The position numbers were made by a program, and so were the translations under genes. Positions 1-64,000 of a stretch of 64,000 bases of DNA are shown here, in pieces (position 1 is the stretch's first letter; every line of letters starts with the position of its first letter). This DNA is from Candidatus Omnitrophota bacterium (GTDB lineage Bacteria > Omnitrophota > Gorgyraeia > Gygaellales > JAQTUX01), in contig JAQTUX010000001.1 in the NCBI GenBank assembly GCA_028707125.1, positions 269,639 through 333,638 on the forward strand, read 5' to 3'. The notes under the pieces are model-generated. The model saw nothing but the letters and a program-made list of their open reading frames with translations, did no database searches and had not been told where the DNA came from.

Positions 1-2
1 TA

Positions 3-3000
3 GAGCTGTTTACCGACGACCCGGGGCTTTCAGGCGCGATAGGCGGCGGCGCGGCTACGCAGGAAAGCAGCGGCATCTATCCTCCGGGCCAGGGCTGGAA
101 CACCAACGGCAGCCAGGCAACGGTTACGATGTACACCACAGGCACATACGCGTCAACCGCTCCCCAAAACCGTTCGTATAAGGTGCAGATAGATACGGCA
201 GGCAATACATTTTCCTGGTGGTATATGGACGATACCACCAACTGGACGAATACCGTCGGCGGCAGCGCAGTGGCAATGTCCACCAATTCCGCGGGCACTG
301 ACTTAAACGCCGGGGTCAAGGTGTATTTCAGCGCGGCATCAGGCACTGCCAACGACAGCTGGTATTTCTCCGCCTCAAACGGGACCGCCTATGGCGGGTA
401 TGATTCCTATGCCCAGACAGCCGCCTATACCGCGGGCGAAACAAGGATTTACAAGGACGGGGACCCGTTTTCTCCATATTACAACAAGATGGTATTCCAG
501 AGCGGGGCGACCAAGGTTACCCTTGACCAGCTGGCAGGCACTGTCGCCACCAACGCCACCATCTATAATCCCGCTATTGTCGGCGCCAACTCAGGCGGGC
601 TTACGATGTACAGTTCGGGAAGCTATACCGGTTCCGAGAGCCGCGCGTATCAGGTAAAGATCTCTTCGCAGGGTGTTGCCGGCACAAGCTCTGATAAGTT
701 CCAGTTTAAATACGGCGTCAATGACTGGGGCCCGGTAGGCGGCACAAGCATAACCGGCTCGCAGCAGTCCTTAGGCGACGGTATTTTTATCAGTTTTTCC
801 GAGAGCAACTACACTAACGACGGCACGATCACAGGCGGCAGCTCCTCAAATCCCGACCAGTGGAGCTTTAACGTTGTCGCCGGCTCAACCTCTACCAGCG
901 CCGGCGGCTGGACGGATTCTGGTACAGATGTGTACAGCTCCGCGGTAACCGACAATGTCGCCATTGGTACCACTGTTCCCGGCGGATACAAGTTGAATGT
1001 CAGCGGCACAGCCAACGCCACCACCTTGACAGAAGGCACAAACGCCGTGCCCAACGCAACCGACCACCTCGGCTTCTTTGCCGCAACCACCTCAGCGCAG
1101 CTTGCCGGAGTGCTATCGGATGAAACCGGCTCAGGTGGTGTCGCAGTATTCGCCACATCCCCTACAATCGCCACTCCCATTATTTCAACCTCTGCCACAG
1201 TTCCTCTGGTTATAGGCGGCAGCGCGACCACCAGCGATCTTTCCCTTCAGACCACTTCAGCCGCTGGTGAGGCAGGCGCGGATATGCATTTCCTCGTCGG
1301 CAATAACGGACAGACAGAGGCGATGACCATACTTAATTCCGGCTACGTGGGCATCGGCTCAACTGTCCCCACAGCAGCCCTGGACATAAACGGCAATATC
1401 CAGGTCTCTGGTACCATCACCGGCACCGTTGCCACAGCAGGCGGCTGGACAGACGCGGGCACATCTATGTATCCGACCAATGTGGACGATAACGTGGCCA
1501 TAGGCACAACAGACCCCGGCTCCTACGACTTGAATGTCGCGGGCACAGCCAATATGGGCACTCTATCCATAGGCGGCACTGCAGTCACAGCCAGCGCGAC
1601 AGAACTCAACTTCGTTGACGGGGTAACATCAGCCATTCAGACACAGCTTGATTCAAAGAGCGCGGCAAGCGACACACTTACTGGTTTAGTCCAGTCCACT
1701 GCCGCGGGCACAAGCTACATTACGGGCGGCTCTGTCGGCATCGGGACGACGAGTCCTCAATATTTGCTTGATGTAGACAAATCAGCCACAGGAAACTATA
1801 TTGCTCATATAAAGAATAGCGGGACTGCATCTTACGGGCTTTTTATAGAAGCCGGGACTGATACGGGTGATTATATTGTGAGCGTGGCAAGTAAGACAGG
1901 AAGTAACAAATTTGTAATAAGGGGTGACGGCAACGTCGGTATCGGCACGGTTGCACCAACCGCGCTATTGGACGTCAACGGCACTGCCAATGTTAACACG
2001 CTTTCAATAGGCGACACTACGATCACCCCCACGGCAGCAGAGCTCAACTTCGTAGACGGGGTAACATCAGCCATCCAGACACAGCTTGACGCAAAGGTGG
2101 GCACAAGCACCGCCTTCATAGGCGACGTCACCGGCGCCTACAACGCCACAGTTGTCGGCAACGACTCCCACGACCACACTGCCTCTACCATCTCCGGCCT
2201 GGGCGTCTCTGACTTCACTTCAGCCGCTATCTCCCAGTGGACCAATGACTCCAACTTCATCACCGCGGCAAGCACCATCACAGGGCTCATCCAGTCCACA
2301 GCCGCAGGCACCTCCTACATCACAGGCGGGAGCGTTGGGATAGGCACAGCAGTGCCGGGTGGTAAACTTGATATTTACGCTGACCAAAGCACCGAATACG
2401 CGTTGGTGGCGAGAAACACCGCCGACGCCAACCAGATTACGCATGCCTTTGACGCCAGCGCCGGCAATGCCCTTTTTAGATTGTGGGATGTTAATGGAGG
2501 TTTGAATGTTAATCTAGCTGCCAGTGGAAACAGCTATCTTAACGGCGGCAACGTCGGCATCGGGACGGCAGTGCCGGGTAGCGCATTAGAGGTCCAGGGA
2601 AATGTAACGCTTAACGACCGTTTGATTATGAGCGGTGATAGTATTGGCGCAACTGTTGATACAGCATACAACACGATTAAGGGCGCCATAGGGCCAACTA
2701 TAAACGGCCTAACATTAACCGGGGCATTAGTAGATTCTAACTTTTCAGACGATAATGCAAATATTACAAATGTGTATGGGTTAAAAATAGCAACTGCGGT
2801 TACGGGTCAGTATACTACAACTAATGCCTATGGATTATATGTAGACCAACCCACAGGTGCTACAAATAATTATGGCGCATATATAAACGGCAACCTCATT
2901 GTCTCCGGCACCATCACAGGAACAGTTGCCGCGGCCGGCGGCTGGACAGACGCGGGCACATCTCTCTACAACACCGAGCTGACTGACAAGGTAGGCATAG

Positions 3001-6000
3001 GCACTGCCACTCCTTCCCAGCTCCTGGACGTCAACGGCATTGCTAATGTGAACACGCTCTCCATAGGCGATACCACCGTTACATCCACTGCGGCAGAATT
3101 GAACATATTAGACGGCGTAACAGCCACCGCAACCGAGCTCAACTATGTTGACGGCGTAACATCAGCCATACAAACACAGCTGAACGCCAAGGTAGGTACA
3201 GCCACTTCATTCTCAGGAGACGTGACCGGCGCCTACAACGCCACAGTTGTCGGCAACGACTCCCACGACCACACCGCCTCAACCATCTCAGGGTTAGGCG
3301 TCTCTGACTTCACTTCAGCCGCCATCTCCCAGTGGACCAATGACTCCAACTTCATCACCGCTGCCTCTACCATCACTGGACTGATCCAGTCCACAGCCGC
3401 AGGCACAAGTTACATCACAGGCGGGGATGTAGGCATCGGGACTGCAGTGCCGGGAGAGAAACTTCATGTTTACAAAGAAAGTTTAACTGATAATAGTCAG
3501 GCAAAATTACTCAAGTTAGAAGGGAAGTTTAATGATGCTAGCATAGATAGCGATGATGTAATAGGAATTTCAGTAAAGGCGGTTAACTCTAGTGGGGGAT
3601 CCGGAGAGAATATGATTATTGGTGGCTCATGGGGAGGATCAGCGGTCAATACTTTATTAGCAGTAGATGGCGGCAACGTCGGCATCGGGACGACGGTGCC
3701 CGCGGCGAAATTGCATGTCTCGGCCCCGGCGGTTATTGCCGGCGGGTTTTATTCGGTCGCGGCAAATGACGCTGACGCGGATATCTGGGGTATTTCAACG
3801 ACCTATTATCCATCTCATGGAACAGCAGCCAACCAGTGGGGTATCAAGTGGCAGTCCACGCCGAACGCATTCTCTTTTGTGGGGAATGGCAGCGAGAAAT
3901 TAAACATCGATGTGGATACGGCAGGGCATATTTCGATGGTCGTGAACGGCGGCAACGTCGGCATCGGCTCAGCCGTGCCAGTTGCGAAACTTGATGTTGT
4001 CGGGACTGCCGAAGTGGACGGCCTCTCCATAGGCGGTACAGCAGTCACTCCCACCGCGGCTGAACTCAACTACGTTGACGGCGTAACCTCTGCCATACAG
4101 ACACAGCTTGACGCCAAGGTAGGCACAGCCACTTCGTTCTCAGGCGACGTGACCGGCGCCTACAACGCCACAGTTGTCGGCAACGACTCCCACGACCACA
4201 CTACCTCTACCATATCAGGGCTGGGTGTTGCTGACTTCTCCTCAGCCAACATCTCCCAGTGGACCAATGACTCCGGATATTTCAATACCAGTAACGACGG
4301 CGCAGGCAGCGGTTTGGACGCGGATATGGTGGATGGGTTGCATCCTACGCAATTCTTCAACGCCCACGGTCAGAATCACGGCACATATACGGACTTCAAT
4401 ACGCCTACAGATTTTGGATTTAGATACATTGTGGGTACCACAAACGGCCCTGGCATAGCCGGCGCAAGCCAATACTATAATCTTGGCATAGGGTTAGGTA
4501 ATGATTATGCCTATACAAGTTACGCTATGCAACTGGCGATTCCGAGAAACTTAAGCACTCCATATATATCTGTGAGATATAGAGAGAATGGAGCTTGGGG
4601 GTCGTGGTATAAGATTTATGCCGGATATGCTGATACCGCGGCCGCGCTTTCCAGCATGAACATCAGTCAGTTTACCAATAATTCCGGTTACTTTAATACT
4701 AGTAATGACGGCGCGGGAAGCGGCCTGGATGCTGACCTGCTGGACGGCCAAAGCAGCGCTTATTATATGACTGCCGCAACCGACAATTGGGTGAATACGA
4801 CCGGGGACACGATGAGCGGGAATCTGTATTTCAATAATTATGGGCTGGGAGTCATCGGCACCTATAGTGATATAAGATATCAGGGCGTATTTGCCATGGG
4901 CGATGCTTATAAGCTCGCTCTGGACGGTACGACATCAGGGACTTTATATGGCATTGCCTGGACCCATAGCAATATCGGAGGCCAATCCAAGGCGGGGTTA
5001 AGTCATCAGGCATTGTTTATGACAAATGGCGTGACTCAGACAGCAATAGGAACGGGTATATGGACGCTTGGCGGCTATACGCAAAGCGGGACAAGCACGA
5101 ATGCTTTTATGGGCAGCGTCGGCATCGGCACAGTGGCGCCGGGAGCGAAGCTGCATGTGACAAGCGCCAATACCGGAGCAGGGTTGTTGAGGTTGGATAA
5201 TACCGGTGGTTCAGCCGGGGATGTAAACGGGGTAGATTTTTATCATAATAACGGAACGTATTTACAGGCGTTTATACGCGATGAGATTCTGAGCAGCTGG
5301 CCCACGAAATTACATTTCGGCGTTGCCTCAACGAGCAACAACGCCGCGACAAAGATGACCATACAGGGGTCAAACGGCTACGTGGGCATCGGCACAGTGA
5401 GCCCGGCGGCGCATCTTCAGGTCGGCACAGGCACTCCCGGCTCTGCCACAGGCGCGGGCGACCTGTATGTGGCAAGCGACCTCGAGGTTGATTCCACCGC
5501 CTATCTTGACCTGGACGCGCGGGTAGGCCGCGACTTTATCGGCACAGCCGCCACTTCGTATATGTATATGACCGGCACGCTCACGGTTGACCTGGACAAC
5601 GACAACAATGGTACGGACAAGTTTTCTATAAGGGACGGCGGCAATACCGAGATATTCTACGTGAATGAAGATAACGGAGGCGGAGGCAATGTTGTGGCAA
5701 AGGGAGTCACCGAAGGCTCATACATAGGGTTATTCAAGGGCTTGGGTTCGCTTCCGGGCTACGGCTCCAGCCGTTATCCGACGCTGAAGACGGATTACTC
5801 CTACTTGTATTTCTCCGTTGCCGGCGCGTACTCCGCGTATATGGGCTCTAACGGCGTCCTGACCGCCCAATCCAGCCGCGAGAAGAAGGAGAACTTTAAG
5901 GAGCTTGACTTTGATAATGTCCTGGCAAAGATTGATAAAATGCCGGTTATGGAGTGGAACTACAAGAACGAAGAAGATTCCATAAAGCACATCGGCCCGT

Positions 6001-6179
6001 TTGCCGAGGATTTCCACGCGCTTTTCGGACTGAACGGCACCGATAATACAATGATCGGCCACAGCGACCCTCCGGGCGTTGCCCTCGCCGGCGTAAAAGG
6101 GCTGTATAGGAAGGTGAAGGAGCAGGAGAGGGTGATTGAAGAGCTGGAGACAAGGATAGCGGCGTTGGAGAAGAAGTAA
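3..6179 (+). CDS. Giant Gly/Thr/Ser/Ala-rich fibre-like surface protein (5'-partial; frame open to window start), C-terminal intramolecular chaperone / peptidase S74-like auto-processing domain
   Basis: Single >2000-aa ORF with no stop back to nt 3. Recurring motifs GGWTD(A/S)GT, NVGIGT(A/T)xP, AAELN(F/Y)VDGVTSAIQTQLDAKVGT. C-terminal SSREKKENFKELDFDNVLAKIDKMPVMEWNYK...HIGPFAEDFHALFGL plus coiled-coil tail is typical of tail-fibre/endosialidase C-terminal chaperone domains. Confidence 0.75.
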   Translation, partial: ELFTDDPGLSGAIGGGAATQESSGIYPPGQGWNTNGSQATVTMYTTGTYASTAPQNRSYKVQIDTAGNTFSWWYMDDTTNWTNTVGGSAVAMSTNSAGTDLNAGVKVYFSAASGTANDSWYFSASNGTAYGGYDSYAQTAAYTAGETRIYKDGDPFSPYYNKMVFQSGATKVTLDQLAGTVATNATIYNPAIVGANSGGLTMYSSGSYTGSESRAYQVKISSQGVAGTSSDKFQFKYGVNDWGPVGGTSITGSQQSLGDGIFISFSESNYTNDGTITGGSSSNPDQWSFNVVAGSTSTSAGGWTDSGTDVYSSAVTDNVAIGTTVPGGYKLNVSGTANATTLTEGTNAVPNATDHLGFFAATTSAQLAGVLSDETGSGGVAVFATSPTIATPIISTSATVPLVIGGSATTSDLSLQTTSAAGEAGADMHFLVGNNGQTEAMTILNSGYVGIGSTVPTAALDINGNIQVSGTITGTVATAGGWTDAGTSMYPTNVDDNVAIGTTDPGSYDLNVAGTANMGTLSIGGTAVTASATELNFVDGVTSAIQTQLDSKSAASDTLTGLVQSTAAGTSYITGGSVGIGTTSPQYLLDVDKSATGNYIAHIKNSGTASYGLFIEAGTDTGDYIVSVASKTGSNKFVIRGDGNVGIGTVAPTALLDVNGTANVNTLSIGDTTITPTAAELNFVDGVTSAIQTQLDAKVGTSTAFIGDVTGAYNATVVGNDSHDHTASTISGLGVSDFTSAAISQWTNDSNFITAASTITGLIQSTAAGTSYITGGSVGIGTAVPGGKLDIYADQSTEYALVARNTADANQITHAFDASAGNALFRLWDVNGGLNVNLAASGNSYLNGGNVGIGTAVPGSALEVQGNVTLNDRLIMSGDSIGATVDTAYNTIKGAIGPTINGLTLTGALVDSNFSDDNANITNVYGLKIATAVTGQYTTTNAYGLYVDQPTGATNNYGAYINGNLIVSGTITGTVAAAGGWTDAGTSLYNTELTDKVGIGTATPSQLLDVNGIANVNTLSIGDTTVTSTAAELNILDGVTATATELNYVDGVTSAIQTQLNAKVGTATSFSGDVTGAYNATVVGNDSHDHTASTISGLGVSDFTSAAISQWTNDSNFITAASTITGLIQSTAAGTSYITGGDVGIGTAVPGEKLHVYKESLTDNSQAKLLKLEGKFNDASIDSDDVIGISVKAVNSSGGSGENMIIGGSWGGSAVNTLLAVDGGNVGIGTTVPAAKLHVSAPAVIAGGFYSVAANDADADIWGISTTYYPSHGTAANQWGIKWQSTPNAFSFVGNGSEKLNIDVDTAGHISMVVNGGNVGIGSAVPVAKLDVVGTAEVDGLSIGGTAVTPTAAELNYVDGVTSAIQTQLDAKVGTATSFSGDVTGAYNATVVGNDSHDHTTSTISGLGVADFSSANISQWTNDSGYFNTSNDGAGSGLDADMVDGLHPTQFFNAHGQNHGTYTDFNTPTDFGFRYIVGTTNGPGIAGASQYYNLGIGLGNDYAYTSYAMQLAIPRNLSTPYISVRYRENGAWGSWYKIYAGYADTAAALSSMNISQFTNNSGYFNTSNDGAGSGLDADLLDGQSSAYYMTAATDNWVNTTGDTMSGNLYFNNYGLGVIGTYSDIRYQGVFAMGDAYKLALDGTTSGTLYGIAWTHSNIGGQSKAGLSHQALFMTNGVTQTAIGTGIWTLGGYTQSGTSTNAFMGSVGIGTVAPGAKLHVTSANTGAGLLRLDNTGGSAGDVNGVDFYHNNGTYLQAFIRDEILSSWPTKLHFGVASTSNNAATKMTIQGSNGYVGIGTVSPAAHLQVGTGTPGSATGAGDLYVASDLEVDSTAYLDLDARVGRDFIGTAATSYMYMTGTLTVDLDNDNNGTDKFSIRDGGNTEIFYVNEDNGGGGNVVAKGVTEGSYIGLFKGLGSLPGYGSSRYPTLKTDYSYLYFSVAGAYSAYMGSNGVLTAQSSREKKENFKELDFDNVLAKIDKMPVMEWNYKNEEDSIKHIGPFAEDFHALFGLNGTDNTMIGHSDPPGVALAGVKGLYRKVKEQERVIEELETRIAALEKK
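2030..2345 (+). repeat. Intragenic long repeat copy A (~300 bp, near-identical to copies at ~3125-3440 and ~4050-4270; shorter relative at ~1595-1665)
   Basis: Long DNA stretches re-occur almost verbatim, e.g. caccggcgcctacaacgccacagttgtcggcaacgactcccacgaccaca...cccagtggaccaatgactccaacttcatcacc. Encodes the repeated AAELNFVDGVTSAIQTQLDAKVGT...SHDHTASTISGLGVSDFTSAAISQWTNDSNFITAASTITGLIQSTAAGTSYITGG module. Confidence 0.8.
3125..3440 (+). repeat. Intragenic long repeat copy B
   Basis: Same module as 2030-2345 with a few substitutions. Confidence 0.8.
4050..4270 (+). repeat. Intragenic long repeat copy C (shorter)
   Basis: AAELNYVDGVTSAIQTQLDAKVGTATSFSGDVTGAYNATVVGNDSHDHTTSTISGLGVADFSSANISQWTNDS at protein level; DNA near-identical to copy B. 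Confidence 0.75.
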
Positions 6180-6187
6180 GACCAAAA

Positions 6188-6308
6188 GCGTATATCAGAT
6201 TATCAGTGTGTCAGTTAGAGTTTATCAGTTTATCAGAATATCAGAGAGAATGACCAATGTCCAATTTACCAATGACGAATGAAATCACAATGACTCAAAT
6301 CCCAAATA
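6188..6308 (+). repeat. Left arm of long imperfect inverted repeat; contains a tandem tatcag hexamer array at 6191-6246 and overlaps the 5' end of the four-helix-bundle ORF
   Basis: gcgtatatcagattatcag...tcagttagag...tatcagaatatcagaga...ttaccaatgacgaatgaaatcacaatgactcaaatcccaaata matches the reverse complement of 6656-6769 (ctgcgtatatcagaacatcag...tcagttagag...aattaccaaatcccaatgacgaatgaatgtccaaatcccaatacccaa). Confidence 0.7.
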
Positions 6309-6655
6309 GAAAGTATGATTTGCGGGAGAGAACTGCTAAATTTGGAGAAAACATAGTTAATTTCGCGAAGAGCATACCTGAAAATAGTGTGAATAGGCCA
6401 TTAATAAGTCAGCTAGTAAGGGCAGGTACGAGCGTAGGAGCTAATTATTGTGAAGCAGACGATGCCTCAACAAGGAAGGACTTCTTTTACAAAATTGGGA
6501 CCTGTAGGAGAGAATCAAAAGAGTCTAAGCATTGGCTTAGGATGATAACGACTGCTGTGCCTTCTTTGAAGGCTGAAGCCGAACTGTTCTTAAACGAGGC
6601 TCAAGAGTTAAATTTGATATTTTCCGCCATTATTAATAGGGCCGGAAAACGTTAA
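6257..6655 (+). CDS. Four-helix-bundle protein (23S rRNA intervening-sequence protein family, TIGR02436-like)
   Basis: 132 aa. KYDLRERTAKFGENIVNFAKSIPENSVNRPLISQLVRAGTSVGANYCEADDASTRKDFFYKIGTCRRESKESKHWL matches the family hallmarks (sQL.RA.tSvgaN..Ea....kDF..k..i...E..Et..WL). True start may be one of several in-frame Met (6257-6290). Confidence 0.75.
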   Translation: MSNLPMTNEITMTQIPNRKYDLRERTAKFGENIVNFAKSIPENSVNRPLISQLVRAGTSVGANYCEADDASTRKDFFYKIGTCRRESKESKHWLRMITTAVPSLKAEAELFLNEAQELNLIFSAIINRAGKR

Positions 6656-6769
6656 TTGGGTATTGGGATTTGGACATTCATTCGTCATTGGGATTTGGTA
6701 ATTGTGGCTTAAGCTGATATACCGTTCTCTGATGTTCTCTAACTGATAAACTGATGTTCTGATATACGC
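6656..6769 (+). repeat. Right arm of inverted repeat flanking the four-helix-bundle gene
   Basis: Reverse complement aligns with 6188-6308 (see left arm). Confidence 0.7.
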
Positions 6770-6850
6770 AGTTAACCCTGATAACCTTTACTTATCCGTA
6801 ACCATAACCGATAAACGTAACCCAATACCCGTTCCCTCCCTAGATTTTCA

Positions 6851-6879
6851 TTGTAAAAGCCGCGAAAATATGATATAAA
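6851..6879 (+). promoter_or_regulatory. Candidate sigma70-like promoter (TTGTAA-N17-TATAAA) ahead of the ABC-transporter/rSAM super-operon
   Basis: ttgtaa aagccgcgaaaatatga tataaa, about 55 nt upstream of the 6933 start codon in the only sizeable AT-rich intergenic gap. Confidence 0.3.
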
Positions 6880-6932
6880 ATCAGTTATACACCGAGTCCC
6901 GAGCCCTCCCAGCAGGAGACAATTAATACAAG

Positions 6933-7709
6933 ATGTCCGGTTATTTTCTGAGGCTAATCAAGGCGCGGCATATTCTGCGAAGCATGGTCCTGAAGAACTT
7001 GAAGGACAAATATGTCGGCTCAACACTGGGTATCTTCTGGGCGGTGATAAACCCCCTGTTGATCATGTCGGCCGTATCCTTTGTTTTCACTCAGGTGATG
7101 CAAACCCCGATACGGCGCTACCCGCTGCTGGTATTAAGCGCCTACCTTCCCTGGAATTTCTTCGTTAACTCCGCCACTGAAAGCGCCGCCTGCATAAGGC
7201 AGAATCAAGGCATACTCTCTCAATACACCATCCCCCGCGAGGCCATACCCGTATCAGTCGCGCTCGCCGATTTCCTGAACTTTTTATTCGGATTCGCGGC
7301 GATGCTGCCGATATTCATCTTCATGAACAGGGGGGCCGCGGGATGCCTGTGGCTGCTGCCTTTGGTAATGGCCCTGCATCTGGCATTCACCGTCGGGATC
7401 TCCTTATTGTTCAGCATCATCAATATATATTTCAGGGATTTTTCCCAGCTCCTGGGAGTGGGAATGCTGTTCTGGTTCTGGGTCACGCCGGTCTTCTACA
7501 CCCTGGAGATGATGCCTGCCGGCCTTCGCGGGGCATTCCTGGCCAACCCCGCCACATGCTATACGGTTATTTACAGGGAATTATTATATAACGGCCGCTG
7601 CGGCGGCATATCCATGTGGGTATTGGCCGTTATCTTCGCTTTGGCGAGTTTGGCGGGTGGATACATCTTATTTGCCGCCAAAGAAAAGGATATCCTCAAG
7701 CATATTTAG
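6933..7709 (+). CDS. ABC-2 type polysaccharide/glycan export permease (Wzm/TagG-like)
   Basis: 258 aa, 6 predicted TM helices, ABC-2 permease signature region. Stop immediately followed by the ATPase gene start. Confidence 0.75.
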   Translation: MSGYFLRLIKARHILRSMVLKNLKDKYVGSTLGIFWAVINPLLIMSAVSFVFTQVMQTPIRRYPLLVLSAYLPWNFFVNSATESAACIRQNQGILSQYTIPREAIPVSVALADFLNFLFGFAAMLPIFIFMNRGAAGCLWLLPLVMALHLAFTVGISLLFSIINIYFRDFSQLLGVGMLFWFWVTPVFYTLEMMPAGLRGAFLANPATCYTVIYRELLYNGRCGGISMWVLAVIFALASLAGGYILFAAKEKDILKHI

Positions 7710-10421
7710 ATGATAACGCTGGAAGACGTTTGGCTGAAATACAGGATAGCGTTCAAGGAAGGCGCGAGGGCCGTTTGCGAGGATTTCTGGGCGCTTAAGG
7801 GCATAGACCTGAATGTCGGCAAGGGAGAGTGTTTCGCGGTCATCGGAGAGAACGGCTCAGGCAAGACCACGCTCCTGAGGGTGATCAGCGGCATGCTAAT
7901 GCCTGACAAGGGCAGGGTGCGCCTGGGAGGAAGGGTCGCCGGGCTTATGGAGATACAGGCCGGTTTCCATCCTGAACTGACCGGCAGGGAGAATATCTAC
8001 AATATCTCGGCGCTTTCAGGCCTGAGCGCCGATGAGACAGGCGCCTGTTACGCGGACATGGTTGAGTTTGCCGCCATCGGCAGGTTCATCAACGCCCCGG
8101 TAAAGACATACTCCCAGGGCATGCTTGTGCGCCTTGCCTTTGCCATAGCCATACACGCGCGCACCGACATATTGCTGGTTGACGACATATTCGCGGTAGG
8201 CGATATTTATGCCCGGCGCAAGTGCATTAATAAGATGTTTGAGCTGAAGGATAAGGGCCTGACCATTATTTTTGTTTCTCATGACCTGGATATTGCCAGG
8301 CGGCTGTGTAAAAGAGGCGTGCTGCTCAGGGAAGGCAGGGTTATCAGGGCCGGTTCAATAGACGGACTCGTCAGTTATTATCTTGAGACGGTAGGCAATA
8401 AGGAAGGTATAGCCCTGCTGCAAAAAGGGCGGCTGGCAATTATTTTTAATAACGGCAAGCTGATCATCAGGTGGAACGACTCCGCTCTTACCAAGGGCGC
8501 GGCCGGGCATACGGTGATGAGCTCTTCGGGCAGGACATATCAGTCAGATACCGCCTCCTGGATTATCCGGCAGCCGGCGGCAGCCGATGAGATCGTTGCC
8601 GTAGGCAGGTGGCCGGATATGCCGGCTGAGCTTATCTGGAAGATACGCTGCCGCGGCGAAAAGGAATTCAGCTGGGATGTAACTCTGCAGGCGCGCGCAC
8701 AGGCCCGGATAGAGGATTACACGGCCAGATTGATCCTGACCGACGAATACGAGGGCTGGTTTACATCGCAGGAGGAATACGTTTTTCCGGAGGCGTTCCT
8801 GCATGAGAACGAATGGCAGAGCCGCCGGATAGACGATCATCTTAACTGGCTGATAGGGTTAAAGACGGGAGCCGATAGCGGCGAAGGCCTGCCAACGCTT
8901 GTTTTAGACAGCTCAGGCGCGGATAAACAGGGCGCCTGCCAGATCGGCAATACCGGCATTGAGGCCTCTGCCAGAGGTATTCAGTTCAATTACGTTAATC
9001 CGGAACCAGAGCATGCCGCGGGCAGCTATAAGTTTTTTTCAACCGGCGTGAAGTTATTTGAGGAGCGGGACAGGCAGGATTTTGAATGTTATATGGCGCG
9101 GGCAAGGCAGGCCGGCAGGCGCAGGATCATCAGCCGCGGCCCGCTCGCCCTGTGTTGCGGGCAGCGCAAAATAGAGATTTTCCTGCGGGATGCGCTTTTA
9201 AGCAGCGGCGCGGGGCTGGATACGAAATTCATCTGGCAGGGCCGTACCTACAGCGCCGCCGGAGGTAACTGGTCCGTAGAAAAAGAAGGAGATAATTATC
9301 TTGTAGTTAATATCTTTTGGGGGCCCGAAGCGCCTTTTTTCCAGGTATGGAGAATGGAACTGCGGGATGAGTCCGCCATTTTCTGGCAGGCGGATATGGA
9401 AATAAGAGATGGGCTGGAGATCAGGAACAGGCAGGTTGAGCTTTTTCTCAGCGGCCGATATGACAGGTGGTTTACGCCTTCGGAAAACGGCGACTTTGGG
9501 GCAGTGGAAAAAAAAGGCAACACAGTCATACTAAGTAAATACATAAACGATTTTTCCGGCGTAGAACAGTCCTGCCTTATGCCGGCGGTTACCTTCGCCA
9601 ATCAAGACGGCCGCGCCAGAGTGTCGTATATTTCCCGGGGCCAGGACAAGGAATTAAATACGAAGCTGCATTATCTGGAGATAGATCCCGCCGCTGACGC
9701 GGCGCTTGAAGCAGGCAGGCACGCCTTTTTTAAGGGGGCCATAAGGATAGCGCCCAGGCAGGGACAAAAAGGCGTTGACGCGGTTGTCAATAATAACGGC
9801 GCGGCCGCGGCGATAAATTTTAACGGCGTTTCTCTGGATTTCAGGCACGGCAGGATGCGTCTTTTCTATGAAGGCGTTGAATTGACAAAAGGGCTGGGCC
9901 TTTACTCTGCGGTTTTGCATGAAGGCAACTGGCATGATTCTTCGCAGGGACTATGGAAGGTCGAGGCCTCGGACAGGGAAAGGTTCGTCGCCGTGGGCCG
10001 CTGGCCGTGGCTGCCTGTCAGGCAGGAATGGGAAGTAACGCTATTGGATGGCCGCGATATCATCTGGCGCATAACCAGGGATACCCGGGACGGCTTTGAT
10101 CCCGACAAGGAGCAGGTTAACCTGATGCTGTCGGATAATTACCGGGAGTGGTTTGTCCGGGAAAGGGCGCGGGGAAGGTTTCCCGAAGAGTTTGCCGAGC
10201 ATACCCGCGGCGGGTTCTGGGAGCGGTTATGGTCGGCGGCAGCGCAGTCGCCGGTCGGCGCCAAAGGGCCTGGGCTGCCGTCTGTCCTCCTGGACTGTTC
10301 AGAGAGCCCGGTTCCCGGCCGCCTGTGCATTGAGAACACGGACGCGTTATTCAAGGCCAGGGTCCTGCAGTGCGAATCGGCGCAGCAAAAACATTTTAGC
10401 GGAAAGATAAAGATATGCTGA
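7710..10421 (+). CDS. ABC transporter ATP-binding protein (Wzt/TagH-like) with ~650-aa C-terminal extension of repeated Trp-rich beta domains
   Basis: Walker A GENGSGKTTLLRVISG, signature-like YSQGMLVRLAFA, Walker B ILLVDD. C-terminal 650 aa carry three related ~110-aa units, e.g. VAVGRWPDMPAELIWKIRCRGEKEFSWDVTLQ...YEGWFT / FWGPEAPFFQVWRMELRDESAIFWQADMEIRD...YDRWFT / VAVGRWPWLPVRQEWEVTLLDGRDIIWRITRD...YREWFV. Confidence 0.8.
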   Translation: MITLEDVWLKYRIAFKEGARAVCEDFWALKGIDLNVGKGECFAVIGENGSGKTTLLRVISGMLMPDKGRVRLGGRVAGLMEIQAGFHPELTGRENIYNISALSGLSADETGACYADMVEFAAIGRFINAPVKTYSQGMLVRLAFAIAIHARTDILLVDDIFAVGDIYARRKCINKMFELKDKGLTIIFVSHDLDIARRLCKRGVLLREGRVIRAGSIDGLVSYYLETVGNKEGIALLQKGRLAIIFNNGKLIIRWNDSALTKGAAGHTVMSSSGRTYQSDTASWIIRQPAAADEIVAVGRWPDMPAELIWKIRCRGEKEFSWDVTLQARAQARIEDYTARLILTDEYEGWFTSQEEYVFPEAFLHENEWQSRRIDDHLNWLIGLKTGADSGEGLPTLVLDSSGADKQGACQIGNTGIEASARGIQFNYVNPEPEHAAGSYKFFSTGVKLFEERDRQDFECYMARARQAGRRRIISRGPLALCCGQRKIEIFLRDALLSSGAGLDTKFIWQGRTYSAAGGNWSVEKEGDNYLVVNIFWGPEAPFFQVWRMELRDESAIFWQADMEIRDGLEIRNRQVELFLSGRYDRWFTPSENGDFGAVEKKGNTVILSKYINDFSGVEQSCLMPAVTFANQDGRARVSYISRGQDKELNTKLHYLEIDPAADAALEAGRHAFFKGAIRIAPRQGQKGVDAVVNNNGAAAAINFNGVSLDFRHGRMRLFYEGVELTKGLGLYSAVLHEGNWHDSSQGLWKVEASDRERFVAVGRWPWLPVRQEWEVTLLDGRDIIWRITRDTRDGFDPDKEQVNLMLSDNYREWFVRERARGRFPEEFAEHTRGGFWERLWSAAAQSPVGAKGPGLPSVLLDCSESPVPGRLCIENTDALFKARVLQCESAQQKHFSGKIKIC

Positions 10422-13400
10422 AGGGCCTTTTATTTAATAACAGGAACAGGCGCGCGATAGAACGCGCCGGCATAAAAATAGATATTGATGAAGAGCGCCG
10501 CTTCAGGATCTACCATAACGGCAGCGAGCTCAGCAAGCTGCAGGGCATGCGCGTCTGTTTGTTTTCAGAGGGCAGATGGCACTATTTTCCCGCCAAAGAC
10601 AGTATCTTGAAGATAAGCAGGCCCGATGAAACCAGTTTTAGTTTGCGGCTTTACAATAGAACGCTGCCTGTTGTCCTGCATTGGGGAATGGAGCTGGGTG
10701 AGGGCAGCCGGTTGAAATGGAGCGTGGAATTAGAGCTAAAGGGGCCCATACGGCTGGATGCCGTGAAGGCCGTAGTGCTCCTCAGCCGTTCCTATAAAAG
10801 CTGGTTCTCTTATTCCGGCGCTAAAGAGGGCCTGTTCGCTGATAGCGCCGGAGAATTCCGGCAGGAGATCGGTATTGCCGATTCTGATTTTTTAAGCATT
10901 GGCGCGGACAGGCCGGAAATTGCCACGCTGCTGTTAAGGGCGGTTGATTCGCCTTTAAATGTTTCTTTGTGTAACACGGATGATCTGTCTTCCTCGCGTG
11001 AAGTTGATCTCTGCTGCAACGGGCAGAAGGAATTTTATGCCCCCGGCAGGCACTCTTGTTTTCAGGCGGTTATTGAACTCTGCGGGGATAAGTCCGCAGT
11101 AGAAAATATCATTCAGGATGTAAAAGGCAGAAAGAGGCGCGAAGAAGAAGAGGCGCTGCGTAAAAAGGAAGAGGAGCGCCTGGCGGAAGAAGAACAGCGC
11201 CGGCTAGAGGAAGAACGCCTGCGCCAGGAGGAACAAAGGCGCCTGGAAGAAGAGCGCCGAAAACAGGAAGAGCTCAAGCGCCTGGAAGAAGAGCGCCTGA
11301 GAATTGAGCGCGCGCGGGACCGGCAGCGGCGCACGCTTGAGGCGGGTGATTTCAGGATTTATTTTGACTACAATAACCGTTTCCATTTCTACCACAGGAA
11401 TGAGGAGTTTACCAAGGCGCATGGCCTGCATACGGGTATATTTTCAGAGGGCCGCTGGTATGGTTCGGCGGATTCAGAGGCCGCTATAGAGAATAGTGAG
11501 CCGGGTAGATTAAGGATCAATTTCAGGCACAGACATCTGCCCGTTATTCAATCCTGGGACCTGCGGTTAGATTCCGCGGGAGTAATCAGGTGGAGCGTTG
11601 ATATGCGGCTTGAGCAGCCGTTAAGGATAGAGCGCAGGAACGCCTGCCTGTTTTTGTCCCGCGCCTATGACAGGTGGCTTGCGCCTCCGGACGCGGGGGC
11701 GTTCCCCGCGGCATTCGGCCTGCAATGGCAGATGGCCAGCCCTTCGGAGAGCAGGCCGGGCTTTATAGGGCTGACGTCCGGGATGAAGCAGCTGCCGGGC
11801 ATAACATTAAAGGGCTCCGAAGACGGCGGCCGCCTGGCTGTTCATAACGCGGATATGGATGTCTCATCCCGCGTCCTTGAGGAGCGTTTTGAAGAGCGCG
11901 TAGAGTTTTACAAGGCAGGCGATTACTCTTTCTCGCGGGCGGTCATCCGGCTTTATAATGATAACGCGGCCATCGAGGGCGCGTTCAAAGAGGCGGAAGA
12001 AAAAGAGAACGCGCTCAGAGAGTTGCGCAAAGAGCGGCTGAGGCGCGCCGCCGGGCTAAGGCAGGGGAGAAAAGAATTTGAGGGGCTGCGCCTGCGCCCC
12101 GCGGCCTCGCGCGTCGTTATTTACGGCGATTCCCAGGGCCTGCACGATAAGATCAGCGGCGAGGCAGGCGGTTTTAACAGGGCCGTAGCGTGCATTAAGG
12201 CAGAAAGCGGCACAGCCGCGGTAGGTATCTCACGGTTTAATTTCTTCAAGATCCATGAGGTCGTCCAGTTCATCTCTACTTTGAGGAACGCGCGGATCGA
12301 TACGCGCCCTGTCTGCCTGCCGCTGTTTCCGGCAAGCGGTATTTACTCCAGTTTTCTTAATTACATAAAGGAGATCAAATCTCTCGTCGCAGGAAAGGGC
12401 ATCGAACTTTTCTTAAAAGACGTTGATCTGCTCAAACTCCTGCAGGCTGTGTCTTCGCAGTCCAATAGAGATAACGAGAGGGACCTGCTGCGGCTTCTGG
12501 GGCTGATAGCCGAGCATCCCTTTATCGGGCCGCAGACGCTGGTCCTCGACACAACGCATAAATGCAATACAAACTGCGCCCATTGCTGGATACACAACCC
12601 CCGCAGCAAGACGCCCCCCGCCGTGCTCGAATCAAAGATGGACGACCGCCTGTACAGGAAGATCATTGACGACGCGGCAGCCATTTTGAGCGACGAGGTC
12701 ATAATACAGGGCGACGGAGAGCCGCTTCTGGACGACCGCTTTATCGAGATGGCGCGTTACGCCAGGGACAAGGGGTTAAAGGTCCTGTTCTTTACCAACG
12801 GCATACTCCTGGATGAGGCGACGGCTAAATGCCTGATAGACCTGGAGGTCAATGAGATATTCTGCAGCCTGCCCGCCGGGACCGACCTGACCTACAGCTG
12901 GATAAATTCGCGGCAGTCAAAAGACACCTTCCACAGGATCGTCGGCAATCTGAAAAACCTGATCTCCCTGAGGAACGGCTCGGGCAGGCCCCTGCCGCTT
13001 TTGCAGATGACCCACGTGATACACAATATGAATTGCCATGAGATCGAGCAGATGTCCGCTGTTGACGCGGACATAGGCGCGGACAGGGCACGCTTCTACC
13101 TGGCCCGCCTTGACGAGAACATCGCGCATTTAAAGATACTATCTTCACAGGTAGAGGCGCTAAAGGCATCCCTGCGGAAGGCCGCCGCGTTGCTTAAAGA
13201 AAGCAAAATAGACCTGCAGGACAATATTTTTTTCCAGCTGGACAATTATCAGCCGGAGACCGGTTACTGGTCGCAGGGCCGTTTTCTTGAAACGGGCTGC
13301 CCGGTGGGGTGGTTTTTCGCGCTGATATTGGCTGGAGGAGAATTGAGCATGTGCTGCCATATGCGGGTGGTCGGGCGCCTGGGGGAAAGATCGCTGAGGG

Positions 13401-13588
13401 AGGCGTGGAATTCCCGGGAATACAACGATTACAGGGTCAAGGCCAAACATATGCGGGACAATATGGACGCGCGTTTCTCAAACGGCGTCAAGCTTTACGA
13501 TGATTTCTGCAATCATTGCGATACGCATCAGGTGATCTTAAGGATAAACGGCCTGCTGGAGCGATACGGGCTGAAGAAATTCTTATAA
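10415..13588 (+). CDS. Multidomain radical SAM/SPASM protein: Trp-rich domain - ER/K-rich single alpha-helix - Trp-rich domain - linker - radical SAM core - Cys-rich C-terminal (SPASM-like) domain
   Basis: CX3CX2C motif in LVLDTTHKCNTNCAHCWIHNP. C-terminal cysteines GCPVGW...MCCHM...FCNHCDTH. Two N-terminal domains (RWHYFP...LHWGMELGEGSRLKWSVELEL...YKSWFS; RWYGSA...QSWDLRLDSAGVIRWSVDMRL...YDRWLA) resemble the ABC ATPase tail repeats. Charged stretch EEEALRKKEEERLAEEEQRRLEEERLRQEEQRRLEEERRKQEELKRLEEERLRIERARDRQRR. Confidence 0.8.
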   Translation: MLKGLLFNNRNRRAIERAGIKIDIDEERRFRIYHNGSELSKLQGMRVCLFSEGRWHYFPAKDSILKISRPDETSFSLRLYNRTLPVVLHWGMELGEGSRLKWSVELELKGPIRLDAVKAVVLLSRSYKSWFSYSGAKEGLFADSAGEFRQEIGIADSDFLSIGADRPEIATLLLRAVDSPLNVSLCNTDDLSSSREVDLCCNGQKEFYAPGRHSCFQAVIELCGDKSAVENIIQDVKGRKRREEEEALRKKEEERLAEEEQRRLEEERLRQEEQRRLEEERRKQEELKRLEEERLRIERARDRQRRTLEAGDFRIYFDYNNRFHFYHRNEEFTKAHGLHTGIFSEGRWYGSADSEAAIENSEPGRLRINFRHRHLPVIQSWDLRLDSAGVIRWSVDMRLEQPLRIERRNACLFLSRAYDRWLAPPDAGAFPAAFGLQWQMASPSESRPGFIGLTSGMKQLPGITLKGSEDGGRLAVHNADMDVSSRVLEERFEERVEFYKAGDYSFSRAVIRLYNDNAAIEGAFKEAEEKENALRELRKERLRRAAGLRQGRKEFEGLRLRPAASRVVIYGDSQGLHDKISGEAGGFNRAVACIKAESGTAAVGISRFNFFKIHEVVQFISTLRNARIDTRPVCLPLFPASGIYSSFLNYIKEIKSLVAGKGIELFLKDVDLLKLLQAVSSQSNRDNERDLLRLLGLIAEHPFIGPQTLVLDTTHKCNTNCAHCWIHNPRSKTPPAVLESKMDDRLYRKIIDDAAAILSDEVIIQGDGEPLLDDRFIEMARYARDKGLKVLFFTNGILLDEATAKCLIDLEVNEIFCSLPAGTDLTYSWINSRQSKDTFHRIVGNLKNLISLRNGSGRPLPLLQMTHVIHNMNCHEIEQMSAVDADIGADRARFYLARLDENIAHLKILSSQVEALKASLRKAAALLKESKIDLQDNIFFQLDNYQPETGYWSQGRFLETGCPVGWFFALILAGGELSMCCHMRVVGRLGERSLREAWNSREYNDYRVKAKHMRDNMDARFSNGVKLYDDFCNHCDTHQVILRINGLLERYGLKKFL
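11140..11310 (+). repeat. 39-nt tandem coding repeats (x3-4) encoding the ER/K-rich helix
   Basis: gaagaacagcgccggctagaggaagaacgcctgcgccag / gaggaacaaaggcgcctggaagaagagcgccgaaaacag / gaagagctcaagcgcctggaagaagagcgcctgagaatt (11189-11305), preceded by a degenerate copy. Confidence 0.7.
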
Positions 13589-13593
13589 AAGAT

Positions 13594-15798
13594 ATGAAGA
13601 TATCATTGGTAAATCTGCCCTGGAGGAGTTTTGGCAGGGAGGGGGTGAGGGCTGGTTCCCGCTGGCCGCATTTGAAGGCCCGCTCGGAGAAAGAATATCT
13701 GCCTTTCCCCTTTTTTCTCGCCTACGCGGCGGCGCTGCTTAAAAAGAACGGATTTAACGCGCGGCTCATTGACGCCATCGCCAGCGGCCTGTCTTACAGG
13801 CGGTTTTCGCGCCGGATGCGCTCCAGCCGCCCCGACATCCTGGTCTGCGAGACGTCCACGGTGACCCTCAAGCATGACTTGCGGGTCCTGAAGGGCCTGG
13901 GGAGCAAGGCGGAGATCATCCTTTGCGGCCCGGATGTCAATATCCGCCGGCCGGATTTTCTCAGGGAGAACGGATTTATAAAATATGTGCTGTCCGGAGA
14001 ATATGAATTTACGCTCCTTGAACTGCTGCAGCATCTTGATGAGGGCCGCGGCCTTGATGAGGTAAAGGGGATCATATACCGCTCTAACGGCGGCGTGAAG
14101 ATCAATCCCGCGCGGCCCCTGGTTGACCTGGACCGCCTGCCCTGGCCTCTGCGCGAAGGCCTGCCGATGTCGCGTTACAACGATGCCCCGGGAGACATAC
14201 CCATACCGTCGGTGCAGATGATGGCCTCACGCGGCTGCCCGTTTCGCTGCAAGTTCTGCCTCTGGCCGCAGGTGATGTATCAGGGCAGCCATTACAGGGC
14301 CAGGAGCGTCGTGGACGTCGTTGATGAAATGGAATACCTGGTCAGGAATTCGGGATACAGGTCGGTCTATTTTGACGACGATACCTTTAACTGCGGCAAA
14401 GAAAGGATGCTCGGCCTCTGCGCTGAGATCAAGAAGAGGGGCCTGAATATCTTCTGGGCGATAATGGCAAGGGCCGACCTGATGGATGAGGAGATCCTGG
14501 TGAATATGAAAGAGGCGGGGTTGTTTGCCGTCAAATACGGCGTGGAATCCGCCGATAACTCCCTGTTGGACAATATCAATAAGGGTATGTCGCTTGAAAA
14601 AACAGAGGCCGTCATCAAGATGACCAGGGCGCTGGGCATCAAGACCCACCTGACCTTTACCCTGGGCCTTCCGGGAGAGACCAGGCAGACCATAAAAAAG
14701 ACGGTTGATTTCGCCTTAAAGGCCGATCCGGAATCGCTTCAGTTTTCCCTGGCTACGCCGTTTCCGGGAACGGAGTTCTACAGGGAGATGAAGGAGAACG
14801 GCCGGATAATCTCCGCTGATTGGGCAAGATACGATGGAAGCCGCAGCAGCGCGCTCGCCTATGACGATCTCTCCGCGGGCGAGCTTGAGCGCGCCATGAG
14901 GTCGGCTTACAGGCGGTGGGCAATGCACCGTTTGAAAAGGGCCCGTTTTGACCGATTGGGGCTAAAGGCGTATTGCCGCTATTCCCTTGTCAATTCAATA
15001 AATAGCAACGGAATTGTCATGACCGCTTATAAGGTTTCGCGGTTTGCTTTCAGGTACGCGCTTATGCACGTGAGGGAGGCGTTGGTGTCCTCGCCCCGTA
15101 AGATTGAAAACATCGCGCGGGAAAAGGGGTTGAAACTGGGAAGGATGTCCCTGGTCCCGGACGGCCGCGGCCTGAGTTTGTTCTGGGGCGGCCTCAAGTT
15201 GACCCGCGGACGCGGATTTTACAGCTTTCTAAATTTTGAAGGCGCGGATAACGGCAGCGACGGCGCGCTTAAATGGGACACGCAGAGGCCGGACGCGGGC
15301 AGCATTATATTGAGGCGCCTGTATGACGGCGCCGGCATTGAGGAGATATGGAAGATAACCGCGCTGGATGAAAAGCAGATCGGCTGGGACGTGGATATTG
15401 AAATAAAAAAAGAGACGGGTGTGCGGCAGGAAGATATCGGCCTGGCGCTTACGCGCAAATACCGCAAGTGGATAGAAGAATGGGGCGAGGGCAGGTTTCC
15501 CCCTTTGAACGATTACCGCGAAGTTGAGCTCAGGAACGCGCGCAGCGCCGTTGTCGGCGTAAGGGGCAGGAGGGCATTGAGGAATACTCTGCCCACGGTC
15601 CTGCTTGACCTGTCCGCCGGCAATAACGGTTTTCTCCCGTCGGTAGGGAACTCGGCAGAAGGGCATCACGGCCGCCTGCTCGGGGTCAGGCTCGCGCGAG
15701 GGGCCCGCGTCCGCAGATACGCCGCCGGAAGGCACAGGTTGTTGTCGGCCAGGATAAAGATAGTGGAAGAGGATTTCGCGAAGGGCGGGCGAAGATGA
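13594..15798 (+). CDS. B12-binding (class B) radical SAM protein with C-terminal Trp-rich domain
   Basis: N-terminal Rossmann-like B12-binding region (ISLVNLPW..., LIDAIASG, ILVCETS). Radical SAM MASRGCPFRCKFCLWP. C-terminal IWKITALDEKQIGWDVDIEIKKETGVRQEDIGLALTRKYRKWIEEW matches the Trp-rich domain. Start moved to the Met at 13594, just after the upstream stop (ORF track begins at 13516). Confidence 0.8.
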   Translation: MKISLVNLPWRSFGREGVRAGSRWPHLKARSEKEYLPFPFFLAYAAALLKKNGFNARLIDAIASGLSYRRFSRRMRSSRPDILVCETSTVTLKHDLRVLKGLGSKAEIILCGPDVNIRRPDFLRENGFIKYVLSGEYEFTLLELLQHLDEGRGLDEVKGIIYRSNGGVKINPARPLVDLDRLPWPLREGLPMSRYNDAPGDIPIPSVQMMASRGCPFRCKFCLWPQVMYQGSHYRARSVVDVVDEMEYLVRNSGYRSVYFDDDTFNCGKERMLGLCAEIKKRGLNIFWAIMARADLMDEEILVNMKEAGLFAVKYGVESADNSLLDNINKGMSLEKTEAVIKMTRALGIKTHLTFTLGLPGETRQTIKKTVDFALKADPESLQFSLATPFPGTEFYREMKENGRIISADWARYDGSRSSALAYDDLSAGELERAMRSAYRRWAMHRLKRARFDRLGLKAYCRYSLVNSINSNGIVMTAYKVSRFAFRYALMHVREALVSSPRKIENIAREKGLKLGRMSLVPDGRGLSLFWGGLKLTRGRGFYSFLNFEGADNGSDGALKWDTQRPDAGSIILRRLYDGAGIEEIWKITALDEKQIGWDVDIEIKKETGVRQEDIGLALTRKYRKWIEEWGEGRFPPLNDYREVELRNARSAVVGVRGRRALRNTLPTVLLDLSAGNNGFLPSVGNSAEGHHGRLLGVRLARGARVRRYAAGRHRLLSARIKIVEEDFAKGGRR

Positions 15799-17114
15799 AG
15801 AGCGGCTCACGCTGGGTGAAGTTCAGGGATAGGCTGAAAAACAGCGGCCTGAAGGATACGCTGAGGACGGCTATGCTGGAATTGAGGCCCGGGCGTTTTT
15901 TCGGGGATTATCTTGATGTGCTGGGGGTGCTGGACGGGCTGCACGCTTATAAAGGCCCGGAGTTCGCCCAGATAGACCTTACCAACGACTGTAATAATAA
16001 TTGTATCGGCTGCTGGTGCAATTCGCCGCTTCTCGGAGACAAAAGGATAAGGTCCGGTGATAAAAGGCGGACACTGTCCCTTAAAAGCGTGCTGAAACTT
16101 CTTGATGAGTTGTCCGCCATGGCCACGCGCCATATTTATTATGCCGGCGGCGGCGAACCGTTCATGCACCCCGATATTATGGAGATACTCAGATACACAA
16201 AGCGGAAAGGGTTTGTCTGTTACGTAAATACCAATTTTACCCTGCTTGACGAAGAGAAGATAAGGAAGATCGTAGATTTGAAGGTTGATCATCTGACCGT
16301 GAGTGTCTGGGCGGCAACGCCTGAGGCCTACTGCTTCACGCACCCCAACAAGGAGGGGGCGGATTTTCTGAGGATAAAGGAGATGCTTTCGCTGCTTAAC
16401 CGGATCAAGCGCGGATACCCGGTAGTCAAACTATACAATGTGATCTTCAATATGAATTACCATGAGCTTTCCGCCATGGTGGATCTTGCCGCGGACACGA
16501 ATTCAGAGGCGGTTGAATTCACGGTCATCGATACCATCCCCGGCAGGACGGATAAGTTGTTGTTGAACCCCCAAGAGCGCAGCGCGTTGTTGGAGGAATG
16601 CAGGAAGATTGAACAGCGCAGCGCGAACGCGCATCTTCGGCCGCGGCCGCAGATAATGAATTTGCGGCAGTTCGCGCGCCGGATCGAAAACGCGGCCTCC
16701 TCAAGCGCCGAATATGATTCAGATGTGATCGGCAGCATGCCTTGCTACGCCGGATGGGCGTTCACGAGGATACTGGCCGACGGCAGCGTGAATTCCTGCC
16801 TGAAATCCCACCGTTTCCCCGTGGGCAATATCCGCCAGGAGAGCTTCAAGAAGATATGGAACGACAGGCGCCAGAGGTATTTCAGAAGGAAGGCCTACCA
16901 TCTGGATAGATCGGACCCCTTTTTCAAGATCATAGGCAACGACCCTGATTCGGCAATGGGCTGCTATAAAAGCTGCGATAATCTCGGACATAACATGGAG
17001 ATGCACGGCAAGATGTCCGCTTTGAGCGCCCGCCAAAGAAGATGGCTTGAACGCGCGGCAGGGATCATGAAGTCAGGGCGCAGATATTACTACGGAATGG
17101 CCGGAGGTAAATAA
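15795..17114 (+). CDS. Radical SAM protein with Cys-rich C-terminal (twitch/SPASM-like) region
   Basis: IDLTNDCNNNCIGCWC (CX3CX2C); GGGEPFMHPD. C-terminal cysteines MPCYAGW...NSCLKSH...GCYKSCDN. Confidence 0.75.
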   Translation: MKSGSRWVKFRDRLKNSGLKDTLRTAMLELRPGRFFGDYLDVLGVLDGLHAYKGPEFAQIDLTNDCNNNCIGCWCNSPLLGDKRIRSGDKRRTLSLKSVLKLLDELSAMATRHIYYAGGGEPFMHPDIMEILRYTKRKGFVCYVNTNFTLLDEEKIRKIVDLKVDHLTVSVWAATPEAYCFTHPNKEGADFLRIKEMLSLLNRIKRGYPVVKLYNVIFNMNYHELSAMVDLAADTNSEAVEFTVIDTIPGRTDKLLLNPQERSALLEECRKIEQRSANAHLRPRPQIMNLRQFARRIENAASSSAEYDSDVIGSMPCYAGWAFTRILADGSVNSCLKSHRFPVGNIRQESFKKIWNDRRQRYFRRKAYHLDRSDPFFKIIGNDPDSAMGCYKSCDNLGHNMEMHGKMSALSARQRRWLERAAGIMKSGRRYYYGMAGGK

Positions 17115-18169
17115 TGGAAAAGCTGAAGCCCGGGTTCTGCTGCCCCGGGATAACCGATGACTGCATGCTGCGCTGCCGGATGTGCGACAAATGGAAGGCG
17201 GACAAGAACACCTACGGCAGGCCGCGCCCCACGCTCGAAGAGTGGAAGAGGGCGGCCACGCAGCTCAGGGAGCTGGTGGACGAGGGATTTGAGATAGATA
17301 TTGGTGGAGGAGAAGCCCTGCTGGTGGACTGGCTCTGGAGTTTTGTGCGGCATTGCGCGGACAGCGGTTTCAGGGCGACCATAGCCAGCAACGGATACCT
17401 GGTTGACGAGGAGATGGCCAGGAAGATCGCCGGCTCCGGGCTTTCCAGCATCATCTTTTCTTTGGACAGCTTGGACCACCGGGTCCATGATTATTGGCGC
17501 GGCAGGCAGGGCGTCTATGACCGGGTGATGCGGGCTATTGAGAATGTGGCGCGCTTTGCCCCTGATGTGCACATAGGCATTTGCAGCATCATAATGGAAA
17601 ATACCCTGGCAGGAATGGTCAAGCTGGCTAAATGGGTAAACAAGGACCCGCGGCTTAAATCGGCCTATTATATGGTGCCGATGCAGCCCAACAATACTTA
17701 CTGGGGCAAGGATGGTTTTGATAAATACTGGTTTAAGTCAAAGGAATACGGATTCTATTGGCCGCAGAATACCGCTAAGGTATTAAAGGTCATAGATGAG
17801 CTTATCCGCAGGCGCCGGGCAGGAGAGTTGATCGGGAATACCGTTGTCCAGCTTGAGGCCTATAAGAATTATCTGGCGCATCCGGAGCGTTTCGTGAAAA
17901 CCGCCCCCTGTAATCTTGACCGCGCCCTGCACATCAGTTCTGTGGGAGATATATTTTTATGTTATAACTGGCCGTCCCTGGGCAACATCAGGAATAAGGA
18001 AGACGACCTGCGCGAGATCTGGTTCTCGGAAAAGGCCGAGGCAGCAAGAAAGAATATCAGGGAATGCAGGGAAAACTGTCATTTCCTGTTGAACTGTTTC
18101 TTTGAAGGGGATTACCCCTTTACCACGGTGGATGAACATAAGCAGGCGTCAATTTTAGAAAAGACATGA
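17114..18169 (+). CDS. Small MoaA/twitch-like radical SAM paralog 1
   Basis: PGFCCPGITDDCMLRCRMCDKW; IGGGEALL; ASNGYLVDEEMARKIAGSGL; FSLDSLDHRVHDYWRGRQG; C-terminal CRENCHFLLNC. Confidence 0.8.
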   Translation: MEKLKPGFCCPGITDDCMLRCRMCDKWKADKNTYGRPRPTLEEWKRAATQLRELVDEGFEIDIGGGEALLVDWLWSFVRHCADSGFRATIASNGYLVDEEMARKIAGSGLSSIIFSLDSLDHRVHDYWRGRQGVYDRVMRAIENVARFAPDVHIGICSIIMENTLAGMVKLAKWVNKDPRLKSAYYMVPMQPNNTYWGKDGFDKYWFKSKEYGFYWPQNTAKVLKVIDELIRRRRAGELIGNTVVQLEAYKNYLAHPERFVKTAPCNLDRALHISSVGDIFLCYNWPSLGNIRNKEDDLREIWFSEKAEAARKNIRECRENCHFLLNCFFEGDYPFTTVDEHKQASILEKT

Positions 18170-19176
18170 TCGTGAAGCCGAAATTCTGCTGCGTGGCGGC
18201 TACGGATTACTGTATGCTGCGCTGTAAAATGTGCAATAAATGGCAGGAGAGGTCCCCCCGGCCCGACGAGGTCCCTTCCCTGGATGAGTGGAAGAACTTT
18301 ATCGCCGCTTTCAGGGAGCTGGTGGACGAGGGTTTTGAGATGGATTTCGGCGGCGGCGAGGCGTTGTCGCTGCCGGGCATCCTGGAACTTGTAAAATTCG
18401 CCAAGGGCAGGGGCTTCCGTACCACCCTTGCCTCCAATGGCTATCTTATAGATAAAGAGATGTCCAGAAGGATAGCCGACTCCGGCCTTGATGCGGTCAG
18501 CCTGTCTCTGGACAGCCCTTATCCTGAAGTCCACGATAAGATGCGCGGCGTAGAAGGTGTTTATCAGCGCGTAATGGCCGCGCTGGATAATCTCTCTTTA
18601 TATTCCCCTTCAACCAGAAAGGGCCTTTGCTGCATAATTATGAATGAAAATATGGACAGTTTGATACGGCTGGCTGATATGGCTGATAAAGACCCCCGCG
18701 TTGACTGGCTTTATTTTATGTCGGTGGTCCAGCCCAATTACAGCGGCCCGCTGGACAGCGCCTGGCGCGATGAATACAGCTATCTTTGGCCGCGGGATAC
18801 CAGGCGGCTGCAAGACATAATAGATGAGTTGATACGCAGGAAGGCTGACGGCTCAAAGGTGAGCAACCGGCCCGAGCACCTGCGCGCCTACAAGGCCTAT
18901 TTCGCCGACCCAAAGACGTTTGTGAACAAGGCGAAGTGTATCGTGGGCGGGGCGGCGATAAGTGTGAATACCTACGGCTTCATTCAGCTTTGTTTTTTCA
19001 TGGATTTTATCGGCAACATCAGGAAGGATGATATCCGCAAACTCTGGTATTCTCAGGGCGCGGAGTCGGTAAGAGGCAAGGTAGGCGCCTGCAAGGCCAA
19101 TTGCCATCTGCTTCTTAATTGCTGTTATATAGAAGACGATCCCGAGTTATATTCCGTAAATAATGAAAGCCGTTAG
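18166..19176 (+). CDS. Small MoaA/twitch-like radical SAM paralog 2
   Basis: PKFCCVAATDYCMLRCKMCNKW; GGGEALSLP; ASNGYLIDKEMSRRIADSGL; C-terminal CKANCHLLLNC. Confidence 0.8.
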   Translation: MIVKPKFCCVAATDYCMLRCKMCNKWQERSPRPDEVPSLDEWKNFIAAFRELVDEGFEMDFGGGEALSLPGILELVKFAKGRGFRTTLASNGYLIDKEMSRRIADSGLDAVSLSLDSPYPEVHDKMRGVEGVYQRVMAALDNLSLYSPSTRKGLCCIIMNENMDSLIRLADMADKDPRVDWLYFMSVVQPNYSGPLDSAWRDEYSYLWPRDTRRLQDIIDELIRRKADGSKVSNRPEHLRAYKAYFADPKTFVNKAKCIVGGAAISVNTYGFIQLCFFMDFIGNIRKDDIRKLWYSQGAESVRGKVGACKANCHLLLNCCYIEDDPELYSVNNESR

Positions 19177-20449
19177 ATTCTGGCTTGTGTCGCTATTTGC
19201 CGCCGCCGTATTGCTGGAGGCGGTATTAAGGGTTTCCGGGTCCGCGTATGCCGGGGCTCATTGGTTGAGGCAGGGCCTGTCAAGAGGCAGCCAGGGCAGG
19301 CCTTTTACCGTACTTTGCCTTGGTGATTCTTTTACCTTCGGCGTAGGCGCCGCCGCCAAAGACAGCTATCCGGCGCAATTGCAGCGGATGCTGCAGGGCA
19401 ACGGAGAGAAAGGATTCCTGATAATTAACGGCGGACGGCTGGCGAATACTTCTTCTCTGCTCCTGGAAAATCTGCGCTCCGACCTGGATACTTACAGGCC
19501 GGACTTGCTGGTGATCATGGTCGGCTGTAATAATTATTGGAATCTCCGCGGCAGCAGCTATTTCCATCTCAAGGGCGAAGGCGCGGGATTCCGGCAGAAA
19601 CTGGACAGCGTAATGAGCAACCTGCGTTTCTACCAGGCATGTAAGATAGGTTATTTGAATCTGAAGTCAAGATTGAATAACCGGCGCAGGCAGCCGGATA
19701 TTGCCGGCGTCCCCGATATGAAGGCGCGGCGGATAGACCCTGACGCTGACCGGCTGGTGGTGGAAGCGCAGAAGCTATACGAAACAGGCGAGTACGCGCT
19801 TTCAAGAGAAAAGTTGGACGAGGCGCTGGCGAGGGACGAATTCAGCCACCGCGCCCATTTCTTGTCGGCCATGCTGCTGAATATAGAAGGCAATGATACG
19901 GCGGCAAGGGATGAGCTCTGGCGGTCTCTTCAGGCGGCCAGGGAAACCGGCGAATGGGACGGCGGTTTCTTTTGCAATATTATTAATATTTGTTTACGGA
20001 TTGAGAAAGACATCCCCGCGCAGCGAAGGCAGTTGTCAAAGATGAGGGAGTTCGCGGCGCTGCACGCGCCGCCCGATAAGAAACAGGATATCCTTTCGCT
20101 CTTGGACGCGAAGGCAGGGCTGTTGGATGATAATAGCGATATGTATGAGGTCGCGAGGTTTGATATCGGACGGGTCGCCGGCCTGGCAAGGCAGCGTGGC
20201 TGCGCGGTCATACTCCAGACATACCCGGCAAAAAGCGATCTGAATTCAATGTTAAGACGGGTGAGCAAAGAATACGGCCTTGTTCTGGCAGATAATGAAT
20301 TATTCTTTGAAGAGAGAGGCAGAGAAGGCCCGTTAGGGGATCTTTTCGTGGCTGACGGCCACTGTTCAGCTGCCGGGTATAATTTGATCGCCGCAAACGT
20401 CTACGCGGCATTAGCCGATAATGGCTATATCAAAAATGCGAAAAGATAA
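19163..20449 (+). CDS. Membrane-anchored SGNH/GDSL-family hydrolase with inserted TPR-like helical domain (paralog 1)
   Basis: N-terminal TM helix. Block I LCLGDSFTFGVGAA; block III LLVIMVGCNNYWN; block V FVADGHCSAAGY. Central helical region with TPR-like periodicity. Confidence 0.7.
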   Translation: MKAVRFWLVSLFAAAVLLEAVLRVSGSAYAGAHWLRQGLSRGSQGRPFTVLCLGDSFTFGVGAAAKDSYPAQLQRMLQGNGEKGFLIINGGRLANTSSLLLENLRSDLDTYRPDLLVIMVGCNNYWNLRGSSYFHLKGEGAGFRQKLDSVMSNLRFYQACKIGYLNLKSRLNNRRRQPDIAGVPDMKARRIDPDADRLVVEAQKLYETGEYALSREKLDEALARDEFSHRAHFLSAMLLNIEGNDTAARDELWRSLQAARETGEWDGGFFCNIINICLRIEKDIPAQRRQLSKMREFAALHAPPDKKQDILSLLDAKAGLLDDNSDMYEVARFDIGRVAGLARQRGCAVILQTYPAKSDLNSMLRRVSKEYGLVLADNELFFEERGREGPLGDLFVADGHCSAAGYNLIAANVYAALADNGYIKNAKR

Positions 20450-21443
20450 TACCGCCTGCGTTCCACGTTATTGCTGCTGGGTGATAAATTACCGCTGTAT
20501 GCTCAGGTGCAAGATGTGCCATATCTGGAATACCGATTATGATCCGGCGCAGGAAACGACCATGGAGCAGAAGAAGCGGCTGGTGAGCTCGTTGAAGGGC
20601 GTGGTGGAGCCGGGTTTTGAATTTCATCTTTCAGGGGGCGAGCCCTTGATCAGCGAAGGCATACTGGAGCTGGTGGATTTTATCGCCGATCAGGGCTATA
20701 AGACAAACCTGGTTACCAACGCCTTCCTCATTGACGAGAGAATGGCGCGGGATATTGCCGCGTCTTCTCTGGGGACCCTGACCATTTCCCTGGACGGGAT
20801 AAAAGCCGAGACGCACGATTTTATCAGGGGCGTAAACGGCAGTTACGAGAGGATAATGAAGGCGATCGGATATGTTGATAAATTCAGGAAAGGCGATGCG
20901 CCGCGCATTTCTATCCTGACCACAATTATGGAGCGCAATATTGATGAGCTTTTGCGATTAGCGGATTGGGTGCAGAGCGACAGGCGGCTGGAGATGATCA
21001 GCTTTCAGGCCATAACCCAGCCGTTCTGCGAGGAGGCGGATCAGGCCTGGTTTACAAGGGAGAAAAACCGCGCGCTCTGGCCGCAGGACGCGGAAAAGAC
21101 AGCGGCCGTTATGGATAAATTGGAGCAGCTGAAGCGGCAGGGCCGCAAGATCGGCAACCACCCGGACCACTTCCGCCATTTCGGGGAATATTTCAGATCG
21201 CCCGATACGTTCTTGAAGAAGATAAAATGCAACCTCGGCGATTATGAGTTCCACATTGACCCATACGGCAAGGTCTTCTTCTGTTGCCTGGTTGAACCCA
21301 TCGGCAATATCAAGTCAGACGATACGGCGAATATCTGGTTTACTCCCAATACCGCCAGGATCAGGCAGGAGGTTTATAACTGCCGTCGTAATTGCCATAT
21401 CATGATCAACTGTTTCTATGAAGAAGAGAAATCCGCTGCTTGA
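20421..21443 (+). CDS. Small MoaA/twitch-like radical SAM paralog 3
   Basis: PRYCCWVINYRCMLRCKMCHIW; LSGGEPLI; VTNAFLIDERMARDIAASSL; ISLDGIKAETHDFIRGVNG; CRRNCHIMINC. Confidence 0.8.
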   Translation: MAISKMRKDNTACVPRYCCWVINYRCMLRCKMCHIWNTDYDPAQETTMEQKKRLVSSLKGVVEPGFEFHLSGGEPLISEGILELVDFIADQGYKTNLVTNAFLIDERMARDIAASSLGTLTISLDGIKAETHDFIRGVNGSYERIMKAIGYVDKFRKGDAPRISILTTIMERNIDELLRLADWVQSDRRLEMISFQAITQPFCEEADQAWFTREKNRALWPQDAEKTAAVMDKLEQLKRQGRKIGNHPDHFRHFGEYFRSPDTFLKKIKCNLGDYEFHIDPYGKVFFCCLVEPIGNIKSDDTANIWFTPNTARIRQEVYNCRRNCHIMINCFYEEEKSAA

Positions 21444-22488
21444 TTTATTATTTCCGGGAAAGATGAGGCCTGCTCCGGCATTCTGCCTTCTGGTCGTCTC
21501 CAAGGCATGCACGTTCAGATGCAAGATGTGCAATATGTGGAAGAGCGCTGGGCGCAAGATAGACAGGAAGGAGCTTACGCTTGATGAGATAAAGGGCTTT
21601 GTGGATGACCTGAGGAATGTCACCACCGAGCCGATATTTATCCACCTCATCGGAGGCGAGGCGTTGTTGAGGAAAGACCTGATGGAGATCATCGCCTACA
21701 TCAGGAAAAGGGGATTCAACGCCTCTATCACGACAAACGGATATTATATAGACGAGGAGATGGCCGGGAGGATCGTGGCCTCGGGCCTTACCGGCATATT
21801 CCTATCCCTGGACGGTTATAAGGAACAGACCCATGATTATCTCCGCGGAGTTGAAGGCAGCTACAAAAAGGTGATGGATGCCATAGAGCTGCTGGACCGG
21901 TATCGCGGGACCGATAAGTCCAACCGGCTGAGTATAGGGATCACCACGACGTTGATGAATAGAAATCTGGATGAGGCGCTTGATCTGGAGCGATGGGCAA
22001 ACGCCAACGACAAGATAAACGATTTTTTCATCAACGCCTGCCTGCAGCCGTTTGACTGCGACGGCTATGAGCGCGACTGGTATAAGAACAGCAAGAACAG
22101 CGATGTCTGGCCGCAGGATATAGCTAATGCCTGCGATGTCCTGGAAGAGTTGGCGCTGCTTAAGGAAAAAGGGCATAAGATCTGCAACCCCCCTGAACAG
22201 CTGCGCCTGGTAAAGGAGTACTTCCGCAATCCCTACAGGTTCATTCACGACAGCCGGCTGAAATGCCCGAGGGGAGACCTGGCGCCGGAGATAAACGCCT
22301 ACGGAGACATAAATATGTGTTTTTATATGGAGCCGCTCGCCAACATCAGGGACAGGAAATTTTCCGAGGTCTGGTCTTCCCGGATGATGGATAAGGCCAG
22401 AGAAGAGATCAACAGCTGCAAAAAGGACTGCGATATCGTAGTCAACTGTTTCTACAAAATAGAGAATATAGCCGATAGCCGTGCTTAA
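21418..22488 (+). CDS. Small MoaA/twitch-like radical SAM paralog 4
   Basis: PAFCLLVVSKACTFRCKMCNMW; IGGEALL; TTNGYYIDEEMAGRIVASGL; LSLDGYKEQTHDYLRGVEG; CKKDCDIVVNC. Confidence 0.8.
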   Translation: MKKRNPLLDLLFPGKMRPAPAFCLLVVSKACTFRCKMCNMWKSAGRKIDRKELTLDEIKGFVDDLRNVTTEPIFIHLIGGEALLRKDLMEIIAYIRKRGFNASITTNGYYIDEEMAGRIVASGLTGIFLSLDGYKEQTHDYLRGVEGSYKKVMDAIELLDRYRGTDKSNRLSIGITTTLMNRNLDEALDLERWANANDKINDFFINACLQPFDCDGYERDWYKNSKNSDVWPQDIANACDVLEELALLKEKGHKICNPPEQLRLVKEYFRNPYRFIHDSRLKCPRGDLAPEINAYGDINMCFYMEPLANIRDRKFSEVWSSRMMDKAREEINSCKKDCDIVVNCFYKIENIADSRA

Positions 22489-23479
22489 TAAGAAAGAGAA
22501 AATAGCCGCGCCAAGGACCTGCCTTCTGACGGTCACCAACCAATGCTGCCTGCGCTGCCGTATGTGCCGGCTTTGGAAGCTGGATACCATAAAAGACGAA
22601 GTAAACATTGAGGATTGCCGAAAATTCGTTGATGCGCTAGGCGGCTTCGGCCCGGGCCCCATGGAGGTGCACCTTATCGGCGGAGAGGCGCTGACCAAAA
22701 ATGGCATATTTGATCTTATCCGGCATATCAGCGCCAAAGGGTGGCGCACTGTAATGACCTCTTCAGGATATACCATAGACGAGCCGACAGCGCGGGCGCT
22801 GGTTGAGGCGGGCTTAAGCATGTTGAACTTGTCGCTGGAGAGTATGGATCCTTCGGTCCACGACCACTTAAGGGGGCAGGGCGGTTGTTTCAGCCGCCTT
22901 ATGGAGGCGATCCGGCATCTGGGCAGGCATAAGAATGATTCTTTTAAGCTGGGCATTAATTCCGTTATTTCCGCGGCCAATCTGGAAGATATCGCTGAGT
23001 TAGCAGAGTGGGTGCAGGGTAACGACATCCTGGATTCCATTTATTTTATGGCGGTTATGCGGCCTTTCGGCTCAGGGGCGGATTGGGATTGGTTTAAGCA
23101 GGAGGAATACCGCCATTTGTGGCCTTCAGACCCGGCAGGCGCAGGTCGCGTTCTGGACCGGCTTATCCGTTTAAAGGAAGGCGGCTCCTCTAAAATAGAA
23201 AATCCCGCCGGACAGCTGGAGTCGTTTAAGTCATATTTCCGCGACCCGTCCCATTTTATAAGATCCAACCGCTGCAATGTTTCGGAACAGGCGGTTAACG
23301 TCAACGCAGTAGGCGATATGTATATCTGTTTCTTCATGGAAAAACTCGGCAATATCAGGACCGACAACGTCGTTGAACTCTGGTATTCGGAAAAGGCCGA
23401 TGAGATACGCAGAAAGATGCGCGCCTGCAGGAGCAACTGCGAGCTGGTAGTGAACTGCTATTATGAAAATGAGCGTTAA
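22481..23479 (+). CDS. Small MoaA/twitch-like radical SAM paralog 5
   Basis: PRTCLLTVTNQCCLRCRMCRLW; IGGEALT; LSLESMDPSVHDHLRGQGG; CRSNCELVVNC. Confidence 0.8.
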   Translation: MLNKKEKIAAPRTCLLTVTNQCCLRCRMCRLWKLDTIKDEVNIEDCRKFVDALGGFGPGPMEVHLIGGEALTKNGIFDLIRHISAKGWRTVMTSSGYTIDEPTARALVEAGLSMLNLSLESMDPSVHDHLRGQGGCFSRLMEAIRHLGRHKNDSFKLGINSVISAANLEDIAELAEWVQGNDILDSIYFMAVMRPFGSGADWDWFKQEEYRHLWPSDPAGAGRVLDRLIRLKEGGSSKIENPAGQLESFKSYFRDPSHFIRSNRCNVSEQAVNVNAVGDMYICFFMEKLGNIRTDNVVELWYSEKADEIRRKMRACRSNCELVVNCYYENER

Positions 23480-24455
23480 AAAACCGGATTCCTGCTCCAT
23501 AGTCCTTCTTACAAATTGTCTCCTGAAGTGCAGGATGTGCCGGATGTGGAAGTCAACTGATGATCCGATGCGGGTCTCCACACAGCAGTGGAAGGCGTTT
23601 ATAAGTTCGCTTGACGGCCTGCTGGGAGGCCCGCGGGAACTTGTTTTCAGCGGAGGCGAGCCGCTGCTCAGGAAGGACATCCTGGAACTGATCAGGTTCG
23701 GGACGGACAAGGGCTTTAAGACGCTTATGCCTTCCAACGGCTATCTTATAGACGGGGATATGGCAAGGCGCATAGCCGATTCCGGCCTGAAAGAGATATT
23801 TATCTCGCTGGACAGCGTTGATCATGAAACGCACGACTTTTTAAGGGGCGTTGACGGCGCGCACAAAAGGGCGATGTCGGCATTTGACAATCTGCGCAAG
23901 CACTGCCCCGGCCTGAAAATAGGGATAATAACGGTGATATCGGGGCGCAATTATGCCGAAGTTGCCGGGGTGGCCAGATGGGTAAAGGATACCGGTTTTA
24001 TAAGCGGCGTATATTTTCAGGCCGTCGCAAAGCCGTTTTTTGCCACGTTAGGCGATGATTGGTACAGGCAGGAGCCCTACGCGTTACTCTGGCCCGGGGA
24101 TACCGCGAAGATGCTTTCCGCCATCGACGAGCTTATAGCGATGAGAAAATCGGGTTTTCCCATCCATAATTTCCCGCTTCAGCTGGAGATATTCAAGGCG
24201 TATTTTCAGGACCCGCAGAAACGCGCCAGAAGGTCAAGGTGTTATGCCGGCGACTATGTGGTCAATCTTAATCCCGCGGGAGACATATCTCTGTGCTGCT
24301 TTATGGAGCCGTTGGGCAATATAAGCAGCGACGACATCGGAGAGTTATGGTTTTCCCAAAAGGCGCAGGGTATGAGGCAGAGGATGCGTGAATGCGATGT
24401 CAATTGCAATAACATGGTAAATTGTTTCTTTAAAGAAGACGAGGAGGCCGGATGA
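23463..24455 (+). CDS. Small MoaA/twitch-like radical SAM paralog 6
   Basis: PDSCSIVLLTNCLLKCRMCRMW; SGGEPLL; PSNGYLIDGDMARRIADSGL; ISLDSVDHETHDFLRGVDG; CDVNCNNMVNC. Confidence 0.8.
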   Translation: MKMSVKKPDSCSIVLLTNCLLKCRMCRMWKSTDDPMRVSTQQWKAFISSLDGLLGGPRELVFSGGEPLLRKDILELIRFGTDKGFKTLMPSNGYLIDGDMARRIADSGLKEIFISLDSVDHETHDFLRGVDGAHKRAMSAFDNLRKHCPGLKIGIITVISGRNYAEVAGVARWVKDTGFISGVYFQAVAKPFFATLGDDWYRQEPYALLWPGDTAKMLSAIDELIAMRKSGFPIHNFPLQLEIFKAYFQDPQKRARRSRCYAGDYVVNLNPAGDISLCCFMEPLGNISSDDIGELWFSQKAQGMRQRMRECDVNCNNMVNCFFKEDEEAG

Positions 24456-25522
24456 AGCCGGGCAGCAGGGATTCTTTTTTCAGCCGGCTTAAGGAGCGGA
24501 TAGAAAAGACCGGCTCAGGAACGGGCAAGCCGTTTTTCTGCGACTTATTGATCTCGGAAAAATGCAATTCCCGCTGCAGGACATGTTATTTCTGGAAGAA
24601 TGGCATAGAGGAGCGTTTGACGCTTGAGGAATGCAAGGGCTTTATCAGCGGCTTGAGCGGCCTGGCGGCGGCGCCTTTTGAGATAAACCTGGGAGGCGGC
24701 GAACCGCTGTTGAATGAAGGCATTCTGGAGCTGGTTAAGCATTGCCGCCGGCTTGGTTTGCAGCCGACAATATCCACTAACGCGATGTTGATAGACGGAG
24801 ATATGGCCAGAAGGTTGTCGGAGAGCGGGCTGCACAGATTAAGCCTGTCCTTAAAGGGATTTAGTGAAAAGACGCACGATTTTCTCACTGGCGTAGACGG
24901 CTCATACCGTAAGTTTATGGCCGCGCTTGAACACCTGAGGCGGTATTGGCGGGGCAAGGATCTAAATATCCATACAATTATATTGGAACAGAATCTTGAT
25001 GAAATAATCGGGCTTACGGAATGGGTAAATAAAGACGATCTTTTTACCGGCATAGCTTTCCAGGCGCTTTCCCAGCCCTTCCGCACTGATCAGGTTGATA
25101 ACTGGCATACAGGCGGTGAATACAGCTATCTCTGGCCCGGGGACAGCCATAAAGTCAATTCCGTGTTAGACGCGTTAGTAGAATTTAAGTCGTCGGGTTA
25201 CCGCATCCTGAACCCGCTGCCTCAACTGCTGATCTATAAGAGGTATTATCAGGATCCCGGGGCATTCGCCCGGGTGCACCGTTGTAATTCCGGTGATTAT
25301 ATTTTTAATGTCAACGTGCTGGGGCTGGTGCATCTTTGCTGCTTTATGCAGCCCATCGGAAATATAAATAAGAGCGATATTAAGGCGATATGGCATTCCA
25401 GAGAGGCGGCCTCAACAAGAGAGGCGATGCATAACTGCCAGAAGAGCTGTAACAACATCTTGAACTGTTATTTTCAGGAAGAAGGCGATGAAGGCGCGGG
25501 AAGCGACGCTGAAAAGCTGTGA
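24452..25522 (+). CDS. Small MoaA/twitch-like radical SAM paralog 7
   Basis: PFFCDLLISEKCNSRCRTCYFW; LGGGEPLL; CQKSCNNILNC. Confidence 0.8.
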   Translation: MKPGSRDSFFSRLKERIEKTGSGTGKPFFCDLLISEKCNSRCRTCYFWKNGIEERLTLEECKGFISGLSGLAAAPFEINLGGGEPLLNEGILELVKHCRRLGLQPTISTNAMLIDGDMARRLSESGLHRLSLSLKGFSEKTHDFLTGVDGSYRKFMAALEHLRRYWRGKDLNIHTIILEQNLDEIIGLTEWVNKDDLFTGIAFQALSQPFRTDQVDNWHTGGEYSYLWPGDSHKVNSVLDALVEFKSSGYRILNPLPQLLIYKRYYQDPGAFARVHRCNSGDYIFNVNVLGLVHLCCFMQPIGNINKSDIKAIWHSREAASTREAMHNCQKSCNNILNCYFQEEGDEGAGSDAEKL

Positions 25523-26531
25523 TCTGATACTTACGCATTGCTGCAACTTGCGGTGCAAGATGTGCTATTTATGGGACCGCCGTGAGTACGGCAATAAAGA
25601 AGGGCAGTTGGGCTTAGAAGAGTGGAAACGTTTCATCGATGCCCTTGTCCCCTTTTCCGGAAAGGAGCCGATACGCCTGCATTTCGGGGGCGGTGAGCCA
25701 TTTTTGAAAAAAGGTATTTTAGGCCTTGTAAAACACAGCAGCCGGAGGGGATTTACCACGATGACCACCTCCAACGGGTTCCTGCTTGATAAGGGAATGG
25801 CGCGTAAAATAGCCGATTCGGGGTTGTCGCATATAACCCTGTCTTTAGACAGCATGGATGAGCGGGTCCATGACTATATACGCGGGACCAGGGGCAGCCA
25901 TTCCAGGGTCTTGAGGGCGATCGATGTGCTTAGCAGGCAACGCGGGCGCCCGACTATCGGGATAAATTGCATAATTTCGGACATAACACTGGATAGCGTC
26001 ATCCCTATGGCGGAATGGGCCATCAATGACGACAGGATTTCCGGCATTATATTCCAGGCGGTTGTCCAGCCGTATGAGACGGCGCCCGATGAGGCCTGGT
26101 ATGAACAGGAGAGGTTCGGGGAGCTTTGGCCTCGTGACGGCGGGAAGGTCGGCTCTGTGCTTGAAAAGCTTATCGCTTTAAAGATCCGGGCGCGCGCGGA
26201 TAGAGGCATAGGCGGGGGCGACGGCGATAAGATAAGCAATCCCGTATCCCAGATATCCGCTTTCGCAGAGTATTTCCGCCATCCACGGGAGTTTATACAC
26301 AACAGGCCCTGTCCGCTGGATAGTTCTTCGCTGCTTGTGAATTGGTCCGGGGAGCTGCATTTATGCGGAATGCTGCAGCCGGTGGGCAACGTCAGGCGCC
26401 TTGACCTGAAAGATATTTTGTTCTCAGGGGCGGCCTCGGAAAGGCGGGAGGAGATAAGGTCATGCCGCAGGGGCTGCAATAATAAGGTCAATTGTTTTTT
26501 TAAAGAGGCCGTTGCCGATGATGGAAATTAA
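25488..26531 (+). CDS. Small MoaA/twitch-like radical SAM paralog 8
   Basis: LKSCDLILTHCCNLRCKMCYLW; FGGGEPFL; LSLDSMDERVHDYIRGTRG; CRRGCNNKVNC. Confidence 0.8.
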   Translation: MKAREATLKSCDLILTHCCNLRCKMCYLWDRREYGNKEGQLGLEEWKRFIDALVPFSGKEPIRLHFGGGEPFLKKGILGLVKHSSRRGFTTMTTSNGFLLDKGMARKIADSGLSHITLSLDSMDERVHDYIRGTRGSHSRVLRAIDVLSRQRGRPTIGINCIISDITLDSVIPMAEWAINDDRISGIIFQAVVQPYETAPDEAWYEQERFGELWPRDGGKVGSVLEKLIALKIRARADRGIGGGDGDKISNPVSQISAFAEYFRHPREFIHNRPCPLDSSSLLVNWSGELHLCGMLQPVGNVRRLDLKDILFSGAASERREEIRSCRRGCNNKVNCFFKEAVADDGN

Positions 26532-27498
26532 AAAACCGATATTCTGCGATATAGGGATCACCGAAAGATGCATGTTCAGGTGCAGGATGTGCAGGTTCTG
26601 GGAGACAGCGGAGAACAGGCCGGAGCTCTCAGGCCGGCAGTGGATAGAGTTTATAGGGTCGCTTAAGGAATCCTGGGGAAACGATATCAGATTGCATTTT
26701 GCCGGAGGGGAGCCGTTATTAAAGGATGGTTTTCTGGATATATTGGACTTCGCCAATGATGCCGGCTTCAGGACTTTTATCGTGACCAATGGCTTTCTTA
26801 TGGATGAGAACATCGCCGGCCGGCTAACGCGTTCCGGCACGGAAGGCATCACGATCTCTCTGGATAGCCTGGACGCGCAAACACATGACTTCCTGAGGGG
26901 CACCAGAGGGGCCCATAGGCAGGCAATAACGGCGATCGGCCATTTAAGGGAAAAAGGCGCCAAAGGCATAACCGTACTCGCGGTGATCATGGGCTATAAT
27001 CTCGGCCATATAATAGAGCTTGCCGATTGGGCGCAGGCCAATGAGCATATAAGCTCCATATATTTCCAGGCGATATCGCAGCCCATTGCCACGGCTAAAG
27101 ACAGCCGGTGGTATGAGAAGGAAGAATTCAGCTGTCTCTGGCCCGGCGACCTGGCGCGCCTTGACTCCGTGATCGAGCGGCTGGCAGATTATAAAAGACG
27201 GGGGTATAAGATATCCAATTCAATAAGCCAATTGGAGATGTTCAAAACATATTTCCGGCAGCCTGAGAGGTTGTTTGAAGGCATGGTGTGCACACAGGGC
27301 GACTACGTGATCTATATCCGCCCCGGGGGCGATGTCCTGCTTTGCGGCTCTATGGCCCCCATCGGGAATGTGAGAGAAAACAGTATAAAAGACCTTTGGG
27401 ATTCCCCTGAGGCTTCCTTGAGGAGGGAGCAGATCCACAATTGCCAGGAGGCCTGCCTTAACGTGATAAATTGTTTCGTAGACAAAGATCTGCCTTAG
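26512..27498 (+). CDS. Small MoaA/twitch-like radical SAM paralog 9
   Basis: PIFCDIGITERCMFRCRMCRFW; AGGEPLL; ISLDSLDAQTHDFLRGTRG; CQEACLNVINC. Confidence 0.8.
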   Translation: MPMMEIKKPIFCDIGITERCMFRCRMCRFWETAENRPELSGRQWIEFIGSLKESWGNDIRLHFAGGEPLLKDGFLDILDFANDAGFRTFIVTNGFLMDENIAGRLTRSGTEGITISLDSLDAQTHDFLRGTRGAHRQAITAIGHLREKGAKGITVLAVIMGYNLGHIIELADWAQANEHISSIYFQAISQPIATAKDSRWYEKEEFSCLWPGDLARLDSVIERLADYKRRGYKISNSISQLEMFKTYFRQPERLFEGMVCTQGDYVIYIRPGGDVLLCGSMAPIGNVRENSIKDLWDSPEASLRREQIHNCQEACLNVINCFVDKDLP

Positions 27499-28494
27499 TT
27501 GATTATGCGCGCCGCTTACGATAGACCGCGTTTTTGCGACCTCGTCGTCACGGAGAACTGCATGTTGAGATGCCGGATGTGCAGGATGTGGCAGAGCAGG
27601 GCCGGAGGCGATGAGCTGCCCGTCGACGCATGGAAAGGGTTTATCGATTCCTTCGCGGATTTCGCGGGCGGCAATGCCCAGGTGCAGTTTGTCGGGGGAG
27701 AGCCGCTGCTTAAAAACGGGATAACAGGCCTTATCAGCCATGCCCGCAGCAGGGGGCTGGCAACCACCATGACCACCAATGCCTATCTTTTAGACGGGAA
27801 GGCATCCGGTGATATCGCGCTTTCAGGGTTGGGCACGCTGGTCCTGTCGCTGGACAGCCTGAAGGCGCAGGTCCACGATTTTCTGCGGGGACAGGCAGGC
27901 GTCTACGCGAGGGTAATGGCGGCACTGGATTTCTTCAGCAGGCACAAGGATGATCGCCCCCGCCTGCATATAGTCACCACCATAATGCAGCCGGATTTAG
28001 ACGGTGTCCTGGAGCTTGCCGAATGGGCAGAGGCCAACAGGGCGATAGACGCCATAAGTTTTCAGGCGGTGATGCAGCCATTTTTCATGCCGCCGGATGA
28101 TGCCTGGCATGAGAGAGAAGAGTTTGCCTTATTATGGCCGAAGGATGCGGAAAAAATTGACGAGGTCATGGACGGGCTTATACGCCGTAAACGTTCCGGT
28201 TTTAAGATAACCAACCCCGCGGCGCAGTTTGAGGTTTTCCGGTCTTATTTCAAAGACCCCCGGAGATTTGTGAAGGCCTCAAGATGCAATCTGGGGTATG
28301 ACTCGCTGACGGTGAATACGGCAGGCGGCATATTCCTGTGTAATTCAATGGAGCCCATAGGGAATATACGCGACGGGGCGGATATCGCGGAGTTATGGCA
28401 TTCAGAGAAGGCCGAACTCGTAAGGAAGCAGATCGGCGACTGCCGCCGCAACTGCAAGCTTATGATCAACTGTTTTTTTGACGATGAAGGATAA
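27499..28494 (+). CDS. Small MoaA/twitch-like radical SAM paralog 10
   Basis: PRFCDLVVTENCMLRCRMCRMW; VGGEPLL; LSLDSLKAQVHDFLRGQAG; CRRNCKLMINC. Confidence 0.8.
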   Translation: MIMRAAYDRPRFCDLVVTENCMLRCRMCRMWQSRAGGDELPVDAWKGFIDSFADFAGGNAQVQFVGGEPLLKNGITGLISHARSRGLATTMTTNAYLLDGKASGDIALSGLGTLVLSLDSLKAQVHDFLRGQAGVYARVMAALDFFSRHKDDRPRLHIVTTIMQPDLDGVLELAEWAEANRAIDAISFQAVMQPFFMPPDDAWHEREEFALLWPKDAEKIDEVMDGLIRRKRSGFKITNPAAQFEVFRSYFKDPRRFVKASRCNLGYDSLTVNTAGGIFLCNSMEPIGNIRDGADIAELWHSEKAELVRKQIGDCRRNCKLMINCFFDDEG

Positions 28495-30640
28495 TACCGA
28501 CGAATTCCAGCTGCACAAATTGATCCAGGCCCATCTTCAGGCCGGGGAATACGGCCCGGCCAGGGAGGCCTGCCGCCGGCTCTTGAAGATCAGGCCCTCA
28601 AGCATAGCCGCGCACCAGGAACTGGGCAACATACATCTTGAGGAAGGCGATCCTGCCGGGTCAATAAAATATTTCCGGAAGTCCCTGCGGCTGTGCGCGC
28701 GGCAGGGCGGCGGGGACGGGCCGTTAAATGTTTATATAAGGGAATCATATATCAATATGGGCCGGGCATATCTATCGATGAAAAAGTACGGCCGGGCGGT
28801 CAAGATGTTGAAGAAGGCGCTTGAATTAGCGCCGCGGGAGGAGAGGATATACAGATTCCTCGCCTCGGCATACCTTGAGGCGAAAGATTATGATGCGGCG
28901 GTAGATACCGCAGCCGGCCGTTTCAAATCCGCGGGAAAGATCAAGGCCTGCCAGGCGCAGGCCCGGATAAAGATGCTGCGCATCCCCAATTTTTACGGGC
29001 CCGATATCTTTTCCACGGAGATGAATTCCATTATGCTGCCGCCTCTGGCGCTGGGGAATATTGTCTCTTATGTCAGATCACGGGGGATCCCTATGGACCA
29101 GGACGATCTGCATATAAAAATACATCACGATAATTATTTCGGCGGCGGAGAGGAAAAGATAGACGAAGAGGTCTTCTTTGACGCCTCCAGGGTGGCCGGA
29201 TACGCCGGGGGAAACAGCGATCCGCTGATAGAAGGGATCATGGAAAGGGTATGCCGCAAAACCGGCATTGAAGGATACAGGATAATCCTTTTTTCTTTAG
29301 ACAGCTGTTCCATGAACGACAGCCATGCCTTGTTCGCCGTCTGCCTGGCAAGGTATCTAAAGAAGGTCTATGGCCCGATAATAATTTTAGGCGGGCTGAA
29401 TTATTTCCTGGACTTAACGCGCAAGATCGGCTGCCCGCGTTCGGACATAGATCATATAATAGGCAATGAAGGGGAGGAGGTTGTGGCAGAGTTGCTGGCT
29501 TCCTTATTGGATAACAAGGCATATTCAGGCACGGGCAGACAGGAGGGCGAGGGGGCCATTTATTCCCTGAAGGTCCCCGCTCCGGTAATGCCGGATTTTG
29601 AGGGGCTGCCCATTGACAAGTACCGCTATCGCGGCCTAAGGAGCGATTATTGCCCGGACGATGCGTTGAGCCGGGAAATAAAAGAATTCAACGATTCCCG
29701 GACATTGCTTCTGCCTTTCAGGTTCATAAAGGGCTGCACCAATAAATGTATATTTTGCGCCAGCTCCGCCGGCGGGCTGATCCATGTGGCGCCGCCCGCG
29801 GTCGCGGCCGAATGGCTCAAGCAGCTTCAGGAAAGATACGACCCGACAGGGTACCTTTTTCTTAACGATACTTTAAATATCTCCAAGAAATACGTTGACC
29901 GGTTTTGCGAAGAGGTGATAAAAAGAAAGATCGGGGCCCGCTGGTCTGATTGCGCGCGGGTGGACCGGCTGGATAAAGAATCCATATACAAAATGGCTGA
30001 AGCAGGATGCGTGCGGCTGGTATTCGGGATGGAGACCGCCAGCAGGCGGCTGCTGAAATATATCAATAAAGAAATAGACCTGGCCCAGCTGGAAAAGGCG
30101 CTTTACTGGGCTGACAAGGCCGGCATCTGGACAGGGGTGGAGATAATCAGCGGCCTGCCTTATGAGAAGGAAAGAGATGTCGAAGAGACGATCTCTTTCC
30201 TAAAACGCAACAGAGAGCATATTGACGCCTTTTACTATAACGCCTTTAATATAAAGGACACCTCCGCCATACGAGCGCACCCTGAAAAATACGGCATAAC
30301 CAATATATTTGAGCTATCCAGTTACGAAGAAGGGTTTTCCACATTTGTCAAATACGGCTTTGATGAAACGGGCGGACTGAAGTGGCCGGAGAAGAGGAGG
30401 CAGGTGGTCTCCAGTTTTAATAAGGTCATAGATGCCTTGGGGAGGCCTCCTTTTCCGGAACACGAATATGAAAGTTTTCTATTTTTCCTCTATTCCAAGT
30501 ACGCCGACAAGAGGGCCATAAGGGACATCTTTTATTCTGTAGGCAGGCACAAGAACGCATGCCTTGAGCTTTTCAGGAAGGCGAAGAGGAACGATCGGCA
30601 GCCCGGGCAAGCAGCCGAGAGGACACTGGTTTATGGTTGA
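28478..30640 (+). CDS. TPR-repeat / B12-binding-domain / radical SAM fusion protein (paralog A)
   Basis: N-terminal ~150 aa TPR-like (AHQELGNIHLEEGDPAGSIKYFRKSL..., YGRAVKMLKKALELAP). Middle Rossmann-like B12-binding region. Radical SAM FIKGCTNKCIFCASS. Start could be 28484 (Met two codons in). Confidence 0.75.
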   Translation: MTMKDNTDEFQLHKLIQAHLQAGEYGPAREACRRLLKIRPSSIAAHQELGNIHLEEGDPAGSIKYFRKSLRLCARQGGGDGPLNVYIRESYINMGRAYLSMKKYGRAVKMLKKALELAPREERIYRFLASAYLEAKDYDAAVDTAAGRFKSAGKIKACQAQARIKMLRIPNFYGPDIFSTEMNSIMLPPLALGNIVSYVRSRGIPMDQDDLHIKIHHDNYFGGGEEKIDEEVFFDASRVAGYAGGNSDPLIEGIMERVCRKTGIEGYRIILFSLDSCSMNDSHALFAVCLARYLKKVYGPIIILGGLNYFLDLTRKIGCPRSDIDHIIGNEGEEVVAELLASLLDNKAYSGTGRQEGEGAIYSLKVPAPVMPDFEGLPIDKYRYRGLRSDYCPDDALSREIKEFNDSRTLLLPFRFIKGCTNKCIFCASSAGGLIHVAPPAVAAEWLKQLQERYDPTGYLFLNDTLNISKKYVDRFCEEVIKRKIGARWSDCARVDRLDKESIYKMAEAGCVRLVFGMETASRRLLKYINKEIDLAQLEKALYWADKAGIWTGVEIISGLPYEKERDVEETISFLKRNREHIDAFYYNAFNIKDTSAIRAHPEKYGITNIFELSSYEEGFSTFVKYGFDETGGLKWPEKRRQVVSSFNKVIDALGRPPFPEHEYESFLFFLYSKYADKRAIRDIFYSVGRHKNACLELFRKAKRNDRQPGQAAERTLVYG

Positions 30641-32054
30641 CGGCAATAACGAGACAGGGATCCTTCTGGTGCAGTCCCCGCCCTGGGGCGTTTATGCCCC
30701 GCCGCTGGGGATCGCCTACCTTTCCGCTTTTCTTAGGTCCGGCAGGCCGGGCGCGATGATATACGACTTGAATATGGAGATATTCCGCGGCTGTCCCGAA
30801 CGGATCAGGGCAAAATGGGATACGGGAGATTTTGAGTTCTGGGCATCCGGAAAGGCGGCGCAGGAGTTACGGGGGTCATTGGACGGGCTGGCGGAGGGGA
30901 TAATTTCTTACGGCGCCTCCGTGATCGGGTTTTCCGCAACTTTTGCCTCCGCGCCGTTTCTGAACGCGTTTATCCCCATGCTCAGGAAAAAGTCGGACAG
31001 GAAGTTGACGATCATAGTCGGCGGCGGCGGCGCCAGCTATGCCCAGACACGGTCGTTATTTACCGACGGCACGATCGATTATTTTGTGATCGGAGAAGGA
31101 GAGCGCGTTTTATCCGATTTGTTGGCTGAGATACGCGGGGGCGGCTTTAACAGCGCTCCGGCGGGTTGCATAAGCTGGAAGGATGTATCCGGCAGCCACG
31201 CCGTCTGTATAGCGGCGGACAAAAACAATACCGATATCAACACAATACCGTTTCCTACCTTTGAGGAATTTGACTTGAGTTATTACACTCAGGACGACCT
31301 TATCCCGCTCATAACCAGCCGCGGCTGCATACGTAATTGTATCTTCTGCTGCGATTCACCGCTGAAGAGGCCTTATCGCTGCCGCCGGCCGCGGGCGGTA
31401 GCGGATGAGATGGCTTATCATGTGAAGCGATACAAAAGAAAAAGATTTGAATTCAGCGACCTGTTGATAAACGGAGACCTGGGCTTCCTGGATGAGCTCT
31501 GCGACTGCCTGATCGCCATGGATATGGGAGTCGCCTGGGGCGGCCAGGCGACCATCAGAAGAGATATGGGCCGCGGCTTGTTGGGTAAAATGAAGGCAGC
31601 CGGCTGCGGAGGGTTGACATTCGGTGTTGAAAGTTGCTCCGACAGGGTGCTGGAGCTGATAGGCAAGGGCGTCAGCGCCGCGGACATCCGCAGGGGCCTG
31701 GCGCGGGCAAAGGATTCCGGCATGCAGGTAGAGATAAACCTTATCGTCGGCTTTCCCGGGGAGGCAGAGGAAGATATTGATGAGACGATAGATTTCATAA
31801 GGAAGAACGCGCCGTCCATTGATAAGATAAACAGCCTGAATATCTGCACCATAGGCCCCGGCACGCATATTTATGAGCATCTTCAGGACTATAATATAGA
31901 TAAGGATATGATAACGGACTGGTATGCCTGGTTCACCAGGGATATGTCCAATACGCTTGAGGTGAGGATGGCAAGGCACCGCCGGATATTATCGCTTTGT
32001 TCGGAATTGAACCTCGCGCCCGCCTGGCAGAATGTGAAAAAGAGCGATGTTTAA
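30633..32054 (+). CDS. B12-binding (class B) radical SAM protein
   Basis: ILLVQSPPWGVYAPPLGIAYL (B12-binding domain N-terminus); radical SAM TSRGCIRNCIFCCDS; GVESCSDRVLELIGKG. Start set at the Met at 30633, just before the upstream stop (ORF track begins at 30564). Confidence 0.8.
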   Translation: MVDGNNETGILLVQSPPWGVYAPPLGIAYLSAFLRSGRPGAMIYDLNMEIFRGCPERIRAKWDTGDFEFWASGKAAQELRGSLDGLAEGIISYGASVIGFSATFASAPFLNAFIPMLRKKSDRKLTIIVGGGGASYAQTRSLFTDGTIDYFVIGEGERVLSDLLAEIRGGGFNSAPAGCISWKDVSGSHAVCIAADKNNTDINTIPFPTFEEFDLSYYTQDDLIPLITSRGCIRNCIFCCDSPLKRPYRCRRPRAVADEMAYHVKRYKRKRFEFSDLLINGDLGFLDELCDCLIAMDMGVAWGGQATIRRDMGRGLLGKMKAAGCGGLTFGVESCSDRVLELIGKGVSAADIRRGLARAKDSGMQVEINLIVGFPGEAEEDIDETIDFIRKNAPSIDKINSLNICTIGPGTHIYEHLQDYNIDKDMITDWYAWFTRDMSNTLEVRMARHRRILSLCSELNLAPAWQNVKKSDV

Positions 32055-33357
32055 AAAGGCGCTTTCTTTTATATTTATCACGCTCTCTACCATCTTTTTA
32101 TTAGAGGCAGGCCTTAGATCCGGCGGATACCTTGTTCTGAAGTTTAACCCGCCCTCGCAAAGCGGCCGCCTGAAACAAGGGGGAGAAACAGTCATTCTTT
32201 GTTTGGGGGATTCTTTTACCTTCGGAGTAGGCGCCGCCTATCAGGATAGCTATCCGCGGCAGCTGGAAGGCATGCTTAAGGAGAGGTTCCCCCGGAAGTC
32301 CATCAAGGTTTATAATCTGGGTATCCCCGGGAGTAATTCCTCGCAGCTTGAGAGCGGGCTTCAACGGGATATCGATAAATACCATCCGGACCTGGTAATA
32401 GTCATGTCCGGACGCAATGATATCTGGAATATGGCCGGAGCCGGCAGGCCGGTTTTTTTACTGAGCGGATCGCGTTTATATAAATTGATAAAGGCCGCGC
32501 AGGCAAATATAGCGGCCAAGATGAGAAAGATTGAGGAAAATGAACGCGCCTTAGCGCCGAGAAAGGCGCCGCCGGAGGCAAGCCGGTTGATTACGCAGGG
32601 CCATGACTTGAAGGAGCAAGGAAGGTATGATCTGGCGAAGGAGTGTTTTCTTGAGGCGCTGCGTATCGACCCGGGCAATCCCGACGCCAACCGGCAACTG
32701 GGCACTATTTATAGAGAGGGGGCGGAATACGAGCTGGCTGAGAAGTGTTTGACTGAAGCGGTGAGGCAGGGTTATGGCGGGGATGGGAATATCTATGTGG
32801 AATTGGGTATGGTCCACAGGATACAGAACAGGCCCGGGTTGGTCCGGGAGGAGTTAAGGCGGGCATTGGTGGACCCGCGCGCGGCAGCGCTTGCCTTTAT
32901 TGAATTTCAGCAGACCTGTGCCGACAGCAGCGAGTTTTATAAAGAGATGGAGGCCTTCAGCGCGGGGCTTAAGGACAGGGGGAGTCGCAGGATGATCAAG
33001 GCCATGATAGCATTGCACAGGGACAAAGAGGCGATAGCGGCAATAATGCGCGATAACTTCCTGAAGATATATAAGGCCTGCAGGGATAACGGTGTCGGGC
33101 TGATATTGCAGACATATCCGGAAACGGAGAACGTAGCGGAAGGTGTAAGGCATATAGCCGATAGATACGATATCCCCACGGTGGACAACCATCTGGTATT
33201 TGAGAAAGAATTGAATGGCCGCGATAGAAGGGAGTTTTTTGTAAGCGATGACCATTGCAATGCCGAGGGGTACCGGCTTATCGCGGAGGGCGTATACGAG
33301 GCCATGATCAGGGAAGGGATGATTGATGATACCGTCGCCATCGCCGCAAAAAATTAA
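32047..33357 (+). CDS. Membrane-anchored SGNH/GDSL-family hydrolase with TPR-like insert (paralog 2)
   Basis: N-terminal TM; ILCLGDSFTFGVGAAYQDSYP; LVIVMSGRNDIWN; FVSDDHCNAEGY; central TPR-like region (ECFLEALRIDPGNPDANRQLGTIYREGAEYELAEKCLTEAV). Confidence 0.7.
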   Translation: MFKKALSFIFITLSTIFLLEAGLRSGGYLVLKFNPPSQSGRLKQGGETVILCLGDSFTFGVGAAYQDSYPRQLEGMLKERFPRKSIKVYNLGIPGSNSSQLESGLQRDIDKYHPDLVIVMSGRNDIWNMAGAGRPVFLLSGSRLYKLIKAAQANIAAKMRKIEENERALAPRKAPPEASRLITQGHDLKEQGRYDLAKECFLEALRIDPGNPDANRQLGTIYREGAEYELAEKCLTEAVRQGYGGDGNIYVELGMVHRIQNRPGLVREELRRALVDPRAAALAFIEFQQTCADSSEFYKEMEAFSAGLKDRGSRRMIKAMIALHRDKEAIAAIMRDNFLKIYKACRDNGVGLILQTYPETENVAEGVRHIADRYDIPTVDNHLVFEKELNGRDRREFFVSDDHCNAEGYRLIAEGVYEAMIREGMIDDTVAIAAKN

Positions 33358-34357
33358 CGAGCCAAAGAGTTGCGTCATACTGCTCACTCTTGGATGCGTT
33401 CTAAGATGCAGGATGTGCCATCTCTGGAAGAACGACGAGGCAGGGATAAAAAAGCCCGGCCTGCAGGACTGGAAGGATTTTATTTCTTCCATAAACAGGC
33501 CGCGGGATCCCGAATTTACGGTCATATTCGGCGGAGGAGAGCCGATGCTGTTTCCCGATACCCTGATAGAGTTGATCCGCTTCTGCCGCGCAAGAGGATT
33601 CAGGACCTCTCTGGCGACAAGCGGATATTTCATAGATGAAGCAATGGCTAAACGCCTGGCAGATTCAGGGTTAAACTATATAGCCCTTACTTTATACAGT
33701 TTAAATGAAAAGACCCATAATTTTTTGCGCGGTATGCCCGACAGCTATGACAAGCTCATACGGGCGATCGGCTATCTTGCCGGACAGCGCGCCTCTCTCG
33801 AAACAGCCATAGACACCGTGATCATGGCGCCTAATCTGGGAGAGGTCTTAGAATTGGCGGATTGGGTAAAGGGCGACGGAAGGATATCTTCCGTTTTCTT
33901 CCAGTCGGTTGTGCAGCCGTTCCATACGCCGGCGCTGGAAGAGTGGTATAAGTCAGGGGAATACGGATTCTTATGGCCAAAGGACGCCGCTCAGGTGGAT
34001 TCCGTCATTGACGGATTGATAGAAAGGAAGGAGCGCCTGGGGGAGGGAAGGGGCAGGATCAATAATCCCGTTTCGCAGCTTAAACTTTTCAAGGCCTATT
34101 TCAGGGACCCGCGCAAGTTTATAAAACGTTACTCCTGCAACGTTATTAATGACAGCGCCTTTACCGTGTCTCCCGACGGAGGAGTGAATCTTTGCCCGTA
34201 TATGAAGCCCATCGGCAATATACGCGGCGGCTCCCTGCGCGATATCTGGCATTCGCAGGAGGCGCTGGCCAGGCGGGATGATATAGCGCGGTGTAAAAAG
34301 AACTGCCACCACATAATCAATTGCTGGTATGAGGAAGAAAAGGCGGTATGTGCTTAG
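33323..34357 (+). CDS. Small MoaA/twitch-like radical SAM paralog 11
   Basis: PKSCVILLTLGCVLRCRMCHLW; GGGEPML; ATSGYFIDEAMAKRLADSGL; CKKNCHHIINC. Confidence 0.8.
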   Translation: MMIPSPSPQKINEPKSCVILLTLGCVLRCRMCHLWKNDEAGIKKPGLQDWKDFISSINRPRDPEFTVIFGGGEPMLFPDTLIELIRFCRARGFRTSLATSGYFIDEAMAKRLADSGLNYIALTLYSLNEKTHNFLRGMPDSYDKLIRAIGYLAGQRASLETAIDTVIMAPNLGEVLELADWVKGDGRISSVFFQSVVQPFHTPALEEWYKSGEYGFLWPKDAAQVDSVIDGLIERKERLGEGRGRINNPVSQLKLFKAYFRDPRKFIKRYSCNVINDSAFTVSPDGGVNLCPYMKPIGNIRGGSLRDIWHSQEALARRDDIARCKKNCHHIINCWYEEEKAVCA

Positions 34358-36402
34358 ATAGTGAAAACGGCCATATAATATCCGGCAACCGGTATCTGGA
34401 CAGAAAGAAATACAGCCGGGCGCTGGAAGAATTCAATAAGGCGCTGGATGCTGACCCGCGCAACGAATACGCCTATCAGGGGCTGGGGCATCTATATCTG
34501 CAGCAGGGAAAATATGAGCAGGCATTAGAGGCATTCCGGAAGGGGCTGCGGATCAACAGCCGGAATCAGTATATACATCAGGGTTTAGGGTATATATACC
34601 TGGAACAGGGCTCATATGATGCTGCAGAGCGGGAGTTTGAGGTGACCCTGCGGCTGGGCGGAGATAATATGTTCGCCCGTAGGATGCTGGGATATATCTA
34701 TAAGAGAAAGGGAAAGGACGAGGCGGCGGCGTCGGAATTCATAAAGGCGACGGAATTATATCTGGGAAGAGAGGAAAATAATAAAAGGCCGGCTTCGGGA
34801 GACGGCCGCCGGGATTGGAAGGTCAAGCTGTTAAGGATGCCCGGCTTTCCCGACGAAAATGATATCGGCGGCAGGCAGCTGAATTACTGCCTGCTACCGC
34901 CTCTGGCGCTGGGCTGCCTTACCGGTTTTCTGAGGCAGAACGGGTTTGATATCGATCAGGATGACCTGAACATAAAGATCCATTACGATAATAAATATTG
35001 CGATGACGCCGGAGATAAGGTAGATATCTCCGTTTTTTACGATGAGGGCAGGATACTGAGGTGGCTGCGGGAAGGAGGAGACGGGTATTTAGATTCGGTT
35101 ATGGAGGCAGTCGGGCGCAAGACAGGGTTGAGCGGATACCCGGTCGTCTTATTGTCGCTGCCCGCGTTTTTCAATAATTCCGGCTGTCTTATGTTCACCC
35201 TGGCGCTGGCAAGATTCCTCAAGAATAGACACAATCCCGTCCTGGTTTTAGGGGGAGCCAATCAATCGGTTGAATTGTTGAGCAAGTATGACAGGCGTGA
35301 CATAGATTTTGTGATCTACGGTGACGGAGAGGTGGCGCTGCTTGAACTACTTGGGGCCATAAGACAGGATGCCGACCCCGGGGAGTGCCTGTATTCCTGC
35401 GTTAAAGAAGAGGGCAGGTTTATGGCAACAGAGGTCCATCCTCCGCTTAAGCCGGATTTTTCCGGACTGCCCATGGACAAATACAGGCATGAGGGGACGC
35501 TGCTTCTTTTGTTTAAGTTTATCAAGGGATGCGCCCATGAATGCGTTTTCTGCCCTGAATCCACAAACAGACTGGTTTATGTTTTGAAGCCGGAGAAGGC
35601 AGCCGGTTATTTAAAAGAGCTTCAGGAAAAATACAACCCCACAGGATTTTTCTTCTTAAGCGATACCATAAATATCTCCAGGGGTTTCCTTAATGAGTTT
35701 TGTGATGAGATAATCGGCAGCGGAACGGACATACTCTGGACCGACAGCGCGCGCGCGGACAACCTGGACAGGGATACGCTTTTTAAGATGCGCCGCGCCG
35801 GATGCATACGCCTGGTCTTCGGCATGGAGACGGCCAGCCCGGGATTGTTGAGGTATGTGGACAAGCGCATCAGTTTAAGGCGGCTGGAAGATGTATTGAG
35901 ATGGGCTGATGAGGCCGGGATATGGACGGGGGTGGAGATAATCTGCGGCCTGCCGCACGAGAAAGAAAGAGATGTTGACGAGACGGTATCCTTTTTGAAC
36001 AGGAACAAGGAGTTTATAAACAGCGCGTATTTTAATCAATTCGGCCTCAGGGACGGCAGCGTGCTTATGCGCAGCCCGGAAAGGTTCGGGATTGAAAATA
36101 TAAAAGAGATATGCCAATACGCGGACGGGGAATTTACCTATTTTCATAAATACGGATACGACGAGACAGGCGGCCTTCAATGGCAGGAAAAGAAGAGGCA
36201 GATCATTGCCGCGCATAAAAAGCTCATTAATAATACCTGCTGGCAGAGCGCCTTTCCCATCTATGAGTTTGAGCATGTTTTGTTTTCGCTTTATTCCAGG
36301 TTCGCTGATAAAAAGGCGGTTTCCGGCATATTCAATGAGATGCTGAAAGAGAGGAATTATCAGAGGCAACAATCTACAGACCATGCCAAAGCGCGGTATT
36401 AA
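34348..36402 (+). CDS. TPR-repeat / B12-binding-domain / radical SAM fusion protein (paralog B)
   Basis: N-terminal TPRs (YAYQGLGHLYLQQGKYEQALEAFRKGLRINSRNQYIHQGLGYIYLEQGSYDAAEREF). FIKGCAHECVFCPEST. Shares long collinear similarity with 28478-30640 (e.g. GIWTGVEIICGLPHEKERDVDETVSFLNRNKE). Confidence 0.75.
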   Translation: MCLDSENGHIISGNRYLDRKKYSRALEEFNKALDADPRNEYAYQGLGHLYLQQGKYEQALEAFRKGLRINSRNQYIHQGLGYIYLEQGSYDAAEREFEVTLRLGGDNMFARRMLGYIYKRKGKDEAAASEFIKATELYLGREENNKRPASGDGRRDWKVKLLRMPGFPDENDIGGRQLNYCLLPPLALGCLTGFLRQNGFDIDQDDLNIKIHYDNKYCDDAGDKVDISVFYDEGRILRWLREGGDGYLDSVMEAVGRKTGLSGYPVVLLSLPAFFNNSGCLMFTLALARFLKNRHNPVLVLGGANQSVELLSKYDRRDIDFVIYGDGEVALLELLGAIRQDADPGECLYSCVKEEGRFMATEVHPPLKPDFSGLPMDKYRHEGTLLLLFKFIKGCAHECVFCPESTNRLVYVLKPEKAAGYLKELQEKYNPTGFFFLSDTINISRGFLNEFCDEIIGSGTDILWTDSARADNLDRDTLFKMRRAGCIRLVFGMETASPGLLRYVDKRISLRRLEDVLRWADEAGIWTGVEIICGLPHEKERDVDETVSFLNRNKEFINSAYFNQFGLRDGSVLMRSPERFGIENIKEICQYADGEFTYFHKYGYDETGGLQWQEKKRQIIAAHKKLINNTCWQSAFPIYEFEHVLFSLYSRFADKKAVSGIFNEMLKERNYQRQQSTDHAKARY

Positions 36403-37993
36403 AGTCATAAGATTGCCCGGTTTTTTCAAGAAGCGGCAATTCTCTTCAGGGCCGAATTGCTGCCTGATACCTCCTTTGGGACTGGGGCTTATCAGCGCGC
36501 ACCTTCGCTCCAAAGATATGCCGGTAGAGCAGGCGGATCTCAATATTGAGATCCATCACAATAATTACTATTCCGATTCAGCCGCGGACAAGATTGATAC
36601 CGAGGTATTTTTTGACCTGCCGCGCGTAGAGAGATACGCGCTTGGCGGCAGCGATCAATATATAGATTCTATTATGGACAGGGCAGCCGGTAAGGCCGGG
36701 GTGGGCCAGGGGCAGTTTATGCTTCTTTCTCTGCCGGACAATATCGAGAATGAAACAAACCTTTCTTTCGCGCTGGCCTTTACGCGTTTTATCAAAGACC
36801 GATACGGCACCATAAACATATTGGGCGGGCAGGGGCCGTGGCTGGGCCATATGCGTTCCCGGTATGGCTGCCGAAATATAGATCATATCCTGCGCGGCGA
36901 CGGCGAATACCTTCTTGACCGGATTTTTGACGCGCCGGAAGCGGGCCCCGCGTTCTCCGGCGGGCCGTATCTGTCGGTTGAAGACGGCGGCAAGGTGATA
37001 ACTTCAAATAAGATATGCAGGCCGATCAAACCCGATTTCTCCGGCCTGCCCATGGACAAATACAGGTCCAGGCAGGAGGTGCTGGAGCATCCGCGGGAGC
37101 TTGGGGGTTTAATGGATGAATTCCAGAAAAATGGGGCGTTGCTTTTGCCGTACAGGTTTATCAGGGGATGCCCCTTTGAGTGCATCTTTTGTGTTTCCTC
37201 AACCCAGAGTTTAAGCCACGCGCTTTCTCCGGCGGAGATCGCCGGGCACCTGGAGTCCATGCAGGAACAATACCGGCCGGACGGGTTCTTCTTTTTGAAC
37301 GATACCATAAATATATCCAGGAAGTTCATAAATGAATTGTGCGATGAGATATTAAACCGCGGGCTTAAGGTCTTGTGGAGCGACTGCGCCAGGGCGGACA
37401 ACCTGGACAGGGACACGCTTTTTAAGATGCGCCGCGCCGGATGCATACGCCTGATCTTCGGGATGGAGACGGCCAGCCCCCGTTTGCTGAAGTACATAAA
37501 TAAACGGGTGGACCTGGCGCAGCTGGAGAACGTCCTGCGCTGGTCTGATGAGGCCGGCATCTGGACCGGGGTTGAGGTGATCTGCGGTTTCCCCCACGAG
37601 CGGGAGGAAGACATACGGGCCACGATCTCGTTCCTGAATAAAAATGAGGAATATATCAACCGCGTGTACCTGAATCATTTTGACCTGAGGCAGGGCAGCA
37701 TGCTTTACGATTCTCCCCGGAAATACGGCCTGAAGCGGGTCATTGAAGTCAATCAATGCACGCAGAGGGATTTCAGCAGTTATGTTCAGTTTGGCTTTGA
37801 CGAAGACGGGGGGCTGGCCTGGGAAGAAAAAGAGAGGCAGATGGAGCGTTCCCTGGGAATGGTCCGGGACAGCTGCGCGCGGGGCTCGAGGTTTTTTACA
37901 GACGAGCATCTTTTATTTTTTCTTTATTCCAGGTTCAGCGATAAGGAGAGGATAAGATCCATTTATCTCAAGATCCTCAAACAGGAGGGGTGA
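36383..37993 (+). CDS. B12-binding radical SAM protein (paralog of the C-terminal two-thirds of 34348/28478, no TPR)
   Basis: FIRGCPFECIFCVSSTQS; RAGCIRLIFGMETASPRLLKYINKRVDLAQLENVLRWSDEAGIWTGVEVICGFPHEREED is almost identical in pattern to the upstream gene. Confidence 0.8.
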   Translation: MPKRGIKVIRLPGFFKKRQFSSGPNCCLIPPLGLGLISAHLRSKDMPVEQADLNIEIHHNNYYSDSAADKIDTEVFFDLPRVERYALGGSDQYIDSIMDRAAGKAGVGQGQFMLLSLPDNIENETNLSFALAFTRFIKDRYGTINILGGQGPWLGHMRSRYGCRNIDHILRGDGEYLLDRIFDAPEAGPAFSGGPYLSVEDGGKVITSNKICRPIKPDFSGLPMDKYRSRQEVLEHPRELGGLMDEFQKNGALLLPYRFIRGCPFECIFCVSSTQSLSHALSPAEIAGHLESMQEQYRPDGFFFLNDTINISRKFINELCDEILNRGLKVLWSDCARADNLDRDTLFKMRRAGCIRLIFGMETASPRLLKYINKRVDLAQLENVLRWSDEAGIWTGVEVICGFPHEREEDIRATISFLNKNEEYINRVYLNHFDLRQGSMLYDSPRKYGLKRVIEVNQCTQRDFSSYVQFGFDEDGGLAWEEKERQMERSLGMVRDSCARGSRFFTDEHLLFFLYSRFSDKERIRSIYLKILKQEG

Positions 37994-38991
37994 TGGCCGC
38001 TGGCAATCCCCGTTTTTGCGATATCGTGGTCTCCAACCGGTGCCTGCTCAGGTGCAGGATGTGCAAGTCCTGGCAGTGCGGGCCTCAATCAAACGAGATT
38101 ACTCTTTCGGAGGCAAAGCGGTTCGTAGAGGGGCTTTCCGAATTTGTCAAGGAGCCCCTGGAAATAAACGTGATGGGCGGAGAGCCGTTATGGAAGGATT
38201 GGTGCCTGGACCTCTGCGCCTTTATTTCCAAAAAGGGCTTCAGGTCCATAATTTCCACAAATGCCTACCTTATAGACGAAGATATGGCAAGGCGCATAGC
38301 GGATTCGGGGTTGAACGTGCTGGCGATCTCGCTGGAAAGCCTGAATCCGGCGACGCATAATTTCTTAAGGGGCAGGGAAGATGTATTCTCCAGGGTGATG
38401 AAGGGCATAGAGAACATCCGCAGGTTCTGCGGCCCGGACCTGACAGTCACCATCCTCACCATAATAATGGAGAGGAATTTAAGCGAGATAATCGAGCTGA
38501 CGGAATGGGTGAACAGCGACAGGTTGTTCCAGAACATCTCTTTTCTGGCACTGCTGGAAACAGGCCTGGTAGAGGACAGGAATGGATGGTTCAGAAGCCC
38601 GGTGTACAAGGAGCTTTGGCCGCAGGACACGGAGAAGCTTTACCGCCTCATAGATGAATTAAAGGAGAAAAGAACGCGGGGTTACAAGATCTGGAATCCG
38701 CTTTCGCAGCTGGACGCGTTCAAAGATTATTATACCGAGCCGGAGCGGTTTATGAGAGAGACGCAATACCGCGTTCATGATTATATAATAGATTTAGATG
38801 AGAACGGCATTATCTACCTTAGCGGAGAGGCCCTGGGCAACATCAGGGATGATAATGTGCGGGGACTCTGGTTTTCAGATAAGGCGCAGGCGATCAGGGA
38901 GAAGATCGATGCGCGCGGCCCGGGGAAGAGGTGCTGCGTTATTAACTTTGTCTGCGCCTTCCCGCAGGACAGTGAATATGCCAAACGATAA
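37990..38991 (+). CDS. Small MoaA/twitch-like radical SAM paralog 12 (divergent C-terminus)
   Basis: PRFCDIVVSNRCLLRCRMCKSW; MGGEPLW; ISLESLNPATHNFLRGRED. C-terminus is GKRCCVINFVCAFPQD instead of CX3CX5C. Confidence 0.75.
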   Translation: MMAAGNPRFCDIVVSNRCLLRCRMCKSWQCGPQSNEITLSEAKRFVEGLSEFVKEPLEINVMGGEPLWKDWCLDLCAFISKKGFRSIISTNAYLIDEDMARRIADSGLNVLAISLESLNPATHNFLRGREDVFSRVMKGIENIRRFCGPDLTVTILTIIMERNLSEIIELTEWVNSDRLFQNISFLALLETGLVEDRNGWFRSPVYKELWPQDTEKLYRLIDELKEKRTRGYKIWNPLSQLDAFKDYYTEPERFMRETQYRVHDYIIDLDENGIIYLSGEALGNIRDDNVRGLWFSDKAQAIREKIDARGPGKRCCVINFVCAFPQDSEYAKR

Positions 38992-39961
38992 ATCCCATAT
39001 GATTGGAAGGCCGAAATTCTGCGTTATAGAGGTATCGCATAGATGCATGTTCCGCTGCAAGATGTGCAACTACGGAGTATCCGCGCCCGAGCCGGAGGTC
39101 AGCGTCGGAGAACTGATAGGATACGTATCGTCATTCAAGGATTTTGTGAACACGCCTTTTGAGATAAACATCTCCGGCGGAGAGCCGCTTTTAAAAGAGG
39201 GCGCGCTGGAATTGCTGGGGTTCATCAGCGGCCTGGGATTTAACAGCTCCATGGCCACCAACGCCTATTTGATCAACAGGGAAAACGCCAGGCGCCTGGC
39301 GGATTCAGGGGTGGGGGTTGTCCCCATATCCTTGGACAGTTTAGATGGGCGCGTCCACGACTACCTTAGAGGAAAGGATGGGGCGCATAAGAACGCCATG
39401 GATGCCTTAAATTATTTTATGGAATACAGGGGCAGATTGAGGGGGGTGGTTATCCAGTCGATCATCATGGAGCCGACGCTGGATGGGCTGGTGGAGCTTG
39501 CCGGATGGGCCGATCAAAGGGACATCTCGGTATCATTTATGGCGGTAATGCGGCCGAATATGGTCCCTGTTGATTTAAGATGGCATGAAAGAGAGGAGTT
39601 CAGCTTTCTCTGGCCGAAGGATACCGCTAAAGCGCATTCCGTCATTGATAAGCTGATAGAAATGAAACAGTCGGGCTGCCGCGTAGATACGCCTGTCGGC
39701 CAGTTGAGGCGTTTTAAGTCGTATTTCGCCGATCCGCTTCAGTTCGTAAGAAAGGCCAGCTGCGGCCTGGGCGAGGATATCGTCCATATAAATAACAAGG
39801 GCGACATTTACCTTTGCTGCGAGATGGAACCGATCGGTAACGTAAAAGACGCCGATATACGCTATACCTGGTTTTCGCCGAAAGCCGCGCGGGTCAGGCG
39901 GGAGATAAAAAAATGCCGGAGAAATTGCGCGGAGATGATAAACTGCTATCGGGAGGAGTGA
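38978..39961 (+). CDS. Small MoaA/twitch-like radical SAM paralog 13
   Basis: PKFCVIEVSHRCMFRCKMCNYG (conserved Trp replaced); SGGEPLL; ISLDSLDGRVHDYLRGKDG; CRRNCAEMINC. Start set at the Met at 38978 overlapping the upstream stop (ORF track begins at 38798). Confidence 0.75.
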   Translation: MPNDKSHMIGRPKFCVIEVSHRCMFRCKMCNYGVSAPEPEVSVGELIGYVSSFKDFVNTPFEINISGGEPLLKEGALELLGFISGLGFNSSMATNAYLINRENARRLADSGVGVVPISLDSLDGRVHDYLRGKDGAHKNAMDALNYFMEYRGRLRGVVIQSIIMEPTLDGLVELAGWADQRDISVSFMAVMRPNMVPVDLRWHEREEFSFLWPKDTAKAHSVIDKLIEMKQSGCRVDTPVGQLRRFKSYFADPLQFVRKASCGLGEDIVHINNKGDIYLCCEMEPIGNVKDADIRYTWFSPKAARVRREIKKCRRNCAEMINCYREE

Positions 39962-39965
39962 CGGC

Positions 39966-41636
39966 GTGAAGGCGGGGAAAATAAGCATTTTTTATAAAGA
40001 GCTAAGAAGCGCCTGCCCCAGGAATATAAAGGGGGTTTTCCGCAACCCGGGAAAGCTGCTGCGGTATGCCAGGGCATTTTTTAATTATGATATGGGGGCC
40101 GACGATAAGAACATGCGGCCTATGGATACGGCCAACGCATGCTGTTTATTCGGGGACTTTGAAGAGCTGCACGACAGGATCGCTGGCAGAGAAGGCGGCT
40201 ACAAAGATAAGATATCGAGCATCGGGTCCGCCTTGAGCCGGAAACAACCAGTGAAGATAAGCGTGGGGATATCGCGTTATAACTTCGGGCGGCTGCATAA
40301 GGTCTGCGAGCATGGAATGGCGCTTTTGGGAGAGAAGGCGGATCTATCAGGGATCGGTCTTGAGGTCTTTCCCGTCAAGGACCTGCCGCAGAATTTCATC
40401 GCTTATATTGAGGCATTGAAGCAGCGCCTTGACCCGCAAAAAATAGAACTCGTTGTCCACGACAATGAGTTGATGGATATCCTCAAGACCGTGGGGCTGC
40501 ACGCGCGGGTAAACGACGAGCGGGAGAAGGACCTCCTGCGGCTTCTGGGGGTCATAAGCGAACAGGTATTTATCGGGCCGCAGACGATCGTCTTTGATCC
40601 CTATCACAGGTGCAATACCAGATGTAAACATTGCTGGGTGCATACGCCCGGGGTCAGCCATCCCGAGGAGTTCCTTGACCGCAAATTTGATTTTGAGATA
40701 TTCAAGCGGATTATAGACGATGCTTCGGAGATGAAGGTGGACGGCATCATCCTGCAGGGTGACGGCGAACCGCTGATATACGACAAGTTCATGCCCATGC
40801 TCAGATACGCCAAGTCCAGGGACCTGGGTGTCCTGTTTTTTACCAACGGCATCCTCCTTGATAAGGAAAAATCAAAAGAGGTGATAGACCTGGGGGTCAA
40901 TGAGATATACTGCAGCTTTCCCGCCGGGACAGCCGTTACCTACGAAAAGATATCCTCTGTGCAGCCGGCGGAAACATTTTATAAGGTCCGGGATAACCTC
41001 AAGAGCTTTATGTCGTTAAGAAGGGGGATGAATAAACCGCATCCGCGGCTTATCATCAGCCACGTAATACATAATATGAATTATCATGAATTGACGGAGA
41101 TGGCCGGGATGGACGCCGATATAGCGCCCGACGCGGTCAGGTTCTACCTTATAAGGCTGGACGTGATGAACAGGTTCCTCCAGCTTGAGCCCCGTCAGAT
41201 AGAGGAGATAAAAAGGCAGGTGCCGGAGATCTCCAGGATCTTGAAAGAAAAGAACATAGAGTTCGTGGATAATTTCGGTTTCCAGCTGAACAATTATGAT
41301 GAAAAGACCGGCGCCTGGTCCAAGGATTTCTTCCTGAGGCACGGCTGCAATATCGGCTGGTATTTCAACCTTATACCGGCGAGATACGATATGAGCTTCT
41401 GCTGCCACCTGCGGACCGTGGGATACGTTGACAGGCAGTCATTCAAGGATATCTGGAACTCGGTGGATTACTGGCGCTGGAGAAGGCAGGCGAAATATTT
41501 AAAAGACAATAAATACGCGAAATTCGCCAACGGGCAGGTTCTTTATGACGAACATTGCGACCATTGCGATAATCACCAGACGATAATAAGGAATTTACGG
41601 GAGATCAGGAAGTATGGTCTGGATAAATACTATTAA
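39966..41636 (+). CDS. Radical SAM/SPASM-like protein; paralog of the C-terminal ~550 aa of the 10415 gene (no Trp-rich domains)
   Basis: EKDLLRLLGVISEQVFIGPQTIVFDPYHRCNTRCKHCWVHTPG vs ERDLLRLLGLIAEHPFIGPQTLVLDTTHKCNTNCAHCWIHNP. C-terminal GCNIGWYFNLIP...SFCCHLRTVGYVDRQSFKDIWNS...HCDHCDNHQ parallels 10415. GTG start assumed. Confidence 0.75.
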   Translation: MKAGKISIFYKELRSACPRNIKGVFRNPGKLLRYARAFFNYDMGADDKNMRPMDTANACCLFGDFEELHDRIAGREGGYKDKISSIGSALSRKQPVKISVGISRYNFGRLHKVCEHGMALLGEKADLSGIGLEVFPVKDLPQNFIAYIEALKQRLDPQKIELVVHDNELMDILKTVGLHARVNDEREKDLLRLLGVISEQVFIGPQTIVFDPYHRCNTRCKHCWVHTPGVSHPEEFLDRKFDFEIFKRIIDDASEMKVDGIILQGDGEPLIYDKFMPMLRYAKSRDLGVLFFTNGILLDKEKSKEVIDLGVNEIYCSFPAGTAVTYEKISSVQPAETFYKVRDNLKSFMSLRRGMNKPHPRLIISHVIHNMNYHELTEMAGMDADIAPDAVRFYLIRLDVMNRFLQLEPRQIEEIKRQVPEISRILKEKNIEFVDNFGFQLNNYDEKTGAWSKDFFLRHGCNIGWYFNLIPARYDMSFCCHLRTVGYVDRQSFKDIWNSVDYWRWRRQAKYLKDNKYAKFANGQVLYDEHCDHCDNHQTIIRNLREIRKYGLDKYY

Positions 41637-42825
41637 TTCAATGCGCCGATCTAAGGAAAGAGCCGCCTCAATAGCCTTCGGCATAGTGTTGTTTTTTCTG
41701 CTCCTTGAGCTTGGCATGCGCGCGGGAGCGGCCCTGCTGGCGTATTCGCAGGAACACAGGAACATAGTTTCCTTAAGGCAGAAACATACCTGCCGCATCG
41801 TCTGCCTTGGAGAGTCCACGACAGCCGGAGGGATGTATTCTTATCCGGCGCGGCTGGAAGAAGTCCTGAACAACGCCGGCATAGGCAGGGAATTCAGCGT
41901 GATAAATAAGGGCGTAGTTGGGATAGATACATCGGGAATACTGGCTGGTTTAGACGGCGTCCTTGATAAATATGAGCCGGATATAGTGATCGCGATGATG
42001 GGGGCAAACGATGAGCGGCCGCACCTGCTCTTTCATGTTGATTCCGGTTCGACGATAGTGGATCTTCTCGCCGGCTTAAAGACCGTTAAGCTGGCAAGAA
42101 TGCTTTGGTTTAATATCAATAGCAGGATCAGGCCGCCGCGGGCCATAAGGTCCGCCACGGAAAACAGCACGGTATATTTTGACCTGGGCCAGTTTTACAG
42201 GGACCGCAGGGAATATGTGAAGGCGGAGGAGATGTTCAGGGCCGCCGCGCAGGAGAATACGGCTGATTACAGGCCCTATTTTGAGCTGGGCTGCCTCTAT
42301 AAGAAAAGAGGGGATTTTTCCGGAGCGGCGGGGATGTTCAAGAGGGCGATAGAATTGGAGCCGGACAATGACAGGGCCTACAGAGGCATCCTGGCCATAT
42401 ATAATGAATTATCCCTTTATGGAGACGGAAAGGAATACCTTGCCTTGCTGTTGGAAATGAAAAAGAGGCACTATCGACCTTCGGCTATCATTACTCTGAC
42501 GCCCAATAACTACCGTAAATTGAAGGAGGCCCTGGAGAAGAGAGGGATACTGTTGGTCTGCGCGCAATACCCGATGCGCAGCATCGAGCCGCTGGAGGAG
42601 ATATTCGGCTCCGGGGAGGGCGTGATCCTTGTTGATAATGAAAAGATATTTAAGGACGCGGTCCGATCGGGAGGTTATGACAGGTATTTTACCGATACCT
42701 TTGGCGGTGACTTCGGGCACTGCACGGCAGAGGGTAACCTGCTTCTGGCGAAGAACATAGCTGATGTGATCATGGCCAGGGTGTTTGATAAAAATGGCCG
42801 GCTCGCTTATCGCAAAACCCATTGA
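41614..42825 (+). CDS. Membrane-anchored SGNH-family hydrolase with TPR-like insert (paralog 3; GES variant of block I)
   Basis: TM N-terminus; RIVCLGESTTAGGMYSYP; IVIAMMGANDE; FGGDFGHCTAEGN; TPR-like YRPYFELGCLYKKRGDFSGAAGMFKRAIELEPDNDRAYRG. Confidence 0.65.
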   Translation: MVWINTINSMRRSKERAASIAFGIVLFFLLLELGMRAGAALLAYSQEHRNIVSLRQKHTCRIVCLGESTTAGGMYSYPARLEEVLNNAGIGREFSVINKGVVGIDTSGILAGLDGVLDKYEPDIVIAMMGANDERPHLLFHVDSGSTIVDLLAGLKTVKLARMLWFNINSRIRPPRAIRSATENSTVYFDLGQFYRDRREYVKAEEMFRAAAQENTADYRPYFELGCLYKKRGDFSGAAGMFKRAIELEPDNDRAYRGILAIYNELSLYGDGKEYLALLLEMKKRHYRPSAIITLTPNNYRKLKEALEKRGILLVCAQYPMRSIEPLEEIFGSGEGVILVDNEKIFKDAVRSGGYDRYFTDTFGGDFGHCTAEGNLLLAKNIADVIMARVFDKNGRLAYRKTH

Positions 42826-42983
42826 CAGGGACAGCGGCCGCTATAGAATAAAATATACGTAGCAGAAAGGAAGGATGCGTTTTATACTGACGGTATTATT
42901 AACGATCGCGGCTTTGGGCATGGATTGTTTCCTGTGGCTGCTTAAGAGGATCAAAAAAATATGCGTTTTCCCCGGGGGGTAAG

Positions 42984-44177
42984 ATGAACATCCTGATGGT
43001 CCATCCTCATGATCTGTTCTCGGCGTCCGAACCTTGGACCATACGCATTGTTTCCATCGCCAGGGAATTTGTTAAAAGCGGCCACGGGGTAAAGCTGGTA
43101 TATTTTCCGCTGGAATGGGAAGGCCGTAGGCCGCGTAAACTTGGCCCCCATATTGACTGCTATCCCTTTTGCCGCAGGTCCGGCCCGCATATTTTAGCCG
43201 CCAATACCCTGCGCCTGTCAAAGTTAGCGGCCTGGGCGGATATCGTGCATTTTCAGAAGTGCTTCCATCAAGCGTCTATCCCCAGCATTATCGCGGCCCT
43301 GTTGAATAACAAGCCGCTTCATTATGATTGGGATGATTGGGAGGCCAAGATCTATGAGATCTCCACGCGGCCGGGTTTCTTAAGCTGCCTCATCCGGAAT
43401 TTCCTGGGTGCCCTTGAGGCATTTATCCCGCGGATAGTTGATACGGTGTCCGTTGCCAGCCGTAGATTAGAAATAGAGTGCAGGCGCCTGGGGGTAGGGC
43501 CGGACAGGATATTTGAGGCCCATGTCGGCGCAGATATTGACAGGTTCCGCCCCGATATTTCGGGTTCGGCGGTAAGGCGGCGCTATAATATAGGCAAGCC
43601 GCTTGTTTTGTATCTCGGCCAGCTTCACGGCGGCCAGTATGCCGAACTGTTCATCAGGTCCGCGGCAAAGATAACCCGCGGTTCCGGCCAGGACGCCGTG
43701 TTCATGATAGCGGGCGACGGATACCGGCGGCGGGAATTGGAAGAGCTCAGCCGCGGCCTGCGGCTTAACGGAAGCATGATCTTTACCGGGCCGGTCCCCC
43801 ATAGCGATGTCCCCGAATACATCGCCGCCTCCGACATATGCGTCGCCTGCTTTGAGAAGAACGACGTTACCTTGTGCAAGAGCCCTCTTAAGATAGCCGA
43901 ATATATGGCTTCGGGAAAGGCGATAGTCACCAGCGATGTGGGAGAGGCGCCGCGCATGGTAGGGCAGGCGGGGTTGATCACGGCCCCGGGAGACCCTGAT
44001 TCGTTAGCCGAGGGGATATTAAAGCTTCTGAGGCGGGAGGGTCTAAGGAAAGAGATGGCTTCGCGCAGCCGCCTGAGGGCGGAAGAGAAGTATAATTGGG
44101 CTGTAACGGCAGCGAATCTGATGCGGGCATACGGGAAGGCGGCGCGGATAAAAGGCCGCAAGGGAGGAAGGTCCTGA
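42984..44177 (+). CDS. Glycosyltransferase family 4 (GT-B, GT1-like)
   Basis: C-terminal EYMASGKAIVTSDVGEAPRMV (E-X7-E region); two-Rossmann layout; HVGADIDRFRP. Confidence 0.7.
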   Translation: MNILMVHPHDLFSASEPWTIRIVSIAREFVKSGHGVKLVYFPLEWEGRRPRKLGPHIDCYPFCRRSGPHILAANTLRLSKLAAWADIVHFQKCFHQASIPSIIAALLNNKPLHYDWDDWEAKIYEISTRPGFLSCLIRNFLGALEAFIPRIVDTVSVASRRLEIECRRLGVGPDRIFEAHVGADIDRFRPDISGSAVRRRYNIGKPLVLYLGQLHGGQYAELFIRSAAKITRGSGQDAVFMIAGDGYRRRELEELSRGLRLNGSMIFTGPVPHSDVPEYIAASDICVACFEKNDVTLCKSPLKIAEYMASGKAIVTSDVGEAPRMVGQAGLITAPGDPDSLAEGILKLLRREGLRKEMASRSRLRAEEKYNWAVTAANLMRAYGKAARIKGRKGGRS

Positions 44178-44179
44178 CA

Positions 44180-46561
44180 ATGAATACTACCGTTAAAACG
44201 CGGAGGCCGGCGGAAAGGATCATTTTCGCGGCCATCCTGCTTCTTATAATAACCGTGCCTTTGATCTTCAGCGGCAAAACCAGCCAGATATACGGGCTTA
44301 TCAAGATCGCCGCCATGGAATTCCTGCTTATCCTGCTTACGGGCCTTTGGGTCTTTAAGATGAACCGCAGGGGGGATTTTAAGATCATTTTTACTCCGGC
44401 AGGTATACCTTTGTTGATCTTCTCCCTTATTTGCGCGTTATCACTTTTGCGCGCCATAAATCTGCGGGAAGGGATAGTGCATCTGGCGCAGGTTTTATCT
44501 TACGTCGCCCTTTTCTTCATAGTAGTAAATAATATTGAATCTAAAAAAGAGGTCTCGCTGATAGTTAACGCCGCGATCTTGACGGCATTTTTGAGTTGTA
44601 TCTACAGCATGTACCGCGACCAGGGCCCTTATCTGTTTACCGCCATACGCCAGACATATATATCTACCTTCGGCCATCCGGTATTCTTCGCTCAGTTCCT
44701 GGGGCTTGTCGCGCCTGTGTGCCTGGCGGTTTTTCTGCAGAGCAAAAGCCTCCGGTCCAAACTATGCAGCGGCATCGCCCTGGCCACGCTCTTCTTCTTT
44801 TTATTATTGACCAAGGCAAGGGGGGCGTGGCTTGGCCTCATATGCGCCTCGCTTGTTGTCATTTTCATCCCGGCGGTTATGCATAAAGAGCGCAGATATA
44901 GATTCTTCCGCTTCATCCCCTGGAAAAGCATAGGCATATTCCTTCTTTGCCTTTTACTGCTTTTTTCCGGCCTGTCCGTATTCGCCCATTTCCGCGTCTG
45001 GCATAAGGAGATGGTAGAGCGTTTTTATTCGGCATTCAGCCTTTCCCATGTAACCAACGTAATGCGCGTTGAGGTATGGAAGAATACCTGGCAGATGATC
45101 ATGGGCAGCCGTTTATCAGGGGTGGGCGCGGGGAATTTTCCCGTTATTTATCCTGCTTACCGCAGCGTGGCCGAGATCTCGATCACGCCGGAAGGCAGGA
45201 CGTATTTAAGCGCCCATAACGATTACCTGCAGGTCCTGGCTGAGACGGGGATATTCGGCCTGGCCTGTTTTATGTTCATTATTTATTCTTTATTCAGAAT
45301 GGGCATATCTGTCCTGAAGAAGACCGGGGACAGGGACCTGTATTATATAACTCTGGGTATCCTGGGCGCGATCAGCGTGATCCTCGTGTACGCGCTTTTT
45401 AACCCTTCTTTTCAGATCCCTTCCACGGGAATGATATTCTGGCTTTGGGCGGGGTTGCTCGGCGTATTATACAAGAAGGAGTGCCTGTCCGCGCGCGAAG
45501 AGGCAGCTCCGAAGCCGAAGGGCCCTCTGGCCCAAAGCGCGATACTGGCGGTTACCTCAGCCGCGGCCATATATCTGGCCGCGCTGCTGATCAGGCATTT
45601 TGCCGCCGACTTATATTTTACCAAGGCAAGAGCATATAGAGAATCGGGGAGAGGGCTGGAGGCGATAAGTATCCTGGAAAGGTCCGCCCTGCTTTATCCC
45701 GGTAATTACGAAGCATATTTTTTGCTGGGGAACTATTACCAGGAACTGGAAAGGTTTAATGAGGCGTTCGCCCAGTATGAGGCCGCCCTGGAATTGCATC
45801 CGTACCAACCGATCGTTTTTAATAATCTGGGGACGGTATATTTTAAGACAGGGCAGTATCAGAAATCTGCCGTGGCCTTTAACAGGGCGGTAGACCTTAA
45901 TCCCCGCTACTTCGGGGCGTATTACAATCTTTATCTGGCCTATAACGCGATGGGGCAGCAGGAGAAGGCCCAGGAGTGCATACGCCTGATCTATGAGTTA
46001 AAGCCCGATTTCCTGGGCGGGATGTATATGGATCAGGAACAGTATGATGCCGCGATCGTGGCCTATGCCGCGGCTATTGAGAAGGATCCCGGAAATTACG
46101 GAGCGCATTTTAATCTGGGCCTGACCTATAAGATGAAGGGCCTGGATGATGAAGCGGCCGATGAATTCAGGAAGGCGATCGCGCTTAAGCCGGACCACGT
46201 GGGGGCTTACCGCAATCTGGGATTTCTGTTGTTTAAGAGTTTCAAAAGATATGATGAGGCAATAGAGATCCATAAGAAGCTGCTGGCCTTGGTGCCGGTG
46301 GATATAGAAGGCCACCTGAACCTCGGCCTGCTGTATACGGAGTCGGGAGATCACGCGCTCGCGGAACAGGAATTCAGGAAAATAATCGGGCTTAATCCTT
46401 ATTACGGCAAGGCCCATACCGCGCTGGCGGCGCTGTACCGCAGGCGGAATGATTTAGACGCTGCGGTCAGGGCGCTCAAGGAGGCGCTGGCGATAAGCCC
46501 GGAATCCTCCGAAATAAAAGTGATGCTGAACGATATTTATAAAGAAAAATTAATGCGGTAG
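44180..46561 (+). CDS. Wzy_C / O-antigen ligase family membrane protein (ligase or O-oligosaccharyltransferase-like) with C-terminal TPR domain
   Basis: About 11 TM helices; Wzy_C hallmark AHNDYLQVLAETGIFGLACFMFIIY. C-terminal ~350 aa has at least 8 TPRs (YFLLGNYYQELERFNEAFAQYEAALELHPY..., AYRNLGFLLF...). Start set at the Met at 44180, three nt after the upstream stop (ORF track begins at 44096). Confidence 0.8.
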   Translation: MNTTVKTRRPAERIIFAAILLLIITVPLIFSGKTSQIYGLIKIAAMEFLLILLTGLWVFKMNRRGDFKIIFTPAGIPLLIFSLICALSLLRAINLREGIVHLAQVLSYVALFFIVVNNIESKKEVSLIVNAAILTAFLSCIYSMYRDQGPYLFTAIRQTYISTFGHPVFFAQFLGLVAPVCLAVFLQSKSLRSKLCSGIALATLFFFLLLTKARGAWLGLICASLVVIFIPAVMHKERRYRFFRFIPWKSIGIFLLCLLLLFSGLSVFAHFRVWHKEMVERFYSAFSLSHVTNVMRVEVWKNTWQMIMGSRLSGVGAGNFPVIYPAYRSVAEISITPEGRTYLSAHNDYLQVLAETGIFGLACFMFIIYSLFRMGISVLKKTGDRDLYYITLGILGAISVILVYALFNPSFQIPSTGMIFWLWAGLLGVLYKKECLSAREEAAPKPKGPLAQSAILAVTSAAAIYLAALLIRHFAADLYFTKARAYRESGRGLEAISILERSALLYPGNYEAYFLLGNYYQELERFNEAFAQYEAALELHPYQPIVFNNLGTVYFKTGQYQKSAVAFNRAVDLNPRYFGAYYNLYLAYNAMGQQEKAQECIRLIYELKPDFLGGMYMDQEQYDAAIVAYAAAIEKDPGNYGAHFNLGLTYKMKGLDDEAADEFRKAIALKPDHVGAYRNLGFLLFKSFKRYDEAIEIHKKLLALVPVDIEGHLNLGLLYTESGDHALAEQEFRKIIGLNPYYGKAHTALAALYRRRNDLDAAVRALKEALAISPESSEIKVMLNDIYKEKLMR

Positions 46562-46567
46562 GTCGAT

Positions 46568-47398
46568 ATGTGCGTGAGCGTATATATCCCCGCGTACAAC
46601 GCGCAGGGCAGCATAGAAAAGAGCGTCAGGTCCATATTGAGCCAGTCCTGCCCCATAGATGAGATAATGGTCATAGACGACGGCTCCACCGACCGGACAG
46701 CGCAGATCGCCGCCGGCCTCGGCGTAAAGGTGATCCGCCATAGCCGGAACAGGGGGATCGCGGCGTCCCGTAATACCGCCCTCAAGGCCGTAAAGAGCGA
46801 GTTTGCCGCCTCCATAGACGCGGATTGCGTCGCCGAGAGCCGTTGGCTGGAGAAATGCCTGCGCCATTTTAACGACCCCGGCATCGCCGGCGTGGGAGGG
46901 GCAATGGCAGAGAGCGGGCGTTCTCTGCCGGACAGGTGGCGGGCGGTAAACCTGCGGCAAAACAATTGGAAAGGCGCTGACAGCGCGGTCCCTTTTCTTG
47001 CCGGCTGCAATACCGTGTACAGAAGAAGGGCGCTGTTGGATGCGGGGTTGTTCGACGAGAGGTTCAGGTCGCATCATGAGGACAGCGATATGGGCCGGCG
47101 CCTGCGCGAGAAAGGGGCTGTTTTACGTTATCTGCCGCATGCCATGGTCACGCATATAAAGGAAGATACGCTTTATTCGGTGATGAGGTCATGCTGGGGG
47201 TTCAGGCATAAGGCGGCGCCGCAGACATTGGCGGCGTTTACCGGAGATATCCTTGCCGATTGCAGGCATTACGTTTCAATTGTGCTCAGGGATGTCCGGA
47301 ACAGGGAATTGCGCCTTTTGCCGATAGACCTTGCATATTTATTTTTTCAGGCGTATTTTTCAATGAAATATTTCGCGCGGCAAGGCCGCATTAAATAA
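46568..47398 (+). CDS. Glycosyltransferase family 2
   Basis: VSVYIPAYNAQGSIEKSVRSILSQSCPIDEIMVIDDGSTDRT; DADCV motif. Confidence 0.8.
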   Translation: MCVSVYIPAYNAQGSIEKSVRSILSQSCPIDEIMVIDDGSTDRTAQIAAGLGVKVIRHSRNRGIAASRNTALKAVKSEFAASIDADCVAESRWLEKCLRHFNDPGIAGVGGAMAESGRSLPDRWRAVNLRQNNWKGADSAVPFLAGCNTVYRRRALLDAGLFDERFRSHHEDSDMGRRLREKGAVLRYLPHAMVTHIKEDTLYSVMRSCWGFRHKAAPQTLAAFTGDILADCRHYVSIVLRDVRNRELRLLPIDLAYLFFQAYFSMKYFARQGRIK

Positions 47399-48378
47399 TG
47401 ACAGCCAAACCGTTAGTGTCTTTATTGATCGTCAATTACAACGGGCGGCAGCTTCTTCCCGCTTTATTTTCTTCCATTGAGCGCCTTGATTATCCCCGGG
47501 AAAGGCTGGAGGTTATTTTTGTGGACGATAATTCAAGCGACGCATCGGTCGCCTTTCTGCGCGATAAATACCCCGGCATAAAAATAATCGAGAACAGGAA
47601 GAAGCTGGGCCCGGCCGGAGCAAGGAACGCGGGCATGCTTCGGGCGCGGGGAGAGTTTGTGGCCACGCTGGATAACGATGTGGTCCTTGACCCTGGCTGG
47701 CTGAAGCCGCTGGTGGAATTCATGCAAGGCGACGCGAACACGGGGGCCTGCGCTTCAAAACTGCTTTTTTATGACGATAAAGAGGTCATCAACGGAGCCG
47801 GAGGCATCGTGAACATATACGGCGACGGGATGGACAGAGGCATATTCCAGAAGGATTCAGGCCAGTATGATAAGCCCGAGCGGGTATTCTTTGCCTGTTC
47901 CGCGGCAATGCTGCTGCGCAGGAGCGTTATTGAGCGGATCGGCCTCTTTGACGGGGATTATTTTTATCTATATGAAGACCTGGATTATTGCTGGAGGATA
48001 AACCTGGCGGGATCCAAGGTCGTCTATGTCCCTTCCGCGGCCGCATACCACGGGTTTTCCCGGACGATGAAAAGGGATACCCTGCGGGTAAAATACCTCC
48101 TTGAGAAAAACCGGCTTACGACGCTCCTGAAAAATTACAGCTTATGGACGCTGGCGCGCCTTTCCGCGGGGCTGTTAAGGCACAGGTTTAGAAAGGCGTC
48201 TCTGCCCAGGGAGGGAGGGCATCCGGCCCTGGTCCTGTTCGCCGTCGGTTTAACCGCCTGGCTGTGGAATATCGCCAACGCGGGGCGGATCATTAAAAAG
48301 CGCTTATGGGTACAACGGCATGTGAGGAAGATAGGCGATCGCGAGATCGCCCGTCTAATGTGCGATGGAGCGATTTAA
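47398..48378 (+). CDS. Glycosyltransferase family 2
   Basis: VSLLIVNYNGRQLLPALFSSIERLDYPRERLEVIFVDDNSSDAS; LDNDVV; YLYEDLDYCWR. Confidence 0.8.
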   Translation: MTAKPLVSLLIVNYNGRQLLPALFSSIERLDYPRERLEVIFVDDNSSDASVAFLRDKYPGIKIIENRKKLGPAGARNAGMLRARGEFVATLDNDVVLDPGWLKPLVEFMQGDANTGACASKLLFYDDKEVINGAGGIVNIYGDGMDRGIFQKDSGQYDKPERVFFACSAAMLLRRSVIERIGLFDGDYFYLYEDLDYCWRINLAGSKVVYVPSAAAYHGFSRTMKRDTLRVKYLLEKNRLTTLLKNYSLWTLARLSAGLLRHRFRKASLPREGGHPALVLFAVGLTAWLWNIANAGRIIKKRLWVQRHVRKIGDREIARLMCDGAI

Positions 48379-49492
48379 GGACATAAAAGTAGCGATAGTC
48401 CACGATTATTTAAATCAATACGGCGGCGCGGAAAGATGCCTGGAGATATTCCACCGGCTGTTTCCCCGCGCCCCGGTATTTACGCTGTTATACGACAAAG
48501 ACGCGCTTCCTCAATACAGGGATTGGGATATCAGGACGTCTTTTATCCAGGGCATCCCTTTTGCCGGGCGTTCATACAGGAATTTTATGTGGCTTTTTCC
48601 GCTGGCGATGAGGCGCCTTGACTTGAAGGGGTTTGACCTTATCTTGAGCAGTACTCACGCCTGGGGCAAGGGCATAAGGACAGGGCAGGGCAGCTGCCAC
48701 ATCTGTTTTTGCCTTACCCCCATAAGGTATTTCTGGGATCTATATGATGAGTACAGGCGCAATTACCACTTTAGCCCGCTTATGCGCCTGAGCCTGCCCT
48801 TGTTTGTCAACTCTATCCGCAGATGGGACCTTAAAATGTCGCGGCAGGTAGATTATTTTATCGCTATATCCAAGGTGGTATCCGGCAGGATACGCAGGTT
48901 CTATGCGAGAGAGTCATCTGTAATATACCCTTCTATTGACACCTCTTTTTTTTCCCCCTCCAACACCGGCGCAGACGGCGGCTATTATTTAAGCGTGTGC
49001 CGCCTGAAGGAATACAAGCGCGTGGACCTGATAGTAGAGGCGTTCAACCGCCTGAAATTGCCGCTGAAGGTCGCGGGCAGCGGGGAAATGGCCGCGAGAT
49101 TAAAAAGGAACGCCGGGCCCAATATAGAGTTTGTGGGCCCGGTGTACGGCAACGGCCTGCGCGATCTTTATCAGGGCTGCCGGGCGCTGGTCTTCGCCGC
49201 CAATGAGGACTTTGGGCTGGTGCCGCTTGAGGCCCAGGCCTGCGGACGGCCTGTGATCGCCTTTGCCGGGGGCGGGGCGCTGGAGACGGTTATTGAAGGG
49301 GTGACGGGCACGTTTTTCCGGGAGCAGGACGCGCGGTCGTTGATAGAGGCGGTTACCAGGTTCCAGCGGATGAGATTTGATGCCGCCGCGATACGCCGGA
49401 ATGCCGCGCGTTTTGACAACGCCAGATTTGAGACGGAATTCCTGGATTTTGTATATAAGCGGTACGAAGAATTCAACAGGGCAAAGGCATAG
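48365..49492 (+). CDS. Glycosyltransferase family 4
   Basis: KVAIVHDYLNQYGGAERCLE; EDFGLVPLEAQACGRPVIAFAGGGALETV. Confidence 0.8.
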   Translation: MERFKDIKVAIVHDYLNQYGGAERCLEIFHRLFPRAPVFTLLYDKDALPQYRDWDIRTSFIQGIPFAGRSYRNFMWLFPLAMRRLDLKGFDLILSSTHAWGKGIRTGQGSCHICFCLTPIRYFWDLYDEYRRNYHFSPLMRLSLPLFVNSIRRWDLKMSRQVDYFIAISKVVSGRIRRFYARESSVIYPSIDTSFFSPSNTGADGGYYLSVCRLKEYKRVDLIVEAFNRLKLPLKVAGSGEMAARLKRNAGPNIEFVGPVYGNGLRDLYQGCRALVFAANEDFGLVPLEAQACGRPVIAFAGGGALETVIEGVTGTFFREQDARSLIEAVTRFQRMRFDAAAIRRNAARFDNARFETEFLDFVYKRYEEFNRAKA

Positions 49493-49494
49493 CG

Positions 49495-50121
49495 ATGCGA
49501 AGGCCATATCTATTGATCAAAAGATCCGCCGATATAATCGCCGCCTCAGTGCTCCTGTTGCTGTTTTCCCCGTTATTTATAATACTGGGCCTGTTGATCG
49601 GCATGGATTCCGGCGCCCCTGTTTTTTTCAGGCAGACGAGGATAGGCAGGAACGGACGGAGGTTTAACATCTATAAATTCAGGACAATGCGCGAAGGCGC
49701 GGACAGATCGCAGGATCAATATGCCGATCTTAATGAATGGCCGCGGCCTTTATTCAAGGTCCGCAATGACCCGCGCCTTACCCGCATAGGCGCGCTCTTG
49801 CGCGACACGAATTTAGACGAGCTGCCGCAGCTGCTCAATGTTTTAAAGGGCGATATGAGCCTTATCGGGCCCCGCCCCTTTCAGGCAAACGAGGTGGATC
49901 TTTCCGACCGGCGGCAGCGCGGGCGCCTGGAGATCCTGCCCGGCATGGTCTCGCTGTGGCACGTGTCGGGCCAATACAGGCAGGGTATGAGTTTTGACGA
50001 GTGGATGGAGAGCGACCTGCGCTACGCAAGGGATATTTCTTTGTTTCTGGACGCGCAGATCCTGTTGAGGACTATCAGGATGTTAGGCCGGCACATTATT
50101 TTGAAGTTTTCCCTACGCTGA
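49495..50121 (+). CDS. Undecaprenyl-phosphate sugar phosphotransferase (bacterial sugar transferase, WbaP C-terminal-domain type; initiating enzyme)
   Basis: [57 protein letters not shown]; [21 protein letters not shown]. Confidence 0.8.
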
Positions 50122-50134
50122 TAATCAACACATT

Positions 50135-51283
50135 ATGATAAGCAGGGCTTGGAAGGTATTTTTATTGCTGTTGGGCGTAAAGGCCCTTACTCTAGGGCAG
50201 AAATGCGTCATCCCCGCCGTATACGCGATGGAGAAGATCCATCTTAGCAAGCCCGGAGAACGCAAGGTCCTTTCATCCGATGTTGCCGTAGTCAAAGGCA
50301 TGGATATAGGCGCCTTGACCAGGCGCGCGATAGACCTGATCGGCGGCATGAAGTCAATAGTCAGGAAGGGGGACAAGGTCTTCATAAAACCGAATTATGT
50401 CACAGGGGGCCTCGACGGGCACGACCCCGTGGCTGCAGGCGAGATAGCCCACCCGGCTGTGGTGGCGGCGGTTGCCGAGGAATGCGTAAAGGCGGGGGCC
50501 AGAGAGGTGGTCATCGGAGAATGGGTTGAGCGGCCGGTAGCGATAAACTTCGGCGGCAGGGAGGGCAGGGAAGGGGCGCAGGTAAAGCACAGGATAGACC
50601 TGCTGAACAAGAAATACGGGAATAAGATCTATCTTGTCAATCTGATGAACCGCACTTCGTATTTCAAGTATGTGCCTTCGCAGACCTCGCTCAGGTTCTT
50701 AGCCATACCTAACCTGGTCGCCGAGGCAGATGTGATTATTTCGATACCTTCCCTGAAGACGCATCATAAACCCTGCCCGGTCAGCTTGGGGATGAAGAAT
50801 TTTATGGGGATCATGCCTTCCATCTTTTACGGCGAGCCGCGCAGGAAACTCCATGAGGCGGGCGTACACCAGATCATCGTAGATATCAATAATGCGCTTA
50901 AACCTGACCTGGTTGTTGTTGACGGCAGCTTCGGCATGGAAGGCAGAGGGGCTTCTGTTTTTCTGGGAGGGGAACCGGTTGACGTCAGCAAGCGCATCGG
51001 AGGATACCTTGTGATCGCGGGCACGGATCCAGTTGCCACCGATGCCACGGCAACGCGTATTATATCCAGAAACTGGACGCCTGTTCCGGAAGCCGGCGTG
51101 CTGGGCGCGCCCTGGTATGTGCATCATATCAGGATGGCCCATGAACAGGGGTTAGGCAACATAGGCGCCGATCTCATAAATATCAAAGGGGACACTTCTC
51201 TGGAAGGCGTATCCATGAATTGGAAACAGTCGGATGACGGGGTGTATCCGGAAAGGCCGGGCGATAAATATGAAGCGTGGTAG
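50135..51283 (+). CDS. DUF362-family protein
   Basis: VAVVKGMDIGALTRRAIDLIGGMKSIVRKGDKVFIKPNYV...SLKTHH pattern typical of DUF362. Confidence 0.5.
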   Translation: MISRAWKVFLLLLGVKALTLGQKCVIPAVYAMEKIHLSKPGERKVLSSDVAVVKGMDIGALTRRAIDLIGGMKSIVRKGDKVFIKPNYVTGGLDGHDPVAAGEIAHPAVVAAVAEECVKAGAREVVIGEWVERPVAINFGGREGREGAQVKHRIDLLNKKYGNKIYLVNLMNRTSYFKYVPSQTSLRFLAIPNLVAEADVIISIPSLKTHHKPCPVSLGMKNFMGIMPSIFYGEPRRKLHEAGVHQIIVDINNALKPDLVVVDGSFGMEGRGASVFLGGEPVDVSKRIGGYLVIAGTDPVATDATATRIISRNWTPVPEAGVLGAPWYVHHIRMAHEQGLGNIGADLINIKGDTSLEGVSMNWKQSDDGVYPERPGDKYEAW

Positions 51284-52211
51284 AAGGGCCGGACTGGCCG
51301 TTCTTTTCGCGGCCGCCCTGTCCAATTGCCTTGTTTTCGCCGGCGATCGCGGGTTGGTCAGGCATGCCGTTGAGGCAAAGGGGGGCTGGGAAAGGGGGAT
51401 AGTCTTAAAAAGGGCGGTGTTGTTGACGGATAAGAACAACGCCGGCGCTGCCATAGATTTTGAAGTGCCTGTTGACGGAGATTATCAGCTTTACGCTTAT
51501 GTTTATCACAACTGGAGGAAGTATACGCCGTTCATTCATTTTGAAGCGCGGGATGCGGCAGGGGTTTTGCATGCCGGCTATATGTTTTTTGAGCATTGCT
51601 GGTATCTGGACAAAAGCCAGCCGGGCAGATGGCTGATGCATTCTCCCAACGCCATGCCGTTTTGGCGGCTGCCTAAGGGCAGGCTTTCCTTGCGTTTCCG
51701 GGCTACGGGCAGGGATTCCATGTGGGATCAGGATGATTCCGGAATGGAAGGCGTCATTGCTTTGGAGACATTGATATTGGTCCCGGTATCGGACGGCTTC
51801 TCCGCAAGCCCCATGGACCCGGAGTTCTTGCAGGGAGGGGCGCGGGATATGGTATATTCTGAAGACCACGGAACAGGGATAGCCGTGATCTCAGAAAACA
51901 AAGTTTCTTATCGGGGGATCAAGCTCCCGGTATCGGGAAACTACGCGGCGCTGTTCTCGCTCTATTCGCAGGGGCCCTATAAGCTTGAGGTGTCGTTCAG
52001 CAAAGGCGGAGTTGATCGGAACTTTATCATTGAAGATCAGGCCGCTTCATCTTTATGGCGAAACGCGGTCTCCGGCCAGTTTTATATCGAGGCCGGAGAT
52101 TATACCGTGGGGTTAAGAGATATGTCCGGATCAGCTGCCGGTAATGGAATGGCGGTCGACTACTTTATTCTTATGCCGTTGCCGAAGGAGGCGCATGGAG
52201 AGTTTGAATGA
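51270..52211 (+). CDS. Secreted protein with two tandem beta-sandwich (CBM-like) repeats, function unknown
   Basis: Signal peptide MKRGRRAGLAVLFAAALSNCLVFAG. Two related halves (DGDYQLYAYVYHNW... / SGNYAALFSLYSQG...EAGDYTVGL). Start set at the Met at 51270, shortly before the upstream stop (ORF track begins at 51234). Confidence 0.45.
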   Translation: MKRGRRAGLAVLFAAALSNCLVFAGDRGLVRHAVEAKGGWERGIVLKRAVLLTDKNNAGAAIDFEVPVDGDYQLYAYVYHNWRKYTPFIHFEARDAAGVLHAGYMFFEHCWYLDKSQPGRWLMHSPNAMPFWRLPKGRLSLRFRATGRDSMWDQDDSGMEGVIALETLILVPVSDGFSASPMDPEFLQGGARDMVYSEDHGTGIAVISENKVSYRGIKLPVSGNYAALFSLYSQGPYKLEVSFSKGGVDRNFIIEDQAASSLWRNAVSGQFYIEAGDYTVGLRDMSGSAAGNGMAVDYFILMPLPKEAHGEFE

Positions 52212-53067
52212 CCAGATCAGATCCATAAAGAAGCGTATGCGGGCAGTACCAGGTTTAGTTATAGATAACTTTGGCCTGTCTTCGCATCTTGGGAAGCGGC
52301 TTTCCCCGGGATGCCGCGCCTGCAAGGAGAACAAGTGGACGACCGTCTTTATCGGCAAGGCCTGTAATTGTTCATGCTATTTCTGCCCTCAGCCGCATAA
52401 AAAGCCGGCCCTGGGAAGCAGGGAAGATAATGACGGTATGATCAGCACAAGTTTCTCAAGGGAATCTTTTGAGCATCTTTTAGTTAAGCTGAAGAACGCG
52501 GCCCATAACGGCTCCATACGCGCGGTGGGATACTCCGGAGGCGACCCCCTTCTTTATGCCGAAAGGATTATTTATTTTGCCGGAGAATTAAACGACTCCG
52601 CCCCATCTTTATATCAATATATTGAAACCAATGCCAGATCGCTGAACAAGAAAATGGCAGGGGAACTTCGCGGCGCCGGCATCAAAGAAATACGCTTTAA
52701 TCTTGCCGCCACGGATTATTCTCCGTCGATAATAAAGAAGATGAAATACGCGAGGAAGGCCATGCCTTTTCTGACGGTTATCCTTCCGGCGTTAAGGCAG
52801 ACGCCAAAAATGATCGCGAGGCATATCGGAGAATTTATTGACATCGGGGTAGACCAGATCACTTTATGCGAGATGGTCGTCAACAGCAACAATGAACGCT
52901 ATTTCAAAGGCGAGTCCTTTTACAGTATGGGTAATGAAGAAAGGTATCCGATTTTCAGCAGGCATGTGATATACGACGTTATGAGCACCGCCGCTAAAGA
53001 GAAGTGGCCAATTACCATTAACGAATGCTCCGCCTTGAATCATCAGAAACCCGGCCCGCTGTTCTAA
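52195..53067 (+). CDS. Small radical SAM protein (activase-like), extra upstream CXXC
   Basis: GCRACKENKWTTVFIGKACNCSCYFCPQP (CX3CX2C preceded by CXXC); GYSGGDPLL. Start set at the Met at 52195, just before the upstream stop (ORF track begins at 52144). Confidence 0.6.
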   Translation: MESLNDQIRSIKKRMRAVPGLVIDNFGLSSHLGKRLSPGCRACKENKWTTVFIGKACNCSCYFCPQPHKKPALGSREDNDGMISTSFSRESFEHLLVKLKNAAHNGSIRAVGYSGGDPLLYAERIIYFAGELNDSAPSLYQYIETNARSLNKKMAGELRGAGIKEIRFNLAATDYSPSIIKKMKYARKAMPFLTVILPALRQTPKMIARHIGEFIDIGVDQITLCEMVVNSNNERYFKGESFYSMGNEERYPIFSRHVIYDVMSTAAKEKWPITINECSALNHQKPGPLF

Positions 53068-53085
53068 GGGCCCGACAGGACTAAC

Positions 53086-54105
53086 GTGATACAGATCAAG
53101 CCAGAGCGGATAAAACGGCTGCGCGCGACGCTAGACGATATTTCTTACGATGTTATAAGCAGAGATGTCGGAGAGGCAGCGGCACACCGGCTTCCGGAAA
53201 AGATCAAGGTATTTATCGATCTTTTTGTTTTGGGTTCAAGTATCAAGCCGCCCTTGGTAAAAAAGGCCCTGGGAAGACAGTCCTTTGAGGATCTGTCGCG
53301 CCTTGGCCTTATCAGCTCTGATAAAGAGCGCGTAAAGCCCAAATACAGGATAAGGTCGTTTAATAATTATTACTTTTTATATGAAAAAGGCAGCAACAGG
53401 CATATAGATTTCGTGTACCTGGATCAGGATTCTTTTCATCTGGCTGAAAACCTTCCCTATAATTTCAAAGCTAAAAACGCGCTTGACCTGTGCACGGGAA
53501 GCGGCATACAGGCGGTCCTTTTATCAAAAACAGCCGAACGCGTCACCGCGGTTGAACTGTCTTCCAGAACCGCGGAGGTGGCGCGGTTTAATATCATATT
53601 GAACGGGCTTTCAAAGAAAGTATCGGTATTGCAGGGTGACATATACGCCCCCGTGGGCAGGCGCAGGTTCGACCTTATCGTTTCCAACCCGCCCTTTATG
53701 CCTGTGCCCGACAATATAACCTATCCGCTTTGCGGCAGGGGAGGAGAAGACGGGCTGCTGGTCAGCCGAAGGATAATCGACTCGTTGGACAAACATTTGA
53801 CCAGAAAAGGCCTGGCGGTCTTCTTAAGCATTACCTTTGGCGACAGATACGCCCCGTTTATCCTTAAGAACCTTGAATCTGCCGCCAAGAGGGATGATTT
53901 TGACGTTGACCTCATTTTATTCAGGCGCACCCCAAAACACTCCGAGATATCGGGAAGGGCGGCCACCTTGCGTAAAGATAACGGCGTAAACCCGCTGGAT
54001 GAGATGAGGCGGATCTACAAACAGGCGGGCGCTGACCACATTTACGTGTATCTTGTGAAGATTAAAAGGGGCAGCGGCTCTGTGAGGGTCATAGACCTAT
54101 GTTGA
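53086..54105 (+). CDS. Class I SAM-dependent methyltransferase with NPPF motif (HemK/PrmC-like N5-Gln / N6-amino methyltransferase family)
   Basis: Motif I ALDLCTGSGIQAV; motif IV FDLIVSNPPFMPV. GTG start assumed. Confidence 0.65.
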   Translation: MIQIKPERIKRLRATLDDISYDVISRDVGEAAAHRLPEKIKVFIDLFVLGSSIKPPLVKKALGRQSFEDLSRLGLISSDKERVKPKYRIRSFNNYYFLYEKGSNRHIDFVYLDQDSFHLAENLPYNFKAKNALDLCTGSGIQAVLLSKTAERVTAVELSSRTAEVARFNIILNGLSKKVSVLQGDIYAPVGRRRFDLIVSNPPFMPVPDNITYPLCGRGGEDGLLVSRRIIDSLDKHLTRKGLAVFLSITFGDRYAPFILKNLESAAKRDDFDVDLILFRRTPKHSEISGRAATLRKDNGVNPLDEMRRIYKQAGADHIYVYLVKIKRGSGSVRVIDLC

Positions 54106-54153
54106 AAGTCCTTATGCTTCAGTTATCCGTAACCGGCAGCGTTGTTTGATTAA

Positions 54154-55731
54154 ATGAATAAGGTACCCTATACAAAATCAATGTTCATCAAAGACATGCT
54201 TTTAAGCCGGAGAAAGCTGGCGGTTTATATCCATATACCGTTTTGCCGGCGCAAATGCGCGTATTGTTATTTCTTTTCGCGCGCCGGATCAACCCTGTCC
54301 GAACGAGACAGCTATATCCGAAAGGTATGCGATGAGCTGCGCATTTACAGCGAGGTATTCCGGAGGCGGCGCGACAGCATAGCGGCGGTGTACATAGGGG
54401 GCGGCAGTCCTTCTTTGCTTAATAAGAGGCAATTGAGATCCCTGTTGTCCTGCATAGATGAGGTTATAAGGCCGGCAGAATTCCCTTCCGTTAAACAGCT
54501 CACTGTGGAGGTGAACCCCGAGATGTTCGCGCGGCGGGAATGTGAGGAAAAACTGGCTATAATGAAGTCGTATTCGGTCAACCGCCTTAGTTTTGGCGTC
54601 CAGGCCTTTAACAATGCCGTGCTCAGAAAGAATGGGTGCATTCACCGCCTGTCGCATATATACAATGCGGTCAATAAGGCAACGCTTAACGGATTCAGTT
54701 ACAATATTGACCTGATGTTCGGCCTGCCGGGAAGCGATTTTGGGTCGTGCATTGATACCATATTTTCCGCGATAGGCATACTGCCGCCCCATATTCAGCT
54801 CAACGCCCCCATTCATTACGTGCGCGGCAACAGGCCGTCCGGCCGCGTGCTTAGCCCCGTAGCGCAGGGCCTGCTGGCCATGATCGCCAGGATACTGTTG
54901 TTGAAGCTGCGTTATGGCCATAGCCCGTACCGTTATTTAACAGAGCTTTCGTTAAAGCGCGATGACCTGAATGTATTTTCGCATCTCCAATGGACGGGGT
55001 CTTCAGACGTGATAGGGATCGGTTCTTCCGCGCGGTCAGTGTATATTAAACGCAATATTATCGCGCGGAATACGGCCGATACCCGCAAGTATTGCATGAG
55101 CGATAGGGAATTTACTTTTGACAAGGCGAACTTCAATTATAAGCGGCTGCTGAAGCAGGGAGTTATAGAAGAATTCTTTAAGGAGAGATTGATAAAACCG
55201 CCCCTGCCCCTGCGCCGTTGCGGCAAGGTTATTATACGCAAAAAGAGCGCGGCCTATGTTCTGGCAGTTTTAAAAGGCATAGAAAGCGAGGTCAACGGCT
55301 TAAGTGACGCGGCATTTTTCCATTACCGTCAGGCCATGGATATTATACCCGGTAATTCTCTCGCGTACTTTTGTATGGCTGACCTGTTCCTGCTCGAAGG
55401 CAGGCCCGGCCCGGCCCTGGAATATATCAGCGGCTTTCCCCTGAATAATAACAGCGCGCGGATGCTTTCAATCCTGTTCTTGCTGGCGAAGAATGCCGGA
55501 GAGGAAAGATGCGTAAGGATACTGGCAAAGAAACTAAAGGATGACGGGGTGGAAATTAACGGGCTGGATATAAGGCATTATCACTATGCAGGCCTTCGCC
55601 CTCCGATAAAGCGCATGCGCCGGCTATTTAAGGAGTGCAGAGCGCTGGCGCGGATGTGCGGGATGACATTAGATTTTAAAGATCCCCTTAAAAGGGAGCA
55701 TGAGGGATTAAAACTTATTAAATCATTATGA
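54154..55731 (+). CDS. HemN-like radical SAM protein with C-terminal helical (TPR-like) extension
   Basis: LAVYIHIPFCRRKCAYCYF; AAVYIGGGSPSLL; LSFGVQAFN are HemN/HemW-family hallmarks. Extra ~170 aa C-terminal helical region (FFHYRQAMDIIPGNSLAYFCMADLFLLEGRPGPALEY). Confidence 0.7.
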   Translation: MNKVPYTKSMFIKDMLLSRRKLAVYIHIPFCRRKCAYCYFFSRAGSTLSERDSYIRKVCDELRIYSEVFRRRRDSIAAVYIGGGSPSLLNKRQLRSLLSCIDEVIRPAEFPSVKQLTVEVNPEMFARRECEEKLAIMKSYSVNRLSFGVQAFNNAVLRKNGCIHRLSHIYNAVNKATLNGFSYNIDLMFGLPGSDFGSCIDTIFSAIGILPPHIQLNAPIHYVRGNRPSGRVLSPVAQGLLAMIARILLLKLRYGHSPYRYLTELSLKRDDLNVFSHLQWTGSSDVIGIGSSARSVYIKRNIIARNTADTRKYCMSDREFTFDKANFNYKRLLKQGVIEEFFKERLIKPPLPLRRCGKVIIRKKSAAYVLAVLKGIESEVNGLSDAAFFHYRQAMDIIPGNSLAYFCMADLFLLEGRPGPALEYISGFPLNNNSARMLSILFLLAKNAGEERCVRILAKKLKDDGVEINGLDIRHYHYAGLRPPIKRMRRLFKECRALARMCGMTLDFKDPLKREHEGLKLIKSL

Positions 55732-57464
55732 GGGCCAATTCAAATAACCTGATACTTGCCTCCGCGCTGATATTGGTCGTTATCGTCCGTTTTCAAGGTT
55801 TGGGCAGCGGGCTTCCTTTTCAGTTTGTCAGGGGCGAACCCATAGGCTTTACGGCAGCGCGCGTGCGGGGGCTGGATATAAAGTCAATGCGGGGCCGGTA
55901 TCCCAATTTCCTGCCGATAAGCATAAAGATCGCCGAAGGCGTATTGAGCTATCTAAAGCTGGATAAGCCGATCCTCGCCGCTTATGGACTTTCGCCCCGG
56001 GAAGAAAAAACGTCATTTTTCCTTTCTCAGATAATCTGCCGTTTTTATTCGGCTTTGTTCGGGATAATGGGGATCATCGCTGTATTTCTATTTTCTAAAC
56101 GGTATTTGTCATACACCGTGGGGCTCATTGCCGCGTTTCTGCTTTGCGTTCACCCGCTCCACTTTTTTTACTCCCATTTTGACACGCCCCATATCACGCA
56201 GTCATTTTTTATAATCCTGACCGCCTTTGCCGGATATAACGCGCTGCGAAGAATGAGTGTTGTTAACTTTCTGGCACTCGGCCTGGTTTCCGGCCTGACG
56301 GCTTCAACGCTGCAAAACGGCCTTCTGACATTACCCTTTTTCTGCTGGTTGTTTTTTTATTCTCAGAAGGGCAGGGCCTTTTCCGGGAAGGATTGGCGCC
56401 TTCTTTTTGCAGCGCTGGCGGCCTTCGGCTTATGCGCCCGCATGGTGGGTTATTCATCCGCGTCCACAGGGGGAGATTCGCTTCGTTTCGGTTTTCTCAC
56501 GAGCCCGGATATGCCGGCAATCGTCTTGAATAACGCGCACGAGATATTTTTAAGGGAGTTTGGATTCAAAGGGTTCCGGTTTATGGGATACATCTTGATG
56601 CGCACAAGCCCGGTTATGCTGCTGTTCGCCGTTTTCGGCGGCGTTATGATATTGCTTGACAAAAAAAGGCTTAAGTCGTATCTGCCTTTATTTGTGCTTT
56701 ATGGTCTGTTCATATTCGCTCACGGGACATATAATATGACCACAGAGCGTTATTTTACCGAACCGCTGCCGCTTATGGCGTTGTTGGCGGCGGAGACGGT
56801 CATATTTTTAAAAGAGCGGATAGTCCAGCGTTTCCCCATGAGGCGCGGATGGCTGGCGGCGTCTGTGCTGGTGGTTTTTATCGCTGCCCCCATGTGCCTT
56901 AGGGATGCCGGCATAAATAATTTCCTGAAAAGCAAGAGCACATATACGTTGCTATACGAATGGATGGTGGATCAACGACGGTCATTCGAAGGCAAAAGGG
57001 TGCTTTTTCTGACGAATGTCGGCATGCAGAATGAATCCCTGTTCTTTAAGGCGGCAGACATTATTTTTACCCACAGTAATGTATTTTCCGGAGACAGGCA
57101 AGGTCTGCTTAAGGCGGCTGCCGGGCAAAAGATAGATTATATTATTACTTCAGAATCGTCGTGTTCCTTGCAGCTGCGTGAGGGGGCCTTTCAGCTTCTG
57201 CCGGAGTTTCCTGGATTCGCCAAAATGATAAAGACATTTAACCCCTTAAGGAAGGCGCCTGTTTCAGCCGTGCCCATTCTTGAGGAATGCAGGCAGCTCG
57301 CCTATGAGGAGCGGCTTTACGGCGTGACATTGAAGCAGGATTATTTGTGCTCGGCGATGTTTTTTAGCGCCCTGAGCTATAATATGCACCTGTATTACAG
57401 GCACGCGGAGCGCCCCGGGCCGATGCTTGCCGTGTACAGGGTAACAGCGGAAGATAATGATTAA
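55728..57464 (+). CDS. Polytopic GT-C fold glycosyltransferase, ArnT/PMT_2 (GT39/GT83-like) family
   Basis: About 12 TM helices. LLCVHPLHFFYSHFDTPHITQ resembles the ArnT/PMT_2 HPPLYY-type first-loop motif. Large C-terminal soluble domain. Confidence 0.5.
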   Translation: MRANSNNLILASALILVVIVRFQGLGSGLPFQFVRGEPIGFTAARVRGLDIKSMRGRYPNFLPISIKIAEGVLSYLKLDKPILAAYGLSPREEKTSFFLSQIICRFYSALFGIMGIIAVFLFSKRYLSYTVGLIAAFLLCVHPLHFFYSHFDTPHITQSFFIILTAFAGYNALRRMSVVNFLALGLVSGLTASTLQNGLLTLPFFCWLFFYSQKGRAFSGKDWRLLFAALAAFGLCARMVGYSSASTGGDSLRFGFLTSPDMPAIVLNNAHEIFLREFGFKGFRFMGYILMRTSPVMLLFAVFGGVMILLDKKRLKSYLPLFVLYGLFIFAHGTYNMTTERYFTEPLPLMALLAAETVIFLKERIVQRFPMRRGWLAASVLVVFIAAPMCLRDAGINNFLKSKSTYTLLYEWMVDQRRSFEGKRVLFLTNVGMQNESLFFKAADIIFTHSNVFSGDRQGLLKAAAGQKIDYIITSESSCSLQLREGAFQLLPEFPGFAKMIKTFNPLRKAPVSAVPILEECRQLAYEERLYGVTLKQDYLCSAMFFSALSYNMHLYYRHAERPGPMLAVYRVTAEDND

Positions 57465-58497
57465 GATCACAGCGCCGTTTAACAGCAGGGATGAAGTGAA
57501 GATAATGGCCGGATACGGGGCGGATGAGCTTTACTGCGGCTATCTTGCGCCTGAGTGGGCCAGGCATTATTCAAACCTTGAATTTGAAAGAAAAGGGGGG
57601 GTGGAAAGCAATTTTACGGATTTGGACGAACTTAATAAATCGGTTGAGCTGGCGCACCGCTATAATATCCCTGTTTTTCTCGCCTTGAACGGGCTTTACG
57701 TAAGACATCAATATCCGCTCCTTTTGAAGATTATCGATAAACTCAGGCAGATTGATTTTGACGCCTTTATAGTCGCGGATATGGGCCTGATATTAACGCT
57801 GGTTGAGCGCGATATCGGCAAAAAGCTCCACATATCCACGGGAGGCACGGTATTCAATACGGACGCGGTGGGTTTCTACCGCAGGTTCTCTCCGGAGCGC
57901 GTCATTTTAGACCGTCAGCTTACAATCCGGCAGATCAGCGGACTGGTCAAGAGAAACCCGGGCGTGGATTTTGAGGCCTTCATTTTCAGTACGATCTGCG
58001 TTCACATAGACGGGTTTTGTACATTTATGCATTCATACGGCGCAAACAGGGAAGAAAGTATCGCGCACTGCTCAGGGCTGGATCCAAAGCTGTATTTCGC
58101 CACAACATACGATCCCGAGGCTTTTGAGGATGCCTGCTCTTTGCGCTACGCCGTTAAAGTTTATGAACAAGGTAGGGCGGCCAGCCGCAAAAATAATGTA
58201 ATGCCCGCTTTTTATAAACGTCAGATGGACGGTATGGCCTGCGGGATATGCGCGATGTACGACCTGAATAAGGCGGGGGTAAGGGCGGTCAAGGTGGTGG
58301 GAAGGCAGGTTGGCCGTATAAGACGGTTGAAGAGCGTGGAATTCGTCGCGCGGGCGCGCGCCTTATTGGATGCGGATCCCGCTATTAAACGGAAAGAATT
58401 TATTCGGCGCTGTAAAGATATGTATCGCGAAGTTTGGGAATATAAAGGCCGGTGCAAAGGGAACAACTGCTATCATCCTTCTTTTGCGCGCGATTAA
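57457..58497 (+). CDS. Peptidase U32-family protein (UbiU/RlhA/TrhP-like)
   Basis: MIKITAPFNSRDEVKIMAGYGADELYCGY...ELAHRYNIPVFLALNGL...DAFIVADMGLILTLVE follows the U32 N-terminal TIM-barrel pattern. Cys clusters STICVHIDGFC, CGICAMYD, CKGNNC. Confidence 0.65.
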   Translation: MIKITAPFNSRDEVKIMAGYGADELYCGYLAPEWARHYSNLEFERKGGVESNFTDLDELNKSVELAHRYNIPVFLALNGLYVRHQYPLLLKIIDKLRQIDFDAFIVADMGLILTLVERDIGKKLHISTGGTVFNTDAVGFYRRFSPERVILDRQLTIRQISGLVKRNPGVDFEAFIFSTICVHIDGFCTFMHSYGANREESIAHCSGLDPKLYFATTYDPEAFEDACSLRYAVKVYEQGRAASRKNNVMPAFYKRQMDGMACGICAMYDLNKAGVRAVKVVGRQVGRIRRLKSVEFVARARALLDADPAIKRKEFIRRCKDMYREVWEYKGRCKGNNCYHPSFARD

Positions 58498-58515
58498 AAC
58501 AAAGGGAACATCCGG

Positions 58516-59382
58516 ATGGAAAAAGCGGTTTATATAGCGGATAAAAGGCGGCTGAAGAGTTTGAAGAAGGGCGCGGCCACAAGGATCTATTTCGGGGCTG
58601 AGTTCTGCGAGCGGCTTATCCCTTCCATTGGGGAGTGCAGGGAGGTTATTTCCCGGGCGCGCGATAAAGGCATGGATTTCTCGCTGGTCACTCCTTATGT
58701 GACCGACACAGGTATCAGCCGCCTAAGGTGTTTATTCGATCTTATGTCCTGCCTGGATGTGCCCGTTGAGGTGATAGTGAATGATTGGGGTGTTTTGGGC
58801 CGGTTGCGTAATGAATATACCGGACTTGTGCCTGTTCTGGGGCGTCTTTTGACCAAGCAGAAGAGGGGGCCGCGCATAAGGCGGCTGCTGGAAAGGCGCC
58901 TTCCTTCAAAGATCATCCGGCCGAAAGAGCCGTCGCGGCAGGGCGCAATGATTATTGTCGCCGAGAAACTTCCTCCGGATACCGATTTTTATTACCGCGG
59001 TTCCAGTGTCACGAGCGTGCCCGTAATCCATAAATTTCTTAAAGAAAATAACGTATACAGGATCGAGATTGATAACCTTCTGCAGGGTATTTATCTGGAG
59101 ATGGAGAATTCAGGCATTTCGGTGTCCGTCTATACGCCCTACGCGTATATATCGACTACGATGTTCTGCCCTACTGTCGGCTGCGAACGGAAGAAAAAGC
59201 CGTTTTTAAGGGTGCGCCCCTGCGTGAAAGAATGCCGCAGGTACACATTCCGCCTGAGGCATAAAAGCATGCCGGAAGATATCATTTTAAAAGGGAACAC
59301 GCAATTTTACAAAAACGGCCTCGGCTCGATCAGAAAATTAGAGCAGGCAGGTATAGATCGTATAGTGTATCAGCAATTGTAA
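58516..59382 (+). CDS. Second U32-like protein (UbiV-like partner?)
   Basis: AATRIYFGAEFCERLIPS...ARDKGMDFSLVTPYV...VIVNDWGVL parallels the U32 N-terminal barrel. Cys-rich C-terminus MFCPTVGCERKK...RPCVKECRRY. Confidence 0.45.
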   Translation: MEKAVYIADKRRLKSLKKGAATRIYFGAEFCERLIPSIGECREVISRARDKGMDFSLVTPYVTDTGISRLRCLFDLMSCLDVPVEVIVNDWGVLGRLRNEYTGLVPVLGRLLTKQKRGPRIRRLLERRLPSKIIRPKEPSRQGAMIIVAEKLPPDTDFYYRGSSVTSVPVIHKFLKENNVYRIEIDNLLQGIYLEMENSGISVSVYTPYAYISTTMFCPTVGCERKKKPFLRVRPCVKECRRYTFRLRHKSMPEDIILKGNTQFYKNGLGSIRKLEQAGIDRIVYQQL

Positions 59383-59397
59383 TTTAAGGGTGGGGTT

Positions 59398-60798
59398 GTG
59401 ATCGTGACACGGATCAAACATAAGTTTTTCCTGATGTTCGGTGCTGTTTTAGTTTTCCTGCTCATGCTTGAGGTCGTATTTCGCATAGCGGGATTCATTC
59501 TGCTGTCGTTTCAGGAGAGGGATAACCCGGTTTTGCTGGATAAACAGGAGGAGCTCCGTATTGTGTGCCTGGGAGAGTCCACCACCGCCTTCGGCGGCAG
59601 GGATTCTTATCCTTATCAATTGCAGGAGGTCCTGAGCGCCAGGATCCCCGGGGTTAAATTCAAGGTCATCAACAAAGGCGTTGCCGGAGTTGATACGGCG
59701 TTTTTCCTTTCCAAACTTGATGAGAATTTGGCCAGATATAAGCCCGATATGGTCATTACGATGTTGGGGACCAACCAGAATGATAATTCAATGAAATTTG
59801 AGGAAACACTGAGATTCAGGATAAAGCTGCTGGTGTATGAAATCAAGGTCTATAAGATGGTACGCCTGCTTTTTGACAGGATGAGGGTTAAATCCCGCAA
59901 CCGCATCTACGATAGAATGTATATGCCGCCGAATGAGGCGGGCGCCGGAGTGGCCCCTGATAGCGACCGCGCATACACGGAGATGGGGTTTATGGAGAAA
60001 GAGCAGGGCCGCCGCATCAGGGCGCTGGGACATTTCAAAAAGGCGATCCGGATGAATCCTTCAAACAGCTGGGCGCGTGTCGGCCTGGCCATGGTTTATA
60101 AAGAGATGGGCAGATTGGATGAGGCAATAGGCGCGCTCAGGGCCGCTATAGAAATAAACCCTTTGAGCGAGGCAGGCAACAGGGAGCTGGCGTGGTGCCT
60201 AAAGAAACAAAAGAGGTATGATGAGGCGGGATCCATATATCAAAAGATCATTAAGGATATAAAACCGCAAAACGGCTTCCTGTATATGGAGGCGGGATTA
60301 TTTTATAAAGAGATGGGCAGGTACCCGGAGGCGATTTCCGCCTTTGAGCGCGGTTTTGAGCTTAACCCTGAGACGGAAAACTTCTACGGCGACCTCGCCT
60401 TTTGTTATGAGCAGGCCGGCAAAGACGACCTGGCAAAGAGGTGCTATAGTAAATTTAATAAGTCGCTTTACACAACTTATAACCCCGCCACGATCTACAA
60501 TTACAGGCAATTGCGTGACAGGATCCTGGCAAAAGGTATTTTGCTGGTTTGTATGCAATATCCGGTGCGTCCCGTGGAGCCGTTAAGGCGCATCCTTGAG
60601 GGGCGTGAAGTGGTCATCTTCGTTGATAACGAGCGGGTCTTCAAGATGGCGGTAGCCAGGGACGGCTATGAGGAGTATTTTTATGATAATTTCCGCGGCG
60701 ATTTCGGCCATTGTACCCGCAAGGGCAACCGGCTGCTTGCCGAAAACCTTGCCGGTGTGCTGGAAAGGGAATGTTTCCGGGAAAGGACGAAGATATGA
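59398..60798 (+). CDS. Membrane-anchored SGNH-family hydrolase with TPR-like insert (paralog 4; GES variant)
   Basis: TM N-terminus; RIVCLGESTTAFGGRDSYPY; MVITMLGTNQND; FRGDFGHCTRKGN; TPRs (YTEMGFMEKEQGRRIRALGHFKKAIRMNPSNSWARVGLAMVYKEMGRLDEAIGALRAAIEINP). GTG start assumed. Confidence 0.65.
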   Translation: MIVTRIKHKFFLMFGAVLVFLLMLEVVFRIAGFILLSFQERDNPVLLDKQEELRIVCLGESTTAFGGRDSYPYQLQEVLSARIPGVKFKVINKGVAGVDTAFFLSKLDENLARYKPDMVITMLGTNQNDNSMKFEETLRFRIKLLVYEIKVYKMVRLLFDRMRVKSRNRIYDRMYMPPNEAGAGVAPDSDRAYTEMGFMEKEQGRRIRALGHFKKAIRMNPSNSWARVGLAMVYKEMGRLDEAIGALRAAIEINPLSEAGNRELAWCLKKQKRYDEAGSIYQKIIKDIKPQNGFLYMEAGLFYKEMGRYPEAISAFERGFELNPETENFYGDLAFCYEQAGKDDLAKRCYSKFNKSLYTTYNPATIYNYRQLRDRILAKGILLVCMQYPVRPVEPLRRILEGREVVIFVDNERVFKMAVARDGYEEYFYDNFRGDFGHCTRKGNRLLAENLAGVLERECFRERTKI

Positions 60799-61784
60799 AT
60801 GTCGGATTGACGAACAGGTGTAATTTCAACTGTCCGTTTTGTTTTGCCAGGGACGCCATGTCCATCAGCAGGGCGATGAAGCAAGACAATGAGATCAGCA
60901 TGGACAGTATAAACAAGGTAATAAGATTCCTTAAAAAGTCGGGGCAGGATACCTTTAATATGATAGGCGGCGAGCCCACGCTGCATTCCAGGTTCAGGGA
61001 TATTTACGAGAAGATCGAGAATGAAGGCCTTGCCGTGTCGGTTTTTTCCAATGGCCTGATGCGCGAGGGCATAGCAGAGTTCCTCAGAGAAAGAAAAGGC
61101 CTCAGATGCGTCCTCATTAATATCCTTGAGCCGAGGCATTACACCAAGGAATTATGGGGCACGCTCAACAGGGCCCTGTCTGTGCTCAAGGATAAGGCCG
61201 TCCTGAGTTTCAGGATATACGAAACGGCCTTCAGGATCGATTTTCTCATTCCTTTGATCGACCGCTACGGCCTTTGCAGGGCAGTGAACCTGGCGCCGGC
61301 CTGCCCCAGCCTGAAAAGAAAAAACGTGTTTTTGCAAATAGAAGACCATAAACGGGTTTCCGCGAAGCTTCTGCGTTATTCATACAGGTTCCGGCAGCAC
61401 CGGATAAAGTGGTATTCCGATAACGGATTTATATATTGCGCCTTTACGCGTGAGCAGCTTAAGGGGCTGTACGCAAACACAGGGTTTATCCCGGCTTGCG
61501 TATGCCGCGCGCCCGTAGAGGTGGCGCCGAATCTTACGGTATTCAGGTGTTTCGGCATGGCGGAAAAATCCGACAGGGATATGAAGCTGACAGATTTCAG
61601 CGACCTGGCTTCGCTTGAGTGGTTTTTTGATAAAAAAACCTTTGTCTTGAAACGCGCCGGATTAAAGGACGAATGTCTCTACTGCGGCGATATGGAAAAG
61701 GGCAATTGCGACGGCGGCTGCGCGGTGCATATTATCAGAAGATTTCCGGGTTATAAGACGGCATCGGCACTGTATAAACAATGA
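60795..61784 (+). CDS. Radical SAM/SPASM-domain protein
   Basis: MNVGLTNRCNFNCPFCFARD; MIGGEPTL; C-terminal CVCRAP...FRCFG...CLYCGDMEKGNCDGGCAVH (SPASM-like Cys pattern). Start set at the Met at 60795, overlapping the upstream stop in ATGA (ORF track begins at 60711). Confidence 0.75.
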   Translation: MNVGLTNRCNFNCPFCFARDAMSISRAMKQDNEISMDSINKVIRFLKKSGQDTFNMIGGEPTLHSRFRDIYEKIENEGLAVSVFSNGLMREGIAEFLRERKGLRCVLINILEPRHYTKELWGTLNRALSVLKDKAVLSFRIYETAFRIDFLIPLIDRYGLCRAVNLAPACPSLKRKNVFLQIEDHKRVSAKLLRYSYRFRQHRIKWYSDNGFIYCAFTREQLKGLYANTGFIPACVCRAPVEVAPNLTVFRCFGMAEKSDRDMKLTDFSDLASLEWFFDKKTFVLKRAGLKDECLYCGDMEKGNCDGGCAVHIIRRFPGYKTASALYKQ

Positions 61785-62890
61785 TCGGGATAAACGTAAA
61801 CATAAACAGTTATTGTGATCTTGATTGTCCATACTGTTTCGGCAAGGAGTATATGCGCAGCAGCGCTCATAGGCTTGCCAGAAGCGAGATGACGTTTAAC
61901 GGATTCAGGAAGGCCGTTGATTTCCTGAGGAGGGCCAGGGTGAATATCTGCAATATAGGCGGAGGCGAGCCCACCCTGCATCCGAGATTCATTCAATTCG
62001 CCGCCTACGCCCTTTCGCAGGGCTGTTTTCCGGTACAGGTTTATACGAACGGCTTATTTTCCGAACGCGTCCGAGGCGCGCTGACAGATATTAAAGATAA
62101 AAGAAGATTATTCTTTCTTTGGAATATCAATCATCCGAAGTCATATTCAAAAGACAACTGGAGGCGGCTCAATGAGAACTTAAGCGTTATCGCCGCTCTG
62201 GGCACCTCCAGTTTCGGGGTAAACTTATATAAGAGACGGCAGGACCTGGATTATGTTTATGAATTAGCGGATAGATATTCGCCTTTGCAGCTGCGTTTAT
62301 GCGTTGCCCATCCGTCCGGTCCCGGGGCGCGCAATCGGTTTGTGGCAACCGGCGAAAGCCCGGCTGTGATAAAGGACGCCATGAAACTGATAAGGGGCCT
62401 GCGGCGTCGAGGGATGAGGGTTATATTTGACTGCGGCATAGTGCCTTGCCTGTTGAGTGATAAGGACCTCGGCTTCCTCACCAGGCACGGCGTTCATTTA
62501 GGCGCCTGCCGCAACCTCGCCGTGATAGGGCCCGATCTGAGCGTCTTTAATTGTTTTCAGAACGACAGCGTTACGGACAGGAGGACTCTTGGAGATTTTT
62601 CTTCTCTTCAGGAGATAGAAAAGCATCTTTCTGAAATAAGGTCGCGATTCGATATGGTCTTTCTTTTCAAGGAATGCCTGCGCTGTCCGATGTCGTGCGA
62701 CCTCGGATGCCTGGCTGAAAGGAAGATGATCGCCGCTGACTATGCCGGCTCCTTGCGGCGTACGCTCAAGAGGAAAGGCGCTGATCCCGGAGCCGGCCCG
62801 GCGATCGGGATGTTCCATTCCGGGCAGGAGAAAGAAGCCGGGGCGTATATTTACGGCAGCTCTTCCAGGGGCATTAAGGCCGGCAGATGA
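61781..62890 (+). CDS. Radical SAM/SPASM-domain protein
   Basis: NINSYCDLDCPYCFGKEYM; IGGGEPTL; C-terminal CLLSD...GACRNL...FNCFQ...CLRCPMSCDLGC. Confidence 0.75.
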   Translation: MIGINVNINSYCDLDCPYCFGKEYMRSSAHRLARSEMTFNGFRKAVDFLRRARVNICNIGGGEPTLHPRFIQFAAYALSQGCFPVQVYTNGLFSERVRGALTDIKDKRRLFFLWNINHPKSYSKDNWRRLNENLSVIAALGTSSFGVNLYKRRQDLDYVYELADRYSPLQLRLCVAHPSGPGARNRFVATGESPAVIKDAMKLIRGLRRRGMRVIFDCGIVPCLLSDKDLGFLTRHGVHLGACRNLAVIGPDLSVFNCFQNDSVTDRRTLGDFSSLQEIEKHLSEIRSRFDMVFLFKECLRCPMSCDLGCLAERKMIAADYAGSLRRTLKRKGADPGAGPAIGMFHSGQEKEAGAYIYGSSSRGIKAGR

Positions 62891-64000
62891 AGATGAAGCC
62901 CACATTCACGTTTATTTCCCTTTTCAATCAGCATGCCATCAGTTTAAGGCCGCTTTTGTCTGTCCTGGAAAACGCGGGATTCAGCACGAACGTTGTTTTC
63001 TTCAAGCGCAGGGAAGACCAGGGGCGTTTCACGCCTAAAGAGCTCGCCCTTCTTACGGCCGTGATTGATATGCTTAAGACCGATTACGTTATGATCTCGC
63101 TCGTCTCCGGGGCTTATCAGGCCGCCAAAGCAATATCCTTAAAGCTGCGGAAGGAAAAAAAGAGGCGGTTTATCGTCTGGGGCGGCGTGCATCCTACCCT
63201 GGCCCCTGAAGATTGCATTAGGTATGCCGATGCCGTGTGCATAGGGGAAGGTGAGGGGGCTGTCCTGGATCTGGCAAGGGAGTTTGCCACGGGCCCGTTA
63301 CGCAGAAAGACGATAAGAAACTTATGGGTCAGGGGCGGCGGAGACGGGGTCAAATGTAAGTTGCGCCCGCTTTGTGATCTAAACGCCATTCCGGCCTATA
63401 AACCCAGGGATAATATATACCTGATAAGCAACGACCGCATAGGCAGATATAGCGATGCCAGCGAACTGGTTATTATTTCAAGAGGATGCCCTTTTGAATG
63501 CGCCTTTTGCTGCAATGCGGCCGTCAGGGGTTTATACGGAAGGCCGAAGGGTTTTCACAGGGCGCTTACCGTTGAAAACGCGATCAAGGGCCTTTTAGAG
63601 ATGAAGTCCCGGGGGGTAAGGCGCCTTGTCTTCGTTGACCCGATATGGCCCTATAATGACATTGATATTATGAAGGAGTTTAAAAGGGATTATAAAAAGC
63701 ATGTCGGTCTCCCTTTTTCCTGCGCCGTGTACCCTACCATGGTAAACGAACATCTGGTGGAGGGGCTGGAGCAATGCGGCTGTAAGAGTTTATTTATGGG
63801 GATACAGAGCCCTTCGGAAGATGTGCGGCAGCTGTTCCGGCGGCCCTATTCCGATGACGCGGTCGTAAATGCCGCGCGCATTATCGATAAAAATAACATC
63901 ATCGGGATATACGATTTCATAGATAAGAACATATTTGAAGGGCCGGAGCATCTTTTGAGAAAGAAGCTGCTTATTGAGCGGCTGCCCGCCGGCTCCGTTA
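62887..64000 (+). CDS. B12-binding radical SAM protein (3'-partial, runs off window)
   Basis: FTFISLFNQHAISLRPL...YVMISLVSGAYQ...FIVWGGVHPTL (B12-binding fold); IISRGCPFECAFCCNAAV; MGIQSPSEDV. No stop before the window end. Confidence 0.75.
   Translation, partial: MKMKPTFTFISLFNQHAISLRPLLSVLENAGFSTNVVFFKRREDQGRFTPKELALLTAVIDMLKTDYVMISLVSGAYQAAKAISLKLRKEKKRRFIVWGGVHPTLAPEDCIRYADAVCIGEGEGAVLDLAREFATGPLRRKTIRNLWVRGGGDGVKCKLRPLCDLNAIPAYKPRDNIYLISNDRIGRYSDASELVIISRGCPFECAFCCNAAVRGLYGRPKGFHRALTVENAIKGLLEMKSRGVRRLVFVDPIWPYNDIDIMKEFKRDYKKHVGLPFSCAVYPTMVNEHLVEGLEQCGCKSLFMGIQSPSEDVRQLFRRPYSDDAVVNAARIIDKNNIIGIYDFIDKNIFEGPEHLLRKKLLIERLPAGSV

Follow-up and report, generated by a model that had tools for sequence, protein, structure and literature searches.

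A locus in an Omnitrophota genome for proposed ABC-transporter-dependent protein O-glycosylation, with a giant tail-fibre-like protein as candidate acceptor

The S-layer O-oligosaccharyltransferases WsaB and WsfB are Wzy_C proteins with an adjacent or fused TPR part and operate with WsaP and a Wzm/Wzt pathway (PMC2943079). Homologues of pglL adjoin pilin genes in 21 of 31 cases, and the catalytic residues of WaaL and PglL are equivalent (Ec R215/R288/H338 corresponding to Nm R224/R298/H349); sequence models do not separate WaaL from the O-oligosaccharyltransferases (PMC3643930). No O-oligosaccharyltransferase structure has been solved (PMC12800693), so WaaL is the expected top structural match for any Wzy_C enzyme. 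The pilin arabinosyltransferase TfpW of P. aeruginosa, a GT-C enzyme with a C-terminal periplasmic TPR domain, is encoded beside its filament substrate (bioRxiv 10.1101/2020.04.19.049825), an example showing that the logic of TPR plus adjacency holds for protein glycosylation.

The DNA analysed here, a 64-kb stretch of an Omnitrophota metagenome-assembled genome (the window), reads as a single long operon on the + strand. Its features are listed in table 1, and genes are named by their start coordinate. The genes between 42984 and 57464 are all on the + strand and closely packed or overlapping. Profile matches confirmed the enzymes named in a preliminary description (GT4, Wzy_C with TPR, two GT2, a second GT4, Bac_transf and PMT_2), as well as the ABC-2 exporter, which lies outside this interval at 6933–10421. 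Five genes of the interval were omitted from that description: those for the DUF362 protein (50135), an exported protein (51234), two radical SAM (rSAM) enzymes (52144 and 54154) and the MTS-type methyltransferase (53086).

Table 1. Features of the window (coordinates in nucleotides).
Feature	Coordinates	Strand	Profile match or other property
Giant tail-fibre-like protein, partial; proposed glycan acceptor	3..6179	+	2058-aa open frame; Peptidase_S74
Wzm-like ABC-2 permease, glycan export	6933..7709	+	ABC2_membrane E 1e-10
Wzt/TagH-like ABC ATPase, 903 aa	7710..10421	+	ABC_tran residues 29-160
Membrane-anchored GDSL/SGNH-TPR protein	41614..42825	+	Lipase_GDSL_2 + TPR; N-terminal hydrophobic anchor
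GT4	42984..44177	+	Glyco_trans_1_4 E 3e-27 / Glycos_transf_1
Wzy_C-family ligase + TPR, 793 aa; proposed protein O-oligosaccharyltransferase	44180..46561	+	13 TM helices, ~9-10 TPRs
GT2	46568..47398	+	Glycos_transf_2 E 3e-35
GT2	47398..48378	+	Glycos_transf_2 E 2e-31
GT4	48365..49492	+	Glycos_transf_1 E 2e-24
Small monotopic polyprenyl-phosphate glycosylphosphotransferase, 208 aa, initiating	49495..50121	+	Bac_transf E 5e-60
DUF362 protein, N-terminal hydrophobic segment	50135..51283	+	DUF362 E 2e-32
Protein with signal-peptide-like N-terminus	51234..52211	+	hydrophobic segment residues 19-37
Class I SAM methyltransferase, MTS type	53086..54105	+	MTS E 4e-14, DUF7059
Divergent GT-C_A membrane glycosyltransferase, PMT_2 / GT39-83-like, C-terminal alpha/beta domain	55728..57464	+	PMT_2
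Peptidase_U32-family protein, UbiU/TrhP-like	57457..58497	+	Peptidase_U32 E 1.5e-27
GDSL/SGNH-TPR paralogue	59398..60798	+	TPR families + Lipase_GDSL_2; N-terminal anchor

We read the locus as encoding protein O-glycosylation of the WsaB/WsfB kind, which depends on an ABC transporter and has the tail-fibre-like surface protein as its target, and put the probability of this reading at roughly 55 per cent. The gene content fits the ABC-transporter-dependent pathway that had been proposed, whose last enzyme is a Wzy_C-family ligase bearing periplasmic TPRs. In such a pathway, the Bac_transf enzyme 49495 would start on the cytoplasmic side by loading sugar-1-phosphate onto undecaprenyl phosphate. 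Chain extension would fall to the four glycosyltransferases at 42984–49492 (two GT4, two GT2), and capping or decoration perhaps to the methyltransferase 53086. The Wzm/Wzt pair would carry the finished Und-PP-glycan to the periplasmic side of the membrane, where 44180 would transfer it en bloc from Und-PP to Ser/Thr residues of the exported fibre, its periplasmic TPR superhelix possibly acting as a docking platform for the fibre. The GT-C protein 55728 might then add single sugars in the periplasm from polyprenyl-P-sugar donors, and the membrane-anchored GDSL-TPR proteins might add periplasmic O-acyl groups.

The best NCBIfam matches of the permease 6933 are galactan Wzm/RfbD and KpsM, both under the curated cut-off; those of the ATPase 7710 are TagH and galactan Wzt, and its C-terminal extension of about 660 aa gave no family match. 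The initiating enzyme 49495 scores 240 bits with TIGR03025 over the catalytic domain only and has a single N-terminal hydrophobic segment. The stop codon of the GT4 gene 42984 is 3 nt ahead of the ligase start. Among the + strand ORFs of at least 150 aa that were scanned, none matched Wzx, Wzz/PCP or OPX (Wza), in keeping with a glycan that ends up carrier-bound and not as free capsule or exopolysaccharide; no beta-barrel porin family was matched in the window either. These absences, together with the fact that an ABC-2 exporter pathway works without Wzy, argue against 44180 being a Wzy-like polymerase or polymerase–scaffold fusion that builds a capsule or a secreted polysaccharide, its TPRs serving as export scaffold as in BcsC, PgaA and AlgK. 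The Wzy_C family does have polymerases among its members, TPRs are known hallmarks of polysaccharide export scaffolds (reference cited in PMC2943079), and three more distant Wzy_C-TPR proteins of Omnitrophota (L021, L024 and L099) lie in glycosyltransferase/PGT clusters. The WaaL/PglL catalytic His–Arg set is nevertheless kept in 44180, glycan genes are absent from the surroundings of two members of its own clade (L010 and L012), and we regard a polymerase function as quite improbable.

Residues 200–365 of 44180 match Wzy_C at 71–72 bits (gathering score 31.7) and many TPR families match residues ~475–790; an identical 793-aa gene call is present in a Logan assembly record. The AF2 model has 12 TM helices, an additional TM helix (449–488) and then the TPRs. 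With the basic N-terminus inside the cell, the catalytic loop and the TPRs both lie in the periplasm, the 13th helix placing some 9–10 TPRs there. R214, R296 and H346 of 44180 correspond to the catalytic residues common to WaaL and PglL and would form its WaaL-like active site. The classification as PglL-like was not obtained: profile searches gave no match to PglL_A (PF15864), to Wzy_C_2 or to the WaaL equivalog and other WaaL-type NCBIfam models, and the counterpart of PglL E404 is Asn408 in the 44180 clade. By both sequence and fold, the sole solved relative is CmWaaL. The general statement that O-oligosaccharyltransferases carry TPR extensions agrees with the literature for PglL and WsfB but not for WsaB, whose TPR protein WsaA is separate (PMC2943079).

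The fibre protein corresponds to the >2000-aa Thr/Ser/Gly-rich protein described earlier. Its frame exceeds 2058 aa and is cut by the window start, so that its N-terminal part lies upstream of the window, together with any signal peptide it may have. It is composed of 13.6% G, 12.2% T, 10.8% A and 9.5% S (S+T 21.7%) and has no Cys. The motifs GxVGIGT and ELNxVDGVTSAIQTQL recur along the protein, which ends in a Peptidase_S74 intramolecular-chaperone domain. The fibre and ligase genes are 38 kb apart, and a 23S_rRNA_IVP gene stands between the fibre and ABC genes; this arrangement counts against the fibre as acceptor.

Independent comparative support for our reading comes from the relatives of 44180. 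The ligase groups with the Wzy_C proteins of loci L010, L011 and L012 (neighbour-joining bootstrap 97%), its nearest relatives with flanking DNA among the matches listed; identities are 34, 37 and 33 per cent, respectively, and L012 is also from Omnitrophota. All three ligase genes are immediately preceded, in the same orientation, by a GxVGIGT-type fibre gene homologous to the C-proximal module of the window fibre (aa ~1690–1840). ORFs with multiple copies of GxVGIG[TSA] occur solely in these three loci among the 1177 ORFs of 82 genome loci, and in none of the 727 ORFs of 80 metagenome loci, both among the matches listed; fibre genes were found by motif plus BLAST, with crude ORF calling. Within 10 kb on either side, L012 has only the fibre, Wzy_C and TPR genes in common with L010 and L011. 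Wzy_C and TPR are separate genes in L011 and L012 but form one gene in L010, as they do in the window. The ATPase 7710 is 42% identical to the ATPase beside the L011 fibre/Wzy_C module, and the GT2 47398 is 33% identical to a GT2 adjoining the ABC pair there. No glycan or LPS genes lie within 10 kb of the L010 and L012 ligases, so the ligase gene keeps company with the gene of the protein, much like pilO/tfpO with pilA. As the clade sits by a giant fibre gene wherever flanking DNA suffices, 44180 most likely attaches sugars to the fibre rather than to lipopolysaccharide, a conclusion drawn from gene neighbourhoods. The suggested action of the ligase on the fibre is supported by the triad kept in its own clade, but not by sequence models, which cannot tell WaaL from an O-oligosaccharyltransferase. 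The L010–L012 Wzy_C proteins are 41–52% alike, so they represent perhaps two or three independent observations. Relatives just beyond the clade adjoin prepilin genes, as tfpO/pglL do: in L090 the end of an N_methyl + DUF1559 gene and the ligase start are separated by 6 nt, in L004 the ligase is within a type IV pilus cluster, and L026 and L038 have prepilin-like genes close by. The more distant L021 and L024 proteins fall outside the clade.

The association is not reciprocal, since the top homologues of the fibre's C-terminal modules are on phage-like contigs without a Wzy_C gene. Seroconverting phages carry O-antigen-modifying genes close to their tail genes, and the window fibre has the S74 chaperone and other modules in common with phage tail fibres. 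The adjacency could accordingly be a prophage relic, in which a tail-fibre gene happens to stand by a lysogenic-conversion O-antigen modifier with no substrate relationship. We consider this very improbable: phage structural, integrase and lysis families are unmatched in the 64-kb window, the L010–L012 flanks carry cellular genes (sigma factor, SpoVG, DprA, ComM, HisG, DsbA and a 7256-aa giant protein), and the fibres of L010 and L012 begin with signal peptides of the Sec type, needless for phage fibres.

Omnitrophota are presumably diderm. In a diderm host, LPS O-polysaccharide too is canonically made by an ABC pathway with a Wzy_C ligase, the textbook route, and this counts against the fibre as acceptor. 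The enzyme 44180 might then be a WaaL-type O-antigen ligase that joins ABC-exported O-polysaccharide to lipid A-core, the fibre being a mere neighbour; the common catalytic triad and the position of CmWaaL as only solved relative speak for this. Against it, 44180 is about twice the size of WaaL, with its 13th TM helix and a periplasmic TPR part of ~320 aa, and lacks a WaaL-type NCBIfam match; the ORFs scanned in the 64 kb include no lipid A/core gene; the L010 and L012 ligases are accompanied by a fibre gene and by no glycan or LPS gene; and family relatives occur in metagenome-assembled genomes labelled Clostridia, Actinomycetota, Heliobacteriaceae and Chloroflexia (labels as given), which lack LPS. 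We consider a WaaL-type function unlikely, though the likeliest of the alternatives.

The window contains 26 rSAM genes, including the two noted above, and two rSAM enzymes have N-terminal TPRs. A PqqD-type peptide-recognition protein (RRE) is encoded 3.4 kb beyond the window end, and further rSAMs and a Cys-containing 67-aa ORF also lie just past that end. The PqqD-type protein and the rSAM TPRs suggest, from sequence, that at least some of the rSAM enzymes act on peptides or proteins, and the earlier proposal that the rSAM battery heavily remodels the glycan gained no support. In L007, a Wzy_C-TPR orthologue (44% identity) has a 56% identical orthologue of the GT4 42984 directly 5′, and the order rSAM556–GT4–Wzy_C-TPR recurs, linking the ligase to the rSAM set too. 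These features would suit a ligase and/or GT-C protein acting on another acceptor of the operon, such as a radical-SAM-matured peptide or an envelope component. However, the window yielded no precursor peptide, a periplasmic Wzy_C enzyme would need an exported acceptor, and no association but that with the fibre is kept across the clade; an acceptor other than the fibre is improbable.

The protein 55728 has a genuine GT-C fold and is a near-orphan. It matches PMT_2 at 31.3 bits (gathering score 26.1) and is identical to an NCBI entry, ‘glycosyltransferase family 39 protein [Candidatus Omnitrophica bacterium]’; a search of 1.84 billion representatives gave a closest relative with 26% identity (E 2.6e-16). 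The AF2 model (pLDDT 81.6, pTM 0.88) retrieves STT3/AglB, ALG9/12, ArnT, PglB and Pmt4 as Foldseek leaders, with TM ~0.5. Profile searches found no MIR, PMT domain or ArnT equivalog match, direct reading of the sequence revealed no WWDYG motif, and the loop-1 Asp conserved in the family is Gly36 here, followed by Glu37. Its assignment to the protein-O-mannosyltransferase superfamily holds for PMT_2 and the GT-C fold, while nothing points to a protein acceptor. The O-glycosylation interpretation as a whole is supported in part: for the fibre–ligase link and the pathway gene content, but not for the PglL assignment of 44180, a protein acceptor of 55728 or remodelling of the glycan by rSAM enzymes.

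Among the remaining genes, 41614 is one of five GDSL/SGNH-TPR paralogues (others confirmed at 19163, 32047 and 59398), and periplasmic O-acyl modification by it is possible, judging from its family. The U32-family protein 57457 scores 100 bits with UbiU, under the cut-off. The protein 51234 is without match in Pfam and NCBIfam. A DUF362/Lar_N gene also stands 3′ of the Wzy_C-TPR relative P0005, with no BLAST-level orthology to 50135.

Compared with known systems, 44180 has the catalytic residues and Und-PP-glycan donor of WaaL (CmWaaL, PDB 7TPG/7TPJ). WaaL is a TPR-less protein of ~400 aa acting on lipid A-core, whereas 44180 has an extra TM helix and TPRs, is away from any core genes seen and belongs to a clade linked to fibre genes. 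With PglL/PglS/TfpO(PilO) it shares Wzy_C, the Arg/Arg/His set, ~13 TM helices and a periplasmic C-terminal domain; the genes of these enzymes are often beside and co-oriented with the target gene, as prepilin genes are in L090, L004, L026 and L038. The PglL signature HxxxExP is replaced by Y-x3-N-P, PglL_A and Wzy_C_2 are unmatched, the proposed target is a fibre and not a pilin, and the donor would come from an ABC-transporter pathway rather than as a Wzx-flipped unit. TfpW is a GT-C_A (ArnT-like) enzyme with TPRs, whereas 44180 is GT-C_B (WaaL-like) and the window's own GT-C_A protein has no TPRs. That protein, 55728, resembles ArnT, PMT and STT3 in its PMT_2 signature and GT-C_A fold (TM ~0.5), and differs by the absence of WWDYG, PMT, MIR and ArnT equivalog and the change of loop-1 Asp to Gly.

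The likeness to WsaB/WsfB is one of architecture and gene content. The S-layer systems of Geobacillus stearothermophilus and Paenibacillus alvei belong to Gram-positive Bacillales and glycosylate an S-layer lattice protein, whereas the host here is presumably diderm and the putative acceptor is a trimeric fibre resembling tail fibres and carrying an S74 chaperone. The TPR domain of 44180 (~320 aa) is much longer than theirs, and the locus adds 26 rSAM genes, five GDSL-TPR proteins and a GT-C enzyme. Both have a Bac_transf initiator, cytoplasmic assembly by GT2/GT4-type enzymes, a methyltransferase and Wzm/Wzt. In both, the last step falls to a Wzy_C-family transferase with TPRs fused (WsfB) or adjacent (WsaA/WsaB), an alternative mirrored by the fused genes of L010 and the window and the split genes of L011 and L012, and the glycan cluster is co-oriented with the gene of a self-assembling surface protein.

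The window is close to a single plus-strand operon; its start cuts the gene of the giant tail-fibre-like protein (the fibre) and its end that of a radical SAM (rSAM) enzyme. The preliminary description had listed glycosylation genes in the region 42984-57464, and our ORF and family searches found these genes and their positions to be right in every particular. No terminator-like site was found on the plus strand 3' of the fibre gene. The 750-bp gap of lower GC content between the fibre gene and the ABC genes holds a small gene of the 23S_rRNA_IVP (four-helix-bundle) type. The closest NCBIfam relatives of the ABC-2 exporter are TagH and the galactan Wzt/Wzm. About 660 C-terminal residues of its ATPase match no family in Pfam or NCBIfam; if they are analogous to the carbohydrate-binding domains of Wzt, they could read the glycan terminus. 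The Wzx, Wzz/PCP and OPX families have no match among the window ORFs scanned, which argues for a carrier-bound glycan and not a free capsule. Lipid A/core families are likewise absent among these ORFs. The Omnitrophota literature searched mentions neither this locus nor LPS ligases.

Coordinates of features in the window and in the gene neighbourhoods (L0xx) of relatives of 44180
Sequence	Coordinates	Strand	Feature
Window	3-6179	+	Fibre gene, partial
Window	~5430-5480		Loop VGTGTPGSATGAGDLYV of the fibre, aa ~1810-1826
Window	6257-6655	+	132-aa 23S_rRNA_IVP-type gene
Window	6933-10421		Wzm/Wzt-like ABC-2 exporter; followed by 21 rSAM genes with GDSL-TPR genes interspersed
Window	7710-10421		Wzt/TagH-like ATPase of the exporter, 903 aa
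Window	10415-42825 and 52144-64000		26 rSAM genes
Window	42984-57464		In order: GT4, 793-aa Wzy_C with long TPR tail (44180), GT2, GT2, GT4, 208-aa Bac_transf phosphoglycosyl transferase, DUF362, exported protein without family, rSAM, MTS-type methyltransferase, rSAM, 578-aa PMT_2 (55728)
Window	44180-46561	+	44180, putative ligase
Window	50135		DUF362
Window	55728-57464	+	55728, GT-C protein
Window	57457		Peptidase_U32; followed by unknown, GDSL-TPR, 3 more rSAM genes
L009 (same organism)	12100-16677		Window coordinates ~62890-67460, past the window end: B12-rSAM, 93-aa PqqD-family protein, two SPASM-like rSAMs, 67-aa ORF, further rSAM
L002/L010	1-7911		7256-aa giant protein
L006	10001-14435		Wzy_C-TPR (P0005), Peptidase_U32, DUF362/Lar_N
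L007	1-4895		5-kb contig with the relative P0002
L011	7004-8530		508-aa chimeric ORF
L025	3063-14008		Three Wzy_C-TPR paralogues

The putative ligase 44180 matches Pfam PF04932 (Wzy_C) with 72.5 bits (gathering score 31.7) over residues 200-365 and has the WaaL-like polytopic fold of the GT-C_B superfamily. In NCBIfam, the sole match of its transmembrane (TM) domain is IctB, with 75 bits against a cut-off of 366, and there is no WaaL match at the equivalog level. PglL_A (PF15864) and Wzy_C_2 (PF11846) have no match at E<=10 in 44180 or in its pilin- and fibre-linked relatives; PilO likewise lacks the PglL_A/Wzy_C_2 motifs (PMC3643930). The HMM classification proposed in the preliminary description returned generic Wzy_C and sub-threshold IctB only and is uninformative on WaaL versus PglL. 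This is as the literature predicts, since sequence is unable to tell a lipid A-core ligase from a protein O-oligosaccharyltransferase (PMC3643930).

A single-sequence PDB search with 44180 gave no match and a profile was required; the membrane-domain profile of 13 relatives matched one protein, the WaaL of Cupriavidus metallidurans (7TPG/7TPJ, E 1.8e-17). The residues R215, R288 and H338 of Escherichia coli WaaL are essential and are conserved in PglL (PMC3643930). Their equivalents in 44180 are R214, R296 and H346, which align with the RGA, vRlkiW and aHND motifs of CmWaaL; R296 and H346 are invariant in our alignments A1 and A2, and R214 is kept in 13 of 15 sequences. In place of the PglL signature H400-x3-E404-x-P406, 44180 has Y404-x3-N408-P409, with N408 at the position of PglL E404. 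The exact HxxxExP is found in a more distant relative (P0008), and D or E occupies the E404 position in three others (P0005, P0007 and P0009). The model of 44180 consists of 12 WaaL-like helices, an extra TM helix (449-488) and then 9 or 10 TPRs. It differs from the stand-alone WaaL of about 400 aa and 12 TM helices in its length (793 aa), in the extra helix and in the TPRs. With its basic N-terminus placed in the cytoplasm, the protein is predicted to have its catalytic loop and its TPR superhelix in the periplasm.

None of these features (sequence, fold, residues or topology) separates a lipid A-core ligase from a protein O-oligosaccharyltransferase. No O-oligosaccharyltransferase structure has been solved, and PglS itself was modelled on WaaL (PMC12800693). 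An ABC-transporter pathway combined with a Wzy_C ligase is also a route to LPS O-polysaccharide, and 44180 might then be a WaaL-type ligase. Members of the family are also present in MAGs labelled as monoderm lineages, in which, if the labels hold, a lipid A-core ligase would be without a substrate. On balance, we regard a WaaL-type function as unlikely.

The gene neighbourhoods of relatives were searched with the narrower alignment A3, A2 being too diverse for the purpose; one genome per species was scanned, with 10-kb flanks and crudely called ORFs. The exact 44180 protein and a 97% variant are present only in short assemblies. The relative P0002 (44-45% identical to 44180) lies on contig L007, where the order rSAM556 (54%), GT4 (56%), Wzy_C-TPR (44%) repeats that of the window; the linkage of rSAM, glycan and ligase genes is therefore present in at least one other lineage. 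Among the matches listed, further close relatives with 10-kb flanks are those of the loci L010 (34%), L011 (37%) and L012 (33%, labelled Omnitrophota). In all three, a fibre-type gene lies just upstream of the Wzy_C gene on the same strand. The L010 fibre (566 aa) has a signal peptide and GxVGIGT motifs in three copies, and it shares VTSAIQTQL with the window fibre; the L012 fibre (2240 aa) is exported and has ten strict copies of the motif. The third, in L011, is the C-terminal part (about 290 aa) of an ORF that begins with the N-terminal ChlI domain of a ComM-like protein. Its assignment as a ChlI/ComM protein was rejected, as inspection revealed a chimera of the N-terminal half of ComM and the C-terminal half of a fibre. 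The chimera reflects either genuine rearrangement or misassembly of the MAG, and we count this fibre remnant as weaker evidence. The sigma/SpoVG/DprA/ComM block that flanks it is permuted relative to L010.

Beyond L010-L012, no ORF with multiple GxVGIG motifs was found among 1177 ORFs from 82 genome loci and 727 ORFs from 80 metagenome loci of the matches listed; two ORFs with a single motif were seen among these matches, each encoded on the other strand and several kb away from a distant relative. Within 10 kb on either side, L012 shares with L010 and L011 only the fibre, the Wzy_C protein and the TPR protein. Wzy_C and TPR are encoded by split ORFs in L011 and L012 and are fused in L010 and in the window. 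In a neighbour-joining tree of membrane domains, the window protein, P0002, P0003 and the proteins of L010, L011 and L012 form one clade with 97% bootstrap support, and Omnitrophota Wzy_C-TPR proteins from ordinary glycosyltransferase clusters (L021, L024) fall outside it. There are no glycan-synthesis genes within 10 kb in L010 and L012, so the ligase gene travels there with the fibre gene. By its gene content, L011 resembles the window's system in compact form: directly 3' are a WecA-like gene, a Wzm/Wzt pair, whose ATPase shares 42% identity with that of the window, and a GT2 (33%). In the window itself, the fibre gene is in the same operon as 44180, and both this operon and the L010-L012 triads link the ligase gene to that of its proposed target outside an LPS core locus. 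The Wzy_C proteins of L010, L011 and L012 are 41-52% identical to one another, so these supporting loci are partly non-independent. Directly upstream of the fibre-like and Wzy_C-TPR genes of L010 (also L002), there is a gene for a 7256-aa giant protein, rich in S, T and N and made of repeated modules, a possible second acceptor in that genome.

All four fibres have in common a C-proximal module with the terminal motif D(L/V)(F/Y)(V/I)xxxLE(V/I)D(A/S)TAY. The most conserved fibre motif is preceded in each of them by a short loop rich in Ser, Thr, Ala, Pro and Gly: VGTGTPGSATGAGDLYV in the window, and VGSPTVSHATANEDLFV, VGNNSAAPGNANGAEDVFI and IGAISPGHASGSPDLFV in L010, L011 and L012. Low-complexity sites are preferred by PglL-type enzymes, and from its composition this loop is, speculatively, a candidate glycosylation site. 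The window fibre has no Cys in 2058 aa and contains three near-identical copies (starting near aa 680, 1045 and 1354) of a module of about 75-105 aa, ELN[FY]VDGVTSAIQTQL...GNDSHDHT[AT]STISGLGV.... It matches phage tail fibres over short modules only (the S74 chaperone and one other). When the search was run in the other direction, with the fibre as query, even the best homologues aligned over only 12-44% of its length; two of their contexts were inspected, and both are phage-like and lack a Wzy_C gene. The fibre is a mosaic with modules shared with phages, and its association with Wzy_C holds only from the ligase side. We rejected a prophage explanation because of what the flanks contain and because the related fibres have signal peptides.

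Outside the clade, relatives lie near pilin genes. For the best metagenome relative among the matches listed (L090, 32%), the gap to the preceding gene, which codes for a 185-aa protein of the prepilin type (N_methyl + DUF1559), is 6 nt. P0006 (28%, from a Syntrophales MAG, L004) is inside a type IV pilus/MSH-like cluster, beside two pilin-like genes, and in L026 and L038 prepilin-like genes are one or two genes away. The window contains no pilin gene, and 44180 does not have the TfpO/PilO arrangement, in which the transferase gene directly follows a type IV pilin gene in the same orientation. In L025, a MAG contig labelled Actinomycetota, the three Wzy_C-TPR paralogues are within 11 kb and two are adjacent. 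The Wzy_C-TPR gene of L006 is followed by Peptidase_U32 and DUF362/Lar_N genes, families that also occur in the window. We dropped this recurrence as evidence, as it holds at the family level only and is not BLAST-level orthology.

The second candidate protein-glycosylating enzyme of the preliminary description, the PMT-type protein 55728, adds little to the argument for protein glycosylation. Its match to PMT_2 (PF13231) is just above threshold (31.3 bits, gathering score 26.1), and it is identical to the NCBI record 'glycosyltransferase family 39 protein [Candidatus Omnitrophica bacterium]'. The AF2 model (pLDDT 81.6, pTM 0.88) is that of a real GT-C_A enzyme fold, for which Foldseek gives STT3/AglB, ALG9/ALG12, ArnT, PglB and Pmt4 similar scores (TM about 0.5). 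PMT (PF02366) and MIR domains have no match in 55728, and reading the sequence directly reveals no WWDYG motif. The protein is nearly an orphan: a word-indexed homologue search recovered only itself, and an exhaustive HMMER search of 1.84 billion cluster representatives found 674 weak relatives, of which the nearest is 26% identical (E 2.6e-16); no more than 14 proteins, counting the query, reach E 1e-10. At one position of the first extracytoplasmic loop, at least 90% of 41 aligned family members have Asp. In this column 55728 has Gly36, followed by Glu37 (VRGEP versus xPDE; a few relatives also have xE), so that even its activity is uncertain. The two GT2 enzymes of the locus have generic similarity only to ArnC/PpgS/DPM-type synthases and no strong C-terminal TM segments; neither looks specifically like a polyprenyl-phosphate-sugar synthase. 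What stands for 55728 is the PMT_2 match and the GT-C fold; a role in protein O-glycosylation would fit, but no better than one in branching the exported glycan or in modifying a lipid.

The rSAM genes include many tandem SPASM paralogues of about 330-350 aa and four with B12-binding domains. Interleaved with them are five membrane-anchored GDSL/SGNH-TPR genes and two TPR-rSAM fusions with N-terminal TPRs. With the Wzy_C-TPR, the operon codes for eight TPR-bearing enzymes, whose TPR modules cross-match in BLAST. Past the window end, the PqqD-family protein (of the RiPP recognition element type) matches with 34 bits (cut-off 23.4) and the 67-aa ORF has three Cys (MARKRKLKFDPQITKVKLHPEQAVLACQCWNTG...). 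Together with the SPASM rSAMs, these look like a peptide-maturation module inside the battery. The preliminary description had the rSAM battery remodel the glycan. None of our results ties the rSAM enzymes to the glycan, and this module, the TPR-rSAM fusions and the Cys-free fibre are three observations that point elsewhere. If the fibre is an rSAM substrate, its lack of Cys means that the chemistry is not thioether formation. It is conceivable, if quite improbable, that the whole operon, more than 64 kb long, serves a single giant fibre as its dedicated tailoring factory, with radical chemistry before export and O-glycosylation and O-acylation after it. The TPR modules of all eight enzymes would then dock on this fibre, which would be an adhesin of a host-dependent Omnitrophota cell. 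Such a factory would subject a structural protein to RiPP-like as well as glycoprotein maturation, a combination for which there is no described precedent.

We favour the reading of 44180 as an O-oligosaccharyltransferase that glycosylates the fibre, with a probability of about 0.55. The reading is supported by the conservation of the fibre/Wzy_C/TPR triad in a well-supported clade with pilin-adjacent outgroups, the periplasmic TPR domain, the complete ABC-dependent donor pathway and the lack of LPS-core genes in the window. We counted against it the absence of PglL-specific motifs (including N408), the distance of 38 kb between fibre and ligase genes, the fibre N-terminus that lies beyond the window start, the mosaic modules shared with phages, the partial non-independence of the loci, the crude ORF calls and the counts taken from the matches listed. 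The probability left by this reading and the WaaL-type ligase is taken by a polymerase or scaffold, another acceptor, or coincidence.

Protein O-glycosylation by Wzy_C-type enzymes has been described for pilins, general periplasmic substrates and the S-layers of Gram-positive bacteria. Fibre glycosylation by 44180, if true, would add a dedicated class of acceptors, giant surface fibres resembling phage tail fibres, and an enzyme clade recognizable by its gene neighbourhood (a three-gene signature), here within an rSAM-rich operon. It would also extend this type of glycosylation to the phylum Omnitrophota, which to our knowledge has no cultured members and whose surface structures are thought to mediate host attachment. 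The triad offers a bioinformatic handle on glycoprotein systems where sequence models fail to tell ligase from oligosaccharyltransferase. A new pair of O-oligosaccharyltransferase and acceptor might be of use in glycoengineering, and the donor coming from an ABC-transporter pathway suggests that 44180 may handle long polymers.

The pilin adjacency of the L090 and L004 relatives is that through which TfpO/PilO and most PglL homologues were recognized: pglL homologues adjoin pilin genes in 21 of 31 cases (PMC3643930). The WsaB/WsfB pathway of the S-layers of Geobacillus stearothermophilus and Paenibacillus alvei comprises a small Bac_transf enzyme, cytoplasmic glycosyltransferases, a methyltransferase, Wzm/Wzt and Wzy_C with TPR (PMC2943079). 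The parts list of the window matches this ABC-transporter-dependent S-layer O-glycosylation pathway. WsfB has a C-terminal TPR motif and WsaB a separate upstream TPR protein (PMC2943079); the same alternation between fused and split Wzy_C-TPR is found in the fibre-linked relatives of 44180.
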